A DNA stretch of 64,000 nucleotides from a bacterium (lineage in GTDB: Bacteria > Patescibacteriota > Minisyncoccia > Phycocordibacterales > UBA9973), in contig JBAXSP010000004.1 in assembly GCA_037130655.1 (NCBI GenBank), positions 337-64,336 of the forward strand. The letters are read 5' to 3'. Below the pieces are notes generated by a model. It searched no databases, was not told the origin of the DNA, and saw nothing but the letters and a program-made list of their open reading frames with translations. The position numbers and the translations under genes were made by a program. This document shows positions 1-64,000 of this stretch, one piece after another. Within the stretch, counting starts at the first letter, position 1. Every line of letters starts with the position of its first letter.

Positions 1-356
1 TTCTTGGTCATAATTGCCACATCTTCGGTAAATTGCCGAATGAATTCGATATATTCTTTTGTTTGAATTTTAAGGAGCGGTTCTGTTTGTTCCTCGTAGC
101 GTTTTTCCAAAATCATCAAATATGGACGAATGTCGAGACGTCGTGACTGAATTACGATTTGTGTAGAAAAATCGAGTGAATTCAAAAAAGATTGGAACTG
201 CATAAGCACCGCTTGTTGTTCATCAAATGATTTCAAAGAAAGGTTGATTGAAGATGCCAAAACAATAGCACGCAAACCGCCGCCTTTTAAGACAACGATA
301 CCGTCTCTTATTTCTTTGATTGGAACAAAATCTTGTGTTGCATTTTGTGTAGCCAT
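1..356 (-). CDS. Putative VirB4/TrbE-like type IV secretion ATPase, N-terminal fragment (the C-terminus lies beyond the window start)
   Basis: The frame is open from ATG (rc of 354-356) to the window edge. The translation MATQNATQDFVPIKEIRDGIVVLKGGGLRAIVLASSINLSLKSFDEQQAVLMQF resembles the N-termini of Gram-positive VirB4-family ATPases, and the gene lies directly downstream of a PrgI-like gene. It is not in the ORF track because no stop falls inside the window. Confidence 0.45.
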   Translation of the reverse strand, partial: MATQNATQDFVPIKEIRDGIVVLKGGGLRAIVLASSINLSLKSFDEQQAVLMQFQSFLNSLDFSTQIVIQSRRLDIRPYLMILEKRYEEQTEPLLKIQTKEYIEFIRQFTEDVAIMTK

Positions 357-376
357 TGCAAATATTATAGCACCAT

Positions 377-488
377 AATGACTAATTACTAATGACCAGT
401 GACTAGTAAAAGATTGATTTCACTTCGTGAAATCAATCTTTATTTATTTTTATATTAGTCATTAGTCATTGGACACTAGTCATTATTT
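377..488. repeat. Heptamer-array/terminator composite element, copy 1
   Basis: Left arm aatgactaattactaatgaccagtgactagtaa. Hairpin gattgatttcacttcgtgaaatcaatc followed by a T-run. Right arm ttagtcattagtcattggacactagtcatt. Sits between the PrgI stop and the VirB4-like start. Confidence 0.7.
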
Positions 489-891
489 ATTGCTGTCCTT
501 TATCCAAAACATCCAAACTCCATGCAATATCTCGAAGCTTTTCCTCGGTCAATTTATGGTTTGTGCCTGAGACAGGTGTTTGATCTTTTTTAATGATCTC
601 TTTTTTCTTTTGACCTGGCTGTTTCCAAATATACAGTTTGTTTGAAACAGAATAAGACAACCAAGATTGCAATATCACAATAAAAGGTTGATCATTTATC
701 TTATAAAATGCGAGCATGAGTGCAAGTCCCGCAAAAAATACCGCTACTGGCAGCCCCAAAAAAGACGGCAACAGCTTAAGCGACAAATACGTCAAACCCG
801 CACCACCTGCCAAATACAATGCTTGTTTCCAGGTAAGTGGACCAAAAATCTTGTCTTCGATATCAATAAATTGTGGTACTTTGAACTGCAT
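487..891 (-). CDS. PrgI-family small membrane protein (T4SS VirB3-like)
   Basis: 134 aa. The N-terminal MQFKVPQFIDIEDKIFGPLTWKQALYLAGG matches the characteristic PrgI-family signature (YxVPQ..E.EDKI.GP.T.RQ) and is followed by two hydrophobic helices. Confidence 0.6.
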   Translation of the reverse strand: MQFKVPQFIDIEDKIFGPLTWKQALYLAGGAGLTYLSLKLLPSFLGLPVAVFFAGLALMLAFYKINDQPFIVILQSWLSYSVSNKLYIWKQPGQKKKEIIKKDQTPVSGTNHKLTEEKLRDIAWSLDVLDKGQQ

Positions 892-917
892 AAGATAATA
901 GATACTTAATAATTAAC

Positions 918-1643
918 TTAAATTTCTTCGCGATAGACATCATTACTTCGAGAAGAGATGTTTTCTACTCTCGGCAGTGACTGGTCTGTCTTTGTACTAG
1001 GAATACCGAAACTACTATTTAGTTTTGTTTGGGCAATTCCTTTGAAAATAACTGGCTCACTTTTTGTTGGGTGCTCGATAGCTTCCATCAAATTTGCTTC
1101 ACTCATATTCTTGTTTGTAGTGTCGATTGCTGGCCCCATACGCTGTGTCAATTCATTTTGACTCGGCAATTCATCAAACGAAATTCCAGCATTTGAAAAT
1201 GTTTTCATTTCTCGCTTGTTGATATTTGCAACAATTTCATTTTCATTCGATTGAGGCTGAACAACCTCTTCTGCTGGCTCCTCTTCGATTTCAATTCCAG
1301 CATTATACATGATGTCTTCAGGCTCTTCTGGTGGTTTATATGAAAGCACGTCATTTTCTTCTGCAATAATAGCATTTAACGCTATTTTAAAAGGACCAAA
1401 AACTGTTGCATCGATATCTTTTATCATTGCAGACAATTGTGTGTCAGGTAGTCCTGTTTTTCTTAACTCTCCAGCAAAACCGTTCACATCAAGCGCTCCT
1501 TCAAGAAATTCTTTTATGATTGTTTGCATCATGTTAGTTTTTTCTTGTAGTCCATACTTGCCACAAACAACACCTATCAAATCATCTATCTTGATTTCAT
1601 GATATGCACCGTATATTTGAGTGATTGTTCCTAAGTTATTCAT
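918..1643 (-). CDS. Hypothetical acidic protein
   Basis: 241 aa ORF that is co-oriented and nearly contiguous with its flanking genes. No recognisable motif. Confidence 0.5.
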   Translation of the reverse strand: MNNLGTITQIYGAYHEIKIDDLIGVVCGKYGLQEKTNMMQTIIKEFLEGALDVNGFAGELRKTGLPDTQLSAMIKDIDATVFGPFKIALNAIIAEENDVLSYKPPEEPEDIMYNAGIEIEEEPAEEVVQPQSNENEIVANINKREMKTFSNAGISFDELPSQNELTQRMGPAIDTTNKNMSEANLMEAIEHPTKSEPVIFKGIAQTKLNSSFGIPSTKTDQSLPRVENISSRSNDVYREEI

Positions 1644-1646
1644 ATA

Positions 1647-4600
1647 TTATTTCTTTTCTTCTTTTGGTTTTCCTCCACTTTCTATTTTTTCTTTATTTTC
1701 TTTGATTTTTGTTTTGTTTGAATCAATTTGAGTAGTCAATGTCTCTTTTTGTCGAGAGAAATTTTTTCTATCAGATGAAACGCTTCCCAAGAATTTCATT
1801 CGAGAACGAATCTTATCGAGTTCTTTCTTATCTACTGTTCCGCTCTGTTCTTTTTGATACAATTCGTCTCGTAATGTTTCATTTTGTTCGAAGACATAAT
1901 CTTCTACTGTTGTAGTAATCATATCTTGCAACTGTTTCTCTTTTCGAATAATATTCTTAGCCATTTCTTCAGCTGATTTCTTTGCCTTCTTCTTCTCGTC
2001 ATCACTCAGTTCCGTGAAATTAGCAGCTTGTTTATCAGCATCAGTCATGTCAACAAACTTACCAGTTGCTGCGTCTCGTTTTTTACCAAGCTTCTTATTG
2101 ATTTCATCCTCTTCAGTAAGAATTGCTTTCTTTTCATCAACAATTTTCTTATATTCTTCATTGTTTGCTTTGAGGTCATCGATTTTATCTTTCAACGGCT
2201 TAAGTTCTGCGTTATTTTCTATCAAACCAGTATTTCTTGCCAATGCGCTTTCTGCTGCAGTAACTCTTCTTTCATTCTCTTTATTGGCGCGTTCAAGATC
2301 CTCATTTTGATTTTGAAGCTTAACTGCATCAGCCTTGGCTTTTTCACTTTGTTTTGCGTATTTCTCTTTGATATCTTTGTTAATACGATTATCAGCAACA
2401 GCACTTCCTAAAAGAGAAGCACCTACTACAGCACCGACACCTGTACCAACCAAAGCACTTCCTGCAACCGAGCCTGAAAAACGACCTGCACCACCAACAA
2501 CACCCGCAGCAACAACCCCTTGTGTAGCCCTGTCATTATCTTTTGACCTACCAATAAAGCTGGTTGCCTTATTGAGCACAGATCCGGTAACAGAGAAGTC
2601 GTCAAATCTTGTATCGAGACGTGCCAATAGTTTTTCAAGGCGATCATCTTCGACTTTTTTACGCATAGCTTTGATATCTTCTGGTTTTGCATCTTTACCA
2701 AGCTCTTCAAATCGCTTGCCATATTTTGCTTCGTGTTTTTTCTTGAATTCTTCTTCAAATTTCTTTTTCTCGTCGTCTGTTTTTGCTGCATAATTTGCTG
2801 CAATTTTTTCTTTTTCAATTTTATCTTTATATATTGTTTCGTACTTTTCAACCTGATTATCATGCATTTCTTTAAACTGAGTATCTGTGACATGTGATAT
2901 TTTTGATTGTCGCTCGATTTCTTTTTCCTTCTTTTCTTGTCGTTCTTTTTGATATGTAGCAAATCCTGTTTTATTTGCATCAAGACCAACGGCCCCCATA
3001 GAAAGACCGGCACCTCCAAGAAATGCATTTGTAGTTTTACCACTCATATCGAAACCTGATACCTTACTAAAACCACCTGACACCGCATTAAATCCTTTTG
3101 TATTTCTTACATCAAAAGAACCGTCTTTTGCTTTGTCAAAAGTTTTGAGACCAAGTTTTGCAAATTTACCACTAATACCACCTTTTGCTTCGGCCGCAGC
3201 CAATCGTTCAGCAAGCTTTGCTCCTGTCCCACTTGTTGCTGCAGCACCAAGTGTATTTCTTCCTATTAAAGCAGCTCCGCCAGTTGCCGCACCGAGAGCA
3301 ACACCACCAACAACACCTGCGGCTTGTGTAATTTTCCCTGCCAACTCCTTTGCAACTGATCCAGCCAAACTTACCGCAGTATCTTTTGCTTTTCCAAGCA
3401 TCACGATAATGAATATAAATGGCATGACAACTCCTAATATCCAAGAAGTGTTTGATTCGCCTGACTCCTTCAAAAGAGGTGCTCCGATTTGCACAAACAA
3501 CAATATCAAATACATAAACACCATAAAAATAGGTGCCATCATTGCTATCTTAAATGTCTCTTTCAACCAAGAATCAAATGAAATACCTCCCATTTTCCAC
3601 CCTTTTGGAAGAATATTAGAAACAAAAGCAAGTGGAGAAGTGATTGTCTGCACCCAAAGACCAATGACTCGTCCAACAAATAATATTCCTATCTTGAAGA
3701 AAATACCTGCACCAATCACATTAAGAATAACTGCGCAGATAGTAATGAGAATAAATGTAGTATTATCCAAATCACCACCACTACTAGCCTCGTTTCTTCC
3801 TGCATTTTTTGAATTTACATCATCATAAAGCTTGTCTTTTCCTTCGAGTACAATACGCTGTGGGTCGAAACCAGAAACAATCACCTCCGACATTCCATGA
3901 GCAACAGTTCGCTCGCCAGTACTTCTATCTATTTTGGTTATAGCGATTGTGTCTGAGTTATAAAACAACCTGGCCGTCACGTTCCCTGTATCAATAATAA
4001 TTCGAGTCAAGAAAAAACTAAAATTAATCGTAACCGCAGCAATAATAATCGGTATAATCATTTTTTTCCAATCAACACCACCTGTCTCAAGTAATGTACC
4101 GATTGCGATGTACATCATCATTACAATAAAAGCTATATTACAAAGATCACGCACAAGTGCCCACGCCTTTTGAACAAACTGCGATGAATTATCATAAGAA
4201 GAACTTTGAATCGAGTAGTCGAAAGTAAAATCAAACAACATACCCGCAACCATAAAGAGCCAAGATGTTGGTACATATAAAACATAATAGAGTAACTGCG
4301 CAAAACAACCTGACATCGAAATACCATCTGAAACACCCAGCCAGCATCTTGGCATACTTTCATCCGGATCAAGTGCACCTGCTTCACCTGACTGCTCAAG
4401 TGTGCCATTTGTCAATCCAATAGTTCCTTCTGCTTTATAATTAGCACCCCCAACCTGATCACTACCACCAGTCTTAAAAGTCATATTCTTAATAACATCA
4501 CCTCCTAGACCTTTATTAATTAATACTAATTGGGCAACATAATCAGTACCACTACCCAATCCCTCTATACGAAAAGATCCTTTTGTTTCAATATTTTGTG

Positions 4601-5135
4601 TATTAATTTGGATAGGAAATAAGAAAGCATTATTTGGAATAGAGCTGACACCCGAAACAGGAGTTGTTCCTTTATATACAACAATAAAAGCAGCATTATC
4701 TATTTTAATGTTTCTAATGGATTCATAATAAACAGCGCGAACCTTGGGAACGTCTTGCCCTGCGACTGTTTCTTTTTGAGAATAACCTATTTCAAGATCA
4801 TTCTTGCTATCAAAATAAACAGCGGATCCATATACCTGTACTTTATATGTACCATTGGCTTCTGCTGTTGGTTTATTGTTCCCAACATAATCATCTGCAT
4901 AATAATCAATTGTTTTCACTAAATTATTTGTTGAAACAAGGTCATATTCTATTTCATGTGTAGAATACCCTGTGTAATTACCTTTTGTACGAATATAACT
5001 TTTACTAAAATCATCGGACAAAGTAGATGCTTTTGCTATATTGGTAGAAAATCCTTGCAAAGAAAAAACAAGCGGAGAAAAAGCCAAGACTCCGAGAATC
5101 AAACTTATTACGCTCTTGGAAAAAAAGCGATACAT
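1647..5135 (-). CDS. Large polytopic membrane protein, possibly VirB6/TrbL-like, with Gly/Ala-rich and KE-rich coiled-coil C-terminal region
   Basis: 1162 aa. N-terminal signal/TM (MYRFFSKSVISLILGVLAFSPLVFS). The central region has multiple hydrophobic helices (e.g. LLYYVLYVPTSWLFMVAGMLFDFTF, IAFIVMMMYIAIGTLL, IIPIIIAAVTINFSFFLTRIIID). It sits in a cluster with PrgI and the VirB4-like gene. Confidence 0.4.
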   Translation of the reverse strand: MYRFFSKSVISLILGVLAFSPLVFSLQGFSTNIAKASTLSDDFSKSYIRTKGNYTGYSTHEIEYDLVSTNNLVKTIDYYADDYVGNNKPTAEANGTYKVQVYGSAVYFDSKNDLEIGYSQKETVAGQDVPKVRAVYYESIRNIKIDNAAFIVVYKGTTPVSGVSSIPNNAFLFPIQINTQNIETKGSFRIEGLGSGTDYVAQLVLINKGLGGDVIKNMTFKTGGSDQVGGANYKAEGTIGLTNGTLEQSGEAGALDPDESMPRCWLGVSDGISMSGCFAQLLYYVLYVPTSWLFMVAGMLFDFTFDYSIQSSSYDNSSQFVQKAWALVRDLCNIAFIVMMMYIAIGTLLETGGVDWKKMIIPIIIAAVTINFSFFLTRIIIDTGNVTARLFYNSDTIAITKIDRSTGERTVAHGMSEVIVSGFDPQRIVLEGKDKLYDDVNSKNAGRNEASSGGDLDNTTFILITICAVILNVIGAGIFFKIGILFVGRVIGLWVQTITSPLAFVSNILPKGWKMGGISFDSWLKETFKIAMMAPIFMVFMYLILLFVQIGAPLLKESGESNTSWILGVVMPFIFIIVMLGKAKDTAVSLAGSVAKELAGKITQAAGVVGGVALGAATGGAALIGRNTLGAAATSGTGAKLAERLAAAEAKGGISGKFAKLGLKTFDKAKDGSFDVRNTKGFNAVSGGFSKVSGFDMSGKTTNAFLGGAGLSMGAVGLDANKTGFATYQKERQEKKEKEIERQSKISHVTDTQFKEMHDNQVEKYETIYKDKIEKEKIAANYAAKTDDEKKKFEEEFKKKHEAKYGKRFEELGKDAKPEDIKAMRKKVEDDRLEKLLARLDTRFDDFSVTGSVLNKATSFIGRSKDNDRATQGVVAAGVVGGAGRFSGSVAGSALVGTGVGAVVGASLLGSAVADNRINKDIKEKYAKQSEKAKADAVKLQNQNEDLERANKENERRVTAAESALARNTGLIENNAELKPLKDKIDDLKANNEEYKKIVDEKKAILTEEDEINKKLGKKRDAATGKFVDMTDADKQAANFTELSDDEKKKAKKSAEEMAKNIIRKEKQLQDMITTTVEDYVFEQNETLRDELYQKEQSGTVDKKELDKIRSRMKFLGSVSSDRKNFSRQKETLTTQIDSNKTKIKENKEKIESGGKPKEEKK

Positions 5136-5157
5136 ATATACACAAAGTATATCACTG

Positions 5158-5258
5158 TCAGTTGATAGTTGTTAGTTGATAGTTGTGAGAAAAACAAAAG
5201 CGTGATGGACGAAGTCCATCACGCTTTTGTTTTTTATTAGTCACTAGTTATTGAACAT
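5158..5258. repeat. Heptamer-array/terminator composite element, copy 2 (variant left arm AGTTGAT/AGTTGTT)
   Basis: Left arm tcagttgatagttgttagttgatagttgtgag. Hairpin aaaagcgtgatggacgaagtccatcacgctttt. Right arm attagtcactagttattgaacatt. Confidence 0.6.
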
Positions 5259-5263
5259 TATAC

Positions 5264-7540
5264 TTATTGTCCAATTCCAAAGATTTTCTCAAATGTACTA
5301 CTGAAACCACATTTGTTTTTTGTATCATACAGTGGCTGTTGGCTTTGTTTAACACTATCATAATATGTCTTTCCTGTGTCATATGCTAAACCTAAATTAT
5401 ATCCATCTGACCAACTAATATCTGATTTACAATTAAATCCAATTCCATCACCTACTACACCTTGACCGTAGTCAAATGCTGCAAACGATCGCTGAACAGC
5501 ATCTTGTATGCCGGCCCACGGAACACCACCCTTTTGTTCTTTGTCTTCTTTTCCAAATGAATAAAATACATTCGTATTTGCATCTGCACGGGGATTGTTA
5601 TAATTAGTATACGAAACACTACCGTCTTTATTATACCGAGGAACATTAATCTTATAACCACCAACATCATCATCATCATCATACAAAGACTCACTTAAAT
5701 GTGTCCACGATAAAATCAATTCCTGTCCTTGTTTATGATTATCCCAACGACAATCTTGTGTATCCCCTGAGGCACTTGCTTGATCTGTGTCAAAAATAAT
5801 CGAACTATCAACATAAAATGGTGCGATTCGACGTTTTGGACTCTTTGATGGATCTGGCACCAAATCTCCATTTGCAATATCTTGTGTTTGCTCCTGACAG
5901 ATTGAGGTTAGTTCTTTGACGTAATTTTTTGAATTTTGTAATTCTTCAATATCATGACCGATACCTGCGATTGCTTCTGGTGTACGAATCTGTGGTAGTA
6001 ATCTGAAAAATTGTCTGAGCAACTTGTCATATTCCGCTTGTTCATCAGTTGTCAAAATAATTGGTGTATTTTGTCCTGAAGTACCATTTGAACAAGTATT
6101 TCCTGTAGTGTCTGGAACATAAGTATCAGTGTCGAAGAAATTATCCTTGTCGAGGTCTGGGCAGTATATTTTTTGCAAATTTAACGGAAGATTATCACAC
6201 AAATCAGTTCCTGTATTTGTTGTTTGTATTTGAATACTAGTATTTGCACGAAGGGTTTTACCTGCTTTAGTAACACAAGAGATAGCATAGCGTGAATCTT
6301 TGTTTTTTGGAGTTACTCCAAAATTTTGTACTGGAGTGGTGTTATCAGGTACAGGTTTTGAGCCGATCCATGACGATGTATCTACACCCCCAGTAGAAAC
6401 AGTTGCTCCTGCTCCGACTCCTTCACAAGAAGCAAATGCTGTGCCTGCAGGTGAAAACCAAAAGAGTGTACTTGTACCGTCTGGTTGCACCACTTCCGGT
6501 GAAGCAATCAAAGATAATTCTTTTGAAGCATCAGCATTTGGATTACATTCTGGCATCAAAACAGAAACATTTGCAGGATATATACTACAATCTTTTGTTG
6601 TATTCCCTGATGTTCCATCGTCAAGAATAAGTGCCACTTGAGCAACAACATATTCTTTTGGTGGAGTAGTGTCTGCTGTTTCTACCTGACTCTCTGCAGT
6701 ACCAAAACCAATAGTACTTGCAGTTTCAGTTTTTGCAGTAGAACTTAGTTGTGCTTGTACTGGTTTTTCACAGGTGAGCACATAGATAATTTCTTTGTCA
6801 CCATATGGCATTTGAGTTTTTTTGGTTTGCGGTTTTGTAGGTACTGGCTGTTTACCATTCCAGTTATATAACTTACTTTGTACATACGCAGTTGCGTTGA
6901 CACCTTTTGATTTCAAATCTTTTTGCTGATAGACCCCACCCGCATATGAACCAACGCAGCTTGCAAAATCCATTTTTGTTGGAGATGACCAAGAGATAGT
7001 GAGTTGATCTTTTGTTTTCGCCGTATCAGTTGAAGCGGTCACTACCAAATCTTTGGTTGCAATCGTATCTCTTTTGATTAACTCTTTGAGTGCATCCTCA
7101 TTGTTTGAGGGAATAGCAGAAGGTCCATTGTCTGAATTTGTATCTAATACATCTTGCAATAATTCAGTAGACGTATCTTTGCTATCAATAACACCATCTT
7201 TGTTGGTATCAATCACTGCATCTTTGTTGTTGATTACACCATCACCATTGGTATCTTTGGTTGGAATAAGTGAACCTTTTAAAGGAATAGTACTTCCGGT
7301 GGTTGATGATGCACTTGTGTTGTTTGTAGCATCTTCTGCTGTACCATTTTTGATGGTATCTTTTTTCTTTGGCAAAAGATTCCCAAGATCGACAAAAAAT
7401 TGCGCGCGTTGATTTGCGTCTTTGGTGATAGGATTTGCAACTTGCTTACTACCAATCAGTATCGCCAAAATTGCAACGACTAACACAACAAAAATAAGTG
7501 CTACTATTTTTATTCTTTTTTTCTTTTCTTCATTCATCAT
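5264..7540 (-). CDS. Secreted or membrane-anchored hypothetical protein with Asp-rich calcium-binding-like repeats (DTNGDGVINNKD / DTNKDGVIDSKD)
   Basis: 758 aa. N-terminal TM (IVALIFVVLVVAILAILIG), Thr/Ser-rich linkers, and tandem D-x-D-G-D-G-like repeats typical of thrombospondin type 3 or dockerin-like Ca-binding loops. Confidence 0.5.
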   Translation of the reverse strand: MMNEEKKKRIKIVALIFVVLVVAILAILIGSKQVANPITKDANQRAQFFVDLGNLLPKKKDTIKNGTAEDATNNTSASSTTGSTIPLKGSLIPTKDTNGDGVINNKDAVIDTNKDGVIDSKDTSTELLQDVLDTNSDNGPSAIPSNNEDALKELIKRDTIATKDLVVTASTDTAKTKDQLTISWSSPTKMDFASCVGSYAGGVYQQKDLKSKGVNATAYVQSKLYNWNGKQPVPTKPQTKKTQMPYGDKEIIYVLTCEKPVQAQLSSTAKTETASTIGFGTAESQVETADTTPPKEYVVAQVALILDDGTSGNTTKDCSIYPANVSVLMPECNPNADASKELSLIASPEVVQPDGTSTLFWFSPAGTAFASCEGVGAGATVSTGGVDTSSWIGSKPVPDNTTPVQNFGVTPKNKDSRYAISCVTKAGKTLRANTSIQIQTTNTGTDLCDNLPLNLQKIYCPDLDKDNFFDTDTYVPDTTGNTCSNGTSGQNTPIILTTDEQAEYDKLLRQFFRLLPQIRTPEAIAGIGHDIEELQNSKNYVKELTSICQEQTQDIANGDLVPDPSKSPKRRIAPFYVDSSIIFDTDQASASGDTQDCRWDNHKQGQELILSWTHLSESLYDDDDDVGGYKINVPRYNKDGSVSYTNYNNPRADANTNVFYSFGKEDKEQKGGVPWAGIQDAVQRSFAAFDYGQGVVGDGIGFNCKSDISWSDGYNLGLAYDTGKTYYDSVKQSQQPLYDTKNKCGFSSTFEKIFGIGQ

Positions 7541-7545
7541 ATATA

Positions 7546-9651
7546 TTAATGTACACCTACATTACCTGTTGTTCCATTGGCCGACCCAGTAGTGGTACCA
7601 TTTGTTGTATTGTTGGTTGTGTTATTACTTGTTGCATTCCCACCAATTCCTGTTGCAGTACCTGCGCCAGTTGTTGTACCTCCAGGACCATATGTTGCAC
7701 CACCGCCGACACTTGTCGTACCGTTGGCATTACCAGTATTTCCAAAAATTCCACCAAATGGTTCTATTGTGCCGAGACAAGCCGGATCAATTGGAAGTGC
7801 ATTAATATTATCTACTTGTACTTTTTGCCCTGGGCCATATTTTAGTTTTGCTTCATCCGCCAAACGTTTGTATACCCTATTCATCAAATTATCCATTTTC
7901 TTTTGAACTGCAAAAACTTGATTGGTTGTTGCCATAACATCGATAGCTTCGTTTTGATTGTCTAAAATTTGCTGTGAATATTGTGGCCACAGTTCAAGTT
8001 CTTTGTTGGCAGTTCTTGCTATCGGCATGACGTTTGGATTTGTCACATATGTGTTGCTGATGAAGTTGTTGTACAGATCAACTGAATCTCGATATGAACC
8101 ACGGAGTACAGAGAGGATGCCGTTAATGATTGTCTGAGCATCAATTGATTTCCAAAAACTCTGCCAGCCACTAACAGTAACACTTTTGATTAGAGCATTA
8201 TGCAACCCATCAAGACGACTATTGATAACAGCATCAGCATTATCTTCCCATCCAGGACGAGGACCAGGAATACAATAGGAAAGATCGTGCAGTGGGTACC
8301 CACACCAATCTGTTGTCATCTCATTCAAATTATCACTATATTTAGCCAAACTAGATTCATAGTTTACATTCCCTGAACCTGCACTTGCTTTGTTTAATTG
8401 CTTGATTCGACGAGCAACTGACGGAGCATCTTTGTTTGCACTATACTGATCGAGTGTTTTTTGGTCTCCAATATAACTGAGCTGTGTAATCAACACGTCA
8501 GGCAGTATTTCATGATCAAACACCCGTGGGTCGATTGGTTTGTTTGGGGCAACTTTCAACCAATCAGATGCATCACCATTCGTAAAACCACCACTAATAC
8601 CTGAGACGGAATTATTAAGCCCAGGACCACCTGATGCATAAGAATCGGTAGTTTTTCCTTTTGAAAGACTTGAAAGACCTCGTTTGATCAATTGATCGGT
8701 CAATGCAGTGAAGATTTTTGAAACAGACGTATTTACATCATTAGCGATTTCAAGTTGGCGACCCGTTGTCCCAAGTGCTTGATTGATTTGATTTTGCACC
8801 ACAGAACCAGGTGTGACCACCTCCCATCGATTACAAGTAACTTTTGGATCTGCTTTGTGTGCTTCGACATACCCTGCTGGGTCTACACATTTTTTGACTG
8901 ACAAAAAGTTTGGTTGTGACAATTCTGCTTGTACTGCGCCAACTTTTTGATTGATAAGCTTATCTGATTCTTCAGCAAGATTGATACTCACCCCTAGTGG
9001 ATTATTTCTTTCACTGAGTGTCACACTTTTCCAAGCAGCCCAACCACCACCTTCACTAAAATCTTTTTTGAACACTTTTGGATCAGGACCAGTATATTTG
9101 AAATTATCGAGCGGACTCAAAGATACTTTTCTGTCAGTAATCAATTGCCGAAGTGCAGATTTTGCATACGGAGAAAATGATGGGTCGTCTTCATATTTTG
9201 CAAGTAATCCATTTTTGAGACCATTGATTGATTCATTTTCAATACTCGCAAAAAAAGATTCACGATTTCGAATATACAGCGGATTTCCATCAAATCCACT
9301 ATTAATCCAGTTAACAATACTTTCAGTAAGTTGTTGTAATACTACACGAGCAAGAGATACAGCAATCGCATCAATACAAGCTTTTGTATTGTTTGCTTTT
9401 GCTTGTTGTTTGTCATCAACCTTAACAGCGGCAGTACCTAGTGTCGATCCAGCTTTTTCTTTTGCTTTTTCTTTAAGACCTGAAATAATTCCTTTCCCAA
9501 GCAAACAACCCGCCAATGAAGATGCTGTAGCCGAACCGAGCGAAGCACCAAGTGAAGCACCGTCGAGCGCTTCAGCTTTTGGAGGAATAGCAACAATCAA
9601 AAAACTAACGAGCAGTATTGAGGTGATTGTTTTTTTGAAAAAAGTAAGCAT
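7546..9651 (-). CDS. Secreted hypothetical protein with C-terminal Gly/Thr/Asn-rich low-complexity tail
   Basis: 701 aa with an N-terminal signal peptide (MLTFFKKTITSILLVSFLIVAIPPKAEA). The C-terminal ~70 aa are GTTTGAGTATG-type low complexity. Confidence 0.5.
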   Translation of the reverse strand: MLTFFKKTITSILLVSFLIVAIPPKAEALDGASLGASLGSATASSLAGCLLGKGIISGLKEKAKEKAGSTLGTAAVKVDDKQQAKANNTKACIDAIAVSLARVVLQQLTESIVNWINSGFDGNPLYIRNRESFFASIENESINGLKNGLLAKYEDDPSFSPYAKSALRQLITDRKVSLSPLDNFKYTGPDPKVFKKDFSEGGGWAAWKSVTLSERNNPLGVSINLAEESDKLINQKVGAVQAELSQPNFLSVKKCVDPAGYVEAHKADPKVTCNRWEVVTPGSVVQNQINQALGTTGRQLEIANDVNTSVSKIFTALTDQLIKRGLSSLSKGKTTDSYASGGPGLNNSVSGISGGFTNGDASDWLKVAPNKPIDPRVFDHEILPDVLITQLSYIGDQKTLDQYSANKDAPSVARRIKQLNKASAGSGNVNYESSLAKYSDNLNEMTTDWCGYPLHDLSYCIPGPRPGWEDNADAVINSRLDGLHNALIKSVTVSGWQSFWKSIDAQTIINGILSVLRGSYRDSVDLYNNFISNTYVTNPNVMPIARTANKELELWPQYSQQILDNQNEAIDVMATTNQVFAVQKKMDNLMNRVYKRLADEAKLKYGPGQKVQVDNINALPIDPACLGTIEPFGGIFGNTGNANGTTSVGGGATYGPGGTTTGAGTATGIGGNATSNNTTNNTTNGTTTGSANGTTGNVGVH

Positions 9652-9653
9652 AC

Positions 9654-10541
9654 TTAGTTGTTTTTTGGATTAAGTGCAAATAACTGACTACCTATTTCAG
9701 TAAATTCATCGTTATACTTTTTGTACTGAATAATACCGGGCATCGCTACAGTTGCATTATCATACAAAAGTGATAATTTTTTAAGTGCAATACCTACTTT
9801 GATAGAACTATTTGCAAAACGACGGTGTAATTCTACTACATCAGCAGGTACTTTCATTTTTGCAAGCGCACCACCGAGCCCTATATACGCATTACTTACA
9901 TCATCCAAATCTTTTATTCCGTTACGATCTTCATTTTGAAGTGTATACGCAAGTATACCAACCTCATTACCAGCGCCTTGTTTTTCATAAGTAGTGACAA
10001 TTGATTCTAATTCTTTCAAATATTTCTTCTTGTTTTCTACTGTCGAAGGAACACTGCTAATTTTTTCTTTTGAAATAGCGTCAGGCAAAGTATCGTCAGA
10101 AGTAATCTTGTCAGCCAATGTTATTGCGAGCACACTAGCTGATTCATCATTGAGCGCACCTGAGTCTTTGAGTACCATCAAAGAAGAAAAGAATTCTTGT
10201 GCGATTTTATCTGTTTCATTGGTGTCACCACCGCCATTTTGTGAGAGTGATTCACGTTTTTTAGATATATAAGTCAAATCATCAACACCATTGAAAGTGG
10301 CAACTTTTTTTGGATCAGTCCCCCAAAGTGATTCTTCCCAGTCAGCAACACCATCACCATCAGTATCGATAAACACCGCTTCTTTGAGTGTAGCGTTTTG
10401 AATTTTACCTTTTCTTCCGATAGAACCAACGAGACTAGACCAATTAACATATTTAACAAGCACCACAAGCAATAAAATCCCAATAATTATAAGGATTTTT
10501 TTTGAAAATTGTTTACTTGGAAGATATTGTTGAAATGACAT
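9654..10541 (-). CDS. Membrane-anchored hypothetical protein with DTDGDGVADWEE calcium-binding-like motif
   Basis: 295 aa. N-terminal TM (ILIIIGILLLVVLV). Its start overlaps the stop of the upstream gene, which implies an operon. Confidence 0.5.
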   Translation of the reverse strand: MSFQQYLPSKQFSKKILIIIGILLLVVLVKYVNWSSLVGSIGRKGKIQNATLKEAVFIDTDGDGVADWEESLWGTDPKKVATFNGVDDLTYISKKRESLSQNGGGDTNETDKIAQEFFSSLMVLKDSGALNDESASVLAITLADKITSDDTLPDAISKEKISSVPSTVENKKKYLKELESIVTTYEKQGAGNEVGILAYTLQNEDRNGIKDLDDVSNAYIGLGGALAKMKVPADVVELHRRFANSSIKVGIALKKLSLLYDNATVAMPGIIQYKKYNDEFTEIGSQLFALNPKNN

Positions 10542-10544
10542 ATA

Positions 10545-10913
10545 TTATCTGCTTACATTAAATCTTTTTGGTGCAATTGACCATGAAGGGACAAATGCGC
10601 CTGTTTCCGTGTTGTAACATGTATTGTAATCAATACTGTATCTACCTAAAATTTGTTGTCCTGCCCGAAGTGTTTTACTTGATTCAGAAACAAAAAATGG
10701 TAAGATTATAAATTTTGAACCGATCGGAGCAATGGTCATTGGTCCGTATTGAGCACCGCACGCAACCTGACTTTCAGCAGTGTTATTGAGTTGTCGAATT
10801 TTCCCACCAAAATTAAACGATGGACCGATAGCAAATGTATTTGTAGCAAAAGAAAATCCGAGCGCAACAAATACACTCAAAAATAATAACGAACGAATTT
10901 TAGAGTGACTCAT
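10545..10913 (-). CDS. Small secreted hypothetical protein
   Basis: 122 aa with a signal peptide (LLFLSVFVALGFSFATNTFA). Its start abuts the ksgA stop. Confidence 0.45.
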   Translation of the reverse strand: MSHSKIRSLLFLSVFVALGFSFATNTFAIGPSFNFGGKIRQLNNTAESQVACGAQYGPMTIAPIGSKFIILPFFVSESSKTLRAGQQILGRYSIDYNTCYNTETGAFVPSWSIAPKRFNVSR

Positions 10914-11830
10914 TACTTCAGTATACTAGAGCGCGACAAAGCCAACCACTCTTTTATGTGCAAATCTTCGGCGCGGATGTTTGAGGGAATTTTCGATTCC
11001 TCAAACATCCGCGCAATCACCTCACTTTGTATTCCACCTTCCTTCAAATTATGCGCCAATGTCTTTCGTTTGTGACCAAAACCAAGATGAATTAATTCAA
11101 AAAAAGCTTTTTCTTCTTTGGTATTCTTAAAATTACTACGAGAAATGTTTGAAATCGACAAAATAGCCGAATCAACCTTTGGTGCTGGCACAAATGAGCC
11201 TGCTTTCACAACATCGACGAGTTTTGGTTCACCAAAAGCTTTGATTGAAATAGAAAGAAGTGAACCTTTCTCGTCACGAGCAACCGCACGCTCAGCAACT
11301 TCTTTTTGCACCAAAACAACGATTTTACTTGGCTGAACCACTTCTTCGAGGAATTTCCGGACGATTGCACCTGTTATATAGTAGGGAATGTTTGCGATTA
11401 ATTTGTATGTGATTACGTCCGAAGTTTTCTCGATGGTCTGTTTTTTCAAAGGTCCTGCGGAGGCGGGTAGCCGAGCACGAGCCGATTTTTCACCAGAAAA
11501 ATACGGCGTACCTTTGAAAAAGCAGGACCATTCTAACATTGCGTTCTTAATTGGAATTTCTAATATATCTCCCTCAATAAGTAATAGTTGTTTATTTTCA
11601 AGCTCTTTCGAAAATTTTTCACGTAACAAAGGTATCAATTCACGGTCTTTTTCAATTGCCACGACTTTTGCACCAGTTTTGAGTAAACTTTCAGTCAAAA
11701 TACCGGTTCCAGGACCGATTTCAAGCACCGTATCAGTTTTTTTGAGCTCTCCGGCTTCGACAATCTGTCTGACCGCCTTTTCTGACTTCAAAAAATTCTG
11801 CCCGAGGGATTTTTTAGCTTTGTATTCCAT
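10913..11830 (-). CDS. rsmA: 16S rRNA (adenine1518-N6/adenine1519-N6)-dimethyltransferase RsmA/KsgA, carrying a ~40-aa in-frame insertion
   Basis: Diagnostic N-terminal KKSLGQNFL motif, SAM-binding LEIGPGTGILT, and NIPYYIT (the E. coli NLPYNIS equivalent). About 37-40 extra residues (AMLEWSCFFKGTPYFSGEKSARARLPASAGPLKKQTIEKTSDVIT) lie between the EGDIL and NIPY motifs. Confidence 0.9.
   Translation of the reverse strand: MEYKAKKSLGQNFLKSEKAVRQIVEAGELKKTDTVLEIGPGTGILTESLLKTGAKVVAIEKDRELIPLLREKFSKELENKQLLLIEGDILEIPIKNAMLEWSCFFKGTPYFSGEKSARARLPASAGPLKKQTIEKTSDVITYKLIANIPYYITGAIVRKFLEEVVQPSKIVVLVQKEVAERAVARDEKGSLLSISIKAFGEPKLVDVVKAGSFVPAPKVDSAILSISNISRSNFKNTKEEKAFFELIHLGFGHKRKTLAHNLKEGGIQSEVIARMFEESKIPSNIRAEDLHIKEWLALSRSSILK
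11434..11530. mobile_element. MITE-like palindromic element (TTTTTCACCAGAAAAA-core family, copy A) inserted in frame inside ksgA
   Basis: Terminal inverted repeats tggtctgttttttcaaaggtcc / ggtacctttgaaaaagcaggacca flank a core gcggaggcgggtagccgagcacgagccgaTTTTTCACCAGAAAAAta. The core is shared with the copies at 43604, 51863 and 62320. Confidence 0.55.
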
Positions 11831-11928
11831 GGAGCAAGTATATCAGTATTTCAGTAGTCAGAATATAGAAATAAAAAAAGGGCTTCGCAAGCGAAGCCCT
11901 TAAGGGTACAAAAGAAAAAAGAAAAGGA

Positions 11929-12667
11929 TTAGAAATTGACTTGTCGAGGACCGCGGACCGCATTGCGATTGTCACGATCGAGCCAGTCCAAGCAGAAACG
12001 ACCATCGCCACCCCTGCCCATGCAGAGCACGCAGTCATCGGAATCCAAGGCATGAAAACGAGTCACTCCTTTGACATCAAGCATATTGTTCGTCTCAAAG
12101 CGGTAACGAAGGGCAAATATAATTCCTTCAATAGGGATCATATATTTATTGCCATCACTGCAAAAATCATCATAGCTTTTGTTCAAATGCTTTTTGTCCG
12201 GCTCAACAGTACCAACGTGCGTAATGCAATAATTACCATCGGGACGAAATTGCTTGGTTTTTGTACAAGCATCGATATCCTTTGAATAGTCATTATTGTA
12301 CACACTTTTGTCGCCAAAAAGTTTTTTGTACACTTGTATCCATTGTTTGCCCGTAATCGAGCGTTGCAAATTCTTCGGAATACTCTGGCAATGTTACTAA
12401 ATTCCAATCAATTTCTTGTGCAGGCAATCCAAGAATTTCATAGACTTTGTTGTAAAAGTTCTGAATTTTCTCTTGTTGTTCTGCCCAAGAAAAAGTGCTT
12501 TTGATACCGAAAATTTCTTTTCGTTTTGACATCGGCATCAGCATAAATGACTGAAGGCATTTGATAAAATCAGGGTTCTGCTTTTTGACTGCTGAACGGA
12601 GATTTTTGTTAACTTCGTGTTGTAGAGCAAACGCAGTGTCTGCATCTACGATGATTTCTTTGTTCAT
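11929..12667 (-). pseudogene. Hypothetical gene split by a +1/-1 frameshift into two overlapping ORFs (12293..12667 and 11929..12369); either a pseudogene or a sequencing error
   Basis: Two minus-strand ORFs in adjacent frames overlap by 77 nt. The shift falls around the homopolymer run gtacaaaaaactttttggcg. The downstream frame is blocked by TAG and TAA just upstream of the overlap. Confidence 0.4.
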
Positions 12668-12852
12668 CTTTTTTACTATTTTTTATTTTGAAAGAATAGA
12701 TCATTTGTTCACTACTCTGTTAGTATTATATCACATATTTTAGATAAAAGTCAATAGACTGTGCGTTTTTCAGTGTTGTAACAAAAAAGCCTGATTTTGC
12801 TTTGCAAAATGACGCTTTTTTGTGTTCCTTATACTTATACTTCTACCTTATA

Positions 12853-14760
12853 CTAGAGATAAATCACCCTCCCCAAATTACTTTGCCATTCTTCTTTTTC
12901 AATCAACTCTTCCGGAATATCAAATAAAAATTCTGATGGTACGGTAATTTGTCGTTGTCCGAAAATAGTTCGAATCGTCGCATACGTCAAAAACAATTTT
13001 TTACGTGCACGAGTGACGGCCACATAAAAGAGTCGGCGCTCTTCTTCTTTTTCTTCGACTTTTGTTTGTCCGTCTCGTTCAAGTGGAAAGAGTCCGTGTT
13101 CAAGCCCAACAACAAACACATATTCAAACTCCAATCCTTTCGATGCGTGTACCGTCATCAAACGTGCTGAGTTGTTTTGTTCATCAATACTATCTTGATC
13201 AGAGACCAATGCAACTTCTTCGACAAACGCCATGAGTGCTTCTTCAGGTGGCAAGTGGTTCCATTTGGTCGCAACAGTCGCGAGTTCTTCCATGTTTGCC
13301 AATCGCTCACGATCTTCGTCGGTACCGGCTTCCAATTCTTTTTTCAATCCAGTTTTTTCAATGATGTATTTGATGAGCAAGTCAGTTGTATGTGTTTCTC
13401 CGTACACACGAATGTCTTCAAGTAATGCAAAAAATCCATCAACCTTTTTACTCATTGCTGGTGGCAAGGCTTCGCGTTGTTCAGCAAATACTTTCAATAT
13501 TGTTGTCTTGCCGATACCACGAGCAGGTACATTGATGATACGTTTCAAATCAGATAGTGAATCTGGATTGAGGGCCGCACGTACATATGAAATGATATCT
13601 TTAACTTCTTTTCGATCGAAGAATTTTGTTCCGACGATTTGATAATGTAATCCGCGATTCATAAACATATCTTCGAATGTTCGAGATTGGAAGTTCGCAC
13701 GATAGAGTATTGCAATTTCATTTCCTTTGACCCCCTGATCAAGTAATTCAGTTATTTTGTCGACAACAAATTCTGCTTCGTATTTTTCATCATAACCTTC
13801 ATAGAGTCCGACAAGTGCACCGTCTTCACCATTGGTAAACAATGTCTTGTCTTTGCGATTTTTATTTTTCTTGATGATTTCATTTGCAACACTCAAGATA
13901 TTTTTGGTTGAACGATAATTTTCTTCAAGTAATACAATTTTTGCATCAGGATAATCTTTTTCAAAATTCAAAATATTATTGACGTTTGCACCACGCCAAC
14001 TATAAATCGTCTGATCACCGTCACCGACAACACACAGGTTACGATATTTTTTGGCTAGCAATTTTGCAAGCGTATATTGCACTTCGTTAGTGTCTTGATA
14101 TTCATCAATATGAATATAGTGATATCGTTCTTGCCATTTTTCTAACACGTCCGGATGTTTCTGAAACAGTGTCACGGTCTTCAACAAGAGATCGTCGAAG
14201 TCAACACTGTTTTCTCTTTTGAGTGCAGCTTCATATGCTTCCCAAATTTTGAGCACTGTTTTTCCAAACATACTTTCAGCTTTTTCTCGATATGCATCAA
14301 CAGTCACAAACTCACCTTTTTCGCGAGAAATAATTCCACGGAATTTTTTGGGTTCGTATTGTTTTGGATCAAGACCAAACGCAATGATTGCATCTTTAAT
14401 GAGTGCATTAGTATCGGCAGTATCGGCAATCGTAAACATTTTTTTCAAGCCGACTTTTTCATATTCTTCTCGAAGTACACGAACGCCAAATGAGTGAAAT
14501 GTCGTCAGTGTTGGCAATGATGAAACAGTTCCAATTTCTTTTTCGATGAGTGAAACCGCGCGTTCGCGCATTTCTCCGCCAGCTTTATTCGTGAAAGTAA
14601 TCGCAAGGATTTGATGTGGTGGAACGCCGTTTTTGATGAGCTCTACAATACGATGGGTGAGAGTCTTTGTCTTACCTGCACCAGCACCTGCCAAAATGAG
14701 CATTGGTCCATCTTTGTGCAAAACTGCTTGTAATTGTGCATCGTTCAATGAGTGTGACAT
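12853..14760 (-). CDS. ATP-dependent DNA helicase, UvrD/PcrA/Rep family
   Basis: 635 aa. N-terminal LNDAQLQAVLHKDGPMLILAGAGAGKTKTLTHRI (Walker A of SF1 helicases), followed by the DEYQDTN and VGDGDQTIYSWRGA motifs. Confidence 0.9.
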   Translation of the reverse strand: MSHSLNDAQLQAVLHKDGPMLILAGAGAGKTKTLTHRIVELIKNGVPPHQILAITFTNKAGGEMRERAVSLIEKEIGTVSSLPTLTTFHSFGVRVLREEYEKVGLKKMFTIADTADTNALIKDAIIAFGLDPKQYEPKKFRGIISREKGEFVTVDAYREKAESMFGKTVLKIWEAYEAALKRENSVDFDDLLLKTVTLFQKHPDVLEKWQERYHYIHIDEYQDTNEVQYTLAKLLAKKYRNLCVVGDGDQTIYSWRGANVNNILNFEKDYPDAKIVLLEENYRSTKNILSVANEIIKKNKNRKDKTLFTNGEDGALVGLYEGYDEKYEAEFVVDKITELLDQGVKGNEIAILYRANFQSRTFEDMFMNRGLHYQIVGTKFFDRKEVKDIISYVRAALNPDSLSDLKRIINVPARGIGKTTILKVFAEQREALPPAMSKKVDGFFALLEDIRVYGETHTTDLLIKYIIEKTGLKKELEAGTDEDRERLANMEELATVATKWNHLPPEEALMAFVEEVALVSDQDSIDEQNNSARLMTVHASKGLEFEYVFVVGLEHGLFPLERDGQTKVEEKEEERRLFYVAVTRARKKLFLTYATIRTIFGQRQITVPSEFLFDIPEELIEKEEWQSNLGRVIYL

Positions 14761-14790
14761 TGTATTACTTTATCACACGTGCGTGAAAAT

Positions 14791-14822
14791 AAAAAAATAA
14801 CACCTTGCAGTGTTATTTTTTT
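14791..14822. terminator. Bidirectional terminator between the UvrD-like and 982-aa genes
   Basis: aaaaaaataacaccttgcagtgttattttttt. Confidence 0.6.
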
Positions 14823-14830
14823 ATTTTCAA

Positions 14831-17779
14831 CTATTTCTTATTTGCCATCGCCAAGTGAATATAATCAACAATTTTGTATCCAGTAGGACTGATGCCTGAA
14901 CTTTTTTGCAAATCAATGATTACTTGTGCCAATTGTTGCAGTTTTTTATCATTTGTTTTTTGAGTCAAAAATGTTGCTGTATCTTTATATGCTACATTCA
15001 TCCACTCTTTACTTTGCACCCCATCTTGTATTTTGAAACCAAAAAGTTTTGAATCAAAGATATGGTTGATGGTTTCTTGAAATTGTGGCTCGATTGCACC
15101 AAGCTGGCTGTAATCAATTGTTTTGATAATTGTTGAATCAGTTGCTTCATCTGGTCGTGGAATTTTTGGACCGGTGTATGTGGTAGCGGTATCTGTGACA
15201 GATGAGTTGTCGGCAAAATCACTTGCCTGTGTATCAATCTCATTTTCATCGATTGCAGGTGGGTAAAACTTTTCAATGGCGCCGGTGTTTTTAGTTGCAC
15301 CTTTTATTGAAGTAATTTTCTTTTCAAATAATTCTTCATATGGCTTGTTGATATTCTCTTCGCCAACCACTTTTTTGCCATCGAAATATTCATGAATCAC
15401 TGCCTTGCCATCAGTATCAAATTCGACTTTGTACGCAGCGTGATCGATTGCATCTTTGGTCAAACGAACTTCTTTCAATCCATTCATATACCCTTCTTGT
15501 TTGATCAGTTCAACACCTTTGTTGAATGCAAATGCATGCAAATCCTCTCCTTCCTTGAAACCGAGCTTCATTGCGAGTTCTTTATTGTTTTCAATTTGTC
15601 GAATGATTACTGAACTGACTCCATCATTTTCATGCACCAACATATCTGAAGAAATAAGTTCTGGTGTTTTAGGTGTTTGTATTTCTTGTGTTACTTGTTT
15701 GAGTGTATCTACATTGTTTCCGATTGGATTTTTTGCAACATAGGTAGAATCAATTGCATTTGAATTTGGAGATACTGGTACTTTTACTTCTTGTATCTGT
15801 TCGGCATTTATCTTTACTGTTCCCTTGACCACTTGCCCATCAGGAGTACCTTGTCCCCACAACCACTCAGAAACTCCAGCACCAATCAATCCGCCGAGCG
15901 CACCAAACTTTGCAGATTCCCAAGCTTTTTCTTTGACATAATTTTTTTCTTCTTGCGCAAGTGCATTGCGGTATGCTTCTCGATTACTTTGAAGTGCCTC
16001 AGCTCTGTTTTTGAAACGATGAACTGAACCAAAGAAATCATTTGTTGCAATCGTACCACCACGCTCTTCTTGTTCATCTATTTTTTGTGCCAATTCTTCT
16101 TTGAGTGATTGTTGTAACCCTGAATCAGAAATAGCGAGCGTTGTTGCACCTTCTCGAAGCAATGTATTGAGTGCCATTTTTTCTTGCAACCCACTTTGCC
16201 CTTTATCAAATACCATTTCACCTTTTTCTATTTTTTCTCGAACATAGTCCAAACGGTTTTCAAGTTGTATTCTCCAAAAAGCAACATCACCTTCATTTGA
16301 AGCAGTGTTTATTTTGTCTTTCATACGAGCTATCGTATGACCAATTTTTTGCAAACTTTCTGCTGGAGCATGCTCACCTTTTTTGTACAGCAATGCATCT
16401 CGTGAAATTGTTAGCTTTTGACCAAGATCGTCTTCGATTTCAAAAGAACGACTTGGTGTATCTGTCCCACTTCTTCGTCGGTTTCCTGCTTCATATACAA
16501 GTGAATCTTTTGTTCGTTTTTGTCCACGCAAATATCCGATTGCACCAGAGATAAGCGGTGCCGCAATGATAGTAGCCGCGCCAAAACCAGCAACCGCACC
16601 TGCACCAATTGCACCTTTTCGAAGTGCGCCACCACCTGCCATATAATAACCATTGTCTTGTACATAGCCCGTCAGGTATTTTTGCCAAACTTTTCCTTTC
16701 TCAATTCCAACAAAGGCTTTGTGAATTCTTGGCTCACTTGCAAACAAACGGTCAGTCATCACGCGACCTTCGAGTTCTGCCAATTTACTTCCTGCTTCTT
16801 GTTCACTCAAACCAACAGACACCAGTTGTTCAAATTGTTTTTCTTTGGCTTGTTCAAATGCATTTTTTGCTTCGTTGTATTTTTTCTGCAACTCTTTTGG
16901 TGCCTCAGGTGTTGCCCATGCTTCCGGAATATTTTTCAATTCATAGGCACTTTTATCTAACGAATATTTTGCATCATCAAAAGATTCTTTTTTTGCAACT
17001 GGAATTGTGGGAGTGATTCCAACTTCAGAAAAATAATCAAACAATGCATCACCTTTTTTGTTCACCAATATTTTTCTTTCTTTGACGGTATTTTTAAAAA
17101 AATCAAAATCAACTTCGTCTTGTTTGATATGAGCGAGTGCTTGTTTTTCGTAAGCAAGTAATTTTGCATTTTTACTAAATTGCAAACCAATATTTTTCCC
17201 AATACTTTTTACTTTTCCCAAAAAACCCACACCTGCTTGTGCATTCTTTTTATCAAGCTCAAACATATCACGTGCACGAAGTTTTGATTCTTGCACGGCA
17301 TATGATTGCATCCGTTCGAGTAAAACGGTTTTTTGTTGCCAACTCAGCCCTTCGAGCTTTGACATATTTGGTAACTCACGATTAATAGCAATAGATTTTT
17401 TACCTACAGGTGTATTATGTTCACTCACGTCGCGAACCATTTCCTTTGGAAAAAATTCAGGAAATGATTTCAAAAACTTTTCATTTATTTCAGCGTTTTT
17501 CTTTTCTGTTTCTTTTTGTTGTTTTTGCTCAAATAAAGCATCTTTTTCTTCTTCTGACTTCCCTTCAAAAACCTTCCCAATTTTTTCTTTGAGTTTTGAA
17601 ATCTTGCCTTTCTTTTTTTCTTCAGGCTCTGGAGTAGGAACGGTTTCTTCGTTAGATTCATTAGACTCAGTGACCTCAACAGCCTCTTGTTCGACAATAT
17701 TCTCAGCATCTAGCAACTCTTTGGCTTTTCTGTTTTTTTCTCGCTCGGGCCCATAGCTCATCATATCTAGCTCGTTCAT
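14831..17779 (-). CDS. Large hypothetical protein with acidic/Lys-rich N-terminus and two Gly-zipper hydrophobic segments
   Basis: 982 aa uninterrupted ORF. Internal GGGALRKGAIGAGAVAGFGAATIIAAPLISGAIGYL and GALGGLIGAGVSEW segments. No recognisable catalytic motif. Confidence 0.5.
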   Translation of the reverse strand: MNELDMMSYGPEREKNRKAKELLDAENIVEQEAVEVTESNESNEETVPTPEPEEKKKGKISKLKEKIGKVFEGKSEEEKDALFEQKQQKETEKKNAEINEKFLKSFPEFFPKEMVRDVSEHNTPVGKKSIAINRELPNMSKLEGLSWQQKTVLLERMQSYAVQESKLRARDMFELDKKNAQAGVGFLGKVKSIGKNIGLQFSKNAKLLAYEKQALAHIKQDEVDFDFFKNTVKERKILVNKKGDALFDYFSEVGITPTIPVAKKESFDDAKYSLDKSAYELKNIPEAWATPEAPKELQKKYNEAKNAFEQAKEKQFEQLVSVGLSEQEAGSKLAELEGRVMTDRLFASEPRIHKAFVGIEKGKVWQKYLTGYVQDNGYYMAGGGALRKGAIGAGAVAGFGAATIIAAPLISGAIGYLRGQKRTKDSLVYEAGNRRRSGTDTPSRSFEIEDDLGQKLTISRDALLYKKGEHAPAESLQKIGHTIARMKDKINTASNEGDVAFWRIQLENRLDYVREKIEKGEMVFDKGQSGLQEKMALNTLLREGATTLAISDSGLQQSLKEELAQKIDEQEERGGTIATNDFFGSVHRFKNRAEALQSNREAYRNALAQEEKNYVKEKAWESAKFGALGGLIGAGVSEWLWGQGTPDGQVVKGTVKINAEQIQEVKVPVSPNSNAIDSTYVAKNPIGNNVDTLKQVTQEIQTPKTPELISSDMLVHENDGVSSVIIRQIENNKELAMKLGFKEGEDLHAFAFNKGVELIKQEGYMNGLKEVRLTKDAIDHAAYKVEFDTDGKAVIHEYFDGKKVVGEENINKPYEELFEKKITSIKGATKNTGAIEKFYPPAIDENEIDTQASDFADNSSVTDTATTYTGPKIPRPDEATDSTIIKTIDYSQLGAIEPQFQETINHIFDSKLFGFKIQDGVQSKEWMNVAYKDTATFLTQKTNDKKLQQLAQVIIDLQKSSGISPTGYKIVDYIHLAMANKK

Positions 17780-17970
17780 AATATATAGGATTATTTGCTT
17801 TTAAGTACATCTATTGTATTACACAAACACCCCATTGACCACAAAGAGGTGGTGCGTTAGCATTATATTTACGGGGTTCTCTGCCCTTTTATACTGATAC
17901 TACAGACACGATTTTATCCTTGTTTTTCAAGGAATTCTGCAAAACTGACCGATTGTAACACTCTATATAT

Positions 17971-19221
17971 ATGTGTAGAGCATCAAGAAAGCTTATTTAT
18001 ACAAAAAAACCAAAAAATGTTTCTTCCTCTCCTCGTACTACATTGAAGAAACAGTTATATCGAAACAAAAACCTGACACTTGGGACAGTGGCGTTATTTG
18101 CTATTTTTGCATACACAACAACAGACGCTACGGTGTTTGATAAAATCGCAGCCTTTTTCCAAAGCAAGCCAGTAGTCAAAAGCAATTCTCAGACAGTTGC
18201 ATTACTTGATCCACTCAACAGCACTGAGAATGCTGGTATTCCAGTCCTCTTAGAAGGAGATGATTCTCTTTCTGCCGAAACAGGACCAATGGGCACACAA
18301 GCTGATATTGAAGACTATTACCCAGCAAGTGATGAGATTCAAACATACACAACAAAAGATGGTGACACATTGAAAGGTATTGCAAAAATGTTTGACGTTA
18401 GTCCAAGTACTATTATCTGGGCAAACAACCTTGATACAAATACAAAACTAACAACCGGGCAAACATTGGTTATTCTCCCTGTTTCTGGATTACAGTATAC
18501 ACCTAAAAAAGGAGATACTGTTGGTGGGATTGCAAAACGTTTTGGTGTAGACCCTGAAGATATTACTTCTTTCAACGGCATTTCTACACTAACAACCGGC
18601 GAAGCAATCATTGTTCCAAATGGTGAAATGGAAAAACCAACACCTGTTGAGAAAAAACCAGTAAAACAAATAGCAAAAACAACTAAAGAACCGGTGATCA
18701 TCAAAAAAGGAGAAACAGTATTCGATAGAACAATTGGAAGTGTCTTTAGTCTTGCTGGTCCACAAAAAGGTGAAACTGTTGCACGCTCAAGACGTGGTGA
18801 AAAAATTTGGGGATTCAATGCACCGGCATTCAAAGATTACTATATCTTCCCGGTAGAAGGTGGAATCAAAACTCAAGATCTTCATGGATTCAATGGTATC
18901 GATATTGGATATCCTGGTAGAGCTGGTGGTGCCCCAATCAAAGCCGCAGCAGCAGGAACAGTCATTGTTGCAAAAGATACTGGGTCAAACGGAGGATACG
19001 GAAAATATGTCGTTATCGCTCACAACAATGGAACACAGACACTCTACGCCCACAACTCAAAAAATGCAGTCTCAGTTGGTGACACGGTCAAACAAGGAGA
19101 AGTAATTGCATATATGGGAAGAACAGGGAAAGCAACTGGATACCACGTACACTTTGAAATTCGCGGAGCCAAAAACCCATTTGCTACAAGTTTCAATAGT
19201 GACAATACAAGTAACGACTAA
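17971..19221 (+). CDS. LysM-domain M23-family peptidoglycan endopeptidase
   Basis: Two LysM repeats (YTTKDGDTLKGIAKMFDVSPSTIIWANNL and YTPKKGDTVGGIAKRFGVDPEDITSFNGI) and a C-terminal M23 signature (GIDIGYP...YVVIAHNNGTQTLYAHNS...GRTGKATGYHVHFEIR). The true start may be an internal Met. Confidence 0.85.
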   Translation: MCRASRKLIYTKKPKNVSSSPRTTLKKQLYRNKNLTLGTVALFAIFAYTTTDATVFDKIAAFFQSKPVVKSNSQTVALLDPLNSTENAGIPVLLEGDDSLSAETGPMGTQADIEDYYPASDEIQTYTTKDGDTLKGIAKMFDVSPSTIIWANNLDTNTKLTTGQTLVILPVSGLQYTPKKGDTVGGIAKRFGVDPEDITSFNGISTLTTGEAIIVPNGEMEKPTPVEKKPVKQIAKTTKEPVIIKKGETVFDRTIGSVFSLAGPQKGETVARSRRGEKIWGFNAPAFKDYYIFPVEGGIKTQDLHGFNGIDIGYPGRAGGAPIKAAAAGTVIVAKDTGSNGGYGKYVVIAHNNGTQTLYAHNSKNAVSVGDTVKQGEVIAYMGRTGKATGYHVHFEIRGAKNPFATSFNSDNTSND

Positions 19222-19322
19222 ATAATGACCAATTGCCAATGACTAGTGACTAAAAATCGTATGAAGACTTCGTCTTCATACGATTTTTTAATTGGTCATT
19301 AGTCATTAGACACTAGTCATTG
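19221..19322. repeat. Heptamer-array/terminator composite element, copy 3 (between convergent genes)
   Basis: taatgaccaattgccaatgactagtgacta / aaaatcgtatgaagacttcgtcttcatacgatttt / aattggtcattagtcattagacactagtcatt. Confidence 0.75.
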
Positions 19323-20857
19323 TTTCCGATTTTCGGTCGATATTGTAACGCCTCAAGAATATGAGCAACTTCAACAGTATCTTTGTTTTCTACATCAGCA
19401 ATAGTTCGAGCCAATTTAATCACTCGATGATATGCTCGTGGAGACAGTCCCAATTTTTCTGCACTTGTTTTTAATATGTTTTTTACTTCATCAGAAAGTT
19501 GCACAAACTGATTGAGCTCTTTTGTTGTCATTGCGCTATTCGTCATATCACTTCGCTTCAGTTGCTTAAAACGCTCGTGTTGCTTTTTGCGTGCTTGCAA
19601 TACTTTTTCACGCAACACCTCACTAGTCTCACCGCTTTTATTTGTGCTCATCAAATCATCATACGAAACATGAGGCACTGCAATCATAATATCAATACGG
19701 TCAAGTAGTGGTCCTGATAATTTTCTTTCATATCGCAAAATGTCATGTGCACCACAAATACACTCTTTGACACCGCTTCCTTTGTATCCGCACGGACACG
19801 GATTCATAGCTGCAATCAAAGAAAATCGTGAAGGAAACTGCATCGTTCCTCGTGCACGAGACACCGTCACGACACCATCTTCAAGTGGTTGCCGGAGTGC
19901 TTCGATTACTCGTTTCTCAAATTCAGGAAACTCATCCAAAAACAACACTCCTTTGTGTGCAAGTGTCACTTCACCAGGACGCGGATTAGCACCTCCACCA
20001 ATAAGTGCTACGTACGAAGAAGTATGGTGTGGAGAACGAAATGGTGGAACAAAAGAAATTCCTTCAGCCACTTGTCTACTTCCAACAATTGAATGGATAC
20101 CAATCACCTCAAGCGCTGATTCTTTTGAAAGCGGTGGCAACAATGTCGCAAACGCTTTTGCAAGCAATGTTTTTCCGGTACCAGGCGGTCCATACAAAAT
20201 AACATTATGATTTCCCGCCGCAGCAATGAGCAAGGCCCGCTTCACACTTTCTTGCCCTTGAATATCTTCAAAAGCAATATCATACATTTGAGTGTTTGAA
20301 ATAGGCACCTCTTTAATTGCAGGAAGCGTGAATTCTTTTTTATCATCAAGATGCGCAACCAAATCAGACAATGAATCGAAACCGATAATCTCAATCGCGT
20401 CTACAAGCGAAGCTTCGGTTGCATTTTCACTTGGAACATACAGTGTTTTGATTCCGGCTTTGGCACAAGAAAGTGCAATCGGAAGAACACCTTTGAGCGG
20501 ACGGACACTTCCGTCGAGTGACAGTTCGCCAATAAAAACACTATCATCAGATAGTGGTTGTAAAAACTCTTCACCGACAAGCAACGATAGTGCAATAGCC
20601 ACATCATGATAGGCGCCCTCTTTTTTCAATTCAGCCGGAGCAAGTGCGATCGTAATTTTCTTTGTACCGAATTTTTCTGGCAAGAGATTACTGTTTCGCA
20701 AAGCACTTGTCACACGATTTTTAGATTCCTCAACAGCTTTATCAGGTAATCCCACAACAGCAAAAGAATGTATTCCCCGTTCAACATCTGATTCAACGGT
20801 GACAATAGTTCCCTTGATTCCGAATGGTTGTGCTGATAGCACTCGAGCGAAACTCAT
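19313..20857 (-). CDS. YifB/ComM-family Mg-chelatase-like AAA+ ATPase
   Basis: N-terminal Lon-like domain, Walker A GPPGTGKTLLAKA, and a C-terminal Mg-chelatase domain. The start was moved to MSFARVLSA at 20857. The 24 upstream codons in the track ORF are a read-through of the repeat element. Confidence 0.85.
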   Translation of the reverse strand: MSFARVLSAQPFGIKGTIVTVESDVERGIHSFAVVGLPDKAVEESKNRVTSALRNSNLLPEKFGTKKITIALAPAELKKEGAYHDVAIALSLLVGEEFLQPLSDDSVFIGELSLDGSVRPLKGVLPIALSCAKAGIKTLYVPSENATEASLVDAIEIIGFDSLSDLVAHLDDKKEFTLPAIKEVPISNTQMYDIAFEDIQGQESVKRALLIAAAGNHNVILYGPPGTGKTLLAKAFATLLPPLSKESALEVIGIHSIVGSRQVAEGISFVPPFRSPHHTSSYVALIGGGANPRPGEVTLAHKGVLFLDEFPEFEKRVIEALRQPLEDGVVTVSRARGTMQFPSRFSLIAAMNPCPCGYKGSGVKECICGAHDILRYERKLSGPLLDRIDIMIAVPHVSYDDLMSTNKSGETSEVLREKVLQARKKQHERFKQLKRSDMTNSAMTTKELNQFVQLSDEVKNILKTSAEKLGLSPRAYHRVIKLARTIADVENKDTVEVAHILEALQYRPKIGNND

Positions 20858-20876
20858 AAATAAAGCATAGCAAAAG

Positions 20877-20977
20877 TAATGACCAATTACTAATGACCAA
20901 TGACCAATGACCAATAATTCGAAAAACACGAAGCCAAAGGCTTCGTGTTTTTATTAGTCATTAGTCACTAGTCATTA
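20877..20977. repeat. Heptamer-array/terminator composite element, copy 4
   Basis: taatgaccaattactaatgaccaatgaccaatgaccaata / gaaaaacacgaagccaaaggcttcgtgttttt / attagtcattagtcactagtcatt. Confidence 0.75.
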
Positions 20978-20981
20978 TCTT

Positions 20982-21344
20982 CTATTCGTTAATGTGTTCC
21001 TTACAAGTAGGAGCAGCAGGATTTGCCTCAATTCTGTCTGCTTCAATCTCTTTGCCACACACACGACAGATACCGAATGTGTTTGATTCAAGATTTTCAA
21101 GTGCAGTTTCTACTGACTTTAATCGTGCAGAGAGTGCACTAACGGTAGACCCTCGTTCCTCAAAATCTTCAATACGATCCGCCAAATCATTAAAATCTGC
21201 CTCTGGTCCAGCGTCCTGGTTTTCAGGAACAACTTCCCACATACCAGTTGTCGCATTAAATGATGCGATATCCGAAAGTTCACTTTGTAACTGCTCTTTT
21301 TCTTTAAGCAACAATTCGTGTTGCTCAAGGTGTTGTTCTTTCAT
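20982..21344 (-). CDS. DksA/TraR-family C4-type zinc-finger protein
   Basis: 120 aa. Coiled-coil N-terminus and C-terminal CRVCGKEIEADRIEANPAAPTC four-Cys finger. Confidence 0.75.
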   Translation of the reverse strand: MKEQHLEQHELLLKEKEQLQSELSDIASFNATTGMWEVVPENQDAGPEADFNDLADRIEDFEERGSTVSALSARLKSVETALENLESNTFGICRVCGKEIEADRIEANPAAPTCKEHINE

Positions 21345-21424
21345 TTATAAAAATGATTTTACAATCAAAAAATATGATAAGGCGAATCGATAGCTTCGCA
21401 CCATTATGATACCATAACCAAGAC

Positions 21425-22321
21425 CTACTGCAACAAAGGATTTGTTGAGCTATGGATTCGTTCCAACAACACACGAAAAGCTTCTTTGTTTGTAGTGATA
21501 ATCACTGTTTTAGTGTTTACAATAGACCACAACAAAACATCTTGCCCGAACTCATCACGAAGCACTCGGACGTTTTGGTTTTCAATGATACTGTCATCGA
21601 AAACTTTATAAAACAACGGATCGGCAGGAAGTGTTTCGTAATCAAACAATGGCAAAATGTTTTGTGCCATTGTACGTTCCCACTCATTCATTCCTTGAAA
21701 AGACCCGTCTGTTCCAGAGAGCGTCAAAATAATAAACGGCACTGACACATCTGTTCCATTAACCATTCCCCATTCAAACATTCCATTTGCTCCAATTACT
21801 AATTTTCGAGGAATATTTTTGTCAACAATCGACAATAGCTGTTCTGTTGTTACTGGCAATACAACACCATCGGCTCGTTCGTTACCGAAAGCGATTCTAG
21901 TAAGACCTGCGTTTGAAGTATTTTTGATATAACTTTTTTCGAGTGTATTTTTGAGTGTTTCTACATCAGACGGAAGCGGTCCAACTTTATCTTGTTTATT
22001 GAAAAAAATAAGTGGCTGTATTGGAGGCAACACTTCTGTTGTTGTTTTTTGTACATAATTTTTGAGACTGATTCCAAGAATGACAACCGTGGCAATAGAA
22101 ATAATAATTCCGAACACAAAAAATAGTTTATTGGGAAGACTTGCGAGTGTTGTTGATTTTCTAACATTTTCTTCGGCGCGTTCTTTTTCAATCGTCATCT
22201 TCACCAAAGAACCTTGTTCGCCAGTCAACGCCTGTGCAACATCTTTTTTGAAAGTTCGGACTGCACCCTGCGCAATCAAAATATCGTCATGGTTATTTGG
22301 ATTTATGTTTTCTGAATTCAC
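21425..22321 (-). CDS. Membrane-anchored hypothetical protein
   Basis: 298 aa with a single TM (LFFVFGIIISIATVVILGISL). Confidence 0.5.
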   Translation of the reverse strand: MNSENINPNNHDDILIAQGAVRTFKKDVAQALTGEQGSLVKMTIEKERAEENVRKSTTLASLPNKLFFVFGIIISIATVVILGISLKNYVQKTTTEVLPPIQPLIFFNKQDKVGPLPSDVETLKNTLEKSYIKNTSNAGLTRIAFGNERADGVVLPVTTEQLLSIVDKNIPRKLVIGANGMFEWGMVNGTDVSVPFIILTLSGTDGSFQGMNEWERTMAQNILPLFDYETLPADPLFYKVFDDSIIENQNVRVLRDEFGQDVLLWSIVNTKTVIITTNKEAFRVLLERIHSSTNPLLQ

Positions 22322-22361
22322 AAATATATTATAACAAATAATAATAATTTAATTGTATTAA

Positions 22362-22468
22362 AATGACTAATTACTAGTGACCAATGACCAGTATTTTGAA
22401 AACAAAAGAGGCGAAACAGAATGTTTTGCCTCTTTATTAGTCATTAGTCACTAGTCATTGGACATTGC
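22362..22468. repeat. Heptamer-array/terminator composite element, copy 5
   Basis: aatgactaattactagtgaccaatgaccagt / aaaagaggcgaaacagaatgttttgcctcttt / attagtcattagtcactagtcattggacatt. Confidence 0.75.
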
Positions 22469-22980
22469 TATCTGTATCCCATCAAATATTTTTTTGGATT
22501 ATCAGACAAATCAGTGAAGTCATCTACGACTTCGCGTAATTTTCCAGAAGTTGCTTTACCAAATGAAATAACTTCTACTTGTGTTCCGTAGGTATTTTGC
22601 AAATACTCTACCATCGGTATGAAGTCTCCATCTCCTGCCACAAGCACCACCGCATCAAGACGTGGTGCCATTTTCATTGCATCAACAGCAAGTCCGACAT
22701 CCCAATCACCCTTTTTGGCTCCGCCGGCAAATACTTGCAGGTCTTTTGTTTTTGTTTCAATACCAAGTTTTGTCAGTGCTTCAAAAAAGTTTTTCTCATC
22801 ACCTGCTTCACTGGTAATCACATATGCGATTGCACGCACCAGCTTTCGCCCCGCAATTGCGTCTTTGACCACTGCACCAAAATTAACTTTTCGTTTGTAC
22901 AAATTTTTTGCACTATGATACAAATTTTGTGCATCGATAAATACACCGACACGCTGTTCTTTATGTTTAATAATTGCCAT
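22468..22980 (-). CDS. NYN-domain (LabA/DUF88-like) protein
   Basis: VGVFIDAQNLYHSAKN...VVLVAGDGDFIPMVEYLQ matches the NYN/LabA nuclease fold. The start was moved to MAIIKHK at 22980. Confidence 0.65.
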   Translation of the reverse strand: MAIIKHKEQRVGVFIDAQNLYHSAKNLYKRKVNFGAVVKDAIAGRKLVRAIAYVITSEAGDEKNFFEALTKLGIETKTKDLQVFAGGAKKGDWDVGLAVDAMKMAPRLDAVVLVAGDGDFIPMVEYLQNTYGTQVEVISFGKATSGKLREVVDDFTDLSDNPKKYLMGYR

Positions 22981-23109
22981 ATATAAAAATAGTTTAACTA
23001 ACCGTATTAAAAATTGTTGGTGCAATATAAGCACAACAACACAATGTAAGTATAAAGGAAAACAACTCGAACCACTAATAAATAAAACACCGTATCGGTG
23101 TTTTATTTA

Positions 23110-23370
23110 TTACGCCTTTAGTTTTTTTGAAACTTCCTCGAAACGTTTCTTGTCTGTTTTTTCAAGATATTTGAGGTGAGTACGACGATCAGCTACCATT
23201 TTGAGAAGTCCGCGTCGTGAGTGAGCATCTTTCTTGTTTTTCTTTAGGTGAGTAGCCAATTCATCGATACGAGCTGAAATCAATGCGATTTGCACCTCTG
23301 GAGAACCAGTGTCAGTTTCGTGAACTTGGCTCTTTTTGATAAGATTTTGCTTTTTCTTTGTTGTTAACAT
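23110..23370 (-). CDS. rpsO: 30S ribosomal protein S15
   Basis: 86 aa. [47 protein letters not shown] is the conserved S15 core. Confidence 0.95.
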
Positions 23371-23406
23371 TGTAGACCAATAGTAGCATATAAGCCAAAA
23401 ATAAGC

Positions 23407-23429
23407 AAGCCCCGTATACTCGGGGCTTT
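23407..23429. terminator. GC hairpin aagccccgtatactcggggctt (near-identical copy of the 27187 hairpin) between the divergent rpsO and xer genes
   Basis: 9-bp GC-rich stem. Followed by ggtcattggtgg, which resembles a degenerate heptamer arm. Confidence 0.5.
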
Positions 23430-23674
23430 AGAAGGTCATTGGTGGTGAAAAATCGCCATATATAGCATTGAGCCATATAATAAAAAGAGTATAGTTGCCA
23501 CTAGAATGAAAAAATATTTCAGACCATTTTTAACAATCACCCCTTCGGTGTTAGCTTCTTCTAAATTTGTCATAATACTAATTGATTTGCTCCATTTCAA
23601 TTATGCGCTTATGCAAAACTTTTGCAAGACGACAATCACATCTCCATTGTGCGACACTACGCTATAATAGAAAC

Positions 23675-24589
23675 ATGTACGATCTCGCTCAACTCAAACG
23701 CCAGTTTCTCGAACACGTTGAAATAGAAAAAGGGCAGAGTCTCAAAACGGTCGAAAATTATGACCGCTACCTTACTCGATTCCTCGCTTTTGCCAAGGTC
23801 ACCGACCCCAAAGATATTACCGATGATATTGTTCGTGAATTTCGTCTTTTTCTCAACAGACAAACTGGAATGAAGGTTCGCGGTCAATCTGCCGCCACCA
23901 TGAAGCGCAACACACAAAACTACTATCTTATTGCGCTTCGTGCATTTCTTCGTTATCTCATGAAAAGAAATGTCACTTCCCTGCCACCCGATCGTATTGA
24001 GCTCGCAAAGATCAAAGAGCGTCACTTAGACTTGATGACGACAGCAGAACTACACCGCCTCCTTGAAGCACCAGACAAAACAACATCTGTTGGACTTCGT
24101 GACAAAGCAATCCTTGAATTATTTTTCTCCACCGGACTTCGTCTTTCCGAACTCTGTTCACTCAATAGTGATTTAGATTTATCACGAGATGATTTTTCTA
24201 TTCGCGGAAAAGGTGAGAAAGTTCGTGTTGTCTTTTTGTCTGAAGAAGCAAAGCTTGCTATTCGTGAATATTTGAAATCTCGCAAAGATATGAATGAGGC
24301 ATTGTTTGTGCAAATTTCAAAAAACAATATCGGTACTGGCCGTCTGACCCAACGTTCAATCGAGCGCATTGTTCGTCATTACGCAACCAAAGCCGGTATT
24401 TCAAAAAAAGTTACTCCACACGTTATTCGTCACTCATTCGCCACCGACCTCCTTTCCAACGGTGCAGATATTCGTAGTGTGCAGATGATGTTGGGTCACG
24501 CAAACATTGCAACAACACAGATTTATACCCACGTGACCGATGCACAACTGAGAGATGTTCATAAGAAATTTCACAGCAAAAGAAAATAA
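23675..24589 (+). CDS. Tyrosine site-specific recombinase, XerC/XerD family
   Basis: N-terminal SAM-like domain. C-terminal catalytic residues ...LGLRLSEL..., HVIRHSFATDLLSNGADIRSVQMMLGHANIATTQIYTHV (R-H-R-Y). The start was set at MYDLAQLKRQF. Confidence 0.85.
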   Translation: MYDLAQLKRQFLEHVEIEKGQSLKTVENYDRYLTRFLAFAKVTDPKDITDDIVREFRLFLNRQTGMKVRGQSAATMKRNTQNYYLIALRAFLRYLMKRNVTSLPPDRIELAKIKERHLDLMTTAELHRLLEAPDKTTSVGLRDKAILELFFSTGLRLSELCSLNSDLDLSRDDFSIRGKGEKVRVVFLSEEAKLAIREYLKSRKDMNEALFVQISKNNIGTGRLTQRSIERIVRHYATKAGISKKVTPHVIRHSFATDLLSNGADIRSVQMMLGHANIATTQIYTHVTDAQLRDVHKKFHSKRK

Positions 24590-24600
24590 AAAAAATCCTG

Positions 24601-25092
24601 CTATTGAGCAGGATTTTCTGTAGAGATTGTCTCTCTCCGGTTTCTTTTACCTCGATGAGTGTATTCTTCTACTCTGAAGTTACTGTTTGACCAAACATTA
24701 TCTGTTTTACGTGCAAAGAGATAATACATTGAAGTGAGTGCATTGTAATACAACCCAGAAAGCAGTACGAGTATTGTCGTTGTTTCCCAATCGATACGGA
24801 GTTCATTTCTACCATAAGCAAAAAACAAACAAAAAGAAAAAACGATCAACGTAATTACAACAGCTCTACCTCTCGGACTAAAATCAGCAACTGTACCACC
24901 AACAGTTCCGTCACCAGGATCTGGATAGACAAGAAAAACAAATGAAAGCACAGCACAAGAGCCGAGCAAGAAATACAAATACATTTCTGTAAAAGGAGTA
25001 TTTTTTGCTAGATACTCAACATACGGCAATTTGATGTTTGCCGTGATAGCAATGAACAAAAAAGAGAGTAAAACTTTTGATATATTTTTCAT
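24601..25092 (-). CDS. Hypothetical integral membrane protein
   Basis: 163 aa with four predicted hydrophobic helices. Confidence 0.45.
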   Translation of the reverse strand: MKNISKVLLSFLFIAITANIKLPYVEYLAKNTPFTEMYLYFLLGSCAVLSFVFLVYPDPGDGTVGGTVADFSPRGRAVVITLIVFSFCLFFAYGRNELRIDWETTTILVLLSGLYYNALTSMYYLFARKTDNVWSNSNFRVEEYTHRGKRNRRETISTENPAQ

Positions 25093-25165
25093 ATGAGCAA
25101 CAATTTATCCTTCTTTAGCATACTCCCGTTTTATCCAAAAAACAATAGTTTGGTATACTATTAAA

Positions 25166-25939
25166 ATGAAAATCATTTCTTGGAACACCAACGGTGTCAG
25201 AGCTACCGACAAACAAGGACATCTCTTGCCACTTTTTGATACAAAACCAGACATTGTTTCCCTACAAGAAACCAAAGCCGAGCTCGACCAATTACCCGAA
25301 AGTGTCACTCATATTCCAGGCTATCAGTTTTTTATTTCTCCCTGCAAAACTCGCAAAGGATATAGTGGTGTTTCAATGCACATCAAAGACAGTATAAAAA
25401 TTGAAAAAGTCGAATACGGTTTTGGAAACAAAGAGTTCGATGATGAAGGACGGACGATTATTTTATACACCAAAGATTTCATCCTCCTCAATTCATACTT
25501 CCCCAACGGTGGAGGTGGACCTGTTCGTCTTGATTACAAACTTCGTTTCTATGATGCATATCTCAAATTTTTAGATAAAAACAAAAAATTCGGCAAGAAA
25601 ATTATTTTCTGTGGTGATGTAAACACCGCTCACACCGAAATTGATTTGGCTCGACCAAAAGAAAATATCGAAAACACCGGTTTCTTACCAATCGAACGTG
25701 CATGGCTCGACAAAGTTGTTACTCATGGATACATAGATACATTCCGTAACTTACATCCAGAAACCAAAGACATGTATAGTTATTGGGATCAAAAAACCCG
25801 TGCCCGCGATAGAAATGTCGGCTGGCGTATTGATTACTTTTTTGTTTCAGAAAATCTCCTCAAGCAAGTCAAAAAATCAGAAATGTTAACTGATTATCTC
25901 GGTTCTGACCACTGCCCTATCATCCTCGAGCTAAAATAA
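25166..25939 (+). CDS. xth: Exodeoxyribonuclease III (AP endonuclease, Xth family)
   Basis: MKIISWNTNGVRA...SLQETK...GDVNTAHTEIDL...SDHCPIILEL are the hallmark ExoIII/APE1 motifs. Confidence 0.9.
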   Translation: MKIISWNTNGVRATDKQGHLLPLFDTKPDIVSLQETKAELDQLPESVTHIPGYQFFISPCKTRKGYSGVSMHIKDSIKIEKVEYGFGNKEFDDEGRTIILYTKDFILLNSYFPNGGGGPVRLDYKLRFYDAYLKFLDKNKKFGKKIIFCGDVNTAHTEIDLARPKENIENTGFLPIERAWLDKVVTHGYIDTFRNLHPETKDMYSYWDQKTRARDRNVGWRIDYFFVSENLLKQVKKSEMLTDYLGSDHCPIILELK

Positions 25940-25984
25940 GTGTTTGTTTTTTATCCATTTTTCGTGTATGGTAAAAGAAAAAAT

Positions 25985-26116
25985 ATGGATAAAATTATAA
26001 AACTTTTGTGGGAACATCGCATAGCTACAGGCATAGGATGTTGGACATTTGTTTTATTATTCATCCTCTGGCTTCTATTTTGCACAAAAACAGAAAAAAC
26101 CAACAATCGTCAGTAA
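25985..26116 (+). CDS. Possible small membrane protein (43 aa)
   Basis: ATG-initiated MDKIIKLLWEHRIATGIGCWTFVLLFILWLLFCTKTEKTNNRQ with one TM helix. It is below the ORF-track length cutoff. Confidence 0.25.
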   Translation: MDKIIKLLWEHRIATGIGCWTFVLLFILWLLFCTKTEKTNNRQ

Positions 26117-26182
26117 TGGCGATTTCTTTTTGCATATTTCTACAAAATAAGGTACAACAAAAGAGGAAAAAGTAATACTACA

Positions 26183-26641
26183 ATGAATATATATGGAAAA
26201 CTTGAGGAAATAATTCATACAGCAAACACATTATTTCCCGAATTTTTGAAAGAAAACAAGCAAGTGCTTGGTGACAGAAAAGGAGTTTATCTTCTCGCTG
26301 TCAGCAGAAATGAATGGAAAACAGTAGGAGCTGTATTGGGAGATTTTGAAGATCCCTTGAAAATTCTTGAAAAGACTGCTTTTGCAACAGAAAAAGCTTG
26401 TCGACTCGAAAAGAATTATAAACACTTTACTTCCTTTCACACGCAAAATTACACAAAGAAACAATTTGGTGGAGCAATCAGTCTTCCAGAAATAATCCTT
26501 TCTTGCTCTGGTTTTCCAGCAATACAAGATCATTATTTCTGTTTGTCAGTACTCAAAAAAGTTGGACTATGCTCAGAAAAAGAAGAGCAGCGAATCCAAA
26601 AAGAATTTGAATGTTACAAAAACTTTGGCACCTCTTATTAA
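26183..26641 (+). CDS. Hypothetical protein
   Basis: 152 aa ORF with no recognisable motif. Confidence 0.4.
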   Translation: MNIYGKLEEIIHTANTLFPEFLKENKQVLGDRKGVYLLAVSRNEWKTVGAVLGDFEDPLKILEKTAFATEKACRLEKNYKHFTSFHTQNYTKKQFGGAISLPEIILSCSGFPAIQDHYFCLSVLKKVGLCSEKEEQRIQKEFECYKNFGTSY

Positions 26642-26703
26642 AACCGGAAATTTCCGGTTTTTATTTTTGTGCTATATTGGGAATGGAATATTTTTTACAA
26701 AAA

Positions 26704-27182
26704 TGAATACTATAATTGAAAACACTAGAGCTCTTTTACAAATGCTCGATGGAACTGGTGGAAGACTTTCTTTTCCCGAATCAATCCAAGAATGGCGAAA
26801 ACTGGAAACATTTTTTGAACAAACAAATAACAAACCATACCACAGTTTCACCTTGCGACTAGATGATGAAAACTCAAATGAAACTCGTTCCGAATACATC
26901 AGCATGCACGATGTAATTGAAACATCGAACGGAATATTCATCCACGGAAAGAAAGGTGGGCGACTCGACGGCACGCTCGGTGGAAACATGTGGAGCGAAT
27001 TGATTCTTTATTTTGAGAACAAAACAAAAGCCGATGAAGTGCTGGCAGGCAGTGTTACTCGAGAAAAAATCGACAGAATGTTCAACAACGTCCTGATCAT
27101 CACTAGAAAGATTAATCACTATGATCTCGAAGCCGGCCCTGCAAAAAAATTATTTTTGCAAACAGTACAACCTACTTCTTAA
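26704..27182 (+). CDS. Hypothetical protein
   Basis: The track ORF 26562..27182 overlaps the previous gene. The internal Met start MNTIIENTRALLQ is preferred. No recognisable motif. Confidence 0.4.
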
Positions 27183-27186
27183 AACA

Positions 27187-27213
27187 CCAAAGCCCCGTAT
27201 CCTCGGGGCTTTT
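27187..27213. terminator. Bidirectional intrinsic terminator between convergent genes (aaagccccgtatcctcggggcttttttt)
   Basis: GC stem plus a T-run on the plus strand and an A-run upstream. Lies between the stops of the 26704..27182 gene and cca. Confidence 0.7.
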
Positions 27214-28764
27214 TTATTTCACTCCATGCTTCTTTCGCAACTTCCCTACTTCCTCCCCTTCCAACTCCTCTTTTTTTTCTTTCGCCTTCTCCCCTAGTTC
27301 TTTCAATGTTACGTCATCCATTTGTTCGTATTCCTTTACTCGCTCTGTCAGTGTTTCAATGGTGTTTTTACTTGGATCATCCAGCACTTCTTCGAGTAAT
27401 GCATTCAACATCCAGCCCATGCGTGGTCCGGCTTTGATTTGCAGATCATTCATCAAGTAATTCCCGTCTATTGCCAGCTGTTTCACCGAAATCGGATCAC
27501 GCAGACACTCTTCGATCATTGCATGATATTTACGCAAACGGTACGGGGCTTCAGTCTTACTCATTCCTACTCGGTCACATTCGCGCACCTGCATCAACTC
27601 CCAGATATGATCAACACCAACATTTGCCACCACTCTACGTACAGCAGAGAGTGTAATTTGTTCTGTATCAGAGAAAAACATATGCCGACGCACCATATTT
27701 GTTACATACACAACTGTTTCCCGTGAAAACTTCATTCTATCCAATATTTTTTGAGTCATTTTTGCCCCGACGACTTCGTGTCCATAAAAGGTTGGTTTTA
27801 CCTTAGCGCTTGGCGTTCTTTTTGTTCGTGGTTTTCCAATATCGTGAAAAAGCGCTGAAAGACGGATATCAGTCGAATATCCTTTGTCAGCAGCGTGTTG
27901 TACAGCACCCAGAAGATGCTCGAATACATCATAGATGTGAGCCCCACCTTGGTGACAACCGATTCCCTCTTCAAGTTCAGGGATAATGTATGTAAGTAAT
28001 CCCAATTTCTGCAGCAAAGCAATTCCTTGTGCAGGACGTGGACTTTCGATTATTTTGACAAACTCATCTCGAATTCGTTCTTGTGAGATGTTTTCTATCA
28101 ACTGTGCATGTTCAGCAATTGCCGCCAATGTCTCCCCTTCAATAGCAAAATCCAAGACTGTGGAAAACCTCACGGCACGTAACATACGCAAAGCATCTTC
28201 AGAAAATCGTTCTATCGGACTTCCGACCGTTTTGATTATTTTGTCTTTTATATCGGACTGTCCGTTATAAAGGTCAAGTATTGTGTCCTTTTCTATACTA
28301 TAGGCCATAGCATTGACCGTAAAATCACGACGTCCGAGATCTTCTGAAACGTTTCTTGTGTAACAAACTTCATCTGGATGACGATTATCACTATATTTAC
28401 CTTCCTTACGGAAAGGTGTGACTTCTACCATATAGTATTCCGTTTCATCTGAAACGATAGTATTTGTGTCACGTGAAACGTTTTTATCTAGATTTATAGG
28501 CGTTTCTTGTGTAACAATAGGAATACAGACACCAACAGTACCGAAAGTGTTCTCATAAACCGTCTTCTCAAAGAGTCCTTGAATCTCCTCAGGAGTAGCG
28601 CTTGTTGTTAGATCCCAGTCTTTGACATCTCTACCTAAAAACATATCTCGGACACAGCCACCAACAACAAAAGCCTCAAAACCAGCATTTTCGAGTTTTT
28701 GTGTTACATATGTAACATAAGAGGGAATTAGTTCTTTGTTTATTTTTTTAGGCGTTTGTTGCAT
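27214..28764 (-). CDS. cca: CCA tRNA nucleotidyltransferase (polyA-polymerase head domain + HD domain)
   Basis: VVGGCVRDMFLGRDVKDWDLTTSATPEE nucleotidyltransferase motif, RDFTVNAMAY, and an HD domain (LSALFHDIGKP). Confidence 0.85.
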   Translation of the reverse strand: MQQTPKKINKELIPSYVTYVTQKLENAGFEAFVVGGCVRDMFLGRDVKDWDLTTSATPEEIQGLFEKTVYENTFGTVGVCIPIVTQETPINLDKNVSRDTNTIVSDETEYYMVEVTPFRKEGKYSDNRHPDEVCYTRNVSEDLGRRDFTVNAMAYSIEKDTILDLYNGQSDIKDKIIKTVGSPIERFSEDALRMLRAVRFSTVLDFAIEGETLAAIAEHAQLIENISQERIRDEFVKIIESPRPAQGIALLQKLGLLTYIIPELEEGIGCHQGGAHIYDVFEHLLGAVQHAADKGYSTDIRLSALFHDIGKPRTKRTPSAKVKPTFYGHEVVGAKMTQKILDRMKFSRETVVYVTNMVRRHMFFSDTEQITLSAVRRVVANVGVDHIWELMQVRECDRVGMSKTEAPYRLRKYHAMIEECLRDPISVKQLAIDGNYLMNDLQIKAGPRMGWMLNALLEEVLDDPSKNTIETLTERVKEYEQMDDVTLKELGEKAKEKKEELEGEEVGKLRKKHGVK

Positions 28765-28947
28765 ACAAACAATTTTGTGCGGGGTAGGAGAATCGTTCCT
28801 TACAGGAACAGTACCCTAATTGGCTGTTTTGTTTCGCATTGCTCCACAAAACAGCTCAATCAGGCTTCGATTCTTTGCTCGTGTTTCATAAGAAACACTT
28901 GCGCTTACCCCACACAATAACTAAGGAAATATACAGTATTTTTATTG

Positions 28948-29018
28948 TGCGGGGTAGGAGAATCGAACTCCTGTCTCATCCTTGGCAAGGACGCATTCTA
29001 CCACTAAACCAACCTCGC
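28948..29018 (-). tRNA. tRNA-Gly (anticodon GCC)
   Basis: The reverse complement folds as a cloverleaf. Anticodon loop CCTTGCCAAGG, T-arm AGGAGTTCGATTCTCCT, and acceptor GCGAGGT/ACCCCGC with one A:C mismatch. Confidence 0.7.
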
Positions 29019-29089
29019 TATTATTTTTTAATACGACTATTATAACGACTCTTTCATAAAAAAGCAATTTGTGTAATAATGCAACTATT

Positions 29090-29161
29090 GCACTTGTGGT
29101 GAAATGGATATCACAGCGGTCTTCGGAACCGTTATTCTGGGTTCGAGTCCTGGCAGGTGCA
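29090..29161 (+). tRNA. tRNA-Arg (anticodon TCG)
   Basis: Acceptor GCACTTG/CAGGTGC, D-arm GTGAAATGGATATCAC, anticodon loop CTTCGGA, T-loop GGGTTCGAGTCC. Confidence 0.7.
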
Positions 29162-29348
29162 CAAAAAAAACGTAGTTTTTCCTGTCTCCGCAAGTGTTTT
29201 CCTTAGAAAACACGAGGACGGACTCGAAAAGCTTTTGTAGTAGATTTCGGGCACCATAAAGAAATCTACTCAAAAGCTGTACTGTTCCTGTAAGGAACGA
29301 GTCCTGGCAGGTGCACCAAATAGTAAGTTTACTTATAAGTCCTTAATA

Positions 29349-29376
29349 TAAAAGCCGGTCTTTAAGACCGGCTTTT
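29349..29376 (+). terminator. Intrinsic terminator downstream of tRNA-Arg and its partial copy
   Basis: aaaagccggtctttaagaccggcttttat. Confidence 0.65.
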
Positions 29377-29606
29377 ATATTAGAGACTTCCTTTTTATCC
29401 CCTTATTTTTACTGATAATTTTATTGAAACTGTGGATAACTCTGTGTATATTGTGTATAAGACAGTCTCTTTGGTATGAAGGTCAAATGTATTTTATAAT
29501 AAAAAACCTTTATTTTATAAGCTTTTTTATAAAAAGACGACCAATATGTAGGTTTTTAGACTTTTACACACAGGACTTTTATTCACAAACGTATAATTAA
29601 GAATAT

Positions 29607-30002
29607 ATGCCAAAAGTTTTTACTTCGAAAACACAAAAACTTGGTGAAATAGGGGAGAATCTAGCTTGTGCGTTTCTTATGAAACACGGTTTTTCTATTG
29701 TTGAGCGTAATTTCACCATTTCTTCTGGTGAAATTGATATTATTGCAAAGAAAAAGGGGATTATTCACTTTGTAGAAGTAAAATCAGCTTCTGCAAACTT
29801 CAATCACAGCGTTACACGTGCAACAACCGTTGATCCTATGGAAAACATGCATCCTATGAAAATGAAGAAATTCCTCCGAGTGGTACAGACATATTTATTA
29901 AACAAAGATATATCTGAAGATTTTTCTATAGATTTAGCCATTGTGTATATAGATGAAGTTAAAAAACAGGGGAAAGTAGAGCTGTTTGAAAATATTGCAT
30001 AA
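29607..30002 (+). CDS. YraN-family (UPF0102) endonuclease-like protein
   Basis: GEIGENLACAFLMKHGFSIVERNF...GEIDIIA...HFVEVKS matches the YraN/UPF0102 signature. Confidence 0.7.
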   Translation: MPKVFTSKTQKLGEIGENLACAFLMKHGFSIVERNFTISSGEIDIIAKKKGIIHFVEVKSASANFNHSVTRATTVDPMENMHPMKMKKFLRVVQTYLLNKDISEDFSIDLAIVYIDEVKKQGKVELFENIA

Positions 30003-30007
30003 TCTAA

Positions 30008-30045
30008 ATAAAAAAAACCCTGCTTTCACAGGGTTTAAGGTTTTG
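30008..30045 (+). terminator. Intrinsic terminator after the yraN-like gene
   Basis: aaaaaaaaccctgctttcacagggttt. Confidence 0.6.
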
Positions 30046-30056
30046 TTGTTGAGATA

Positions 30057-30581
30057 TTATCTATCTAACAACATAATTTGATTTGATCCATCTACTTTCA
30101 CAAGTAGATAACCAAGCTGACCATCTACATACTGGTGACTAATAGTGTAATCACCAGATAACCAAGCTGTTGGAACTTTTCTTGTTTGAGTTACCCAAAC
30201 ATCTTGATTAGGGAGAGGAAAGTTCATCCTAATTACAGGAACAGGACCATTCCCCAGATCAACATATGTCTCAATCATTTGAGCGGATATATACTGATCA
30301 CCAGGAAGTTTGTTACCGTCTTCATCCAAAACAGATGTGTCGGGTAGGTAATACAAACCAGCCAAACTGTCTTTGAAGGAAATCTTCCATTTTGACTGGC
30401 CGTATTGTGTATAACCCAAACCAAACCTGTTAACATTTACACCCTCAGCAAACCAAAGAGGGAACTCTTTGCCTGAAAGTTGTTTATCTTTTTCAGGTAA
30501 AGTAATCACTGTCGGTTTTTTTCTGCAACCAGTAACAGCTATTGTCACCAATAGAATCGTTAAATATATTGTATTTTTCAT
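30057..30581 (-). CDS. Hypothetical lipoprotein
   Basis: 174 aa with signal peptide and lipobox (LTILLVTIAVTGC). Confidence 0.5.
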   Translation of the reverse strand: MKNTIYLTILLVTIAVTGCRKKPTVITLPEKDKQLSGKEFPLWFAEGVNVNRFGLGYTQYGQSKWKISFKDSLAGLYYLPDTSVLDEDGNKLPGDQYISAQMIETYVDLGNGPVPVIRMNFPLPNQDVWVTQTRKVPTAWLSGDYTISHQYVDGQLGYLLVKVDGSNQIMLLDR

Positions 30582-30654
30582 GTGCCTTTATTTAATTGTA
30601 CTTATATTATATCAAATAAATAATAAAAAGTCAATGGCATATTGTATAGATTTA

Positions 30655-30711
30655 GACTTCCCGCACATAAGAAAAACCCTCAATATTGAGGGTTTTTCTT
30701 ATGTGCGGGAT
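30655..30711 (-). terminator. Long perfect hairpin (24-bp stem) formed by the tRNA-Gly(TCC) 3' trailer folding back onto the tRNA acceptor/T-stem 3' strand
   Basis: cccgcacataagaaaaaccctcaa-tatt-gagggtttttcttatgtgcggg. The right arm is the tRNA 3' end itself. Confidence 0.6.
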
Positions 30712-30774
30712 AAGAGAATCGAACTCTTGTCCCCTGCTTGGAAGGCAGGTATTCTACCACTAAACCAATCCCGC
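30704..30774 (-). tRNA. tRNA-Gly (anticodon TCC)
   Basis: Acceptor GCGGGAT/ATCCCGC perfect, anticodon loop CTTCCAA, T-arm AGAGTTCGATTCTCT. Confidence 0.75.
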
Positions 30775-30816
30775 ATAAGTTGAACTAAAACTTACTATTT
30801 AACTATCATTTCTTAG

Positions 30817-30887
30817 TCGGGGTGCCGAGAATCGAACTCGGCTCTCACGGTCCCAAACCGCGTATACTACCGATGTACTACACCCCG
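30817..30887 (-). tRNA. tRNA-Pro (anticodon TGG)
   Basis: Acceptor CGGGGTG/CACCCCG, anticodon loop TTTGGGA, T-arm CCGAGTTCGATTCTCGG. Confidence 0.75.
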
Positions 30888-30993
30888 ATTAAGCATTAGC
30901 CCAACTGATGATCATCATACCATATTCATGTTTTTTTTCAACTTTTCTCATAAAAAACAGCCCGAAGGGCTGTTTTAAAGAATAGATTATTTG

Positions 30994-32001
30994 TTATTGC
31001 TTACGAAACGTTCTAAATACCGGTTTTTCATTTTCATCAGAGGATGAAAAGAAATATGTTCCAGGGCTTAGACCGTTTAAATCAATATTCGTCTGACTAG
31101 TAGTACCGACAAATACCTTTCTCCCGCTAACATCAATAATGGTTACTGTTTTCCCGGATGGAAAACCTGATAATATCAAGTTATTAGCGACAGGATTAGG
31201 GAAAATACTTATCACCGGAACGGTTTGTTGACCGACGGTAATTGTAGTAAATTTTTCTGTTCTGCCGTTTAAATCAACTTCGATCAAACGATAATAACAA
31301 AATTCATCCACCATATCTGTGAAAGAATATGTTTGAAGTGTATTACTTGTACCAACGGCCTTTATTTGAGCTATTGGAACAAAATTAATACCATCAAAAC
31401 TTCTTTCTACAGAAAAATAGTCTGCATTCTGCTCAGCCGCAGTCTGCCAAATAAGTAGATTCTTACCATTTTGAGCTGTCCCTTTGAAGGAAACAATGTT
31501 CACTGGCAATGGCTCATTGCTTTTGTCAGTAAATGTTCCGGCAGAGATACCTGCCTGTAGGGAATTGGTATTCCACGTTAGATCGGTGTTGTCCGAAGAC
31601 GTACCGCTATTTGCAAATACAACAGTGCACAAGTCAGTAAAACTCGTAGGAATAGCGATTCTCGAAACAGGGGCCGTTATGGTGAGACTACAGATACCTG
31701 TAGTGTTATCATAATTGGCATTTAATGAATAACCGGTCCACGCAGGATCCATTGACGAAGTTGTAATTGAAGTAACTTTACTGAAATTTGATATCGTAAA
31801 AACAAAAATATTTACATCAAGACTATCCAAAGAAGACAGCCTGATTTGAGGAGTGACCGTGAGGCTAGTAGCCGACACAGAAGAGGATACAAACTTTCCG
31901 TCCATGGTTGTTTGGGCAGATACTGACATGCAGATGCAAAGCATTGCGAGGGCGATTGAATATATTTTTTTCATTGTAATAACTGGATTTATTTCCTTCA
32001 T
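30994..32001 (-). CDS. Secreted protein with C-terminal T9SS-type (Por secretion tail) sorting domain
   Basis: 335 aa with a signal peptide. The C-terminal ~75 aa (ISIFPNPVANNLILSGFPSGKTVTIIDVSGRKVFVGTTSQTNIDLNGLSPGTYFFSS...) fit the Por_Secre_tail/TIGR04183 pattern (FPNPa...l.i......v.i.d..Gr.v.......id.s.L..G.Yf). Confidence 0.55.
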   Translation of the reverse strand: MKEINPVITMKKIYSIALAMLCICMSVSAQTTMDGKFVSSSVSATSLTVTPQIRLSSLDSLDVNIFVFTISNFSKVTSITTSSMDPAWTGYSLNANYDNTTGICSLTITAPVSRIAIPTSFTDLCTVVFANSGTSSDNTDLTWNTNSLQAGISAGTFTDKSNEPLPVNIVSFKGTAQNGKNLLIWQTAAEQNADYFSVERSFDGINFVPIAQIKAVGTSNTLQTYSFTDMVDEFCYYRLIEVDLNGRTEKFTTITVGQQTVPVISIFPNPVANNLILSGFPSGKTVTIIDVSGRKVFVGTTSQTNIDLNGLSPGTYFFSSSDENEKPVFRTFRKQ

Positions 32002-32040
32002 TACTATATATCAGATAAATGGTTTTGTAAAGAAAAACCC

Positions 32041-33138
32041 TCAGACAAGCTGAGGGTTGGGTTTTTTACCTAATTTTTTCAAAACTACATAATGTGAATA
32101 AAGAGCGTCCCAGAATGTAGGGAATTCGTTGTAAGGAAGATTACCTTCTTTACAAACCTGTTTTACAAATACACTGATTTCTGGATAACGATCGTGACTA
32201 ATTTTGTGTTCGAGATGGTGTTCAATTTGACGATTCAAGCCACCTGCATACCATCTCCAAAACTTACTATTTGGTGCAAAATTTGCAGTGGTCAGAATTT
32301 GATGCACCGCGTTTTCATGTGGGATAACATTGTGTTCCATTCCCAAACTTGCAGGAGTGTCAACCATATCGGTCAGATCAACGACATGTGCCAATTGAAA
32401 GACAGTGCTGATGATAAGTCCGACCGAAAAAGCAATAATTCCATATGCAACAAAAACTTCTGTCCATGAGTAACCGAAGAAGTAGTGAGGCATGAGAATA
32501 AAAATTGCAACATGTAATACTTTGCTCAACCAAAAAATGAAATGGTCTTTTATTTTGAAATTTAGTTTCGCAGGACCAACACGTCCGTTAAAATAATTTG
32601 CAAAATCTGAATACCAAATCCATGTAAGATATCCGAAGACACCGTAAACCAACCACATGTACACATGCTGGAATTTCATCCAAGGCTTCCATTTTTGTGA
32701 TGGATGAAGTCGTGCAATAAACGGAATACTAATATCAGTATCGTATCCGTGTACATTTGTGTAAGTATGGTGGACCACATTGTGTTTTATTTTCCAAATT
32801 CTGATGTTGCCACCAAGAATATTGAGCCAAAAACCCATTGCGTCATTTATCCAACCCTTTTCAGAAAAAGATTCGTGACCACCATCATGCATTAAATTGA
32901 ACCCTATTCCTGCTATAACTGCTCCGAAAAACATCAAGAGTAGTATAGAAAAAAATAGCGGCAGATTAGTTGTTGCGAGCACAAAATATGAAATAGCCCA
33001 AAGGGACATAAAAATCCATGCTTTTGTATGCAACACATGCGTTCCCGTTGATCCATATTTTTTAAGATACGGATCAACAAGTTCCTTAAGTCTTTTTTTG
33101 AACCAAGGAGAGGTTGCTTTAAATATTAATTTTTCCAT
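32041..33138 (-). CDS. Membrane fatty-acid desaturase (His-box family)
   Basis: Three histidine boxes (HDGGHESF, HNVVHHTYTN, QIEHHLEH) and multiple TM helices. Confidence 0.8.
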   Translation of the reverse strand: MEKLIFKATSPWFKKRLKELVDPYLKKYGSTGTHVLHTKAWIFMSLWAISYFVLATTNLPLFFSILLLMFFGAVIAGIGFNLMHDGGHESFSEKGWINDAMGFWLNILGGNIRIWKIKHNVVHHTYTNVHGYDTDISIPFIARLHPSQKWKPWMKFQHVYMWLVYGVFGYLTWIWYSDFANYFNGRVGPAKLNFKIKDHFIFWLSKVLHVAIFILMPHYFFGYSWTEVFVAYGIIAFSVGLIISTVFQLAHVVDLTDMVDTPASLGMEHNVIPHENAVHQILTTANFAPNSKFWRWYAGGLNRQIEHHLEHKISHDRYPEISVFVKQVCKEGNLPYNEFPTFWDALYSHYVVLKKLGKKPNPQLV

Positions 33139-33292
33139 ATCTATTTAAAAGAATTTTTCCTCTCAAATTATATCACTGTCTATAGAAAACAAAAATCACC
33201 CGAATGGGTGATTTTTGTTTTATGCCGACAATCTTACAAGCTATAGATCTTGTTTGATTTCCAATAAAAACAATTAATTAAATTTGTTTTTA

Positions 33293-33568
33293 TTATTTTG
33301 CAACAGCATCTTTGAGAGCTTTTGCTGCGCGGAATTTTGGAACTCGTGTTGCTGGAACACTTACAGACGCACCTGTTTTTGGGTTGCGAGCTGTACGTGC
33401 TGCACGCATTTTTACAGAGAAGATACCAAGTCCAGCGATACTTACTTCTTCGCCTTTCTTCAAAGTACCAACTACTGCGTCCAAGATACTATCGACAACC
33501 ATTTCAGCTTGTACTTTTGTACCGCCGATTTTCTCTTGTACGAGTTCTACAATTGCTGCTTTGTTCAT
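33293..33568 (-). CDS. hup: HU-family DNA-binding protein
   Basis: MNKAAIVELVQEKIGGTKVQAEMVVDSILDAVVGTLKKGEEVSIAGLGIFSVKMRAARTARNPKTGASVSVPATRVPKFRAAKALKDAVAK. The start was trimmed to the internal ATG at 33568. Confidence 0.9.
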   Translation of the reverse strand: MNKAAIVELVQEKIGGTKVQAEMVVDSILDAVVGTLKKGEEVSIAGLGIFSVKMRAARTARNPKTGASVSVPATRVPKFRAAKALKDAVAK

Positions 33569-33809
33569 AATAAATAAAATACTATGACTACTAATGAGCG
33601 ACCATTTCGACAGACAGCTTATGCGTTCGCCTAAGCTGTTTACATTATATCCAAGTTTTACAAGGGGATGCAAGGGCTTTACTGTTGACAAGTTTTTGAA
33701 ACAATATAGAAGTATTTTGATAATTAGAACAAAAAAAGAGCACTAATTTCGTTCGTGCTCTTTTTTCTATCTATATTCTGAAATACTATATTCTGATTTA
33801 CTTTTTGTT

Positions 33810-35339
33810 CTACCGTGCGAATTCGATAATTCGATTCTCACGAATGACGGTAATCTTGATTTCACCAGGGAATTTGAGTTCTTGCTCGATTTTTTTAACA
33901 ATATCACGTGCCAAATGTTTAGCTTCGATATCAGAAACACTGTCAGGGGAGACAAAGATACGAACTTCACGTCCCGCAGAGATAGCATATGACCTCTCAA
34001 CACCCTTGAAACCATTAATGATTCCTTCGAGGTCTGCCAGTCGTTTCAAGTAATTCTCAACAGTATCACGACGTGCTCCTGGGCGCCCACCAGAGATATA
34101 GTCTGCGGTCTGCACAATCACTGCCTCAATACTTTCATGAGGACAATCGTCATGGTGAGATTTCATTGCGGTGATAATACGTGGATCTGCACCAAATTTT
34201 TCAAGAATACGAATACCGATATCGATATGTGTTCCCTGAACTTCGTGATCAAGTGCTTTTCCGATGTCGTGCACCAATGCACCCGCCTTGGCGATTGCAA
34301 CATCAGCACCAAGCTCTTCTGCAAGCATTCCTGCAATATGCACCATTTCAATCGAGTGCTGAAGTACATTTTGTCCATAACTGGTACGGAAATGCAATCT
34401 TCCAACAATAGCTACGATACGAGGGTCAAGATTGAAGATTCCACATTCATAGACGGCTCGTTCTCCTTCTTCTTTCATAATCTTGTTAATTTCCTCTCGA
34501 GCCTTATCGAGTGTTTCCTCGATTTTTGCTGGCTGGATACGTCCATCAGAAATAAGATTTTCCAATGCTACACGAGCAACTTGCCGACGAACAGGGTCAA
34601 ATGAAGAAATAACAATCGTACCCGGAGTATCATCAATAATGAGCTCGACGCCGGCTGCACGTTCGAAAGACCGAATATTACGTCCTTCTTTTCCAATAAT
34701 CTTACCTTTGATGTCCTCTGAAGGAATATTCACGACGGTAGTCAGATGTTCTTGGGCGGTAGAAGATGAAAGCCGATGAATGGTGGTGGTCAAAATTTCT
34801 TTGGCACGACGATTCAACTTTTCTTCATTTTCACATTCAAGCTTACGGGTGCGAATCATCAGATCTTCTGCATAATCGCGCTCAATATCTTTTTCAAGGA
34901 TTACTTTCGCTTCTTCTTTTGAAAGACCAGCGATTTTTTGGATTTCTTTGATTTTTCCAGCTTCAAGCTCTGAAACATTTGTCTTGATAACTTTGATTTC
35001 TTCAATTTGATCTTTCAAATGATCGGCTTCCTTGTCGAGCTCGATTTGACGAGCGTCGAGATATTCTTCTTTTTTAACCAAACGAACTTCAGTTTTCTTC
35101 CATTCATCTGTTTTTGTTTTTTCGAGCTCTTTGAGCTCTTCTTCTTTTTCTTCTGCTTTCGTGCGGGCTTCTTCGGTAATACGAGCAACTTCTTCTTTTG
35201 CACTCAAAATCATTTGCTTGATTTCAAGGTCAATAGAACCTCGTTTTGCCATCGTTAGCAGGAGACGGATAAAATATCCAGCTCCTCCTCCGAGAATAAA
35301 AGCTAGCAGCACAAAGGCTGTTTCGACGGTAAATACCAT
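33810..35339 (-). CDS. rny: Ribonuclease Y
   Basis: N-terminal TM, coiled coil, KH domain (IIGKEGRNIRSFERAAGVELIIDD) and HD domain (HSIEMVHIAGMLAEELGADVAIAKAGALVHDIGK). Confidence 0.9.
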   Translation of the reverse strand: MVFTVETAFVLLAFILGGGAGYFIRLLLTMAKRGSIDLEIKQMILSAKEEVARITEEARTKAEEKEEELKELEKTKTDEWKKTEVRLVKKEEYLDARQIELDKEADHLKDQIEEIKVIKTNVSELEAGKIKEIQKIAGLSKEEAKVILEKDIERDYAEDLMIRTRKLECENEEKLNRRAKEILTTTIHRLSSSTAQEHLTTVVNIPSEDIKGKIIGKEGRNIRSFERAAGVELIIDDTPGTIVISSFDPVRRQVARVALENLISDGRIQPAKIEETLDKAREEINKIMKEEGERAVYECGIFNLDPRIVAIVGRLHFRTSYGQNVLQHSIEMVHIAGMLAEELGADVAIAKAGALVHDIGKALDHEVQGTHIDIGIRILEKFGADPRIITAMKSHHDDCPHESIEAVIVQTADYISGGRPGARRDTVENYLKRLADLEGIINGFKGVERSYAISAGREVRIFVSPDSVSDIEAKHLARDIVKKIEQELKFPGEIKITVIRENRIIEFAR

Positions 35340-35535
35340 ATTTTTATATGCTAAGAAAACACCGATTCTATATACCGGCGGACATCAGAAATAATATGTC
35401 TTAAGAAATATACTGCTTTGAGATACATAATTTGAGATTGGAATAAACGGCATATCGGTCAATAAGGAATTTCGGAAATTTCAGAAAGGATGTCTTTTTA
35501 GACTTAATTAAGAGTAACAAAATAAATATAACAGA

Positions 35536-35660
35536 ATAATGACCAATGTTCAATGACCAGTGACAAATAATTCGAATCAAAAGAGCGAAGCCGTAGGCTT
35601 CGCTCTTTATTATTTGGTGATTTTAATTAGTCATTGGTCACTAGTCATTAGACATTACTT
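35536..35660. repeat. Heptamer-array/terminator composite element, copy 6 (abuts the clpP stop codon)
   Basis: ataatgaccaatgttcaatgaccagtgacaaat / aaagagcgaagccgtaggcttcgctcttt / ttaattagtcattggtcactagtcattagacatt. Confidence 0.75.
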
Positions 35661-36239
35661 CTTCTTGTTTCCCATTACATCATCAATCAATCCGTATTTT
35701 TTTGATTCATCAGCACTCATCCAGTAATCACGATCACTGTCTTTTTCAATTTGTGCGTATGTCTTGCCGGTATTTTTTGCCAAGATTTTGTACAGATTTT
35801 CTTTGAGCTTGAGAATATGCTTTGCAGTAATTTCTACATCAGACGCTTGTCCTTCGATGCCAGTTAGTGGTTGGTGGATCATCACTTCAGAATTCGGTAA
35901 TGCAAAACGCTTACCTTTTGCACCAGCAGAGAGAATTATAGCCCCCATACTTGCCGCCATACCAATACAGATAGTAGAAACATCACATTTGATATGATTC
36001 ATTGTATCTAAAATCGCAAGACCTGATTGGATACTTCCTCCTGGAGAGTTGATGTAGAGAGAAATATCTTTCTTTGAATCAGAATGTTCCAAGAAAAGCA
36101 GTTGAGCGATAATAATATTTGCTACCTGGTCATCAATCGGACCACCGAGGAAAATAATACGTTCGTTCAAAAGGCGAGAGTAGATGTCATACGCTCGTTC
36201 GCCATTCATTGTTTTTTCGATAACTGTTGGGATTAACAT
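35655..36239 (-). CDS. clpP: ATP-dependent Clp protease proteolytic subunit
   Basis: [24 protein letters not shown]...[18 protein letters not shown]...[11 protein letters not shown]...MIHQP is the catalytic Ser-His core. Confidence 0.95.
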
Positions 36240-36362
36240 AGGTAAGTTATAAAGTTAAAAATTCATAAAGTCTATAAAGTAGTGAGAACACTATAGCATT
36301 ATTTGGGGATTTTTCAACAAATAAAAACAACGACCACTGGTCGTTGTTTTTATTTGTTTTTA

Positions 36363-37430
36363 CTATTTCAATGCTTCCAAGAAATTCAACGCTTTATCAT
36401 TTGTCATTGTTTCATCAATGTATGACACTGCACGAGCTTTGTCGGCACCAGGATATTGTTTCAAGATTTCTTCTACTTGTTTTTCAACTTCTTCTTGTGA
36501 AGGTTTCAAATTTTCAGCCTTAGCGATTGCTTCGAGTGCCAATTTTCCAACAACACTTTTCTTTGCTTCACCCTTGATCTCTTCTCGCAAATCAGCTTCT
36601 TTTTTGTTGATACGAGTCATGTAGTCATCAAACAATAACCCCATTGATTCGATATCGTGCTTCATGCGTTGCAACATAATATCACTTTCACTTTGGATGA
36701 GCACTGCAGGGATTTCAACTTCTGTTGCGTCGATCAATGCATCCATAATCAATGTACGTACGCGAGATTTTTCACGTTGTTCTTTTTCAAGGGTAATATT
36801 TGCTTCAACTTTTGCGCGAAGTGCCGCAACATCATCAAAACCAAAACTCTTAGCGAATTCATCATTCAATTCTGGCAACATATCGTCTGTAATTTCGCCG
36901 TGTGAGTGATCATCATGATCATGTCCACCTTCTTCATGTAGTTTGTTGTGAGCACGCATTTCTTGCAATTGGCGCAATGTTTTTTCTACATCTTGATCAA
37001 GCGGTTGTTCGTTTTCATTGTTTTCAGTATCGTCTTTCTTCGAAATTGCTTCTTTTGCAATCTTTTTGTAGTCAGGAAGTGTAAATGAAGGCATCACGTC
37101 AGTAACAATCTTGAATTCCAATGGGTTTCCCTTGGCAATTTTAGTAATGATAACTTCTGGATAACCAATAGCATCAACTTTTTCGATAGTCAACATTTCC
37201 AAATAAACCGCTTCGATAGCCAATTCTGCCATTTTTTCAAACAGCACCATCTCTGATACTTCTTTTTCAACCATCGCTACTGGTACCTGTCCTTTGCGGA
37301 AACCTTTGACTTCCACCACTTGAGCGAATATCTCAAGCGCTTTTTGTTTGTAACTTTCTACTTTTTCCCATTCTAGTTGAGAAGCCAGTTCGATCTTTGA
37401 ATCTGGTAGTGTGTTTTTTGTGATTTTCAT
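36363..37430 (-). CDS. tig: Trigger factor (short form, apparently lacking a full PPIase domain; has a His/Asp-rich insert)
   Basis: The N-terminal ribosome-binding domain has the GFRKGQVP signature. 355 aa against ~430 aa in typical trigger factors. The insert is EEGGHDHDDHSHGE. Confidence 0.7.
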   Translation of the reverse strand: MKITKNTLPDSKIELASQLEWEKVESYKQKALEIFAQVVEVKGFRKGQVPVAMVEKEVSEMVLFEKMAELAIEAVYLEMLTIEKVDAIGYPEVIITKIAKGNPLEFKIVTDVMPSFTLPDYKKIAKEAISKKDDTENNENEQPLDQDVEKTLRQLQEMRAHNKLHEEGGHDHDDHSHGEITDDMLPELNDEFAKSFGFDDVAALRAKVEANITLEKEQREKSRVRTLIMDALIDATEVEIPAVLIQSESDIMLQRMKHDIESMGLLFDDYMTRINKKEADLREEIKGEAKKSVVGKLALEAIAKAENLKPSQEEVEKQVEEILKQYPGADKARAVSYIDETMTNDKALNFLEALK

Positions 37431-37470
37431 AGGCAGAGCATATCGTTTTCTTGCTTAAAAAGCAAGAAAA

Positions 37471-37594
37471 TAATGACTAATTACCAATGACCGATGACTA
37501 ATAATTTCGAACTAAAAAAAGCAAAACATTTCATGTTTCGCTTTTTTGGTTAATGTTGTTTTACTGGTCATTAGTCATTGGACACTAGTCATTG
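37471..37594. repeat. Heptamer-array/terminator composite element, copy 7
   Basis: taatgactaattaccaatgaccgatgactaataa / aaaaaagcaaaacatttcatgtttcgctttttt / ctggtcattagtcattggacactagtcattg. Confidence 0.75.
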
Positions 37595-37801
37595 TTCTAA
37601 TGTCTCACTATCTGTCGAAGAGGCAACAGAATCAAGTGTTGCAGTGTTTTCTTTGACCTCAAGATTGATTTGATCTGATACAGGATCTGAGGCGAGTGGT
37701 TTTTTATTTACCTTATTACTTATATACGAAAGAGAAACACCCCCTATAATTATAAGGAGTATTAAAATAACTAGTTTTTTTCCATTATTTGTCATTTGCA
37801 A
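37589..37801 (-). CDS. Small membrane-anchored hypothetical protein
   Basis: 70 aa with TM KLVILILLIIIGGVSLSYI. Confidence 0.35.
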   Translation of the reverse strand: MQMTNNGKKLVILILLIIIGGVSLSYISNKVNKKPLASDPVSDQINLEVKENTATLDSVASSTDSETLEQ

Positions 37802-38261
37802 TACTTATGACGATTGAACGGAGCAATTTATTACTGTCATTAGTATTGTCACGCAAAGAATTTATGGTGTTTTGTTTACTTGCAAAAAATTTTGCCGTTG
37901 GATCAATGATTTTGATAGAACTTAGTTCGTCGACATATGATTTTGCAAGTTCAATGTTTTTATTCACAATATCCCAATTTGTTTGTGTCTCTGTAGATAA
38001 AACTTTTCCGTTTGATGTATACTCAGCAATCATTTTTTCTACTTTTTGATAGCGTGCTTGTGTACGAAGCAGGGGAGACGCAAAAATACCATCGATCTTA
38101 TACGTACGAGCTTTTGGTTCGATAATTTCTACTGTAGAAGTTGCTTGAACTGTTGTTGATGTAGCTTTTGGAGTAATAGTGGTTGTTTTCTTAACAGTCA
38201 CAGCGTTTCCAATAAGAGGAAGAAAGAAGAGTGGCAACAAAAGAATAGAGATGTATTTCAT
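37785..38261 (-). CDS. Secreted hypothetical protein
   Basis: The start was trimmed to MKYISILLLPLFFLPLIGNA (signal peptide). Thr-rich region. Confidence 0.45.
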   Translation of the reverse strand: MKYISILLLPLFFLPLIGNAVTVKKTTTITPKATSTTVQATSTVEIIEPKARTYKIDGIFASPLLRTQARYQKVEKMIAEYTSNGKVLSTETQTNWDIVNKNIELAKSYVDELSSIKIIDPTAKFFASKQNTINSLRDNTNDSNKLLRSIVISIANDK

Positions 38262-38353
38262 AGAGTAAGTATACAACAAAGAAAAGTATAAGGAATTAGT
38301 ATAAGTATGAGGAAACAAAAGAGCGAAACCTTTCAGGTTTCGCTCTTTTGTTT

Positions 38354-38941
38354 TTATTCCTCGAATTTCGGAAGATAGTCTTTCACATATCGTTCCTCAC
38401 ACTCTTTGATCACTTTAATTGCTTCGTCTTTTTCGAAGAAACCAAGTGGTTTACAAGTGCCAGGTTTTTTCAAGTGTTTGTAATACTCAAAATAATGTTC
38501 AACTTCTTTCATCCAGTGTTCACCCAAGTCTGTATATGACTTAATGTGATCCATTCGTTTGTCGTCTGCGAGTACAGTAATGATTTTGTCATCACGTTCT
38601 CCGCCGTCTTCGAATTTCATCACACCAATAACTCGAAGCTCAGCCAAAGATCCAGGTAATAATGTTTCTGTTACATTTGCAACAACAACATCAAGTAAAT
38701 CTCCGTCTTCATCCCATGTTTTTGGAATAAGTCCGTAGGTGATAGGGTAGGCAAGAGAAGAGTATCCGACACGATCAAGCTTTAATACACCAGCTTCAGT
38801 AATATATTCGTATTTGTTGATTGTGTTTGGTGTAATTTCTATCAATCCGTTTACAACACCTTTTTCTTCATCAACAAAAGCTGGAAGAATATGTTGTAAA
38901 TTCAACATGTACTTTGATGGTTTGTGGTCGATGTTTGCCAT
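38354..38941 (-). CDS. ppa: Inorganic pyrophosphatase (family I)
   Basis: ...NGLIEITPNTINKYEY...LDRVGYSSLAYPITYGLIPKTWDEDGDLLDVVV... matches soluble PPase. The start at 38941 removes the overlap with nusA. Confidence 0.85.
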   Translation of the reverse strand: MANIDHKPSKYMLNLQHILPAFVDEEKGVVNGLIEITPNTINKYEYITEAGVLKLDRVGYSSLAYPITYGLIPKTWDEDGDLLDVVVANVTETLLPGSLAELRVIGVMKFEDGGERDDKIITVLADDKRMDHIKSYTDLGEHWMKEVEHYFEYYKHLKKPGTCKPLGFFEKDEAIKVIKECEERYVKDYLPKFEE

Positions 38942-38942
38942 A

Positions 38943-40229
38943 TTATGCAGTTTCTTCAACGATTTCTGCTACAGTTTCGACATCTTCTTGTGACAAACCT
39001 TCTTCTGTTGCTTCTTCAAGTGCTTCAGTAACAGCTTCACCAAGATCTGCACCACTGTTTTTCTTTTCTTCACGCTCATCTGAAGCCATAATTGTGTCGT
39101 CTACAACAATATCACCAACAGTACCTTTGATATCAATTCTCCAACCAGTAAGCTTCGCAGCGAGACGAACATTTTGTCCTCCTTTACCGATTGCAAGAGA
39201 TAGTTGATCTTCAGCAACTTCAACAGACGCTTTGTGTTCTGTTTCGTCGATTTCGATGTTCAATACTTTTGCAGGAGACAGAGAGTTTGAAATAAATTCA
39301 GCTGGACTTTCTGACCATGGAATAATATCAATCTTTTCTCCGTTTAGTTCATTTGAAACAGTTGTAACACGAACTCCGCGTCCTCCGACACACGCACCGA
39401 TAGGGTCTACTTGGTCATCATTTGAGTGTACAGCGATTTTTGAACGAGAACCTGGTTCACGAGCGATTGATTTGATTTCAACTGTTCCTGACGCAATTTC
39501 TGGTGCTTCAATTTCAAACAATGCATGCAAGAATTTAGGATGTGTACGAGAAAGTCTCAAATTTACTCCGCGAACTGATTCTTCAACAGAGAAGAGGTAT
39601 GCACGAATACGATCTCCGCGATTCCAACGTTCTCCAGGGATTTGTTCTTCAGGAGAAAGTACTCCAGTTGCACGATTGAAATCAACAAAAAGCATTCCTT
39701 TTTCTACTTTTTGGACATACCCATTCACAATTTCACCTTCTTTGTCTCCGTATTCATCAATGATTGTTGAACGTTCTGCTTCACGAATCTTTTGAATAAT
39801 CACCTGTTTAGCTGTTTGAGCAGCAACACGCCCAAAATCTGCTTTGTTTTCAAGTGGAAAAATGATTTCATCTTCCAATTCAGCATCTTTTTTGATTTTC
39901 TTCGCGTCTTCCAAGAAAATATGATGTTCTTCATTGTAACGAACACGCATATCTCCTTCTTCAAGCACTTCTTCAGCAGGTTCTTCACCTTCTGTTTCTT
40001 CAACAATACGAACAAGTGTGTCATCTACAACGATTTTTACTTGAGAAAAATCTGTTTCTCCTGTTTCCATATCAAAAGAACAACGAACGATTTGTCCTTT
40101 TTTTCCGTAATCTTTTTTGTATGCAGCAGCCAAAGATTGCTCAATAGCTTCAATTATTTTATCTTTTGGTATTTTTCGCTCTTCTTCTAGTTGAATAAGG
40201 GCGAGTTTCATTGTTTTTAAGTCAAACAT
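38943..40229 (-). CDS. nusA: Transcription termination/antitermination factor NusA
   Basis: N-terminal NusA domain, S1 and tandem KH domains, and an acidic C-terminal tail. Confidence 0.9.
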   Translation of the reverse strand: MFDLKTMKLALIQLEEERKIPKDKIIEAIEQSLAAAYKKDYGKKGQIVRCSFDMETGETDFSQVKIVVDDTLVRIVEETEGEEPAEEVLEEGDMRVRYNEEHHIFLEDAKKIKKDAELEDEIIFPLENKADFGRVAAQTAKQVIIQKIREAERSTIIDEYGDKEGEIVNGYVQKVEKGMLFVDFNRATGVLSPEEQIPGERWNRGDRIRAYLFSVEESVRGVNLRLSRTHPKFLHALFEIEAPEIASGTVEIKSIAREPGSRSKIAVHSNDDQVDPIGACVGGRGVRVTTVSNELNGEKIDIIPWSESPAEFISNSLSPAKVLNIEIDETEHKASVEVAEDQLSLAIGKGGQNVRLAAKLTGWRIDIKGTVGDIVVDDTIMASDEREEKKNSGADLGEAVTEALEEATEEGLSQEDVETVAEIVEETA

Positions 40230-40436
40230 ATTTTATTTTTATTTAATTTTGCTAATTTTTCTAAAAATAATGCCCGCTTTTGGCGGACATTACTATTAAT
40301 ATCTTTATATTACATAACAAAACAGGAAAACACAAGTCATTCACTTTTTATTTTTTATTGTTGTAATGATTTTTTATTTTTTCAAAAAAATGTAAAACAG
40401 GCTTTGTTTTGTAAGACTATTAACAACTTGTTCAGG

Positions 40437-40487
40437 TTATCCACAGGTTTTCAACATATTTTTTAGATTTTGGGGAGTTTATCCACA
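40437..40487 (+). promoter_or_regulatory. Two perfect DnaA boxes (TTATCCACA) upstream of dnaA
   Basis: ttatccaca at 40437-40445 and 40479-40487, within the AT-rich region preceding the dnaA start. Confidence 0.75.
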
Positions 40488-40503
40488 GAACATAAAAGCT
40501 ATA

Positions 40504-41856
40504 ATGTTTTTTATGCAAGACTACAAACAACTTTGGGATAGCTGTTTAATCGAAATAGAGTCAGGTCTTTCAAAAGCCAATTTTAATACTTGGTTTAAAA
40601 ATACATCAATAATCAAACAAGACGCCGGTACGGTATATATCGGAGTACCAAATGAATTCGTCAAAGAGTGGTTAGTAACAAGATTCAATAAATTGATACT
40701 AAAAACACTTATGAATTACACGGAAAATATCCGTGGAGTAGAATATACCATTGTAAAACAAGATCAAAACAAGAAAAATATCGAAAATAGTCCATCATAT
40801 CAGAACGCAACACTTCCGCTCGACGATTTATATGTGAACAAAGAGGATAATTTGAATCCTCGATATATTCTAGATACTTTTATTGTTGGATCATTCAACG
40901 AGTTGGCTTATGCTGCCTCTCAAGCAATTATCAAGGCACCAGGAAAGAGTTATAACCCGTTTTTTGTCTATGGAAATAGTGGTCTCGGAAAAACACACCT
41001 CATTGAGGCAATAGGGAACACTATTAAGAAGAATGATTCGAGTAAAAAGATTTACTATACAACACTTGAGCGTTTCTATATTGAGTGTGTAAATGCTATT
41101 CAAGCCAATAAAATCAATATTTTCAAGGAAAAATACCGAAAATTCGACGTGTTGATTATTGATGACGTCCAATTTATTACCGGAAAAACTCGTACACAAG
41201 ATGAATTGTTCCATGTTTTCAATACTTTGTATGACACAAACAAACAAATCGTGTTTTCATCTGATAAACACCCCAATTTCATTGCCGGCCTCGAAGATCG
41301 TTTGAAGTCACGCTTTTCTCAAGGGATGATCGTTGAAGTACTTGAACCAGAATATGAGTCTCGTATTGCCATTTTGAACGAAAAAGCAAAACAAATGAAT
41401 AAAAACATTAATCCTGAGGTAATTGAATATATTGCATCGGTGGTTGAAGGGAATATTCGTGAACTAGAGGGGACTTTGAACTCTATTATCTGCCAAAGTG
41501 ATCTTCGAAACCGCCCAGTAGACATCAACGAAGTCAAACAATTCCTCAAAAACGTTGTTCGTCCCAAAAAACAGGTAGCTGTCGAAGAAGTCGTCAAAAC
41601 AATTGCTGATTTCTACGGTATAGACGAGCAATCTATCTATGAAAAGACTCGTCGTAAGGAAATTGTCCACGCAAGACAGATGGTAATGTTTATTCTCCGT
41701 GAAGAATTCAGTGTCTCTTTCCCATTAATCGGTCAAAAACTAGGAGGGAAGGATCACACAACAGTGATTCACTCGTGTACAAAAATAAAATCAGAATTAT
41801 TACACAATCCAGTACTTGGTCAAGAGCTTGAAAAACTAAAAATCTTGTTCAGATAA
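40504..41856 (+). CDS. dnaA: Chromosomal replication initiator protein DnaA
   Basis: AAA+ core (GNSGLGKTHL), the sensor/box VII region, and a C-terminal DNA-binding domain (...HARQMVMFILREEF...LGGKDHTTV...). Confidence 0.95.
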   Translation: MFFMQDYKQLWDSCLIEIESGLSKANFNTWFKNTSIIKQDAGTVYIGVPNEFVKEWLVTRFNKLILKTLMNYTENIRGVEYTIVKQDQNKKNIENSPSYQNATLPLDDLYVNKEDNLNPRYILDTFIVGSFNELAYAASQAIIKAPGKSYNPFFVYGNSGLGKTHLIEAIGNTIKKNDSSKKIYYTTLERFYIECVNAIQANKINIFKEKYRKFDVLIIDDVQFITGKTRTQDELFHVFNTLYDTNKQIVFSSDKHPNFIAGLEDRLKSRFSQGMIVEVLEPEYESRIAILNEKAKQMNKNINPEVIEYIASVVEGNIRELEGTLNSIICQSDLRNRPVDINEVKQFLKNVVRPKKQVAVEEVVKTIADFYGIDEQSIYEKTRRKEIVHARQMVMFILREEFSVSFPLIGQKLGGKDHTTVIHSCTKIKSELLHNPVLGQELEKLKILFR

Positions 41857-42236
41857 TAAATAAAATTGTGGATAAACCCTGTGGATACTGTGTGTAAAAG
41901 GATAGACAAGACTGTGAATAATAAAAAGTAAAAAGTGGATAAAAACAGGTGTGTAAAAGTTATATTTTTACCCCAAAGTTACCAACAGGATATTTTGTGT
42001 ATAAGTTTTACCAAAAGAAGCTTGTGGTATATAGAAAAAGAAGGTAATTAACACTATCAACAGACCTATCATAATCATCATATAATTATATATAATATAT
42101 AATATAACTATCTTAAAAACAGAAAACACAAAGATAGTTATATTTCGTCTTCGACTCGGACGACGTAAAAGTAACAATCTTTTACTCGCTCCTCGCTTGA
42201 CGAAATAACAACGTAAAAAATAATTAAACTAACGAC
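41857..42236 (+). promoter_or_regulatory. oriC: DnaA-box cluster plus AT-rich unwinding element between dnaA and dnaN
   Basis: tgtggataa, tgtggatac, tgtgaataa, agtggataa and tgtgtataa boxes. The 42070-42115 stretch is almost pure A/T (ataattatatataatatataatataact). Confidence 0.75.
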
Positions 42237-43334
42237 ATGAAATTCGAAGCCTCAATAGAAAAAATAAAAGAAGCGATTGTAAACACTGATCGAATTGCGG
42301 GCAAGAATTTATCATTACCAGTTCTTGGAAGTATCTTAATTATCGCATCAGATAAAAAGCTCAAATTGCGTTCTACAAACCTTAGTATCGGCATAGAGGT
42401 AGATGTACCCGCAAAAGTTGAAAAAGATGGCGTAGTGGCAGTACGTGCCGAAATACTGGCAGGTTTCTTCTCTAATCTAGTCGGTGGAGGAATGGTTTCT
42501 TTTGAACAAGTTGAAAACACTATTGTTCTTAGTACAAAACAAGTCACTTCTCGTATCAAAACAATTCCACACGAAGATTTTCCAACGATTCCAGTGATTG
42601 ATGGTGAAGGAAATAAGATTAATGCTCAAAAATTCAACGAAGGATTACGTGCAGTGTATTATTCAGCAGCTGTCTCTGATATCAAGCCTGAAATCGCAAG
42701 TATTTATGTGTATAAAGATGGTGAAAAGTTGGTATTCGTTGCAACAGACTCATTCCGTCTTTCTGAAAAGAAGATTCAGCAAAGTGTTGAAAATTTTGAA
42801 TCAATGTTGATTCCATGGAAAAATGTTGTTGAAATAATGCGGTTATTGGACAGTGTACAAGGAGATTTTGTTTTGACACACACAAAGACGCAGATTGCTA
42901 TCACTGACAAAGAACAAGGATTATACCTGACTTCTCGGGTGATCGACGGAAATTTCCCAGATTATCGACTTATTTTTCCAAAAGAAGTATTGATCGAAGT
43001 GAATATTTTGAAACAAGAATTTGTGCAGTCATTGAAATTGGCAACAATTTTTTCTGATAAATTCAATCAGATCACATTGAATATCAATGCGGATACAAAC
43101 ACTTGTTCTGTTGCTTCAAAAAACAACGAAACTGGTGAGCAAGATATTGTGGTTCCATGTAAAGTAACTGGCGGAAGTATCACCGCGAGTTTCAACTACA
43201 AACACTTTATGGATTGCTTTTCTTCAGTTGGTGGTGACACGGTCAAACTATCGTTTACTCAACCACAAAAACCAGTGCTGGTGAGCGGGACAGATAATAG
43301 TTTTACTTATTTGATAATGCCACTCAACCGCTAA
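42237..43334 (+). CDS. dnaN: DNA polymerase III beta sliding clamp
   Basis: 365 aa immediately downstream of dnaA/oriC, with the three-domain architecture. Typical N-terminal MKFEASIEKIKEAI... Confidence 0.9.
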   Translation: MKFEASIEKIKEAIVNTDRIAGKNLSLPVLGSILIIASDKKLKLRSTNLSIGIEVDVPAKVEKDGVVAVRAEILAGFFSNLVGGGMVSFEQVENTIVLSTKQVTSRIKTIPHEDFPTIPVIDGEGNKINAQKFNEGLRAVYYSAAVSDIKPEIASIYVYKDGEKLVFVATDSFRLSEKKIQQSVENFESMLIPWKNVVEIMRLLDSVQGDFVLTHTKTQIAITDKEQGLYLTSRVIDGNFPDYRLIFPKEVLIEVNILKQEFVQSLKLATIFSDKFNQITLNINADTNTCSVASKNNETGEQDIVVPCKVTGGSITASFNYKHFMDCFSSVGGDTVKLSFTQPQKPVLVSGTDNSFTYLIMPLNR

Positions 43335-43335
43335 T

Positions 43336-43593
43336 ATGGCCGAGCGAATGACGTCGTATATCGAGCAATTACTCGGTAAACTACAACAAAAAGAAAACGT
43401 TAAGAAAAAAATCGCCGAAATAATATTGTCTGTCACTAAGGTTCCAGTTGAACCGAAAAATATCAGCGCAAAAAATGGTGTCTTGTTCGTCAAAGAAAGC
43501 GGTATGAGAAAACAAGAGATTGTGATGAATAAGCAGAAGATTATTGAAGGAATACAAAAGGAAGTTGGTTCGCTTTTTCTTGATATAAAATAA
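43336..43593 (+). CDS. Small hypothetical protein downstream of dnaN (possibly DUF721-like)
   Basis: 85 aa. NGVLFVKESGMRKQEIVMNKQKIIEGIQKEVG is reminiscent of the conserved DUF721 segment. The assignment is weak. Confidence 0.3.
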   Translation: MAERMTSYIEQLLGKLQQKENVKKKIAEIILSVTKVPVEPKNISAKNGVLFVKESGMRKQEIVMNKQKIIEGIQKEVGSLFLDIK

Positions 43594-43603
43594 AACTCTT
43601 CTC

Positions 43604-43697
43604 AGTTGTAATTTTTTAAGAACACAGATATTTTTCTGGTGAAAAATTCCTTTGCTCGCCTACCCGGCTGCGCAAGTTTCTTAAAAAATTACAACTC
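43604..43697. mobile_element. MITE-like element, TTTTTCACCAGAAAAA-core family (copy B)
   Basis: 19-bp TIR agttgtaattttttaagaa / ttcttaaaaaattacaact. The core (rc) is gcgcagccgggtaggcgagcaaaggaaTTTTTCACCAGAAAAAta. Confidence 0.55.
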
Positions 43698-44131
43698 TAA
43701 AATATTTTGAAAAAATAAAAACTTCCGAATATCGGAAGTTTTTATTATAGAAAAAAGCTCGAATCTCCAAACAATCCTTGTGTTAATAAAAAAACAAGTA
43801 GTCAGATTGCAAAGGATAGCCCCAGCAGACGGTAAACCGTAACCAAGACGTCCTCTTTAAAATAACTTGAGCGTAAGCCGATTGCTTAGAGATTTGAGCC
43901 TTCTTTTGATATACTAGAAAAAATAGTATATACCATATTTTTAACCTGAAAACAGTTTAACATATTATACTTTTTTTGTCAACTACCTTGTTATAAAATC
44001 GTTATATATCAAATAAATGTAAGGATTTTCAGATGTAGATGAAATTCGATGAAAAAATGAGTATTCGAGCGAGATGTATAAATTATACATTGAGTGAGAA
44101 ACGGAATTTTTGAAGAAGAAGTTCGCTACAT

Positions 44132-45127
44132 ATGGAAATTCTAGATAGCATGCAAAAAGAACAGCACACAGACGGAAGACTCGACCAAACACTTCGCCCA
44201 AATACGTGGGATGAATATATTGGACAAGAACACATCAAAGAAAATGTGCGAATTTTGCTTGAAGCTGCAAAAGAACGTGAACACCATGCAGAGCATTTAC
44301 TTTTTTATGGGCCACCAGGACTCGGAAAAACAACACTCGCTCATTTGATTGCGAAACATACCGGTAGAAATATTCGTTCAACATCAGGGCCAGCGATTGA
44401 AAAAGTTGGTGACCTTGCATCGATTCTTACAAACCTAACAGCAGGAGATATTTTGTTTATTGATGAGATTCATCGGTTGAATAAAATGATTGAAGAAGTT
44501 TTGTATCCGGCAATGGAGTCTGGGGTGCTTGATATTATTATCGGAAAAGGGCCATCTGCTCGAACAATCCAACTTGAATTACCACCATTTACCTTGATTG
44601 CTGCAACGACTCGTGTGGCATCACTTTCTTCTCCGCTCCGTTCACGTTTTTCCGGTGGAACATTTCGATTGGAATTTTATACGAATGAAGAATTGAAAAA
44701 AATTATTGCTCGTTCGGCGAAGTTGCTTGGTATTGAGTTGTCTGATACTGCGCTAAATGAAATTGCGATTCGTAGTCGCAGTACTCCGAGAACTGCCAAT
44801 CATTTTCTCAAGCGTGCACGAGATTTTGCTCAAGTACACAAAAAAGAATTGGATGACAAAACTGTCCGTGAAGCATTGGCATTGCTCGGTATTGATGAAC
44901 TAGGTTTGACTCAAACAGATCGAAAAATATTGGAAGTAATGATTGAAAAATTCAATGGTGGGCCAGTTGGTTTGAACACAATCTCTGCTGCAACAGGAGA
45001 GGAAGAAGCAACAGTCGAAGAAGTCATCGAGCCGTACCTATTACAACTTGGTTTGATTGAACGGACACCAAGAGGAAGAACTGTGACTAAAAAAGCATAT
45101 ACCCATCTTGGTTTTGATTTGAAATAA
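44132..45127 (+). CDS. ruvB: Holliday junction branch-migration helicase RuvB
   Basis: LRPNTWDEYIGQEH...LLFYGPPGLGKTTLA...FIDEIHR plus the C-terminal winged-helix. Confidence 0.95.
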   Translation: MEILDSMQKEQHTDGRLDQTLRPNTWDEYIGQEHIKENVRILLEAAKEREHHAEHLLFYGPPGLGKTTLAHLIAKHTGRNIRSTSGPAIEKVGDLASILTNLTAGDILFIDEIHRLNKMIEEVLYPAMESGVLDIIIGKGPSARTIQLELPPFTLIAATTRVASLSSPLRSRFSGGTFRLEFYTNEELKKIIARSAKLLGIELSDTALNEIAIRSRSTPRTANHFLKRARDFAQVHKKELDDKTVREALALLGIDELGLTQTDRKILEVMIEKFNGGPVGLNTISAATGEEEATVEEVIEPYLLQLGLIERTPRGRTVTKKAYTHLGFDLK

Positions 45128-45219
45128 TTAAAATATGAAAAAATAAAAAGCGGAATATTCCGCTTTTTATTTTATTAAGGTCTATATTCTAATTACCGAC
45201 ATACTGATATACTTTCCAT

Positions 45220-45699
45220 ATGATTATTCTCGCTATTGATCCTGGTTTTGAACGATTGGGAATTGCAGTGATTGAAAAAACCACCGGACAAAAAGAAACA
45301 TTGGTTTATTCTGAGTGTTTTAAAACATCGGCAAAAATTCCACACCATGAAAGACTTGCACTAATTCAAACAAAATTTTTGGACATTATTCATATATACA
45401 AACCTGAGTGCTTGGCTATTGAAACATTACTTTTTTCAAACAACACAACAACTGCAATGCCGGTAGCTGAGGTTCGTGGTGTGTTGCTCTCGAATGCATC
45501 ATTGGAAGGACTCAAAATATTTGAATACAATCCAAATACAATCAAAGTAGCAGTAACGGGTTACGGGAAGTCTGACAAAGGGCAAGTTGCTCATATGGTA
45601 ACGAGACTTATTGATACGAAAAATAAAAAAATGATAGACGACGAACTTGATGCAATAGCTATTGGACTGACCTTTTTTGCTATCGAGAAAACAAACTAG
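45220..45699 (+). CDS. ruvC: Holliday junction resolvase RuvC
   Basis: MIILAIDPGFERLGIAV with the conserved catalytic Asp/Glu pattern. 159 aa. Confidence 0.85.
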   Translation: MIILAIDPGFERLGIAVIEKTTGQKETLVYSECFKTSAKIPHHERLALIQTKFLDIIHIYKPECLAIETLLFSNNTTTAMPVAEVRGVLLSNASLEGLKIFEYNPNTIKVAVTGYGKSDKGQVAHMVTRLIDTKNKKMIDDELDAIAIGLTFFAIEKTN

Positions 45700-45785
45700 T
45701 TTCTAATTAACAAAAACCCTTGCATCATTCTGTGGTTTTGGTATAAACGATAAATAATACTTTTAATAGATAATTTTTACGTGTA

Positions 45786-46025
45786 ATGACATACAACGAC
45801 GATACAGATAATCTTTATTGGGAAGATGACTTTGATGGTTCAACAAAGGGGCTTCATGATGAAAACGATGACGATCCATACACGGGTCATTTTGGTTTTA
45901 GTGTAAAAGATGGTGATGATGATGCTGATGTAGAAACAGCTCTTCCGTTGGAAGATGACGAACCGCTTATTGATGAAGACCTTGCTGGTCTTGCAGGAGA
46001 AAAAGAAGAAGAGGAAGCAGAGTAA
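45786..46025 (+). CDS. Small highly acidic hypothetical protein
   Basis: 79 aa with about 40% Asp/Glu. Confidence 0.35.
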   Translation: MTYNDDTDNLYWEDDFDGSTKGLHDENDDDPYTGHFGFSVKDGDDDADVETALPLEDDEPLIDEDLAGLAGEKEEEEAE

Positions 46026-46124
46026 TGTCTAATGACTAGTTACTAATGATCAATAATAAAACAACGAAGCCTATGGCTTCGTTGTTTTATGTTCGAAATA
46101 CTAGTCACTACTCATTAGTCATTA
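46023..46124. repeat. Heptamer-array/terminator composite element, copy 8
   Basis: taatgtctaatgactagttactaatgatcaataa / aaaacaacgaagcctatggcttcgttgtttt / atactagtcactactcattagtcatt. Confidence 0.7.
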
Positions 46125-46126
46125 TT

Positions 46127-48643
46127 TTAGTTTACATTAAACTGAATACTTGCTTCACCGCGGTTGTATACCGAGTCAACACCAACAACACGCAAGGTGT
46201 TTTCACTACCAACAGAAGATATTGCTGATGGGGTAAATGTGTAACTTGTGCCATTTGAAGAACCGATTAATATATTGTTGATATATACATCTATTTTTTT
46301 CAATGGATATACACCAGTAGATGAAACAGAAATGGTTACTGAATCACTTGCACCAACACTTACTCCATCGGTCGGAGTGTTAATTGTTATTTTGGGTTTT
46401 GTTGCCTCAGTGTGTACGTCATCATAACTTGTTGGTTTTGAACTTGCCGATACAGCAGGGTAACTATTTCTATTTTTGTTCCACCAATCTTGCACACTTG
46501 TTTCCCAGTGTGAGAATAGTCCATCACTACCTGGATCAAATGGTGCTGGGCCTGTTGGGTCATTTCTGTTTACCCAGTACAAAATGTCATGCACATTAGT
46601 AATCACTCGTTCCTGTTTTGTTTCTTCAGGGGTGAGATCTGTTGCAAGTTTGCCAGATATTTTGTCGATATAGAAACTTTCTCCACCAAGCCATGCACCA
46701 TGCAACACTGGTTTTTCAGGATAGGGAATTTGAGCTGTTGGGAAATTTTCTGGTTGTGTTTTTGAAAGCGCATAACGCATAAATTCATTCCATGTTGGAC
46801 CTGCAACTGCGGCACCACCTTTTTTCATTGGTTTATTGTCGTTGTTTCCCGCCCAGACACCAACGGCGATACTTGGAGTGTAGCCAACAAGCCATGCGTC
46901 TTTGTTGTTGTTGGTGGTACCTGTTTTTGCGGCAACTTGGCGTCCTTCTATGTAGAGTGCTGAATGTGCTCCAAATGTTGGAATACGTGCTTCGTTATCA
47001 GAGAGTACATTTGAAATCATGGCAGTCACATTCGGATCCATTGCTGGTGTTTCTTCTTGTTGGAATGATTCCAATTCTTTTCCTTCTTTGTCTTTGACTG
47101 AAAGAATAGGAGTAATTTTTTCTTTGACACCGTTGTTTGCAAATACACTGTACGCACTAGTCATATCAAGGAGTGACACTTCACCACCTCCGAGCACCAA
47201 AGAGAGTCCGTATTGGTTTTTGTCTCCCGTTAGGTTGACCCCGAGAGCTCGTGCGGTACGCATTGCTTCATCAACGCCAACCAAGTACAGTGTTTTCACT
47301 GCAGGGACGTTACGTGACTCTTGAAGGGCATCTCTCATACTGATAGGGCCTTTGAATTTGTTGTCGAAGTTGTCTGGGTTGTAACAATCTGCTTTTGTGC
47401 TTCCTGGGTTCGGTACGCTATATGCATTACAACGAGTAGAGAATTCTGTTCGAACATCAAACAGTGTTGTGTCTGGTGTATATCCTTTTGCAAATGCGGC
47501 CGCATAAACAAATGGTTTGAATGATGAACCTGGTTGTCTGCGAGCTGTTGCGATATTGAAGGCACCATCGATTTGTTTATCAAAATAATCTCTCGAACCA
47601 ACCATTGCAAGGATTTGTCCGTTTTTGGGATCAATAGCAACTAGTGCTTGGTTTGTTGCACCCCAATCTTTTTCTAGTTGTGGTGCGGTCTTTTTTGCTA
47701 TTTCTTCAGCTTTTTGTTGGAGATCGTAATCAAGTGTGGTGATGACATTTAATCCACCGGCTTCAAGCACACCGTCACCATATTTTTCTTGCAGGTAATT
47801 TTGAATATAAAAAACAAAGTGTGGTGCTTTGATGCCAGTTGATTCTTGTGGTTTGAATGTCACTACTTCGGCCTTTGCTTTGTCGAACTCTTCTTGAGTA
47901 ATTACCTTGGTTGCAAGCATTTTGTTCAAGACGGCGTTTTTACGGTCTTCAAGTAATGCGCGGTTTTTTCCATAGGGAGAATAAAGTGTCGGGCCTTTTG
48001 GAATAGCGGCAAGGTATGCAGATTCAGCAACAGTTAGATCAATTGGATTTTTGCCGAAGAACATCCGAGATGCTTCTTTGATTCCATACACTGTTCCGCC
48101 GTACGGAGATTCATTTAAATATAACGCCAAGATTTCATCTTTGGTCATTGTCTTTTCGATTTTCAAAGCCAAAACTACTTCTTTGATTTTTCGGGCAATA
48201 CTTTTGTCTTGAGTAAGCAGGGTGTTTTTGACTACTTGTTGGGTAATCGTTGAACCTCCTTGTTTTTTTGCACCACCATGAAGCAGGTTCACCAATACTG
48301 CGCGTGCAATAGAAGTCAAACGAATTCCATTGTGAGAATAGAATTGATCGTCTTCGATTGCGACTGTTGCTTTTTTGATGTTTTCTCCCATTTCAGAAAA
48401 TGGAATCTCAGTACGCTTGGTGTTTTTGTGAAAATCATACAAAACAATTTCACCTGTTCTATCATAGATCTTTGTTGAATTGATGACTTGTCGAGCGTCC
48501 ACATTTGAGAAATCTGGAACACCGACAAAGCCGACCCAGGCCACGATTGCTCCAACGAAGAACAATGCTGTCCCCATACCAAGGAGTACAAAATTGCGAA
48601 TAATATGCCACGTATTTTTATTAAATTTCTTTTTTATTTCCAT
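46127..48643 (-). CDS. Class A penicillin-binding protein (transglycosylase + transpeptidase, PBP1A-type)
   Basis: N-terminal TM, GT51 motifs (EDDQFYSHNGI, GGSTITQQ), transpeptidase motifs (SSFKP, KTGTT), and a C-terminal extension. Confidence 0.9.
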   Translation of the reverse strand: MEIKKKFNKNTWHIIRNFVLLGMGTALFFVGAIVAWVGFVGVPDFSNVDARQVINSTKIYDRTGEIVLYDFHKNTKRTEIPFSEMGENIKKATVAIEDDQFYSHNGIRLTSIARAVLVNLLHGGAKKQGGSTITQQVVKNTLLTQDKSIARKIKEVVLALKIEKTMTKDEILALYLNESPYGGTVYGIKEASRMFFGKNPIDLTVAESAYLAAIPKGPTLYSPYGKNRALLEDRKNAVLNKMLATKVITQEEFDKAKAEVVTFKPQESTGIKAPHFVFYIQNYLQEKYGDGVLEAGGLNVITTLDYDLQQKAEEIAKKTAPQLEKDWGATNQALVAIDPKNGQILAMVGSRDYFDKQIDGAFNIATARRQPGSSFKPFVYAAAFAKGYTPDTTLFDVRTEFSTRCNAYSVPNPGSTKADCYNPDNFDNKFKGPISMRDALQESRNVPAVKTLYLVGVDEAMRTARALGVNLTGDKNQYGLSLVLGGGEVSLLDMTSAYSVFANNGVKEKITPILSVKDKEGKELESFQQEETPAMDPNVTAMISNVLSDNEARIPTFGAHSALYIEGRQVAAKTGTTNNNKDAWLVGYTPSIAVGVWAGNNDNKPMKKGGAAVAGPTWNEFMRYALSKTQPENFPTAQIPYPEKPVLHGAWLGGESFYIDKISGKLATDLTPEETKQERVITNVHDILYWVNRNDPTGPAPFDPGSDGLFSHWETSVQDWWNKNRNSYPAVSASSKPTSYDDVHTEATKPKITINTPTDGVSVGASDSVTISVSSTGVYPLKKIDVYINNILIGSSNGTSYTFTPSAISSVGSENTLRVVGVDSVYNRGEASIQFNVN

Positions 48644-48684
48644 ATATAAATAGTATCACGATAGCAGGAAAAATTTTAGAAAAT

Positions 48685-49890
48685 ATGATACAGTATGCCT
48701 ATATGGTAGATACTGATATACAAAAAATTAACACCCTTTTGGGGCGGGGAACAGAAGATGTTTTTGTGAAAGATGATTTGTTGAAAAAACTTTCATCAGG
48801 CAAACAACTTCGAATCAAGTTCGGTATTGATCCAACTGGACCAAAGATTCATATTGGGCGAGCGGCAGTGCTTCGTAAATTAAAAGCGTTTCAAGATTTG
48901 GGGCATCAAATTGTTTTGATTATCGGAGATTTTACCGCTCAAATTGGCGATGCTTCTGATAAGAGTGAAAAACGACCAATGCTTTCCAAGGAACAAGTGA
49001 ATGAAAATTTCAAGGCATACAAAGAACAAATTGGAAAAATTTTGGATATTTCAAAAGTAGAATTTCGATACAATAGTGATTGGCTTGCAACACTTAGCTT
49101 TGCTCAAATTTGTGAACTTGCTGAAGTTTTCACGGTGCAACAAATGATTTCTCGAAGAAATTTCAAGGAACGTATTGAAAATGGGAATGAAATTTCATTA
49201 CGAGAATTTATGTACCCACTGATGCAAGGATATGATTCTGTTATGGTTGAGGCTGATGTTGAGATTGGTGGATTCGATCAATTGTTCAACTTGAAAGCAG
49301 GAAGAATAATGCAAAAACATTTTGGAAAAGAAGAACAAAATGTGTTGACGGTGCAAATGCTTGAGGGAACAGATGGACGAAAAATGTCGACCAGTTGGGG
49401 AAATGTGATTACGATTACCGATGAACCGAACGATATGTTTGGTCACATTATGTCTGTCAAAGATGAACTAATTCCAAAATACTTTTTACTTGCGACTGAT
49501 GTTGTAACTTCAGAAATTGAAATAATTACCAAAGCAATTACTGATGGAGCAAATCCAATGATATACAAAAAGCAGTTGGCAAAAGAAATTGTTGCTCTTT
49601 ATCACGGTGCGGACGCTGCGCAGAATGCGTACGAACATTTTGAAAACACCTTCTCAAAAGGAGAAATTCCAGAACTTGCAGATATGGAAGTAGCAGGAGA
49701 AACACAACTGGTAGAAATTTGTTTGCATCACGGGCTCGTGAGTTCAAAAGGAGAATTTGCTCGACTGATTGAAAGTAAATCTATTGAACATATGGATAGT
49801 GAAAAGATTGTTGATGACAAAAATGCAATCGCACAAAGCGGCACGTATCGAATAGGGAAGAAGCGATTTATCAAAATAAAAGTCATATAA
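48685..49890 (+). CDS. tyrS: Tyrosine--tRNA ligase
   Basis: HIGH-type motif (GIDPTGPKIHIGRAAV), KMSTS (a KMSKS variant), and a C-terminal S4-like domain. Confidence 0.85.
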   Translation: MIQYAYMVDTDIQKINTLLGRGTEDVFVKDDLLKKLSSGKQLRIKFGIDPTGPKIHIGRAAVLRKLKAFQDLGHQIVLIIGDFTAQIGDASDKSEKRPMLSKEQVNENFKAYKEQIGKILDISKVEFRYNSDWLATLSFAQICELAEVFTVQQMISRRNFKERIENGNEISLREFMYPLMQGYDSVMVEADVEIGGFDQLFNLKAGRIMQKHFGKEEQNVLTVQMLEGTDGRKMSTSWGNVITITDEPNDMFGHIMSVKDELIPKYFLLATDVVTSEIEIITKAITDGANPMIYKKQLAKEIVALYHGADAAQNAYEHFENTFSKGEIPELADMEVAGETQLVEICLHHGLVSSKGEFARLIESKSIEHMDSEKIVDDKNAIAQSGTYRIGKKRFIKIKVI

Positions 49891-50000
49891 TAGTGACCAG
49901 TTACTAATGACCGATGACCAATAACAAAAAAGTGACAACCAAGAGTTGTCACTTTTTTTATTCGAAACTATTGGTCACTAGTCATTGGTAATTAGTCATT
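49891..50000. repeat. Heptamer-array/terminator composite element, copy 9 (between the convergent tyrS and PilB-like genes)
   Basis: tagtgaccagttactaatgaccgatgaccaata / aaaaaagtgacaaccaagagttgtcacttttttt / ctattggtcactagtcattggtaattagtcatt. Confidence 0.75.
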
Positions 50001-50006
50001 ATCTCT

Positions 50007-51710
50007 CTAATCTTCATCGAAATCTACAACCTCCACTGCTTCCTCATATGTTGTCACACCATTCAAGATTTTCACCACTGCGTCTTCTTTCATATCAAGA
50101 ATGTGTTGTGTTTCAGATGCTTTTTTGATTTCTCGTTCACTTGGGTTTTTGTTTACGATATCTTCAATTGATTGGTCTGTGAGTATTGCTTCGAACACAC
50201 CGATTCGTCCTTTGTATCCAGTTCCGCTACATTTTTCACAACCAACCGCTTGTTTGACTTTCATATCCATATCAGCTGATACATTATATGAAGCCATATC
50301 TTTTCCTTCTGCAATCGCCTGTGTGATAATCGCGCTGAATATGTTCTTTTCATTTTCGTTTGCGTCACGATCTGTCGCACAGTATTTACAAACTTTTCTG
50401 ATCAACCGTTGTGCTACTGAAATAGTGAGAGCAGAAGTGAGGATTTTTGGATTGATACCAAGGTCAATCAAGCGGGGAATAACACCTGCGGCATTGTTGG
50501 TGTGGAGTGTTGAGAACACCAAGTGACCAGTAAGTGCTGCGTTGATTGCAATTGTTGCTGTGTCTTTGTCTCGGATTTCTCCCACCATGATTACGTCAGG
50601 GTCTTGTCTTAGTGCTGCACGAAGTCCTTCAGGGAAACCGTAGCCTTTGTCGATTTCAGTTTGAGTTTGAGTGATACCTGCGAGGTGATATTCAATCGGG
50701 TCTTCAATAGTAAGAATTTTTAACTCAGGATCATAGATGCGACGAAGGAATGAATAGAGGGTGGTTGTTTTTCCAGATCCTGTTGGTCCGGTGATCAACA
50801 TCAATCCATTTGGTTTTTTGATTTCGTGATCCAGAATCTTAAAGAGTTTTGGTTCGATTCCCAGGTCTTCGAATTTTACTTTCGTTGCTTTTGGGTTGAG
50901 TAGACGCATAACAATTCCTTCGCCGTATGCAGATGGAATGATTGATGTACGAATACCAATTTCATCTCCGCTAATAAAAATACTAAAACGTCCATCCTGT
51001 GCTTGGTCTGTTTGAGTAAGTTTCAATCCTGAGATCAATTTGATACGAGAGTCGATCATTCTGAACTTTGCTTCATCAAAGAATGCTACATCTTGCAACA
51101 CTCCGTCGAGACGATACCGTAAACGAATTCGTTCATGCTCTGGTTCGATGTGAATATCAGACGCATCAATCGAAATTGCTCCAGCGAGAATAATTTCAAG
51201 CATGCGAGAAGTTTTCTTTTGAGAGCCGTCAGAAATAATTTGTTCAATGATTTTTCTAATATCATCAATTGTTTTAATCTGTGTCCCGAGTGCAAGGAGA
51301 GTGTCTCCGGTGATGTCGATACCACCTTCTCGAGAAACAGTGGTGTTTGAAAGTTCGCGATAGCGTTCCCAAACTTTTGTGAGACTGGCGATTGATGCCA
51401 TATAGATATGAGGAACATATCCTTTTTTGATGAGGTTTGCTGTCAGTAATGCAACATCGGTGTGAGCAGGAGAGTGTAGTGCGATGTGCAGATTGTTCCC
51501 GGCTAGTTTGAACGGAGCAACTTCCATATCATGTGCGTCTTTTTCGTCGAAGGCTCGCAATGCTTCGTTTTCAATAACCACTCCAGCAAGGTTGATATAT
51601 GGAATATTGTATTTTTCGGTCGCCAACATTTCTACCAAACCCTCTTCTTCTTGTTTTCGTAGTTCGTCAACGCGTTTGTTTTGTGATTTGTCATCAAAAG
51701 AAATACTCAT
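50007..51710 (-). CDS. Type IV pilus assembly / type II secretion ATPase (PilB/GspE family)
   Basis: Walker A LITGPTGSGKTTTL, Asp and His boxes, and a C-terminal tetra-Cys motif (CKYCATD...CEKCSGTGYKGR). Confidence 0.9.
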   Translation of the reverse strand: MSISFDDKSQNKRVDELRKQEEEGLVEMLATEKYNIPYINLAGVVIENEALRAFDEKDAHDMEVAPFKLAGNNLHIALHSPAHTDVALLTANLIKKGYVPHIYMASIASLTKVWERYRELSNTTVSREGGIDITGDTLLALGTQIKTIDDIRKIIEQIISDGSQKKTSRMLEIILAGAISIDASDIHIEPEHERIRLRYRLDGVLQDVAFFDEAKFRMIDSRIKLISGLKLTQTDQAQDGRFSIFISGDEIGIRTSIIPSAYGEGIVMRLLNPKATKVKFEDLGIEPKLFKILDHEIKKPNGLMLITGPTGSGKTTTLYSFLRRIYDPELKILTIEDPIEYHLAGITQTQTEIDKGYGFPEGLRAALRQDPDVIMVGEIRDKDTATIAINAALTGHLVFSTLHTNNAAGVIPRLIDLGINPKILTSALTISVAQRLIRKVCKYCATDRDANENEKNIFSAIITQAIAEGKDMASYNVSADMDMKVKQAVGCEKCSGTGYKGRIGVFEAILTDQSIEDIVNKNPSEREIKKASETQHILDMKEDAVVKILNGVTTYEEAVEVVDFDED

Positions 51711-51734
51711 GGTCTTTTTAGTTTAACACAAAAA

Positions 51735-51772
51735 AAGCAATGACCAATGACTAGTGACTAATGACTAATAAA
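51735..51772. repeat. Solo heptamer array (half element) upstream of the PilB-like gene
   Basis: gcaatgaccaatgactagtgactaatgactaataaaa with no partner arm or GC hairpin. It is followed by an AT-rich stretch and MITE copy C. Confidence 0.55.
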
Positions 51773-51862
51773 ATTTAAATTATAAAAAATAAATAATTAT
51801 TTTTTATAAAAATATATAAACTATTATTTAAAATAATTGCAATTTTTTTTCATGGAATGAAG

Positions 51863-51955
51863 GTGTGTTTTTCAGTAGACTCTGCGCAGACTGACGAGTC
51901 GAGCAAAGTAATTTTTCACCAGAAAAATATACGTGTCTACTGAAAAACAGCACCT
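51863..51955. mobile_element. MITE-like element, TTTTTCACCAGAAAAA-core family (copy C), flanked by an 8-bp direct duplication
   Basis: TIR gtgtgtttttcagtagac / gtctactgaaaaacagcac. Core gcgcagactgacgagtcgagcaaagtaaTTTTTCACCAGAAAAAta. Flanking direct repeats gaatgaag at 51855-51862 and 51956-51963. Confidence 0.6.
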
Positions 51956-52022
51956 GAATGAAGACTTGACAAACATATTGTATTGTGATACAATCTTGTT
52001 AGAAATCAAATAATATACAAAA

Positions 52023-53342
52023 TTGAAACAGTACATTTTAAACATCAAAAAAGTCCTTTTTACGGCAATCATTGTTTTGGTTGTGTCAGCAAAAGGCTAC
52101 ACAAAAAATTCTAACGATACTACTTGGCATCATTTGCCATATAGTAAAAATCCAACCACTCAAAAAACCGGAGCAGAAATTGCGGAGGGGATTGAGAATG
52201 GAACACTTGAACTGAACATGAGTATTGATGAGTTTGTAATTCAAAAAACAAACATTATCAACATTTATTGCAAACGCGACAAATGGAAAGATGCTCAAGG
52301 AAATCTGGTGGCCCCATACAAAGCCTCGAGGCAATTCATTGCTTCAATGTATCGGAACGCAAAACTGCAAACCGCAAGTTGGCAGTCCGACCAAGCATTG
52401 GTTTTTAGATTAACAACCGGAAGTATTGGTTCTGGGAAAAAAGAGAAAGTAGTCATAAAATATTTTGACTACTGGAACAGAAATCCTTACCAAAACGAAG
52501 GAATGTTTACAATTAGCCCAAGTGCTTTGTCCGATGTTGTTGGTAATTATCCAGATATTAATTTGGGTAGCAACCAGTGTTTGAATGATATTTTTATCAA
52601 ACAAATACAACAGCAACCAATCGCTCAGACTCCTGCTCCTTGCACAACATGTAATCAGCAGGTACAGCAACAGGTGTACCAGCAACCACAACAACAGCCA
52701 TGCAACAATTGCCAACAAGTGCAATGTCAGGGTGGATGTAACACGTGGAGCGGTATTCCTGTTAGAGTTCCGGCGATCTACACAGATCAGTACACAAGTC
52801 CGTGGTGGAACTTCAATGGCTATCCTCCAAACGTTAACTGTAACTACGGTTACGGAAACATGGGGTATGCACAACAAGGTTGTGGGTATTGCGGTGTTGT
52901 TGGTTGTAATGGTGGTTGTTATGGAAGAGGGAGAAATCCTTATCCGTATATGATTGCAGGACAATTAATCAGTGCTGGAACAATGCTCGGTTTGGCTTAT
53001 TTTAGCCAACCGCAACAAACCATTTTGGTTCAAAACTACAATACAACGACTTCAAATGGTGGAACGTCTCAGACGTGGACACCGACCAATAACGGGAGCG
53101 GTATTGTTGTTACCCCTGGGGGGAGCACATCAGCACTTAATTGGGGCACTGGAAACAGTAACAGTGGTGGAACAAACCAAACAAACACAGGTCTTAACTG
53201 GGGAACCGGAAACAGTTTCGGTGGTGGAACAAACCAAACAAACACGAACTTTAACACAGGAACTGGAAACAGTTTTAATGGAGGGGGTTCGTCAAATTGG
53301 GGAGGAACATCTTATGTTATTCCTGCTCAATGGTTGCGTTAA
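52023..53342 (+). CDS. Secreted Cys- and Gln/Asn/Gly-rich hypothetical protein with internal tandem repeats
   Basis: 439 aa with a signal peptide. A QQ/C-rich middle region, and the C-terminus has ~19-aa tandem repeats (NWGTGNS.GGTNQTNT). Confidence 0.5.
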   Translation: MKQYILNIKKVLFTAIIVLVVSAKGYTKNSNDTTWHHLPYSKNPTTQKTGAEIAEGIENGTLELNMSIDEFVIQKTNIINIYCKRDKWKDAQGNLVAPYKASRQFIASMYRNAKLQTASWQSDQALVFRLTTGSIGSGKKEKVVIKYFDYWNRNPYQNEGMFTISPSALSDVVGNYPDINLGSNQCLNDIFIKQIQQQPIAQTPAPCTTCNQQVQQQVYQQPQQQPCNNCQQVQCQGGCNTWSGIPVRVPAIYTDQYTSPWWNFNGYPPNVNCNYGYGNMGYAQQGCGYCGVVGCNGGCYGRGRNPYPYMIAGQLISAGTMLGLAYFSQPQQTILVQNYNTTTSNGGTSQTWTPTNNGSGIVVTPGGSTSALNWGTGNSNSGGTNQTNTGLNWGTGNSFGGGTNQTNTNFNTGTGNSFNGGGSSNWGGTSYVIPAQWLR

Positions 53343-53468
53343 GTTTTTTTTTTGTAATATTGGGCATCGTTTCGATGATGCCCTCTATTTTTAAGTATTT
53401 GTGATACATTTGTAGTCGCACGAATACTCAAAAATGGAGGAATCCATTGTTAAGTAATAAATAATTAT

Positions 53469-55298
53469 ATGAATAAAACAATACAAAAAATAATCAAACT
53501 GGTATCGTTTTCTGCGCTCGCACTTTTTGCTAGTGCAACTTTTGCGTCTGCTACACAGTTTCCAACTGTGTCAGTGATGAATGCAACAAACAATCCAGGG
53601 TGTAATTTTGCACAATGTGGATCATCTTCAGTTTCTGCAAACCCTGGAGATATTATCTCTGTGCAAATCTTTTACAATAACACAACAGCAAGTGCACAAA
53701 ATGTGACACTTAGTCTTTCTCCTCGTACACAAACAGGAACAACTTTTTCTTTCACTGGATCTGCAAGTAATGCAGGAAGTGGAACAGTAAGTGTGACTGT
53801 TTCAGGAGGACAATCACAAACAGCAACATTGATGTCTGGTACTGCTCGTTGGTACAAAGATATTCCAACAAATAACCAACTCGTAAACGGTGTGTCTGTT
53901 GACTCACTCTTTGCTGGAAGTTTTTCAGTTGGAACACTAGCTCCGGTACAAGGTAATGCTTCTCCGAACCAAGGTGTGCTTGTTGTCGATTTCCAAATTT
54001 CAAACAATCAATATCAACCACAAACATACGCATGTAATGATGGGATTGATAATGATGGGGATGGATACCGAGACTATCCAAGCGATAGTGGTTGTACAAG
54101 TGCAACTGATAACGATGAATACAATACTCCAATCAATACTATTATTTGGGGATGTATGGATTATCGTGCAACGAATTACAATGCAAGTGCAACTCGTGAT
54201 AACGGAAACTGTACTTATGTAAACAACAACACAACAACATATGTGTGGGGTTGTACAAACTCAAGTGCATACAACTATGATTATCGTGCAAACCGTGATG
54301 ATGGTTCTTGCCGATATAACAACAATAATAACTCCACAAACAACCAAAGCCCAACTGTTGCTACAACAATGGCTACAAACATTTCAACGAGTGCTGCCCG
54401 ACTAAATGGTATTGCGTATGCAAACAACAATAATACAAACGTATGGTTCGAATGGGGTCAAACAACTTCATACGGAAATCGTACAAACACTGTTTCAATT
54501 GGAACAGCAAATGGACAAGCAATGTCTGATTCTATTTATGGATTGCAAGCTGGTACTATTTATTACTACCGAGCAGTTGCTCAAAATAATTTCGGTACTG
54601 TGTACGGTGAACGCGTATGGTTCCGAACAACTGGTGATGGTGTGGTAGATTCTACAAACACAACGACTACAAAAATCGTATACATTCACGATAGTTCAAA
54701 AACAGTCAATTTGATTCCTGCACAAACAGTGCCATCATTGATTGCACTTCGTATTGAAAACAAATTTGATTCTGTGTGTACTGGAGATAATCTTGAATAC
54801 ACCGTAACGTATCAAAACGTTTCGGGAAAAACAATTTCAAACGTAGTACTACAAGTAGTACTACCAGGCGGAGTTAGTTTTGTAAGATCATCAAATGGTT
54901 CATTTGATAAAGATTCAAACACACTCACTATCCCACTTGGAACACTTACTCCAAACCAAACTGGAACTGCGTATGTATCTGCTCACATTGATACAATTGC
55001 AAGTGATACTGATATCGTAGTTACAACTGCGCGTATGGTATACACTCACCCAGTAAGTGGTGCACAAGAAGATGTGATTGCATATGATATCAATCATAAA
55101 GGTGCATGTAGTTCAATTGGACTCGGTGCTGCAGCATTGTTTGGAAATGGATTTTTCCCAACAACATTCTTCGGATGGTTGCTATTGATTCTTGTAATCT
55201 TGATTCTTGTATTGATTGCTCGCAATCTCTATGATCGCAAAAGACTAACTAATACAAAAACAAGTAGTAGTACAAACACAACAACTTTGTCGCAGTAA
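53469..55298 (+). CDS. Cell-surface hypothetical protein with Ig/Fn3-like and DUF11-like segments, an IDNDGDG Ca-binding-like motif, and a C-terminal TM anchor
   Basis: 609 aa with a signal peptide. CNDGIDNDGDGYRDYPSDSGC; a tandem Cys-containing ~30-aa repeat; an Fn3-like WFEWGQTTSYGNRT...YYYRAVAQNNFGTVYGERVWFRT; C-terminal LLLILVILILVLIA. Confidence 0.5.
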   Translation: MNKTIQKIIKLVSFSALALFASATFASATQFPTVSVMNATNNPGCNFAQCGSSSVSANPGDIISVQIFYNNTTASAQNVTLSLSPRTQTGTTFSFTGSASNAGSGTVSVTVSGGQSQTATLMSGTARWYKDIPTNNQLVNGVSVDSLFAGSFSVGTLAPVQGNASPNQGVLVVDFQISNNQYQPQTYACNDGIDNDGDGYRDYPSDSGCTSATDNDEYNTPINTIIWGCMDYRATNYNASATRDNGNCTYVNNNTTTYVWGCTNSSAYNYDYRANRDDGSCRYNNNNNSTNNQSPTVATTMATNISTSAARLNGIAYANNNNTNVWFEWGQTTSYGNRTNTVSIGTANGQAMSDSIYGLQAGTIYYYRAVAQNNFGTVYGERVWFRTTGDGVVDSTNTTTTKIVYIHDSSKTVNLIPAQTVPSLIALRIENKFDSVCTGDNLEYTVTYQNVSGKTISNVVLQVVLPGGVSFVRSSNGSFDKDSNTLTIPLGTLTPNQTGTAYVSAHIDTIASDTDIVVTTARMVYTHPVSGAQEDVIAYDINHKGACSSIGLGAAALFGNGFFPTTFFGWLLLILVILILVLIARNLYDRKRLTNTKTSSSTNTTTLSQ

Positions 55299-55299
55299 G

Positions 55300-55368
55300 C
55301 GACTAGCTCCTAGCATCTAGCTACTAGCTAAAAAAAGAACAGCGACCTTTGGTCGCTGTTCTTTTTTT
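55300..55368. repeat. Variant heptamer-array/terminator element (CTAGC-type arm)
   Basis: gactagctcctagcatctagctactagcta, then the hairpin aaaaaaagaacagcgacctttggtcgctgttcttttttt. The right arm is absent. Confidence 0.55.
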
Positions 55369-55406
55369 GGTGGAACTTGATTGTCTTTTTGTGTTACAGT
55401 GTCCAT

Positions 55407-55871
55407 ATGGAAAAAGACAAAAAGTTCGAATTGGTGACACTCACTGACACTGCACAACTTGCAGTAGAGATTGTTTCATTGATCTCGGAAAACATGAAGC
55501 ACAGTGATGTTGGTGCACAAGTAGTACTCCTTTCTGGTACACTCGGCACCGGCAAGACAACCCTTTCACAAGCAATCGCAAAAGAACTTGGTGTTACCGA
55601 AACTGTTATCTCACCAACTTTTATTCTTATGAAACGATACGAAAGTCAAAATGATTTGATAAAAAATTTGGTGCACATTGATGCATATCGTCTCGAGAAC
55701 AAAGAAGAAATGAGCAGGTTGGAATGGGAAGCATTGATCAATCAAAACAATACACTCATCTTGCTTGAATGGCCAGAAAAAGTTTCAGGCATTCTGTTAC
55801 CAGAGAAAACGATCACTGTTTCACTGGTCCATGAAAGCGAAGGACGAAGACGTGCAACAATTTCATTTTAA
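55407..55871 (+). CDS. tsaE: tRNA threonylcarbamoyladenosine biosynthesis protein TsaE
   Basis: LSGTLGTGKTTLSQAIAKELGV, SPTFILMKRYE, HIDAYRLE. Confidence 0.8.
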   Translation: MEKDKKFELVTLTDTAQLAVEIVSLISENMKHSDVGAQVVLLSGTLGTGKTTLSQAIAKELGVTETVISPTFILMKRYESQNDLIKNLVHIDAYRLENKEEMSRLEWEALINQNNTLILLEWPEKVSGILLPEKTITVSLVHESEGRRRATISF

Positions 55872-55889
55872 AAAAATTTTTCAAAGCGT

Positions 55890-58259
55890 ATGGCAAAAAA
55901 ACTAACGGACAAAAATAAAAAGACACTCGTATTACTTGATGCTCATGCAATCATTCACCGTGCATATCACGCACTACCAGAATTTGCGACACGTGCCGGA
56001 GTTCCGACAGGCGCACTCTATGGTATCATTGCAATGGTGCTCAAAATCACCGAAGAGTTACAACCAGATTATATTGTTGCGTGTTACGATCTTCCGCAAA
56101 AAACATTTCGCCATGAAGCGTATGACGCCTACAAAGGTACTCGTGCAAAAACTGATGATGCACTCGTTTCGCAAATAATACAATCACGAGAAATTTTCGA
56201 CGCATTAAATATTCCAATGTATGATGCACCAGGTTTTGAGGCCGATGATGTGCTCGGTGCAATTGCAGAGCAAACAAAAAATGATGACACGTTGAATGTG
56301 ATCATTGCGTCAGGTGATATGGACACACTTCAATTGGTTGAAGGAAACCGTGTGCAAGTGTACACCTTGAAAAAAGGTTTGAACGATACCATTATTTATA
56401 ATGAAAAAGCGGTGGTGGAAAGATTCGGATTTTTGCCAATTCAAATTCCAGATTACAAAGGATTGCGCGGTGATACATCTGACAACATTATTGGAGTCAA
56501 AGGTATCGGAGAAAAAACTGCAACAAGTTTGATTCTTGCATATAAGACAATCGAACAACTATTTGTCGCAATTAAAAAGGACAGAGACAGTGTCAAGAAA
56601 AAAGCAAGTGTCACTGATCGCATCATTGACCTATTGATTGAAAATGAAGAAGAAGCATTGTTCTCAAAAACACTCGCAACAATTCGTCGCGATGTGCCAA
56701 TTACTTTTGTACTTCCAGAAGAATTCAAAAAAAATGCAGAACGAGAAAAATTGATTGCACTCTGTCAGAAATTTGAATTCCGAAGCTTGATTACACGTAT
56801 CGAAAAAGTTTTTGGTTTTGATCCAATCAAAGATGAAATCGAAATCAAAGGCGATGATATTTTTTTGGTGAAGAAATTGAGCATCGCAACGTCGCTACTC
56901 AATTCAGAAGACAAAGAACCAGACATCGGCGCGATTTTATTTCACACAAAAACAACAACGATTGCAGATGCAGAAAAAGTATTGATGCAAGATATCAAGA
57001 AAAATAATTTGGAATTTGTTTTTGATGTAATTGAAACTCCACTCATTCCGATTATTTCTGAGCTCGAAGAAAATGGTATTTTGATTGATGTAGAATATTT
57101 GAAAAAGTTGAGCAAAGAATATCACACAGCGCTCGATATTTTGGAAAAGAAAATTTACGAACTAACTGGTGAGACATTCAATATCAATTCACCAAAACAA
57201 CTAGCAGAAATTTTGTACGACAAGTTGGAACTTTCGGATGGAATCAAAATGAAAAAAACTGCCGGTGGTGCACGTTCAACAAAAGAATCCGAACTGCTTA
57301 AAATGAAAGACGCACATCCAGTCATTTCATTTATTCTTGAATACCGCGAATTACAAAAATTACTTTCGACCTACATCGACACCTTGCCGAGTTTGGTGAA
57401 AGAAGACGGAAGAATTCATGCACACTTTTTGCAGACAGGAACCACGACCGGACGCTTTGGTTGTGAAAATCCAAACCTGCAAAATATTCCAATCAAGACA
57501 GAATTAGGAAAACGAATTCGAAATGGTTTTGTTGCAAGCAAGGGTTGTACATTGGTTTCGTTCGACTATTCACAAATCGAACTTCGGGTAGCGGCAATGC
57601 TTGCAGGCGATACGTATATGACCGAAGCGTTTATTCGAGGTGATGACATTCACACAGCAGTGGCAATGAAAGTCTTTGGGGTAAGTGAAGCAGATATGAC
57701 TTATGATATGCGACGTCGAGCAAAAGTCATCAACTTCGGTATTCTCTATGGTATGGGGGTGACCGCACTCAAAGATGCACTAGGAACCGACCGTAAAGAA
57801 GCCCAAGCTTTCTACGACAACTATTTCTTGGCCTTTCCTTCGATTGCGGGATATTTGGAAGGAATTAAGGAATTTGCTAAAAAGCACGGATTTACGACAA
57901 CATTGTATGGACGACGACGTTATTTCCCAAATATTAAATCAAGTATCCAGTTTATCCGAGCAATGGCTGAGCGAACTGCGATCAATGCACCAATCCAAGG
58001 AACAGGGGCGGATATTATGAAATTGGGAATGATTAAGGCTCAAACAGAGCTTGCGAAGGCTGGTTTGAATGAAAAAGCCAAAATGGTGCTTCAGGTGCAC
58101 GATGAAATCATTTATGAAGTAGAACATAGTGCAGTAGAACAAGTAACGAAAATTGTTAGTAATGCGCTGGTGACAGCAATGCCGGATGAACCAAAGCCAA
58201 CAATCACAGTCCCTCTTGCTGTAGGAGTAAAACAAGGAGAAAATTGGGGTGTATTATAG
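55890..58259 (+). CDS. polA: DNA polymerase I (5'-3' exonuclease + polymerase domains; reduced 3'-5' exonuclease region)
   Basis: N-terminal 5'-nuclease (LVLLDAHAIIHRAYHAL), polymerase motifs A (DYSQIELR), B (RRRAKVINFGILYG) and C (QVHDEIIYE). 789 aa. Confidence 0.9.
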   Translation: MAKKLTDKNKKTLVLLDAHAIIHRAYHALPEFATRAGVPTGALYGIIAMVLKITEELQPDYIVACYDLPQKTFRHEAYDAYKGTRAKTDDALVSQIIQSREIFDALNIPMYDAPGFEADDVLGAIAEQTKNDDTLNVIIASGDMDTLQLVEGNRVQVYTLKKGLNDTIIYNEKAVVERFGFLPIQIPDYKGLRGDTSDNIIGVKGIGEKTATSLILAYKTIEQLFVAIKKDRDSVKKKASVTDRIIDLLIENEEEALFSKTLATIRRDVPITFVLPEEFKKNAEREKLIALCQKFEFRSLITRIEKVFGFDPIKDEIEIKGDDIFLVKKLSIATSLLNSEDKEPDIGAILFHTKTTTIADAEKVLMQDIKKNNLEFVFDVIETPLIPIISELEENGILIDVEYLKKLSKEYHTALDILEKKIYELTGETFNINSPKQLAEILYDKLELSDGIKMKKTAGGARSTKESELLKMKDAHPVISFILEYRELQKLLSTYIDTLPSLVKEDGRIHAHFLQTGTTTGRFGCENPNLQNIPIKTELGKRIRNGFVASKGCTLVSFDYSQIELRVAAMLAGDTYMTEAFIRGDDIHTAVAMKVFGVSEADMTYDMRRRAKVINFGILYGMGVTALKDALGTDRKEAQAFYDNYFLAFPSIAGYLEGIKEFAKKHGFTTTLYGRRRYFPNIKSSIQFIRAMAERTAINAPIQGTGADIMKLGMIKAQTELAKAGLNEKAKMVLQVHDEIIYEVEHSAVEQVTKIVSNALVTAMPDEPKPTITVPLAVGVKQGENWGVL

Positions 58260-58372
58260 GTTCTAGTGATTAGTTTCTAGTTGCTAGTAAAAACATAGAA
58301 AAAAGAGCGAAAACCTACGGTTTTCGCTCTTTTTTTGTTAAAACTAGAACCTAGTCACTAGCCACTAGAACC
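58258..58372. repeat. Variant heptamer-array/terminator element (CTAGT / ACTAGAA-type arms)
   Basis: ggttctagtgattagtttctagttgctagta / aaaaaagagcgaaaacctacggttttcgctcttttttt / aaaactagaacctagtcactagccactagaacc. Confidence 0.65.
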
Positions 58373-58394
58373 TATCACTTGCTATACTCTCTCT

Positions 58395-58877
58395 ATGGAA
58401 CCAACTCAGAAGAAACCAAAAAGCGTACATATCATTTTATCAGAATCATATTTGACCTTTATTGTCCTCTTTATTCCAGCAATGTTGTTGGATACTTATT
58501 TTAATACCAATAAAACCGTGCATCCAAATCTTGTTATTTTGGGTTGGGTACTACTATTTATCTCACCGGTTCTTATTTATTGGGCACAAAAAACCTCAGC
58601 TGCTTTCAAAAAAGCTTATGAAAATGGTACTCCGATTACTCCGAGCTTCTTTATGCACGGGCCATACAGGGTTACTCGTCGTCCAACTCATCTTGGTATT
58701 ACACTGATGTTTGTTGGATTTTCTCTTGTTATATCAAGTCCGTTTGCGCTAGTTTCTGCATTGATTGCACACTTGGTGACACAAATGAATTTCATTAAAC
58801 GCGAAGAATGTATTTTGCTTGAAAAATACGGCGAACCATATCAGGTTTACTGTAATAAAGTTGGCAAATGGCTATGA
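58395..58877 (+). CDS. Isoprenylcysteine carboxyl methyltransferase (ICMT/PEMT) family membrane protein
   Basis: GPYRVTRRPTHLGITLMFVGF ... EECILLEKYGEPYQVY matches the ICMT-family C-terminal signature. Four TM helices. Confidence 0.6.
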   Translation: MEPTQKKPKSVHIILSESYLTFIVLFIPAMLLDTYFNTNKTVHPNLVILGWVLLFISPVLIYWAQKTSAAFKKAYENGTPITPSFFMHGPYRVTRRPTHLGITLMFVGFSLVISSPFALVSALIAHLVTQMNFIKREECILLEKYGEPYQVYCNKVGKWL

Positions 58878-59563
58878 TGACACTGGTTGTTGGTGGTGAC
58901 TACAAAAAAAGAAGTTTATATCGAGGAAAGTTTCTCGGTGAAGATTTTGTTGTGTCATCAGCTGAAAGCATCAAAGAGGTGCTTACAGAAATAACTGCAA
59001 CATCACTTTTTGAGGAAATGAAAGGAGTGGTATTTGTAAATATATTTTCTCAGAATAAACATGAAGCAGATTGGAAGTTGATTTTAGAACAAGCTTCAGC
59101 AGGAACTCGAAAATGCATCTTCGAAGAAGAAAAAACCATTGCAGGACTTGCTCCGTTGTGCAAAAAATACAAAGTAGAAGTACTTGACCTGAAAGAAAAA
59201 GAGCAAAGTAAATATAACCCTTTTTTGATTACTGATGCATATGGTGCAGGTGATAAGAAGGAATTGTTCAGTCTTTTTATGGAATCTCTCGAACGAGGTG
59301 AGGTAGCAGAAGAAATACATGGACGAATTGCTTGGATGGCAAAAACCTTGGCAACTGTTGAATTATCATTGAAAAATAAGGACGAAAGCATTGTTTCAGA
59401 AATCAATCCCTTTGTTGTATCAAAAACCAAGCGAATATTGTCTGCACAAAAAAACCGATCTTTTATGAAAGAATATTGCGAATTGGTAAGTATGTATCAC
59501 TTGGGGCATAGAGGAGAAGGAGAAATGATGTATTTGCTTGAACGGTTTTTGTTGTCTATATAA
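58868..59563 (+). CDS. Hypothetical protein (weak resemblance to DNA polymerase III delta subunit)
   Basis: 231 aa that overlaps the upstream gene by 10 nt. No firm motif. Confidence 0.35.
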   Translation: MAMMTLVVGGDYKKRSLYRGKFLGEDFVVSSAESIKEVLTEITATSLFEEMKGVVFVNIFSQNKHEADWKLILEQASAGTRKCIFEEEKTIAGLAPLCKKYKVEVLDLKEKEQSKYNPFLITDAYGAGDKKELFSLFMESLERGEVAEEIHGRIAWMAKTLATVELSLKNKDESIVSEINPFVVSKTKRILSAQKNRSFMKEYCELVSMYHLGHRGEGEMMYLLERFLLSI

Positions 59564-59582
59564 TAAATAGAAAAATTCATAT

Positions 59583-59614
59583 AAAAAAAGCCTTCTGTGG
59601 GAGAAGGCTTTTTG
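59583..59614 (+). terminator. Intrinsic terminator after the 58868..59563 gene
   Basis: aaaaaaagccttctgtgggagaaggctttttg. Confidence 0.65.
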
Positions 59615-59820
59615 TATGGTTATATTTTATTGTAGGCTTGAAAAGCAGAAAGAACAAATGAGGTGAAAGTTGCGTAATAATTAACTTAATTATATGAAAA
59701 GGGAGCAAGTCCATTTTTTATTGGCAAGAGCCAAAAGTTTGACTGTCGCTTTCTATATGTGCCTCATCTGATATAAGTATACAAGTTTTTTATTTTGTGT
59801 GTTGTGGAAAACTTTTTAAT

Positions 59821-60017
59821 AAAACCTTTTGAAAGGCACACGATTTTTGCACTACAAAAATCGGGTCGAAAGAAAGAATATGACGAAGTCGTATACTTTT
59901 TTCGACATTTTTTCAAGGCAGAAAAAATGCCTCTTTGCTCGGAAACAACCAAAAGAAAAACACCTGTCGGTGTTTTTCTTTTGGTTGTTTCCTGTGCAGA
60001 GCCTTTCAAAAGGTTTT
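59821..60017. mobile_element. 197-bp element with perfect 17-bp terminal inverted repeats (AAAACCTTTTGAAAGGC) enclosing a 24-bp perfect hairpin
   Basis: 59821-59837 aaaaccttttgaaaggc and 60001-60017 gcctttcaaaaggtttt. The internal hairpin ggaaacaaccaaaagaaaaacacc-tgtc-ggtgtttttcttttggttgtttcc is at 59950-60001. The right TIR overlaps the dsbB-like stop codon. Confidence 0.5.
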
Positions 60018-60543
60018 ATTGAGTGATATTCTTCGAAGTTTTACAAACCAAAAGTCCGATGATTGCGATAAATATACATAGAGACATCAGTGGAATCGTG
60101 ACAAAACCGAATTCATTCACGAAGTTTTGTGTGCAAGATACCGCTGAAGAGCAGGGAATCAGTGGAGAGAGTCCAAAGTTGAGGGAATTGTGATACAAAG
60201 AGATGATTGTGCCAAAAATAGCAAGAATACTGATTGTCCATACAGAAACAATCGATTCTTTCTTCCAAAAACCAATAAATGCAAGTGGAATCATTGGAAA
60301 CAGGGCGATTCGTTGCCACCAACAAAGCGTGCAAGGAGAATAATTGTACCCCATAGAATACACGAGGCTTCCCAAACAAGCACCGCTGACAATAATACCA
60401 ATCAAAAGCAAGGCTTTTTCTTTGATAAATAAAGTGATTTTATGATTTGGTGCAAAAAAACTAAGAAAAAATACCTTTAGTCCGAAGATTCCAATAAGAA
60501 GTGCTCCAATTGCTGAAAATGTGTTGAAAGTATCTACAGACAT
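60016..60543 (-). CDS. Disulfide bond formation protein B (DsbB/BdbC family)
   Basis: Four TM helices. CTLCWWQRIALFPM matches the BdbC/DsbB CxxC-W-QR motif. A second Cys pair CSSAVSC lies in the periplasmic loop. Confidence 0.7.
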   Translation of the reverse strand: MSVDTFNTFSAIGALLIGIFGLKVFFLSFFAPNHKITLFIKEKALLLIGIIVSGACLGSLVYSMGYNYSPCTLCWWQRIALFPMIPLAFIGFWKKESIVSVWTISILAIFGTIISLYHNSLNFGLSPLIPCSSAVSCTQNFVNEFGFVTIPLMSLCIFIAIIGLLVCKTSKNITQ

Positions 60544-60546
60544 AGG

Positions 60547-61164
60547 TTATTTAGCGGTTGAAGTCGCGTTAGTTGGTGTACCTAGATCAAAACCTGTCCA
60601 TTTTGCGAGTGTTTCAGGTGGAATTTCTCCGGTAATACGTGAAAATGGTGGGATTGTATAGCTTCCATCAGCATTTTTTGCAGGTTCAACATCCATTCCG
60701 ATCGTTTCTTTTTCAAAAACCCACACTTTTGAATATGGAGAAGCTGTTTTTTCACAAATAGGGTCATTGCTTGGTGTGTTTTCTTTGTATATGTCACAGA
60801 CAGCACGAAGGTTTTCGTTGATTGTGATAGGGTTGGTGAATTTCCATGTAGGGTAACTGGCGATTTTTTCATCTTTACAGATTTGTAGTTGCCCAGAACC
60901 ATCAGCAGTTGAACATTCTACATATGGAAGGAGTTTTACACTACTACCAAAAGCTTTTTTCTGGGCTTGGCAGTGTGGACACCAAAAGGCGCCATAGAAT
61001 TTTGCTCCGACAGTTTTCAAATGCATTGCTAAAGCATCGTATTGCCCTGGTTTTGATGAGTTTGTTCCTTTGTTTGCAATAATTCCTCCTGCGATACCAA
61101 GTATAAGCACCAATCCAATAATTCCAAAAAATAATTTTGTGTTCATATAAAGACATAATACCAC
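60547..61164 (-). CDS. Membrane-anchored thioredoxin-fold thiol:disulfide oxidoreductase (DsbA-like)
   Basis: N-terminal TM. YGAFWCPHCQAQKKAFG thioredoxin CxxC motif. Adjacent to the DsbB-like gene. Confidence 0.7.
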   Translation of the reverse strand: MVLCLYMNTKLFFGIIGLVLILGIAGGIIANKGTNSSKPGQYDALAMHLKTVGAKFYGAFWCPHCQAQKKAFGSSVKLLPYVECSTADGSGQLQICKDEKIASYPTWKFTNPITINENLRAVCDIYKENTPSNDPICEKTASPYSKVWVFEKETIGMDVEPAKNADGSYTIPPFSRITGEIPPETLAKWTGFDLGTPTNATSTAK

Positions 61165-61218
61165 GAGCCTTTTTCATCAACTAGTAGCGGATATTGTTGT
61201 GTGTTATACAATGTATAT

Positions 61219-61947
61219 ATGTCAGTATTTCTATTCGGACTATTTGCTGGGATTATGACCTTTTTGGGTGGTTTTTCGGCATTATACTTTTCTCGCAAAT
61301 CAAAAGACACACTTCATTTGATGGTTTCAGTAACTGCTGGAGCAATCTTGGTTTTGGCAGTAATTGGGTTGCCTGGTGAGGCGATAGAATTATTGGGAAA
61401 TGTACAAGGTGCACTTATGCTGATACTAGCAGGATTTTTGCTCTATCTTGTTTTGGATAGATCTCTCGTGCTACATAGTCATTCTCATGAAGCAGGTCAT
61501 GAGCACCGAGTTGTTCATCGTTCATCGTTTCGCGCTAGTGCAATGATCGCCCATAGTTTGCTCGATGGTATTGCTATTGGCCTTGCTGCGAAAGCTGACA
61601 TAGGGCTTTTAATCCCCGTTGGAATTGCGGTGATTGCCCACGATTTTTCTGATGGATTAAATACCGTCAGTGCAGTCCTCAAAGATGGTTCACGAAGAAA
61701 AGCATTGTGGTTCTTGATTCTCGATTCGATTGTTCCAATTCTTGGAATAGTGCTTGCCTATTATGTACTCACGGTTCCAGATAAGGTGCTCGGAGGAATA
61801 CTTGCGGTTATTGCTGGATTTTTCCTGTATATCTCTGCAAGCGATATTATTCCGGAAACTTTTCATAATCACCCGAAAACATTTACGACCGTTGCGACGG
61901 TTATTGGGGTGGTGTTGATGGGGGTATTGGTGCAGTTTGTGAAATAA
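61219..61947 (+). CDS. ZIP-family divalent metal transporter
   Basis: His-rich loop HSHSHEAGHEH, HSLLDGIAIG and IAHDFSDGL motifs, with multiple TM helices. Confidence 0.8.
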   Translation: MSVFLFGLFAGIMTFLGGFSALYFSRKSKDTLHLMVSVTAGAILVLAVIGLPGEAIELLGNVQGALMLILAGFLLYLVLDRSLVLHSHSHEAGHEHRVVHRSSFRASAMIAHSLLDGIAIGLAAKADIGLLIPVGIAVIAHDFSDGLNTVSAVLKDGSRRKALWFLILDSIVPILGIVLAYYVLTVPDKVLGGILAVIAGFFLYISASDIIPETFHNHPKTFTTVATVIGVVLMGVLVQFVK

Positions 61948-61979
61948 ATAAACAAAACCAGCTATATAGCTGGTTTTGT

Positions 61980-62192
61980 TTATTTTTCTAGTGTTGTATT
62001 TCCACTAATCAGATCAAAAATTTTATTTTCTATATTGAAAAGTTCTGTCTGCATATTTTTTAATATAGTATATTTTTCTCCACTAAAATCCTCGATGTTT
62101 TTAGTTTTTAAAAATTCTTCAATATATCCATCATATTCTTCATTCAATTTTTTCCAACTTGTTTTGATTTGATCAAATTCTTCCTTTTTCAT
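61980..62192 (-). CDS. Small hypothetical protein
   Basis: 70 aa ORF preceding the repeat-rich region. Confidence 0.3.
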   Translation of the reverse strand: MKKEEFDQIKTSWKKLNEEYDGYIEEFLKTKNIEDFSGEKYTILKNMQTELFNIENKIFDLISGNTTLEK

Positions 62193-62460
62193 ACAGATAA
62201 ATTATACAGGAATCGATCACAGATTACTAAAGCTATTTGTTTCGGTGGGAATCCCTCCTTACAGGGGCAGTAAACTTACAGTTTCTGTACACCTTTTGGA
62301 TATTTTTTCATAGGAATCGATCACAAGTATTTTTCACCAGAAAAATCTCGCGACCCCGCCTCGCCTATTTTTCGGGTGAAAAATTAGGGCTCCGGCTTTC
62401 GATTCCTACACGCAAAGCAAAATTGTTTGCTTCGCTCGAGGGGACACAAAAATAAAAACT
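62193..62460. repeat. Repeat-rich region next to tRNA-Lys: a 14-bp direct repeat pair around an 86-bp insert, a double TTTTTCACCAGAAAAA / TTTTTCGGGTGAAAAA palindrome (MITE-family copy D), and an inverted, interrupted copy of the tRNA-Lys 3' end
   Basis: aggaatcgatcaca at 62204-62217 and 62304-62317. 62323-62385 tttttcaccagaaaaatctcgcgaccccgcctcgcctatttttcgggtgaaaaa. 62397-62445 ggctttcgattcctac[acgcaaagcaaaattgtttgcttcgct]cgaggggac matches the tRNA-Lys T-loop-to-acceptor sequence on the opposite strand. Confidence 0.5.
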
Positions 62461-62487
62461 GCACAAATTGTGCAGTTTTTATTTTTG

Positions 62488-62560
62488 TCCCCTCGGTAGG
62501 AATCGAACCTACGACCATCTCCTTAAAAGGGAGCTGCTCTACCGACTGAGCTACGAGGGG
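62488..62560 (-). tRNA. tRNA-Lys (anticodon TTT)
   Basis: Perfect acceptor CCCCTCG/CGAGGGG, D-arm GCTCAGTCGGTAGAGC, anticodon loop CTTTTAA, T-arm TAGGTTCGATTCCTA. An unusual C at position 1. Confidence 0.7.
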
Positions 62561-62611
62561 TTGGTTATTTTTCGGCAAGTTGCTGAAAATATGTTATAAA
62601 AATAGCATTAT

Positions 62612-63115
62612 ATGAACAAAAGGTCAATAACCCAAAATGAAAAGAAGTTAATTTTAGTACTCGACAATATTCGCAGTGAACACAATACCGGTTCGCTTTT
62701 TCGTACTGCCGACGGAGCAGGGGTGAGCAAGGTTTTTCTTGTAGGCACAACACCAAAACCAATCGATCGTTTTGGGCGGCCAGTTGGCACAATTGCAAAA
62801 ACTGCTCTCGGTGCAGAGAAAACTATTCCATATGAATATTATGCAACCACCGAAGAAACAATTACTGTATTAAAAAAAGAGGGAGTACATATATATAGTC
62901 TTGAGCAAACAGCAAGTAGTGTTTCTTTGTTTGATGTTGAACCACAATTTCCGTGTGCACTTATCGTTGGTAATGAAGTTGATGGGGTAAGCAAAGAGTT
63001 TGTTGATGCAAGTGATACAGTGCTTGAAATTCCAATGAACGGTGAAAAAGAAAGTTTGAATGTGAGTGTAGCAGGCGGAATAGGATTATTTTTTCTTTTG
63101 CAAAAGAAAAAATAA
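62612..63115 (+). CDS. SpoU/TrmH-family RNA 2'-O-methyltransferase
   Basis: LVLDNIRSEHNTGSLFRTADGAGV, LIVGNEVDGVS, EIPMNGEKESLNVSVAGGIGLF are the SPOUT motifs. Confidence 0.8.
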   Translation: MNKRSITQNEKKLILVLDNIRSEHNTGSLFRTADGAGVSKVFLVGTTPKPIDRFGRPVGTIAKTALGAEKTIPYEYYATTEETITVLKKEGVHIYSLEQTASSVSLFDVEPQFPCALIVGNEVDGVSKEFVDASDTVLEIPMNGEKESLNVSVAGGIGLFFLLQKKK

Positions 63116-63127
63116 TCCTATTCCGCA

Positions 63128-63238
63128 AATGACCAGTGTCCCAGTGACTAATGACCAATAAAACTGAACAAAAAAAGAAATCTTTTTGGGATTTCTTTTT
63201 TTAAATATTAGTCACTAGTCATTGGTAATTAGTCATTA
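63128..63238. repeat. Heptamer-array/terminator composite element, copy 13
   Basis: aatgaccagtgtcccagtgactaatgaccaata / aaaaaagaaatctttttgggatttcttttttt / attagtcactagtcattggtaattagtcatt. Confidence 0.75.
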
Positions 63239-63385
63239 CTTCCCATACGCTCTACTTTGTTCGTATGGTGTTGCTGGGGTGAGATATGGCTTATCTTTTT
63301 CTGCGCGAGCTGGTCCACCTGTGGCATACCAAAGAATCCAAAGAGCAACAAGCGATAATAAAATTATTTTTATTTCTGACATAGA

Positions 63386-64000
63386 TTAATTGTATCGCAC
63401 TTGGTGTGTATCGCAAAAGTGAGCACTGCGACCATTGATCACTTCACGAAGAATTGTTCCATTGCAATTTTTCATACCACACTTTGTTCCGTTCATTTTG
63501 TACGCCAAATGGTTTTCGTGAAATTGTCCCGGTTTGCCATGAATGTTTCGATAATCACTCGTCGAATCACCACCAAAATCAATACCTTTCTTGAGAACTA
63601 CGAGCATTGCTTTGTAAATATTTTTCCTTACTTCTTTCGGAATGTTGTTCCAGTTGCTCTTCGGGTGTACTCCTGCGCGAAAGAGTAATTCATCAGAATA
63701 AATATTTCCGATGCCGGCAATGGTGCGCGTGTCCATCAAGAATGTTTTGATTGGTCGAGTGTTTCCTTTTGCTTTGTCCAAAGTATTTTCAAAATCAGCG
63801 AAAGAAATATCTTGTGTAATGTCCGGGTGAGTTTGTGAATTGATTGGTTCCGGCCCACTGTCTTTCAAGTGTTTTGATGTTTCAATGTCAGTTGTTTTTT
63901 CAATAGTAATTTTGCCGAACTTACGAGCATCACAAAAAACTAAGTGTTTTGTTTTTCCTTTCTGTTCAAGAGTGAATACGCAGTGAATAAACCTATTATA
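63386..64000 (-). CDS. mutM: Formamidopyrimidine-DNA glycosylase (Fpg/MutM); the N-terminus extends beyond the window end
   Basis: H2TH (LMDTRTIAGIGNIYSDELLFRAGVHP) and a C-terminal zinc finger (CGMKNCNGT...HFC). The frame stays open upstream to the window edge (...HLVFCDARKFGKI...). The track ORF starts at an internal TTG. Confidence 0.8.
   Translation of the reverse strand, partial: YNRFIHCVFTLEQKGKTKHLVFCDARKFGKITIEKTTDIETSKHLKDSGPEPINSQTHPDITQDISFADFENTLDKAKGNTRPIKTFLMDTRTIAGIGNIYSDELLFRAGVHPKSNWNNIPKEVRKNIYKAMLVVLKKGIDFGGDSTSDYRNIHGKPGQFHENHLAYKMNGTKCGMKNCNGTILREVINGRSAHFCDTHQVRYN

Follow-up and report, generated by a model that had tools for sequence, protein, structure and literature searches.

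A chromosomal, origin-proximal type IV secretion locus and its putative secreted partner proteins in a Paceibacteria genome

Background

A run of co-oriented minus-strand genes opens a 64,000-nt stretch of a Patescibacteria genome (the whole stretch is called the window here) and raises the questions of which machine these genes encode, whether the large secreted proteins among them belong to that machine and whether all of them are transcribed together. The first-pass annotation of this DNA had proposed a VirB4/PrgI/VirB6 cluster of a type IV secretion system (T4SS), co-transcribed with ksgA and with giant Ca-binding-repeat proteins. To our knowledge the T4SS of the Patescibacteria is the sole T4SS known to be essential to the growth of its owner, and the experiments on its function that we know of are confined to Saccharimonadia, with none in Paceibacteria.

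The remark in the annotation that VirB4/PrgI/VirB6 sets had already been noted in CPR bacteria is borne out by descriptions from 2023 and 2025. Quinonero-Coronel et al. 2025 (PMC12102498) place TrsD, PrgI, VirB6 and VirB4 near ksgA, rnpA and dnaA in Paceibacteria, and report relaxases as rare, occurring near virB4 in just 15 genomes. Wang et al. 2023 (PMC10633639) present the T4SS (SEML1_0006-0019) as essential for the epibiotic growth of S. epibionticum. Competence in S. epibionticum requires ComEC and T4P, and the bacterium can dispense with it (PMC12857230).

Layout and chromosomal setting

Positions 1-11830 of the window are the upstream half of a chromosomal, ori-proximal T4SS locus of a Paceibacteria/Nomurabacteria genome. 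The system was described in 2023 and 2025, its proximity to ksgA and dnaA and its missing relaxase included, and the locus is an ordinary member of it with nothing categorically new. Membership of the known system does not account for several conserved secreted partner proteins or for a VirB6 surface domain that evolves fast. The features are as follows.

1..356, minus strand: TrsD/TraC-like VirB4 N-domain gene (ORF 3-356, first 118 codons of 210 aa), running off the window
357..486, minus strand: element with heptamer arrays, a 15-bp hairpin and an extended -10
487..891, minus strand: PrgI/VirB3-like membrane protein, 134 aa (PF12666)
918..1643, minus strand: p241, acidic, 241 aa, between the VirB6-like gene and PrgI
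1647..5135, minus strand: extended VirB6-like polytopic protein, 1162 aa, from its TM profile and homologues
5136..5263, minus strand: element with a 21-bp hairpin, stop heptamers and an extended -10
5264..7540, minus strand: p758, membrane-anchored surface protein, 758 aa, in a variable slot
7546..9651, minus strand: p701, secreted, 701 aa, conserved partner family
9654..10541, minus strand: p295, TM-anchored, 295 aa, conserved partner family
10545..10913, minus strand: p122, small secreted protein, 122 aa, its start overlapping the ksgA stop by 1 nt
10913..11830, minus strand: ksgA/rsmA 16S rRNA dimethyltransferase, 305 aa (PF00398 at 1.9e-51)
11837..11901, minus strand: terminator and promoter upstream of ksgA (intrinsic terminator 11901-11878, extended -10 at 11845-11837)

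All ORFs were recovered at the sizes first described, co-oriented, with the same motifs and the same tight junctions. From ksgA to the truncated ORF the consecutive genes are separated by -1, 3, 2, 5, 3 and 26 nt, excluding two larger gaps of 128 and 130 nt that contain the elements. The gene ksgA, which had been counted within the cluster, is indeed adjacent to it but lies just outside position 10913, where the cluster had been said to end.

The setting is chromosomal, with dnaA at 40504-41856, dnaN at 42237-43334 and a cumulative GC-skew minimum at about 40 kb. The cluster is flanked by the housekeeping genes uvrD, ksgA, yidC, rnpA and dnaA, and the same neighbourhood is found in 45 species. 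No relaxase or VirD4 was found among 28 scanned ORFs of the 64 kb, which include all those of at least 250 aa except a 635-aa ORF at 12853-14760, whose counterpart on contig L001 has UvrD-helicase families.

The secretion core

Profile searches and synteny confirm a Gram-positive-type (MPF-FATA-like) T4SS core. The PrgI-like protein matches PF12666 at 1.3e-9, its 38.9 bits exceeding the Pfam cutoff of 27, and has a TM hairpin at residues 35-66, and the truncated ORF matches VirB4 N-terminal models, so that the T4SS identity first proposed stands.

The annotation had taken this truncated ORF for a VirB4-like ATPase running off the window. It is VirB4-related (NCBIfam VirB4_plasma 5e-8 and TrsD 1.7e-7 for the 118-codon fragment), but it is the beginning of a 210-aa TrsD-like N-domain protein, and in relatives the ATPase is the next gene. 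The full gene, present on contig L001 of the same genome, covers model positions 13-200 of 201 of TrsD (2.8e-9) and positions 100-279 of VirB4_plasma (7.7e-12), both with scores under the NCBIfam curated cutoffs; its product is 99-100% identical to the counterparts in the two closely related loci L002 and L003. This division of VirB4 into a TrsD-like N-domain protein and an ATPase is kept in 85 of 85 loci. In the closest relatives the VirB4 ATPase (about 610-680 aa) is the gene after the TrsD-like gene, a position outside the window here. The 679-aa ATPase of L003 scores 373 bits on the CD1110 VirB4 model (cutoff 325) and matches VirB4_CagE at 1.8e-31, and a P-loop_TraG match is also recorded for the VirB4 ATPase of relatives. 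After the ATPase these encode a protein of about 318 aa, a cell-wall enzyme with a fused pilin-like domain and a protein of about 440 aa. The ATPase and the other parts of the machine are beyond the window and are seen in relatives only, at 44-100% identity. Apart from a terminase match to the TrsD fragment, put down to chance, the PHROGs search gave nothing relevant.

The 1162-aa protein has a signal peptide, a variable ectodomain (about residues 30-270), a TM core (about 270-630) and a C-terminal region that is Gly/Ala-rich with a Lys/Glu-rich coiled coil. It was first described as VirB6-like. It has no direct VirB6 match in Pfam or NCBIfam, but its residues 273-630 align at E=6e-32 with residues 60-422 of a homologue (P0016), covering the region of that protein (residues 159-365) that matches TrbL (PF04610) at 1.3e-5. 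TrbL is matched by 3 of 18 members of the family, with a top score of 25.5 bits where the cutoff is 25.9. Comparison with PrgH of pCF10 by hhalign was weak (probability 4.6%), the family profile gave low-complexity matches only against the PDB and no solved VirB6 structure, and the TM core had no match by tblastn in 72,556 plasmids. The protein is therefore probably VirB6-like on transitive evidence only, with a topology and a position that fit. Its N-terminal ectodomain is nearly unrelated between close relatives and falls in a hyper-divergent segment of about 3.8 kb (5140-1340), with some 50% nucleotide identity against about 80% in the flanks. The ectodomain and the adjacent slot gene undergo rapid turnover between close relatives.

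Between the VirB6-like gene and PrgI lies p241, an acidic protein (D+E 40 against K+R 21) with no TM segment and no match in Pfam, NCBIfam or PHROG; Pfam also gave no family for ten proteins from the same position in relatives. It joins at E=3.7e-7 a 95-member single-linkage cluster of ORFs occupying this position in other loci, and belongs to a conserved, fast-evolving acidic family of the VirB6-PrgI interval.

Putative secreted partners and the variable slot

The order ksgA, p295, p701, variable slot, VirB6-like, p241 family, PrgI, TrsD-like recurs in 45 species-level loci (one for each GTDB species) and is identical in L002-L006. PrgI and the VirB6-like protein are each present in 44 of these loci, p701 in 41 and p295 in 34. 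The annotation had held that absence of the large proteins from the loci of relatives would speak against its reading, and these two are there. Because the gene order recurs so widely, p295 and p701 are best read as conserved partners, standard parts of Paceibacteria loci and not a local expansion. The earlier description of a module expanded here with three very large proteins thus has to be given up for these two, and only p758 is lineage-specific.

The p295 protein has an N-terminal TM anchor and a TSP3-type Ca-binding motif, DTDGDGVADWEE, which scores 20.2 bits on TSP3_bac (cutoff 25). It has 85 homologue clusters of 290-320 aa. The motif contains five (D59, D67, W68, E70 and G74) of the seven residues invariant in a 66-member family. 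The AF2 model (pLDDT 81.6) is an extracytoplasmic, all-helical bundle, for which Foldseek found nothing in the PDB at E<=0.001, the best matches being four-helix bundles at E=0.59. A VirB8-like identity (NTF2 fold) was rejected, since the predicted model is all-helical and lacks an NTF2-like alpha/beta domain. Comparison of p295 with PrgD of pCF10 by hhalign also gave nothing.

The p701 protein is predicted to be secreted and all-helical, with conserved Cys, WINSGF.G.P motifs and a G/T/N-rich tail; W115, N117, G119, C273 and P281 are invariant. Its 28 homologue clusters are all unnamed, its AF2 model from 25 sequences reached a pLDDT of 43 and its profile gave only coiled-coil noise against PDB sequences.

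The slot is filled in 22 of 41 loci, and proteins like p758 are found in 9 of 45. This protein carries DTNGDGVINNKD and DTNKDGVIDSKD. Its two or three EF-hand/dockerin-like Ca loops, at residues 96-135, can be aligned with P0134, a dockerin/EF-hand protein; a domain of about 100 aa that is unclassified is present in two copies, and the C-terminal part is Cys-rich. The protein has no Pfam match and four matches, one of them full-length, among 1.84 billion representatives. To judge from these searches it is a near-orphan, lineage-specific occupant of a variable slot. The giant Ca-binding-repeat proteins of the first description are hence reduced to one motif in p295 and the two or three loops of p758; no motif of Ca-binding type is present in p701.

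The smallest of these proteins, p122, has a signal-like segment (residues 5-29) and no family match, and relatives of it are present in 6 of 45 loci. It was considered as a VirB2-like pilin and rejected, having a signal peptide only and no second TM segment. T4SS_pilin (VirB2-like) had no match among the window proteins in Pfam and NCBIfam.

Elements and probable transcription units

The two elements within the cluster consist of a terminator hairpin between period-7 stop-codon heptamers. The hairpin at 409-441 is a perfect 15 bp (-47 kcal/mol, z -9.3 against shuffles) flanked by heptamer arrays at 379-405 and 456-482, and that at 5190-5234 is a perfect 21 bp (z -6.7) of the bidirectional terminator type, likewise lying between stop-containing heptamers. 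Over the whole window the tandem heptamer pattern is found 50 times, where 0.46 would be expected. The elements belong to a genome-wide family with about 13 copies in the 64 kb, at many unrelated gene ends; they match no known RNA family, Rfam finding tRNAs only. Those noticed at first are thus real but are not attenuators specific to the T4SS. A literature search turned up no description of period-7 all-frame stop arrays, and such arrays round terminators may be of wider interest for transcription punctuation in small genomes.

Each element is followed by an extended -10. At the TrsD-like gene TGCTATAAT lies at 372-364, with 7 nt between it and the ATG at 356, and L002 and L003 keep a hairpin and TGCTATACT-N7-ATG at this junction. 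At the VirB6-like gene TGATATACT lies at 5154-5146, separated by 10 nt from the ATG at 5135, and in the same two relatives a hairpin of differing sequence is followed by a near-identical promoter sequence. Upstream of ksgA the terminator at 11901-11878 precedes TGATATACT at 11845-11837, 6 nt before the ATG. The consensus TGnTATAMT precedes the ATG by 6 nt at ksgA and at six more window genes, all but one of them following an intergenic gap of 70 nt or more.

Because a conserved extended -10 promoter follows each element, the cluster probably comprises at least three transcription units and not one attenuated operon. Unit (i) would run from ksgA to p758, unit (ii) from the VirB6-like gene to PrgI and unit (iii) from the TrsD-like gene onward, each divided from the next by a terminator hairpin and then a promoter of leaderless type. 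The single co-transcribed operon first proposed, running from ksgA to virB4 with the elements as attenuators or points of RNA processing, is unlikely, and with it a role of the elements in tuning the stoichiometry between the genes before and after them. Its genes are co-oriented with tight junctions, the hairpin tails lie partly within the stems and termination could therefore be leaky, and in many relatives the same junctions, at 0-40 nt, are too short to hold an element; set against this are the strong hairpins, the -10 boxes 7-10 nt before the ATG after each of them, the recurrence of the box at other genes, mostly after gaps, and the generic distribution of the elements. Termination at the hairpins may be only partial.

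Proposed function and alternatives

In the mechanism that we propose, the VirB4/TrsD motor would dock on PrgI and VirB6 in the membrane, and p295, p701, the slot protein and the VirB6 ectodomain would form or decorate an extracellular, host-facing part. The machine would serve to exchange material with a host cell on contact, rather than to conjugate, because no relaxase or coupling protein lies nearby. That the locus is a known Patescibacteria-clade T4SS, with at least three transcription units and a role in contact-dependent host exchange, is a joint reading that we hold with considerable confidence.

The conjugative T4SS of an ICE or plasmid, transferring DNA, is very improbable here. Conjugative CD1110 and mycoplasma-ICE models are the nearest to the VirB4 and the gene order is collinear with that of pCF10, but no relaxase, coupling protein or element-type integrase lies beside the cluster, its housekeeping flanks and chromosomal neighbourhood are the same in 45 species, and the few genomes with a relaxase near virB4 in PMC12102498 point the same way. 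A DNA-import machine like ComB or Ced, feeding nucleotides or DNA to a reduced genome, is a proposal that the first-pass annotation had cited, and it agrees with the lack of an export-type coupling protein and with a weak CedB match of the L003 VirB4 (7e-11). That match, at 41 bits, is far under the 373 bits of the same protein on the conjugative VirB4 model, and in S. epibionticum competence is dispensable whereas the T4SS is described as essential (PMC12857230; PMC10633639). We consider an import function improbable.

Synteny is the one line of evidence that would link p295, p701 and p758 to the T4SS. These proteins and p122 could instead be ordinary envelope proteins whose linkage to the secretion genes is a frozen ori-proximal order. 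In this genome they appear to share the unit of ksgA, with a terminator between them and VirB6; uvrD and ksgA are equally syntenic and clearly unrelated to secretion, and no T4SS family matches any of the four. The distances speak otherwise: p295 and p701 are at most 65 nt apart in 38 of 39 loci and p701 lies 6-124 nt from the VirB6-like gene wherever the two are neighbours, whereas ksgA and p295 are 3-1245 nt apart in relatives, with opposite-strand genes inserted in several loci. Moreover p295 and p701 are extracytoplasmic, and at the matching position in pCF10, upstream of prgH, lie genes for surface proteins. On balance we find the frozen-order explanation doubtful, while giving it real weight. 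The further idea that the p295-p701 pair, the slot protein and the VirB6 ectodomain make up a host-contact module, with the hyper-divergent segment and the gain, loss and replacement of slot genes as host-range determinants, is offered tentatively, as a possibility that may well fail.

Comparison with known systems

The locus and its relatives share with the published Patescibacteria-clade T4SS a TrsD-like protein, PrgI/VirB3, a large and probably VirB6-like protein, VirB4 and, further downstream, a wall hydrolase, as well as a chromosomal position near ksgA/rnpA/dnaA and the lack of a relaxase or T4CP in the vicinity. S. epibionticum, too, has VirB6-like proteins of about 1000 aa. Unlike the published loci, this half of the locus has no VirB2-like pilin array, and all that relatives show is a weak pilin-like domain in fusion with YkuD or VanY. 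The distance from the locus to dnaA is about 30-40 kb in this lineage, and about 29 kb in the window, whereas the published loci are next to rnpA/dnaA.

The VirB6-like, VirB3, VirB4 and wall hydrolase genes are collinear with PrgH-I-J-K of pCF10, and in pGO1/pIP501 a separate TrsD/TraD protein precedes VirB4 (NCBIfam NF041427), as here. These MPF-FATA plasmids differ from the present locus, which has no relaxase, T4CP, PrgB-type LPXTG adhesin or mobile element. The VirB6-like protein is also far larger than PrgH (1162 against 266 aa).

The Rickettsiales Rvh/VirB6 paralogues are extended VirB6 proteins. Like such proteins, the one described here combines a VirB6-like TM core with large hydrophilic extensions, but it belongs to a monoderm host cell, has an N-terminal secreted ectodomain and is present in a single copy in the locus. 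A general description of extended VirB6 proteins is given in PMC12857230.

Conclusions

The p295, p701 and acidic p241 families are as conserved in the Paceibacteria locus as VirB6 and PrgI, and none of the three is named in the accessible text of PMC12102498 or PMC10633639. If the host-contact module were real, p295 and p701 would be structural families of the T4SS without counterpart in any described T4SS. Together with p241, the VirB6 ectodomain and the slot gene they are concrete candidates for the surface and host-recognition parts of the Patescibacteria T4SS.

Gene organization and secretion core

Nine co-oriented ORFs lie on the minus strand in window 1-11830, and they match exactly the sizes reported in the first-pass annotation, whose quoted motifs were also found (DTDGDGVADWEE in p295; DTNGDGVINNKD and DTNKDGVIDSKD in p758). 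The junctions measure -1, 3, 2, 5, 3 and 26 nt, with the exception of two gaps of 128 and 130 nt.

Genes of the locus (window coordinates; p-names give the length in aa)
10913-11830, minus: ksgA, 305 aa
10545-10913, minus: p122
9654-10541, minus: p295
7546-9651, minus: p701
5264-7540, minus: p758
1647-5135, minus: VirB6-like, 1162 aa
918-1643, minus: p241
487-891, minus: PrgI-like, 134 aa
start at 356, minus: TrsD-like ORF, extending off the window

The identification of this cluster as a type IV secretion system (T4SS) proved right. The 134-aa protein scores 38.9 bits against PrgI (PF12666; cutoff 27). In the metagenomic relative L002 prgI is broken into ORFs of 100 and 36 aa (9565-9970) jointly matching the 134-aa PrgI, owing to either a frameshift or a sequencing error. 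The gene that runs off the window had been taken for a VirB4-like ATPase. Its truncated ORF shows similarity to the TrsD/TraD family and to the N-terminal portion of VirB4 models, and on L001, the Logan contig of the same genome, it is complete and encodes 210 aa that cover positions 13-200 of the 201 in the TrsD model (2.8e-9) and positions 100-279 of VirB4_plasma (7.7e-12). The gene following it in the two closest relatives, L002 and L003, encodes an ATPase of 676-679 aa, which scores 373 bits for the CD1110 VirB4 family, above its curated cutoff of 325. VirB4 is therefore split, and the edge gene encodes the N-domain protein, the ATPase being the next gene in these two relatives.

The N-terminus of the 1162-aa protein is signal-like, and transmembrane (TM) segments cluster between residues about 280 and 625. 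The protein gave no direct family match in Pfam or NCBIfam and none in PDB and plasmid searches, and by hhalign its similarity to PrgH of pCF10, a Gram-positive conjugative plasmid of MPF-FATA type, is weak. However, its residues 273-630 align (E=6e-32) to residues 60-422 of P0016, a database protein named type IV secretion system protein by NCBI, and this stretch includes the TrbL/VirB6 Pfam match of P0016. Moreover, TrbL is matched slightly under cutoff by 3 of 18 members of the family. On this transitive similarity, its topology and its position, we call the protein VirB6-like.

At the other end of the locus, ksgA (PF00398, 1.9e-51) is longer than in relatives (305 vs 256-282 aa), and, judging by alignments, about 40 residues (WSCFFKGTPYFSGEKSARARLPASAGPLKKQTIEK...) have been inserted at around residues 100-140, within the methyltransferase domain. 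Between uvrD and ksgA two overlapping ORFs of 124-146 aa (11929-12667) without relatives in syntenic loci may represent an inserted or frameshifted gene; in relatives ksgA directly follows uvrD with nothing between.

Conservation of the accessory genes

The order common to six metagenomic relatives is uvrD, ksgA, (a small gene), ~295 aa, ~660-930 aa, (0-1 variable gene), VirB6-like, 1-3 genes, PrgI, TrsD-like and VirB4. The last is followed by genes for a protein of ~320 aa, for a wall enzyme that carries a weak pilin-like domain (YkuD, VanY or NlpC_P60) and for a protein of ~440 aa; in more distant relatives jag, yidC, rnpA and dnaA come next. A GTDB scan with one genome per species returned at least 461 loci, of which 80 were fetched and their ORFs compared by iterated profile searches; MAGs bearing related loci are named Nomurabacteria, Paceibacteria or Paceibacterota. 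Over the 45 loci whose upstream flank reaches 9 kb or more, PrgI and the VirB6-like protein were each present in 44 and p701 in 41, p758-like proteins in 9 and p122-like proteins in 6; p295 (34/45) and ksgA (25/45) are counts limited by flank length. The slot between p701 and the VirB6-like gene is occupied in 22 loci and empty in 19, and where the two genes are adjacent they lie 6-124 nt apart. In 38 of 39 loci p295 and p701 are separated by no more than 65 nt. Between ksgA and p295 the distance is 3-1245 nt, and in several genomes genes on the opposite strand are inserted there.

The large proteins had been regarded as an expansion of the module in this genome, but p295 and p701 recur across syntenic loci and such a claim is not supported for them. 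The refuting condition set in the first-pass annotation, that the large proteins be missing from relatives, is thus not borne out for p295 and p701. For p758 conservation does not hold, as a single full-length relative was found among 1.84 billion representatives. Their description as giant calcium-binding-repeat proteins was likewise overstated, one to three loops occurring in two of the proteins and none in p701. In p758 an N-terminal anchor is accompanied by EF-hand/dockerin-type loops, whose sole link is the database protein P0134 with its Dockerin/EF-hand domains, and by two copies of an unclassified domain of ~100 aa. In p295 the TSP3-type motif holds 5 of 7 invariant residues, and the model (pLDDT 81.6) places a TM helix before the calcium-motif loop and a helical bundle. 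A VirB8-like identity was considered for p295 and rejected because this model has no significant match in the PDB. The p701 protein is predicted to be helical (the model is unreliable, pLDDT 43) and carries a conserved Cys and a WINSGF.G.P motif; Pfam, NCBIfam, PHROG and PDB-sequence searches gave no known relative. Both p701 and p295 are identical to the NCBI MAG proteins WCO58_02560 and WCO58_02565, respectively. The acidic p241 (D+E 40 vs K+R 21), without a Pfam family match, belongs to a fast-evolving family that is the constant occupant of the VirB6-PrgI interval.

Divergence along the locus is uneven. Nucleotide identity to L002 is ~80% across p295, p701 and p758. Between the beginning of the VirB6-like gene (5140) and the N-terminal part of p241 (~1340) it drops to ~50%, recovering in part to 60-72% over the TM core. 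It then returns to 72-85% through most of PrgI; the 357-486 element shows 64.5% and the TrsD-like gene 94.5%. Compared as proteins with L002 and L003, the VirB6 ectodomain (residues 50-250) has 12-32% identity and the TM core ~70%. For neighbouring proteins the figure is 78-100%. The divergent block (~1340-5140) could result from diversifying selection or from allele exchange. L003 is closer than L002 in PrgI (93% vs 85%) yet much further in p758 (37% vs 78%), and the locus is therefore mosaic.

Intergenic elements and probable transcription units

Each of the two long gaps contains a perfect hairpin, of 21 bp at 5190-5234 and of 15 bp at 409-441. With A/T runs on both sides, these look like bidirectional intrinsic terminators. 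Heptamers flank the hairpins in tandem, always oriented toward a hairpin; with one mismatch permitted, the window contains 50 copies of the pattern TGACYARTGACYA, where 0.46 would be expected. About 13 such intergenic elements are found across the 64 kb, each with a hairpin of unique sequence and 2-5 tandem heptamers on each side, and they are therefore not specific to the T4SS cluster.

Hairpin/heptamer elements (window coordinates)
377-488
5158-5258
19205-19330
20880-20990
22364-22464
35540-35655
37446-37591
46015-46125
49885-50000
51740-51810
55290-55370
58255-58380
63127-63250

The heptamers are mostly (A/G)TGAC(T/C)A, with the variants CTAGCTA, CTAGTGA and TTGATAG. One stop codon per 7 nt is kept in every variant, so that all three frames are closed, and stop pairs at 7-nt spacing number 77 in 54 arms against 12.8+-3.6 in shuffles. 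The exact heptamer was not found in 85 other Paceibacteria loci; L002 and L003 carry a different stop-containing heptamer, TAATTAG, at the same junction, and period 7 alone is mildly enriched in other loci (61 vs 40.5+-6.3). One possibility is that the arrays act as all-frame ribosome-release buffers shielding the terminators. A literature search found no description of period-7 stop arrays.

At the same two junctions L002 and L003 have hairpins that differ in sequence, followed by nearly identical downstream sequence. In this conserved part lie extended -10 boxes: TGATATACT precedes the ATG of the VirB6-like gene by 10 nt, and TGCTATA(A/C)T that of the TrsD-like gene by 7 nt. Another such box lies 6 nt before the ksgA ATG, immediately past a separate terminator at 11878-11901, and the same spacing is seen before six further window genes, five of them preceded by an intergenic gap of 70 nt or more.

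Extended -10 boxes (window coordinates)
5146-5154: 10 nt before start (VirB6-like)
364-372: 7 nt before start (TrsD-like)
TGnTATAMT, 6 nt before start:
11837-11845
14767-14775
22328-22336
25151-25159
45205-45213
48650-48658
58380-58388

The spacing is a signature that suggests leaderless starts, with leaderless mRNAs widespread in this genome. The cluster had been proposed to be a single operon with the elements as attenuators. Neither proposal is supported: both internal gaps combine a terminator hairpin with a conserved box, which favours a terminator plus a promoter, and the elements recur across the 64 kb. Termination at the hairpins may be leaky, but the most economical reading of the sequence is at least three transcription units. 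On L001, a short way past window position 1, another heptamer array (15386-15412, at the contig end) begins 7 nt past the TrsD-like stop, making a fourth boundary before virB4 likely in this genome. A repeat element probably separates the two genes and breaks assemblies there.

Chromosomal setting and proposed function

The window is chromosomal, with dnaA (40504-41856), dnaN (42237-43334) and a cumulative GC-skew minimum near 40 kb. At 40230-40503, probably the replication origin region, nusA (minus) and dnaA (plus) diverge and gene strand bias flips. The T4SS locus lies 30-40 kb from dnaA in this lineage, with yidC after it on the same strand in L003; in three other relatives (L004-L006) it abuts jag, yidC, rnpA and dnaA. 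Type IV pilus machinery is found near the origin, namely a PilB/GspE-type ATPase (50007-51710; T2SSE, 3.8e-108) with heptamer elements on both flanks. The other large ORFs, apart from this ATPase, are housekeeping genes. No relaxase or VirD4 domain was detected in the 28 ORFs scanned, that is every ORF of at least 250 aa except 12853-14760, whose L001 counterpart carries UvrD-helicase families. A protein with a Por_Secre_tail (T9SS C-terminal sorting) domain (30994-32001) and the fatty-acid desaturase beside it (32041-33138) are both unusual for a monoderm, lipid-auxotrophic Patescibacterium.

PMC12102498 (2025) describes a Patescibacteria-specific VirB4 clade related to MPF-FATA. In that study TrsD was the component most abundantly associated with it, PrgI/VirB3 and VirB6 were close to virB4, relaxases were rare, and Paceibacteria T4SS were close to dnaA, dnaN, rnpA and ksgA. 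PMC10633639 (2023) showed a T4SS cluster without recognisable coupling and relaxase proteins to be essential for S. epibionticum to grow as an epibiont; VirB6-like proteins of ~1000 aa beside PrgI are listed in the supplement. A 2025 FEMS review (PMC12857230) makes these points again. Absence of both a relaxase and a T4CP speaks against conjugation (PMC12102498, PMC10633639).

A mechanism can be proposed on the observed parts list, topology, conservation and gene order of the locus. By what is established for T4SS, VirB3/PrgI would anchor VirB4 and its detached N-domain, VirB4 would form a membrane translocon together with VirB6, and the wall enzymes seen 3' of VirB4 in relatives would open the peptidoglycan. 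More tentatively, p295, p701, the slot protein and the VirB6 ectodomain might constitute an extracellular, host-facing part, given their extracytoplasmic location, how tightly they are linked to VirB6 in many genomes, and an analogy to pCF10, where surface-protein genes lie upstream of prgH as the p295, p701 and slot genes lie upstream of the VirB6-like gene. That p295, p701 and the slot protein are instead unrelated envelope proteins retained by frozen gene order seems to us rather unlikely. The T4SS itself is already published as a system; the leads offered by this locus are the p295, p701 and p241 families, the variable slot and the hypervariable VirB6 ectodomain.

Follow-up and report, generated by a model that had tools for sequence, protein, structure and literature searches.

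The REP, BIME and REPIN sequences of proteobacteria are short, conserved inverted pairs with a less conserved spacer, which form long hairpins, lie between genes, often at gene 3′ ends, and occur in many copies with rapid turnover; they can influence where transcription ends or how stable an mRNA is. Some MITEs act as terminators; those of Neisseria, the Correia elements, are 100 to 150 bp long, have terminal inverted repeats and possible hairpin RNA, differ in presence or absence among relatives, insert close to genes and affect transcription. The heptamer repeat STRR2 of Calothrix was reportedly given as TTGGTCA by Mazel et al. in 1990. Cyanobacterial STRRs are tandem heptamer arrays able to form hairpins near gene 3′ ends (PMC2670836), and heptameric repeats of Xanthomonas and Nostoc, some of them inverted, show a preference for four units (PMC4692102). 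TAACTGA heptamer repeats are described from Beggiatoaceae, Cyanobacteria and Bacteroidetes (PMC4679880), and in Neisseria and Pasteurellaceae, inverted pairs of DNA uptake sequences serve as terminators (PMC1852404).

Here, we analyzed a family of composite repeats in a 64-kb window, the whole stretch of DNA studied, which is an origin-proximal part of a tiny-genome Patescibacteria (Paceibacteria-type) chromosome. All 13 sites listed in the original prediction hold heptamer arrays as it described, at a density of about 1 per 5 kb. Eleven are full elements and two are half elements, E10 having been correctly listed as one-armed but not being the only one, as E11 is one-armed too (Table 1). Elements are about 100 to 125 bp long. 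As seen in the full elements, a proximal arm (ATGACYA)4-5 is followed by an A-run and a GC-rich hairpin; beyond the hairpin come a U-run, in many cases TTCGAA, and finally the distal arm (TRGTCAY)4 with the unit order TRGTCAY-TRGTCAT-TRGTAAT-TRGTCAT. The TTCGAA sequence is a further conserved box, present in E4, E6, E7, E8 and E9; neither this box nor the fixed polarity of the arms was part of the earlier description. The same heptamers had been expected throughout, which holds for most elements but not for the left arm of E2, E11 and E12 (GTTGATA, CTAGCNN and CTAGNNN, respectively).

Table 1. Heptamer-armed elements of the 64-kb window and their position relative to genes
Element	Type	Coordinates	Strand	Arms, hairpin and boxes	Genes and stops	Evidence
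E1	full	376..486	-	arms 376-408 and 454-486; hairpin 409-441; fold energy -47.5 kcal/mol	PrgI-like gene (stop 487-489); next minus-strand gene (start 356)	sequence, terminator scan
E2	full, unlike arms	5158..5258	-	left arm (GTTGATA/GTTGTTA)4, 5158-5188; hairpin 5191-5233; right arm a short TAGTCAC/TAGTTAT array, 5236-5258	stop of 758-aa gene 5 nt away	terminator scan
E3	full	19223..19322	-	hairpin ~19255-19288	between two convergent genes, M23 peptidase (its stop at 1 nt) and comM-like (TAG stop supplied by arm)	
E4	full	20877..20977	-	left arm of 5 units; TTCGAA; hairpin ~20924-20952	3′ of dksA/traR-type zinc-finger gene, stop 4 nt away	
E5	full	22361..22474	-	hairpin ~22406-22435	3′ of NYN-domain gene, arm begins 2 nt past its TAG stop	
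E6	full	35537..35659	-	hairpin 35580-35608; TTCGAA	3′ of clpP; arm opens with the TAA stop of this gene	
E7	full	37471..37594	-	hairpin ~37519-37549; TTCGAA	between conserved 70-aa gene (TGA stop from arm) and tig	
E8	full	46023..46124	+	hairpin ~46057-46090; TTCGAA	between convergent 79-aa ORF and PBP1 gene, arms <=3 nt from both stops	
E9	full	49891..50001	+	hairpin 49926-49958; TTCGAA	between convergent tyrS and pilB; tyrS end reads in-frame TAA TAG TGA	
E10	half	51738..51772	+	lone (ATGACYA)4-5 arm, then A/T-only inverted repeat	divergent intergenic promoter region, not a 3′ end; 27 nt upstream of pilB start	
E11	half	55302..55371	+	one-sided (CTAGCNN)4 array 55302-55332, then terminator hairpin ~55333-55368	3′ of DUF11 protein gene	
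E12	full	58261..58374	+	CTAG-type arms; hairpin 58299-58335	3′ of polA; TAG stop of this gene opens a period-7 series of five TAGs	
E13	full	63129..63238	+	hairpin ~63170-63204	13 nt past SpoU methylase stop	

With up to 2 mismatches allowed, TAGTCATTAGTCAT gave 40 matches in the window against 0.63 expected, and shuffled sequences never gave more than 2. An autocorrelation detector recovered 16 period-7 arrays (0.2 in shuffles) and only 0 to 3 arrays at each of the lags 5, 6, 8, 9 and 10, indicating a signal specific to period 7. The 18 arrays returned by a stricter detector formed 8 pairs, invariably with (ATGACYA)n ahead of (TRGTCAY)n and about 45 to 65 nt between them. Folding placed a hairpin with A- and T-run flanks at the centre of each of the 11 full elements and also in half element E11, and several centres were also detected by a terminator scan. 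The proposed function of the centres as mostly bidirectional intrinsic terminators is a credible prediction. The elements are not an assembly artefact, since the E7 arm pair is also carried by an independent Logan assembly, L001, with 100% translated identity to the window over ~3.6 kb.

Nine elements have one common arm sequence that can be aligned unit by unit. The variant unit TRGTAAT is the third unit in 6 of the 9 distal arms, with TGGCAAT in a seventh; proximal and distal arms are asymmetric, and their fixed polarity follows the upstream gene. Judged by these alignments, the arms are homologous copies with polarity. The centres, on the other hand, mostly cannot be aligned from copy to copy, and therefore fast hairpin turnover or an exchange of centres between copies is required. 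The idea that each hairpin is unique is thus mostly correct, except that E4 and E8 have 18 of 19 hairpin bases in common, the stems of E6 and E12 are similar by eye, and the E6 hairpin recurs in sister genomes (see below). The two arms had also been thought to pair as a selected extension of the terminator stem. However, pairing was 81.5% in true partners and 82.2% after partner swap, and neither element-specific complementarity nor covariation between arms was found in this test. The potential for a long stem, like the all-frame stops, comes with the heptamer, and neither is demonstrably a selected feature.

Next, the elements were considered relative to stop codons. In 12 of the 13, the arm starts -10 to +13 nt from a stop, the exception to the claim that every copy lies 3′ of a stop being E10. 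As proposed, the arms act as multi-frame stops in the sense that all three frames are closed within 14 to 35 nt at 21 of the 22 gene ends examined, and each independent heptamer type in the clade (ATGACYA, CTAGCNN, TTAGTAG, TAGTWWA) holds a stop triplet. The arms are indeed rich in CTAG, which they tolerate while the rest of the window avoids it: outside the elements 52 were observed against 216 expected, and the elements, with 2% of the bases, hold 26 of the 78 CTAGs. These properties would suit a host-selected punctuation cassette, in which the arms halt ribosomes in every frame and on both strands ahead of the hairpin, so that neighbouring genes are insulated translationally and the terminator is free to fold; the paired arms might, in addition, tag read-through RNA for RNase III. 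A spacer of 25 to 35 nt is plausible in this respect, because termination in E. coli is reportedly repressed when a stop codon lies too near the terminator (PMC4824070). Nevertheless, we consider a selected, genome-wide module of this kind, as originally proposed, unlikely. Roughly every second strong terminator of the window, some 13 of equal strength in all, is armless; stops are frequent anyway in the non-coding DNA of an AT-rich genome; and the arms do not covary. Moreover, the corresponding genes of sister genomes are without arms, and elsewhere in nature the same arms surround centres that are not terminators, with flanking gene starts about as frequent as gene ends in a crude test.

Eight orthologous sites (E3 to E10) were compared with sister genomes of ~79 to 91% nucleotide identity. 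The same element was found at 0 of these 8 sites, which instead had a plain terminator, a terminator with different heptamer arms, a single arm or nothing. The sites of E3, E4 and E5 hold plain terminators with unrelated hairpins (in L213 for E3 and E4). In L209, the E6 site has a different 600-nt segment and the E7 site is empty, with 10 nt against 118 nt in the window. The terminator at the E8 site is (TTAGTAG)n-armed in L335 and naked in L336. The proximal arm of E9 is orthologous in L335 and L336, where it is exactly one unit shorter, the hairpin is different and the distal arm is missing; the whole ~200-nt insertion at E10 is absent from both. In the ~41 kb sampled from the closest sisters, the ATGACYA type is represented by just one proximal arm per genome. 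These comparisons show that presence, arm type and hairpin vary between sister genomes at one site and that arms grow and shrink by whole 7-nt units.

The hairpin of E6, after clpP, is identical at 30 of 30 positions to that at the tyrS site of L335 and L336, with similar arms on either side, indicating at the sequence level that one arm-plus-hairpin module occupies non-orthologous sites in different genomes. Differing centres had been taken to argue against MITE-like copies; this argument fails, given arms that are homologous with polarity and a module shared by non-orthologous sites. Copying is favoured by this recurrence and also because armed sites differ among sisters, whereas the armless terminators that follow tig and ppa have orthologs with which they can be aligned, with compensatory changes.

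Other observations suggest a local origin without mobility, in which a stop-containing 7-nt unit was duplicated by replication slippage between stop and terminator, tolerated there as the sole harmless place, after which intrastrand template switching (palindrome extension) placed a copy of the array on the far side of the hairpin. At 12 of 22 gene ends, against ~6 expected, the array stops keep the register (mod 7) of the stop codon that ends the gene. Heptamers vary by site and genome, even at one site (E8 and its L335 counterpart), and the E9 arm differs from its ortholog by one whole unit. One-sided arrays of other heptamers lie beside conserved hairpins in a sister genome (ppa and rny sites), and L209 has the (CTAGCNN) array type of E11 3′ of its nusA, ppa and rny stop codons. 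In many bacteria, no long simple repeat is commoner than the heptameric kind, for which polymerase slippage has been proposed as the cause (PMC4679880; PMC4692102). The in-phase stops and the one-sided arrays by conserved hairpins fit stop-seeded local slippage as well as, or better than, transposition, and a further point against mobility is that no target-site duplication separable from the repeat unit itself was observed. Still, a purely local origin seems to us distinctly unlikely, because independent slippage and palindromisation would not reproduce the arm sequence, variant-unit position and asymmetry common to nine elements. It is also at odds with the identical module at non-orthologous sites, with armed-site hairpins unrelated to their sister orthologs where naked-site ones are conserved, and with the same heptamer in unrelated phyla.

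Outside this clade, and irrespective of host GC content, TRGTCAY arrays were found in Planctomycetota, in Bacteroidota, in phage contigs and, as STRR-type arrays, in cyanobacteria; the unit is abundant in Nostoc, Microcoleus, Anabaena and others. The heptamer belongs to a widespread STRR-type class. More than 120 inverted-arm elements of the same heptamer occur in metagenome contigs, mostly GC-rich (median 61% GC); their arms are conserved and asymmetric, their centres are hypervariable, and none of these elements has a terminator centre. Among the sampled loci from cyanobacteria, planctomycetes and phages, the opposite arm order, with a gap of 3 to 20 nt, prevailed (24 cases against 6). The heptamer is retained even in genomes of 60 to 68% GC, and conservation in the arms concerns sequence, not pairing, which would be expected of binding arrays for a sequence-specific factor, candidates being a HutP- or TRAP-type RNA-binding anti-terminator, a DNA-uptake receptor of the kind served by the terminator-forming uptake sequences of Neisseria and Haemophilus, or another DNA-binding protein. 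HutP and TRAP recognise triplets at fixed spacing, and UAG-N4 arrays lie immediately upstream of terminators in E11, E12, L209 and L210, with a spacing that presumably matches that of HutP sites; pilB and a comM-like gene are present in the genome. We regard binding arrays as improbable, however: the main proximal arm (AUGACYA)n has few UAGs, no HutP or TRAP gene was found in the window, and the motif, unlike uptake sequences, is absent from coding DNA and nearly absent from the ~41 kb of the closest sisters. A co-occurring protein family had been suggested as a check, and none recurs beside the arrays in 327 loci.

Compared with REP, BIME and REPIN sequences, the elements have the same inverted pairs, less conserved spacer, long hairpins, 3′-end sites, high copy number and rapid turnover, but their arms are internal tandem heptamers rather than a single imperfect palindrome, and the spacer is a complete intrinsic terminator. 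No RAYT, transposase or other candidate mobilising gene was seen in the 64 kb. They resemble Correia-type MITEs in size, inverted ends, presence/absence differences, gene proximity and possible hairpin RNA, and differ in having no separable target-site duplication, shared internal sequence or known parent insertion sequence. STRRs and heptameric simple repeats are likewise intergenic tandem 7-nt units, typically about four, sometimes in hairpin-capable inverted pairs near the preceding gene's 3′ end, with strain-specific distribution and indels in 7-nt steps (PMC2670836, PMC4692102, PMC4679880). Here, however, the host belongs to Patescibacteria and the arrays form the fixed 33-nt arms of a repeat that is dispersed and built around a 35- to 60-nt terminator, a centre that the sampled cyanobacterial, planctomycete and phage loci do not have. 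Similarly, the TAACTGA repeats are stop-rich, intergenic and patchy across phyla, suggesting horizontal spread, although their unit differs and the arrays are for the most part direct and sit a short way 5′ of start codons (PMC4679880) rather than inverted pairs around terminators. Uptake sequences, too, are over-represented short motifs in inverted pairs at terminators (PMC1852404), and the organism has pilus/competence-type genes; yet the motif here flanks the stem instead of forming it. The statement that no such element had been described therefore needs amending, as the STRR-like heptamer class is known (PMC2670836, PMC4692102), while we found no earlier description of the terminator-centred composite.

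Overall, we favour lineage-specific, non-autonomous, duplicatively copied palindromic repeats, REPIN/MITE-like in behaviour and a terminator-carrying variant of heptamer repeats, an explanation whose chances we put at about even. Such repeats would spread by copying or by recombination between arms, the candidate agents being a trans-acting transposase or gene conversion from arm to arm, and array length would change via replication slippage. Copies would survive almost only at gene 3′ ends, insertion elsewhere being harmful because the arms stop translation in every frame of either strand and the centre stops transcription. When placed at the end of a gene, the cassette could displace the resident terminator and act as a largely bidirectional intrinsic terminator, its proximal arm providing 25 to 35 nt and all-frame stops that would separate the last sense codon from the hairpin. 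The repeats look like fast-turnover copied elements rather than a designed genome-wide punctuation code.

The thirteen composite elements of the original prediction were all recovered, with the described sequence present at 13 of 13 coordinates. The double heptamer TAGTCATTAGTCAT occurs 40 times in the window at up to 2 mismatches, against 0.63 expected, and a generic autocorrelation detector returned 16 arrays at lag 7, compared with 0.2 in shuffles and 0 to 3 at lags 5, 6, 8, 9, and 10. All 16 period-7 arrays lie outside long ORFs and are intergenic. Eleven elements are complete (E1 to E9, E12, and E13); they measure 100 to 125 bp, have arms of about 33 nt, and keep a constant order on either strand, from a proximal arm, (ATGACYA)n, through a centre to a distal arm, (TRGTCAY)n. 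The remaining two have one arm. Other heptamers are used in the left arm of E2 (GTTGATA), in E11 (CTAGCNN), and in E12 (CTAGNNN), with a TAG retained every 7 nt. The tetranucleotide CTAG is four-fold underrepresented in the window outside the elements, and one third of the window's CTAGs are located inside them, in 2% of its length. The arm pair of E7 was also present in an independent assembly, with 100% translated-level identity over ~3.6 kb. At gathering thresholds, Rfam detected only tRNAs in the window and 20 metagenome loci, and the elements matched no family.

As seen in the complete elements, the centre is a GC-rich stem-loop preceded by an A-run and followed by 4 to 7 T residues. All 11 centres fold, with energies of -12 to -32 kcal/mol, 4 to 7 U residues follow the stem in these and in E11, and a simple terminator scan picks up 7 centres. 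A GC-rich stem-loop with a U-tract at a gene's 3' end is the signature of an intrinsic (Rho-independent) terminator, which the centres are thus predicted to be. About 13 terminators of comparable strength in the window carry no arms, and we refer to these as naked. The centres are largely unalignable between copies, except that E4 and E8 are identical at 18 of 19 bases and the stems of E6 and E12 are similar. We also observed a stem base common to many terminators of the clade, armed or naked, suggesting that the hairpins themselves were copied from site to site or share an unusual constraint. A second short repeat, which also occurs as TCAGTAT/TCAGTAG units with a period of 7 to 14 nt, adjoins two naked terminators, one of them after rny.

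The arms align unit by unit once the elements are oriented by their upstream gene. Six of nine distal arms read TRGTCAY-TRGTCAT-TRGTAAT-TRGTCAT-TA, the variant unit always being the third, and a seventh has TGGCAAT as its third unit. Proximal arms contain a GTGTCCA or ATGTCYA unit, and downstream of the U-run, E4 and E6 to E9 have a TTCGAA box and E5 a variant of it. Whole complete elements fold with energies of -35 to -49 kcal/mol. Nevertheless, the two arms of one element pair no better (mean duplex energy, -26.4) than arms taken from different elements (-28.8), and in the alignment of the elements 81.5% of arm positions are pairable, compared with 82.2 ± 0.9% when partners are shuffled among elements, with no excess of covariation over these shuffles. 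Selected arm-arm pairing was thus rejected, and the conserved property is the sequence of the arms and not their complementarity. Arms as promoters were likewise rejected, with only weak -35-like matches in numbers not above those of shuffles.

Next, the same sites were compared in the contigs of two or three close relatives, at about 79 to 91% nucleotide identity (L209 and L335, both from SRR21915726; L213 and L214; and L336). Eight orthologous sites were examined in these sister genomes, and not one of them has the element of the window. For calibration, promoter regions are >90% identical between window and sister, and the naked terminators following tig and ppa align as orthologs that show compensatory changes. 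Growth of arms around preexisting terminators at E3 to E5 was rejected, because the orthologous hairpins at these sites are unrelated, in contrast to the conserved naked terminators. At the tyrS site of the sisters, the hairpin matches that of E6, which follows clpP in the window, at 30 of 30 bases; it has the same orientation to its gene and adjoins a similar arm. In L209, one-sided arrays of CTAGC type follow the stops of nusA, ppa, and rny, and those of ppa and rny adjoin hairpins that are conserved in the window, where arrays are missing. A more distant relative, L210, has four TAG-N4 units between stop and terminator. These comparisons indicate that gene-end heptamer arrays are a trait of the clade, in which the choice of heptamer, gene, and hairpin changes fast. 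Local slippage as the sole process would account well for the minor heptamer types and the one-sided arrays; it leaves the shared asymmetric ATGACYA arms unexplained, and we consider it quite unlikely. Separately, nusA and ppa are directly adjacent in the window, but in L209 an 80-nt insertion lies between them; most of it is a heptamer array of CTAG type that runs right up to the ppa start codon, and there is no terminator.

Features of the window and of related loci, with the state of element sites in sister genomes
Feature	Sequence	Coordinates	Description	Sister genomes
E3, E4, and E5 sites	window			plain terminators, hairpins unrelated to those of the window
E6 site	window			another 600-nt segment, including an extra gene
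E7 site	window		118 nt	empty, 10 nt
E8 site	window			L335: same architecture, other heptamer, (TTAGTAG)n ... (CTACTAA)n, and other hairpin; L336: naked terminator
E9 site	window			L335 and L336: orthologous proximal arm minus one unit, different hairpin, no distal arm
E10	window	51738	one-armed	L335 and L336: entire ~200-nt insertion missing
Insertion adjoining E10	window	51773-51965	~200 nt, A/T-rich	absent from L335 and L336
Hairpin in insertion	window	~51790-51820	A/T only
Longer inverted repeat in insertion	window	~51866-51945	gtgtttttcagtagac ... gtctactgaaaaacagcac
E11	window	55302	one-armed
Second short repeat	window	11840-11877, 33760-33805	TCAGAATATAG
Naked terminator adjoining second repeat	window	11878-11901
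Terminators with common stem base	window	38320-38353, 35580-35608, 58299-58335	AAAGAGCGA...TCGCTCTTT
Terminators with common stem base	L209	2855-2880, 7836-7866	AAAGAGCGA...TCGCTCTTT
Terminator with common stem base	L335	9947-9976	AAAGAGCGA...TCGCTCTTT
nusA-ppa insertion	L209	2172-2256
Reverse-transcriptase-like and Ro60/TROVE-vWA genes	L210	8926-9942, 17784-19436	former just upstream of tig, latter nearby
PrgI-like gene, then very large proteins	window	487-9651, 14831-17779	241, 1162, 758, 701, and 982 aa
Trigger factor	window	36363-37430	355 aa
dnaA	window	40504-41856
dnaN	window	42237-43334
Replication origin region	window	40230-42236	AT-rich spacers, both sides
Asymmetric-arm element	L235 (of metagenome loci L215-L334)	1090-1162
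Asymmetric-arm element	L245 (metagenome)	369-441
Asymmetric-arm element	L217 (metagenome)	709-791
Long (TGGTCAT)n array	L156	1952-2300	open in one frame

The outer end of an arm lies between -10 and +13 nt from a stop codon in 12 of the 13 elements, the exception being E10, located in a divergent region 27 nt upstream of the pilB start. For co-directional gene pairs the adjoining stop is always that of the upstream gene, and three of the four convergent pairs have both stops nearby, the fourth being that of E13, where the stop of the second gene is 147 nt off. The arm itself supplies the stop of comM (E3), clpP (E6), a 70-aa gene (E7), and a 79-aa ORF (E8). All three frames are closed 14 to 35 nt past the stop at 21 of 22 gene ends examined, and at 12 of them the stop series of the array keeps the phase (mod 7) of the gene's stop, against ~6 expected. 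UGA recoding was ruled out, since table 11 reads long ORFs normally and TGA is the stop of 6 of 65 genes. The gene-end position, apart from E10, and the multi-frame stops, which the original prediction had assigned to a genome-wide punctuation module, are sustained. Punctuation maintained by selection would also fit the phasing and the stop contained in every heptamer type of the clade, and a spacer that separates stop codon and terminator is reported to favour termination (PMC4824070). However, a required genome-wide code is disfavoured by naked terminators in the window, by sister genomes without arms, and by the missing covariation of the arms, and we regard selected punctuation as unlikely.

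Judged from the sequence comparisons, a duplicatively copied, REPIN- or MITE-like mobile cassette fits the data best, and we give it about an even chance, because the arms are homologous, their polarity is fixed, the elements are nonorthologous in sisters, and an identical module is found at different genes. Such a cassette would consist of a terminator between two heptamer arms resembling terminal inverted repeats (TIRs), would land on or beside stop codons, and could replace the resident terminator. Centres may be exchanged between copies, arm units would be gained or lost by slippage, and we infer a copying agent. MITEs are short (<300 bp), noncoding, multicopy elements with inverted termini that are present or absent at orthologous sites, and the window elements, with 11 full copies in 64 kb, resemble them in these respects. 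They likewise resemble REPs/REPINs in having an inverted conserved pair able to form a hairpin and a variable spacer. Flanking TA...TA, a candidate target-site duplication, is common but also part of the repeat unit, and the flanks could not be aligned at empty sites. In the 64-kb window, Pfam scans covering nearly every ORF revealed no RAYT (Y1 transposase), other transposase, HutP, or TRAP. Moreover, when 7,105 ORFs of 327 array-bearing loci were clustered all against all, no recurrent mobilising or binding gene emerged beside the arrays; the clusters comprised only generic families, such as histidine kinases, ABC ATPases, and SDR dehydrogenases, a set of related phage genes, and translated arrays.

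In arrays of HutP and TRAP type, three or more evenly spaced UAG (or GAG) triplets lie inside a terminator or upstream of it, and the cognate protein is present. The window elements differ, as UAG-N4 arrays are restricted to E11, E12, and some sister loci, and the main proximal arm reads (AUGACYA)n; that the heptamers form a binding-site array is very unlikely. DNA uptake sequences occur genome-wide, including in genes, and are common to close relatives, whereas the window arrays are all intergenic. Among the sampled sister loci (L209, L213, L335, and L336), the ATGACYA type was found only as the proximal arm after tyrS.

The window has a GC content of 38% and contains the chromosomal replication origin, where dnaA and dnaN are found and AT-rich spacers lie on both sides; at ~40 kb the GC skew changes sign and gene orientation flips. 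Patescibacteria are an uncultured candidate-phyla-radiation lineage, and Tig, ComM, and TyrRS have their nearest named homologs in Patescibacteria, Paceibacterota, Nomurabacteria, Wolfebacteria, and Vogelbacteria. In gene content the window is typically patescibacterial, with a PPIase-less trigger factor, a PrgI-like type IV secretion gene, pilB, and a comM-like gene. The trigger factor has N- and C-terminal domains and shares its short length with >100 Patescibacteria homologs. The very large proteins encoded after the PrgI-like gene matched no Pfam family, and together with it they presumably form a type IV secretion or conjugation-like surface apparatus.

STRR-type heptamer repeats have been fingerprinting targets for decades, and to our knowledge they have no known origin or function. 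STRR2 of Calothrix, described by Mazel and colleagues in 1990, is said to be TTGGTCA. Overrepresented intergenic 7-nt arrays are common to STRRs and the window, and cyanobacterial arrays use the same TRGTCAY unit; STRR hosts are (heterocystous) cyanobacteria, in contrast to the window host, which by its nearest homologs belongs to the Patescibacteria. In filamentous cyanobacteria, STRRs are 7-bp repeats of unknown function that may form intergenic hairpins and sometimes lie near the 3' end of the preceding gene (PMC2670836). Heptameric repeats are also overrepresented in the intergenic DNA of Xanthomonas and Nostoc, where four units are preferred, inverted pairs occur, and close relatives differ (PMC4692102). 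The stop codons in TAACTGA repeats restrict them to intergenic DNA, and their distribution across phyla is patchy (PMC4679880); in Beggiatoaceae, their position resembles that of the L209 nusA-ppa array. We found in the literature no terminator-centred composite, no such arrays in Patescibacteria, and no asymmetric-arm element of the kind encountered in metagenomes (see below), and literal repeat strings returned primers only.

Outside the clade, viral contigs contain 87 stretches that match (TRGTCAY)3, where chance would give roughly one, and species-representative genomes contain >120. Cyanobacteria account for 69 of the 80 genome matches listed, and the others come from Planctomycetota, Bacteroidota, Acidobacteriota, Myxococcota, and others, with GC contents of up to 68%. 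Inverted pairs in these loci have the opposite order, with a gap of 3 to 20 nt, in 24 cases versus 6. A composite pattern of two ATGACYA units, 35 to 65 nt, and two TRGTCAY units was found in >120 metagenome stretches, with a median GC content of 61% among the matches listed. One family, to which many of these stretches belong, has conserved, asymmetric arms (ATGACCA-ATGACCA-AGCACCA-ATGACCA ... TGGTCAT-TGGGATT-TGGTCAT-TGGTCAT) and hypervariable centres of 13 to 25 nt; no centre with both an A-run and a T-run was present among the composite matches listed. The flanks are gene starts as frequently as gene ends by a crude GC3-phase test, which replaced an ORF-end test since spurious long ORFs end at AT-rich arrays in GC-rich loci. 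At L156 and eight more loci, cyanobacterial and others, long (TGGTCAT)n arrays translate as IGHWSFV repeats, which gene callers may report as proteins.

It is possible, if rather doubtful, that TRGTCAY/ATGACYA inverted elements form one family spanning Cyanobacteria, Planctomycetota, Bacteroidota, mostly GC-rich uncultured bacteria, phages, and this patescibacterium. Such a family would be kept up by new sequence-specific machinery, either a mobilising enzyme or a nucleic-acid-binding protein that reads the heptamer, and would in this reduced genome have been made into portable terminator cassettes that overwrite resident ones.

Overall, the feature is real and striking: STRR-type heptamer repeats in this window behave like terminator-carrying REPINs or MITEs, a known unit serving as the fixed, polar arms of a dispersed element centred on a terminator. 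In annotation, stop codons supplied by the arms and short spurious ORFs arising from them are to be expected. At the level of aligned sites, our comparisons show apparent wholesale replacement of terminators and apparent movement of modules between genes, a putative turnover of 3'-end regulatory DNA in Patescibacteria. They also show that inverted arrays of this exact heptamer are very common in environmental bacteria, including genomes of >60% GC, which argues for a sequence-specific cause. The most interesting point is that the same AT-rich heptamer returns as inverted arms in different phyla and at different GC contents. This genome is small enough for every copy to be compared with sister genomes and, if the cross-phylum family is true, it would offer a tractable model for the 35-year-old STRR puzzle.

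Follow-up and report, generated by a model that had tools for sequence, protein, structure and literature searches.

Why does the KsgA protein encoded in this 64-kb stretch of DNA (hereafter the window) carry 39 residues that are missing from its closest homologue, and where did they come from? The Patescibacteria, or Candidate Phyla Radiation (CPR), are a huge and mostly uncultured branch of the bacteria with tiny genomes and ultra-small cells. We conclude, with a probability of roughly 0.7, that the extra KsgA residues are encoded by a palindromic element of which one copy sits in the gene; the element is non-coding and is widespread, in many copies, across the genomes of this group. KsgA itself is universally conserved yet dispensable in E. 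coli, and the description of its gene as essential in an earlier note on this DNA was therefore too strong.

An in-frame insertion in ksgA

The gene and its insert occupy the following positions in the window.

10913..11830, minus strand: ksgA/rsmA coding sequence of 305 aa that carries the insert, identified by its Pfam RrnaAD match
11434..11530, plus strand (the structured strand, antisense to ksgA): element copy 1, a 97-nt imperfect palindrome inside ksgA, identified by covariance model R1

The open reading frame, read in the earlier note as KsgA/RsmA from its motifs, contains the motifs and the extra peptide quoted there; it matched RrnaAD (PF00398) in Pfam with an E-value of 1.9e-51 and 175 bits, and its LEIGPGTG and NIPYY motifs are both invariant columns in an alignment of 120 homologues. 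Exactly 117 nt of the window gene, or 39 residues, have no counterpart in its closest homologue, P0002, a protein of 266 aa with 90% identity over the aligned columns, and the spacing between D88 and N147 is 58 residues in the window KsgA versus 20 in 76 of the 120 homologues. The alignment with B. subtilis KsgA covers only residues 4–99 and 135–300, and the element has no counterpart in the orthologue L001; the ksgA copy arrived once this lineage and its nearest sequenced relative had diverged. The element encodes residues ~101–133, which accounts for some 33 of the 39 additional positions; the remainder is local loop divergence. The expectation that the insert would be lineage-specific was thus borne out, as most homologues lack it, but the expected exact match to the element boundaries was not found. 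No clean empty site with flanks more than 95% identical was found for the lineage of the ksgA copy, and relatives at the PilB locus (at most 70% identical) were too distant to delimit the mobile unit.

The insertion site lies between methyltransferase motifs III (…EGDIL) and IV (NIPY), in a loop that accepts insertions in many CPR KsgAs, including unrelated long palindromes at the same loop in three other loci (L055, L056, and L057; fold z −7.4, −7.7, and −4.8). The net gain in length is divisible by three and no stop codon interrupts the frame in use, which keeps the gene open. An assembly chimera, or a loop that grew through slippage or local duplication instead of receiving a repeat, is extremely improbable: the source is a metagenome-assembled genome (MAG) and repeats can mis-join contigs, but an independent Logan contig of SRR12676975, from a second assembler, was identical across 3,918 bp, insert included. 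The insert is also in frame within a contiguous ksgA and has its own divergent sequence, with ~70% identity to other copies, and slippage is excluded because the insert scores as a full family member.

The AlphaFold model of the window KsgA had a whole-protein pLDDT of 89, and residues ~107–140 had a pLDDT of 51–60 and no secondary structure. Its top structural match in Foldseek was KsgA 6ift (E 8e-23, TM 0.78), with the two-domain KsgA fold kept, and the surface-loop check proposed in the earlier note accordingly returned a low-confidence loop on an intact fold. Most likely, the element is translated and forms a disordered loop at the KsgA surface, across the Rossmann sheet from the SAM and adenine pocket. 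The distance of the loop from that pocket predicts that the insert-bearing KsgA probably stays functional; the protein keeps every motif, and dN/dS between the window ksgA and the insert-free orthologue L001 was 0.08.

Structure and conservation of the repeat family

The complementary arms reported at 11434–11530 are present as quoted, and the region folds at −47.8 kcal/mol on the plus strand (z −6.3 versus shuffles) and at −42.9 kcal/mol on the minus strand. The ksgA copy scored 75.1 bits against R1 (E 8.9e-20) and is built as follows, on the plus strand throughout.

11434..11455, plus strand: P1 stem, 5' arm TGGTCTGTTTTTTCAAAGGTCC, pairing with 11508–11530; homologous columns covary over 70 copies
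11456..11480, plus strand: J1/2 (TGCGGAG), P2 hairpin (GGC-GGGTA-GCC, 11462–11472), and J2/3 (GAGCACGA), from alignments
11481..11507, plus strand: P3 hairpin GCCGATTTTTC-ACCA-GAAAAATACGGC, from exact repetition and covariation
11508..11530, plus strand: J3/1 (GT) and P1 stem, 3' arm ACCTTTGAAAAAGCAGGACCA, pairing with the 5' arm

Exact repetition within the window is limited to the central 18–19 nt of P3, the TTTTTCACCAGAAAAATA hairpin, which occurs exactly at 43629–43647, 51911–51929, and 62329–62346 and as an inverted near-copy at 62366–62384; at up to two mismatches there were seven matches in the window versus 0.5 expected. The earlier note had its core recur at three intergenic sites. 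This holds for the P3 hairpin, whereas the 29-nt GC-rich part occurs only once at up to three mismatches, and the common core is the P3 hairpin with the junction architecture rather than the GC-rich stretch. As for the sites themselves, two are full copies and the third is only a degenerate composite.

43607..43697, minus strand: element copy 2, intergenic, antisense to both dnaN (42237–43334) and ruvB (44132–45127), from R1 and Pfam neighbours
51860..51951, plus strand: element copy 3, intergenic, between divergent neighbours, from R1, with neighbours by Pfam
62318..62433, no strand assigned: degenerate composite of two inverted P3-like hairpins around a GC-rich centre, from partial R1 matches, sequence, and fold

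Copies 2 and 3 are full family members with ~70–73% identity to the ksgA copy, scoring 84.6 bits (E 1.1e-22) and 90.4 bits (E 2e-24), respectively; copy 3 lies between a PilB-like ATPase (50007–51710, minus strand) and an unknown ORF (52023–53342, plus strand). The composite gave partial R1 matches of 21.6 and 21.0 bits. It adjoins a tRNA-Lys gene (62487–62560).

The element is a long P1 stem capped by a three-way junction with two small hairpins, P2 and P3, with an overall length of ~95–130 nt and ~18 highly conserved unpaired junction bases. In alignments of 45 and 70 copies, a TTGCGCAG-like sequence and CGAGCA vary little or not at all and every P2 pair has compensatory changes; the base of P3 covaries as well, with GC 27, CG 26, AU 8, and UA 3 at one pair, beneath a loop with the pattern ANCA. 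Over the 70 copies, 95.6% of cells were paired, versus 67.8% in shuffles and ~50% in slid controls, and all 24 pairs showed compensatory changes. Such strong stem covariation indicates that the arms are not conserved inverted repeats of the transposase type; the "terminal inverted repeats" of the earlier note are instead a covarying stem that differs between copies. The conserved part of the element is internal, and there is no conserved terminal sequence.

Mismatches in the stems were strand-biased, with 50 G·U or U·G versus 11 A·C or C·A (p 5e-7) and 43 purine–purine versus 15 pyrimidine–pyrimidine, a bias that indicates selection for the structure on one of the two strands; the plus strand was the more stable in 64 of the 70 copies. 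Stop codons were depleted in the element, with 2.14 of six frames open versus 1.38±0.11 in shuffles.

We found no match to Rfam 15 at gathering score in the window, with self-cleaving ribozymes, introns, and transposon-associated RNAs included in the search, and none at E≤10 for the ksgA copy; locus L043 and the copy at 51.9 kb gave chance-level matches only. No description of the element family was found in the searchable literature. The repeat family is thus new, being absent from Rfam and not found described in that literature.

These features bear directly on whether the element is a classical miniature inverted-repeat transposable element (MITE). Such elements arise from an insertion sequence (IS) by deletion and are moved by its transposase, which binds conserved terminal inverted repeats (TIRs) and makes target-site duplications (TSDs). 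Like the known MITEs (Correia/NEMIS, ERIC, Nezha, QMITE1), it is small, non-autonomous, non-coding, and multi-copy, with inverted-repeat ends, and such IS-derived MITEs are able to form in-frame fusions with ORFs of the host (PMC10969869), as this element does. The copy at 51.9 kb is even flanked by an 8-nt direct repeat, GAATGAAG, though this is an isolated case: a scan of all 70 copies revealed no consistent target-site duplication, and flanking direct repeats followed the chance-level distribution of the control. GAGCGA and AGCGAA, which were considered as candidate duplications, self-pair via tandem G·A and extend the stem. Unlike in MITEs, conservation is internal rather than terminal, the arms of different copies, including those in one genome, are covarying or unrelated, and loci that bear the element (~430 kb) and recA loci (370 kb), ~800 kb in all, showed no parent IS. 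We therefore consider a MITE origin highly improbable.

Distribution across Patescibacteria

The R1 model found 70 copies in the window and 49 genome loci, nearly all labelled CPR, and 15 further copies in an unbiased set of CPR recA loci totalling 370 kb, where the distribution was patchy and 11 of 80 loci were positive. Dozens of Patescibacteria MAGs contain the family. Among viral contigs there was no exact match, and the covariance model rejected all 74 matches to a loose pattern. Typically, the element sits between housekeeping genes in either orientation and has no gene of its own; ~6 of the 70 copies lie inside ORFs (four of them Pfam-verified) and most are intergenic. The genes flanking the intergenic copies were also considered as split halves of one gene, which was ruled out, as they are separate and complete housekeeping genes. 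A search for split or autonomous versions, with 5' and 3' halves around an ORF, returned chance matches only, plus one truncated copy in L022.

At some loci nearly every intergenic spacer is occupied, as in L043 with six copies in 8 kb (L043 and L014 come from copy-rich Nomurabacteria), and adjacent inverted pairs occur in L043 (5495/5627), L014 (1681/1815), and L009 (5704/5850). Copies from the same genome have a common core with unrelated, perfectly complementary outer stems, and orthologous sites can hold 97%-identical cores in opposite orientations; together these observations make cut-and-paste or copy-and-paste of a fixed unit an inadequate account. At recA, relatives with 94–96% amino-acid identity differ in both the presence and the orientation of the element, though in the L043 lineage the intergenic DNA at these loci is too diverged to define the element ends or a prior hairpin. 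It is from such presence and absence differences between relatives that we infer the mobility of the element.

An alternative that we regard as unlikely is that the host maintains the family mainly as a cis-acting RNA with a REP-like role as an mRNA stabiliser, processing site, or protein-binding site, and that the ksgA copy is an accidental or co-opted one and no selfish insertion. Junction bases are conserved phylum-wide, G·U and tandem G·A pairs occur in a structure specific to one strand, and spacers are filled as densely as in L043. Copies within the L043 genome also differ by compensatory changes, and a compensatory switch from C:G to U:A in P2 separates the orthologous copies of L051 and L053, which could mean that the copies are kept because they serve the host. 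Copies are randomly oriented relative to flanking genes, however (20 sense, 21 antisense, 13 divergent, and 6 convergent), such that half of the copies would be transcribed as the wrong strand, and the stem is not followed by a T run. The copies inside coding regions in both orientations, the variable presence among close relatives, and the patchy occurrence at recA loci likewise weigh against such a role.

In-frame copies in other genes

In-frame copies were also detected in TsaD (L049) and Dus (L052 and L019) in other genomes, where the element is the exact point at which PDB and Pfam alignments of both proteins break. The four intragenic copies verified by Pfam are all in frame and stop-free, in three frame/orientation combinations, with coding-region copies occurring in both orientations. 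The encoded peptides vary by frame (YFSGEK, NIFLVKN, EIFHQKN), and there is no single conserved peptide. The proposal that ksgA carries a repeated palindromic element in frame is therefore supported at three levels: absence from the nearest orthologue, the R1 score of 75 bits, and recurrence in TsaD and Dus.

The same copies speak to whether the insert is lost on the way to the mature protein, as an intron, as an intein, or by translational bypass, in which case KsgA would not be longer at all. A very stable hairpin would form in the ksgA mRNA (−42.9 kcal/mol), and introns are known in CPR rRNA genes (PMC11665869). A spliced element would have no need to be in frame and stop-free, though, as all four verified copies are; moreover, there was no Rfam intron or ribozyme match and no intein domain in Pfam, and 33 aa is far below intein size. 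Removal is thus a very remote prospect.

The nearest precedent is the Rickettsia palindromic elements (RPEs; Ogata et al. 2000), in the account given in PMC10969869 multi-copy palindromes of ~100–150 bp that lie in frame in unrelated housekeeping genes. Both are multi-copy palindromic repeats (97 nt here) that add a peptide at fold-compatible sites, both reside in reduced-genome, host-dependent organisms, and for neither is a transposase known. Unlike RPEs, which are characterized by a conserved encoded peptide, the CPR element conserves a three-way-junction core with covarying stems, is read in at least three frame/orientation combinations, is mostly intergenic, and occurs in many CPR lineages rather than in one genus. 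The likeness is one of behaviour in a different phylum, with no sequence relationship claimed, and so the element is not filed as an RPE. The RPE analogy in the earlier note stands as far as a repeated, lineage-specific palindrome in frame is concerned, while the mobility it asserted is drawn from presence and absence differences. By this analogy, our verdict is that a new family of structured repeats has inserted into ksgA in frame, in an RPE-like manner.

Possible mechanisms of spread

We found no transposase or other partner for the element. The selection of structure on one strand points to a single-stranded form, RNA or ssDNA, that may be bound by a putative trans-acting factor, and genic insertions would survive only if they are in frame, stop-free, and in permissive loops.

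REPs are simple hairpins of 20–40 nt with a GTAG or CGTC tag that flank their RAYT gene. The CPR element resembles REPs, BIMEs, and REPINs in being a high-copy intergenic palindrome in both orientations with some inverted pairs and no target-site duplication, and its strand-specific hairpin likewise implies a single-stranded form. Mobilisation as a REP/REPIN-type element by RAYT, a Y1 HUH transposase acting on ssDNA hairpins, would fit all of these features, and Y1_Tnp genes are present in the CPR loci L002, L008, and L051. Those genes, however, are flanked by separate REPs of their own, palindromes of 19–26 nt such as TGTAGACGTCGGACGTCTACA with a GTAG tag, with the element 1.7–3.2 kb away. 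The element is also 3–5 times the length of a REP and has a branched three-way-junction core, and we consider RAYT an improbable agent of its spread.

In integron attC sites, the choice of strand depends on extra-helical features. Like attC, the CPR element would be recognised as a folded single strand, and it retains its structure while sequence varies. The layout is the opposite, however, as attC has conserved boxes at its outer ends and a variable centre, and neither an integrase nor a cassette context was seen around the CPR element.

A more speculative possibility, and a rather doubtful one, is that the family represents a previously unrecognised, Patescibacteria-specific mobile structured nucleic acid, in which a single-strand core homes to or is rebuilt at hairpin apices and flips in place. 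Such behaviour would explain the unrelated palindromic stems, the 97%-identical cores in opposite orientations, and the absence of target-site duplications. The invariant junction bases (UUGCGCAG, GAGCAGAG, and GUG) might then form a putative catalytic or protein-docking site.

Significance

As an RPE-like insertion, the ksgA copy extends the phenomenon of palindromic repeats written into essential proteins from Rickettsia to the CPR. It also suggests repeat DNA as the source of some of the unusual loops inserted in CPR proteins. For annotation of MAGs, the covariance model can flag such inserts, which can otherwise be mistaken for frameshifts, chimeras, or novel domains. A family with strong covariation, copy-specific stems, and orientation flips provides a handle on mobile or structured DNA and RNA in these bacteria.

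An in-frame palindromic insert in KsgA

The open reading frame at 10913-11830 (- strand) encodes a protein of 305 aa with a complete RrnaAD (KsgA/RsmA) domain (Pfam E 1.9e-51), in which we found the KsgA motifs and the extra peptide quoted in the earlier note. The DNA at 11434-11530 has the arms quoted there, forming a 97-nt imperfect palindrome that folds as a single strand to -47.8 kcal/mol on the + strand (z -6.3) and to -42.9 kcal/mol on the - strand (z -5.3). That the insert is lineage-specific was borne out by orthologue alignment: a search of 5.8 billion proteins returned the identical protein and one near relative, P0002 (266 aa, 90% identity in aligned columns), the rest being ~50-60% identical, and P0002 lacks 39 residues at precisely the insert position, as its DNA locus, L001, lacks 117 nt. 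The invariant residues D88 and N147 are spaced by 58 residues here and by 20 in 76 of 120 homologues, and the alignment with B. subtilis KsgA covers residues 4-99 and 135-300, skipping the insert. An independently assembled Logan contig (run SRR12676975) matches without a difference across 3,918 bp, insert included, which argues against an assembler artefact. Compared with the insert-free orthologue, ksgA has a dN/dS of 0.08 (dS 0.66), and the amino-acid differences are concentrated near the insert.

As to whether the insert forms a surface loop, an AlphaFold model built from a 120-sequence alignment (pLDDT 89, pTM 0.85) kept the KsgA fold, with KsgA crystal and cryo-EM structures as its top structural matches, and left residues ~107-140 without secondary structure at pLDDT 51-60. 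Known class I methyltransferase topology would place the insert between β3/motif III and β4/motif IV, at the N-terminal end of β4, on the sheet face opposite the cofactor pocket.

Several large open reading frames lie downstream of ksgA:

1647-10541, - strand (same orientation as ksgA): open reading frames of 1162, 758, 701 and 295 aa

These had no Pfam match except one weak TSP3 repeat, and the tail of one is rich in Gly, Thr and Asn. Their products are probably secreted or surface proteins specific to CPR.

Copies in the window and across Patescibacteria

The insert had been thought to share a 29-nt GC-rich core with three further intergenic sites, but that core occurs once, even allowing three mismatches. 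The exactly recurring part is an 18-19-nt hairpin, TTTTTCACCAGAAAAATA, present at three other sites and as one inverted near-copy (7 matches in the window vs 0.5 expected). The 43.6 kb and 51.9 kb sites are ~70-73% identical to the whole insert in gapped alignment, and all three copies share one fold, with a long outer stem (P1), a GC-rich hairpin (P2), an A/U-rich hairpin (P3) and junction strands that stay unpaired and are conserved. A covariance model built on 45 copies recovered the following in the window:

11434-11530: full copy, within ksgA
43607-43697: full copy
51860-51951: full copy
62318-62433: degenerate composite element, adjoining tRNA-Lys (62487-62560)

In the last, P3-like hairpins TTTTTCACCAGAAAAA and the near-inverse TTTTTCGGGTGAAAAA stand on either side of a GC-rich centre within an outer stem of GGAATCGA/TCGATTCC; it may represent two collided or nested copies.

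Scanning one genome per prokaryotic species for CGAGCA-N(4-10)-TTTTTCACCAGAAAAA yielded 51 loci, all with the same architecture except two chance matches and almost all labelled Patescibacteria/CPR (Paceibacteria, Nomurabacteria, Vogelbacteria, Taylorbacteria, Woesebacteria and 'Saccharibacteria' bins). The consensus runs P1 5' arm, cUUGCGCAG, P2, CGAGCA(C)GAG, P3 (ANCA loop), GUG, P1 3' arm. Across the window and 49 loci the covariance model found 70 copies, at most six per 8 kb; it found 15 more in 11 of 80 unbiased metagenomic CPR recA loci (370 kb) and none in viral contigs. Since the P2 loop of some copies (L016, L019:4201-4328, L031, L033, L009, L039 and L029, loci from other, mostly CPR, genomes or metagenome contigs) holds an additional ~40-nt hairpin, P2 is an arm of variable length.

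Selection on structure

In the 70-copy alignment, standard pairs fill 95.6% of cells, vs 67.8% in column shuffles and 42-60% with slid partners, and compensatory double changes occur at 24 of 24 pairs; this alignment was fitted to the covariance model, and an independent MAFFT/RNAalifold run recovered identical helices. G·U/U·G pairs outnumber A·C/C·A 50 to 11 (p 5e-7, indicative only, as related copies were counted as independent), purine-purine mismatches (43, mainly tandem G·A) exceed pyrimidine-pyrimidine ones (15), and for 64 of the 70 copies the + strand gives the stabler fold. Mutational strand bias would offer another explanation of this asymmetry, but it is ruled out because elements occur in both orientations relative to genes, at random (sense 20, antisense 21, divergent 13, convergent 6). 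It follows that the structure is important in a nucleic acid that is single-stranded and of defined polarity, RNA or ssDNA, with selection acting on one strand.

Outer stems, inversion and possible mobility

Copies within one genome can have a ~78-nt core in common, base for base, while their outer stems (10-30 bp) are unrelated to each other and each perfectly complementary. In two MAGs (loci L004, L005 and L046 in one; L010, L023 and L044 in another) such stems reach ~40 bp, with recurrent tandem G·A mismatches (UGAG/CGAA, GAGCGA/GAGCGA). In two genomes, one orthologous intergenic site (L031:2150-2440 vs L033:1960-2250) holds copies that are 97% identical but oppositely oriented, between flanks 78-82% identical, and the outer stem has changed on both arms with compensation. 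The element also lies in opposite orientations in a pair of Dus genes (L019:4352-5482 vs L052:2903-3997), and recA relatives of 94-96% identity differ in its presence and orientation. These observations fit one of two readings: the core may enter the apex of hairpins, or it may flip between its own arms, with gene conversion among copies. Bearing on the idea of insertion into existing hairpins, simple AT-flanked terminator-like hairpins are frequent between genes (11868-11900, 14783-14826, 63076-63121 and many other intergenic sites; GGGCTTCGCAAGCGAAGCCC lies just upstream of ksgA), and appear as 'stem only' matches of the covariance model.

Direct repeats at element flanks were distributed as by chance, and flush GAGCGA/AGCGAA repeats more plausibly belong to the stem, since they self-pair through tandem G·A. 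Transposase genes were present in three loci on CPR contigs:

L051:1223-1942: Y1_Tnp (RAYT-like) gene
L008:3192-3950: Y1_Tnp (RAYT-like) gene
L002:510-1246: Y1_Tnp (RAYT-like) gene, directly upstream of a KsgA with a loop insert

Each is bracketed by its own short, perfect GTAG-type palindromes (one, TGTAGACGTCGGACGTCTACA, carries a GTAG tag), not by the element, an arrangement resembling classical REP-RAYT systems, here in Patescibacteria.

In-frame insertions and comparison with known systems

Most copies are intergenic, between complete housekeeping genes (among them dnaN/ruvB, recA, ftsK, ftsZ and nusA), and in this genomic habit REP elements are nearest. In behaviour the nearest are Rickettsia palindromic elements, which, in reduced genomes, insert in frame into housekeeping genes (PMC10969869), as the CPR element does. 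This likeness, suggested earlier from ksgA, was strengthened by in-frame copies inside TsaD (L049, sense) and at the same loop of two Dus proteins (L052, antisense; L019, sense), in all of which homology to solved structures or Pfam breaks precisely at the element. The encoded peptides vary by frame (KsgA YFSGEK, Dus NIFLVKN, TsaD EIFHQKN), and stop codons are rarer in elements than in dinucleotide shuffles (2.14 vs 1.38±0.11 open frames of 6).

Three other CPR KsgAs, on metagenome contigs, carry long palindromes of unrelated families in the same loop:

L055:215-1054: KsgA gene, palindrome z -7.4
L056:854-1882: KsgA gene, palindrome z -7.7
L057:191-1075: KsgA gene, palindrome z -4.8

One such palindrome, CGTCATTCCCGCG…CGCGGGAATGACG, encodes IPAKVGI…DSRLRGNDE, and another is a ~190-nt hairpin of -99 kcal/mol. 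The KsgA loop is thus a recurrent landing place, and these unrelated inserts suggest that in-frame palindrome insertion is common in CPR proteins.

Literature searches found no description of the element, and Rfam 15 gave no matching family at any threshold tried. It failed the tests that define an IS-derived MITE and a RAYT-associated REP, the Y1 genes being bordered by different palindromes. We accordingly class it as a palindromic repeat of Patescibacteria, structured around a three-way junction and able to become part of a protein's sequence.
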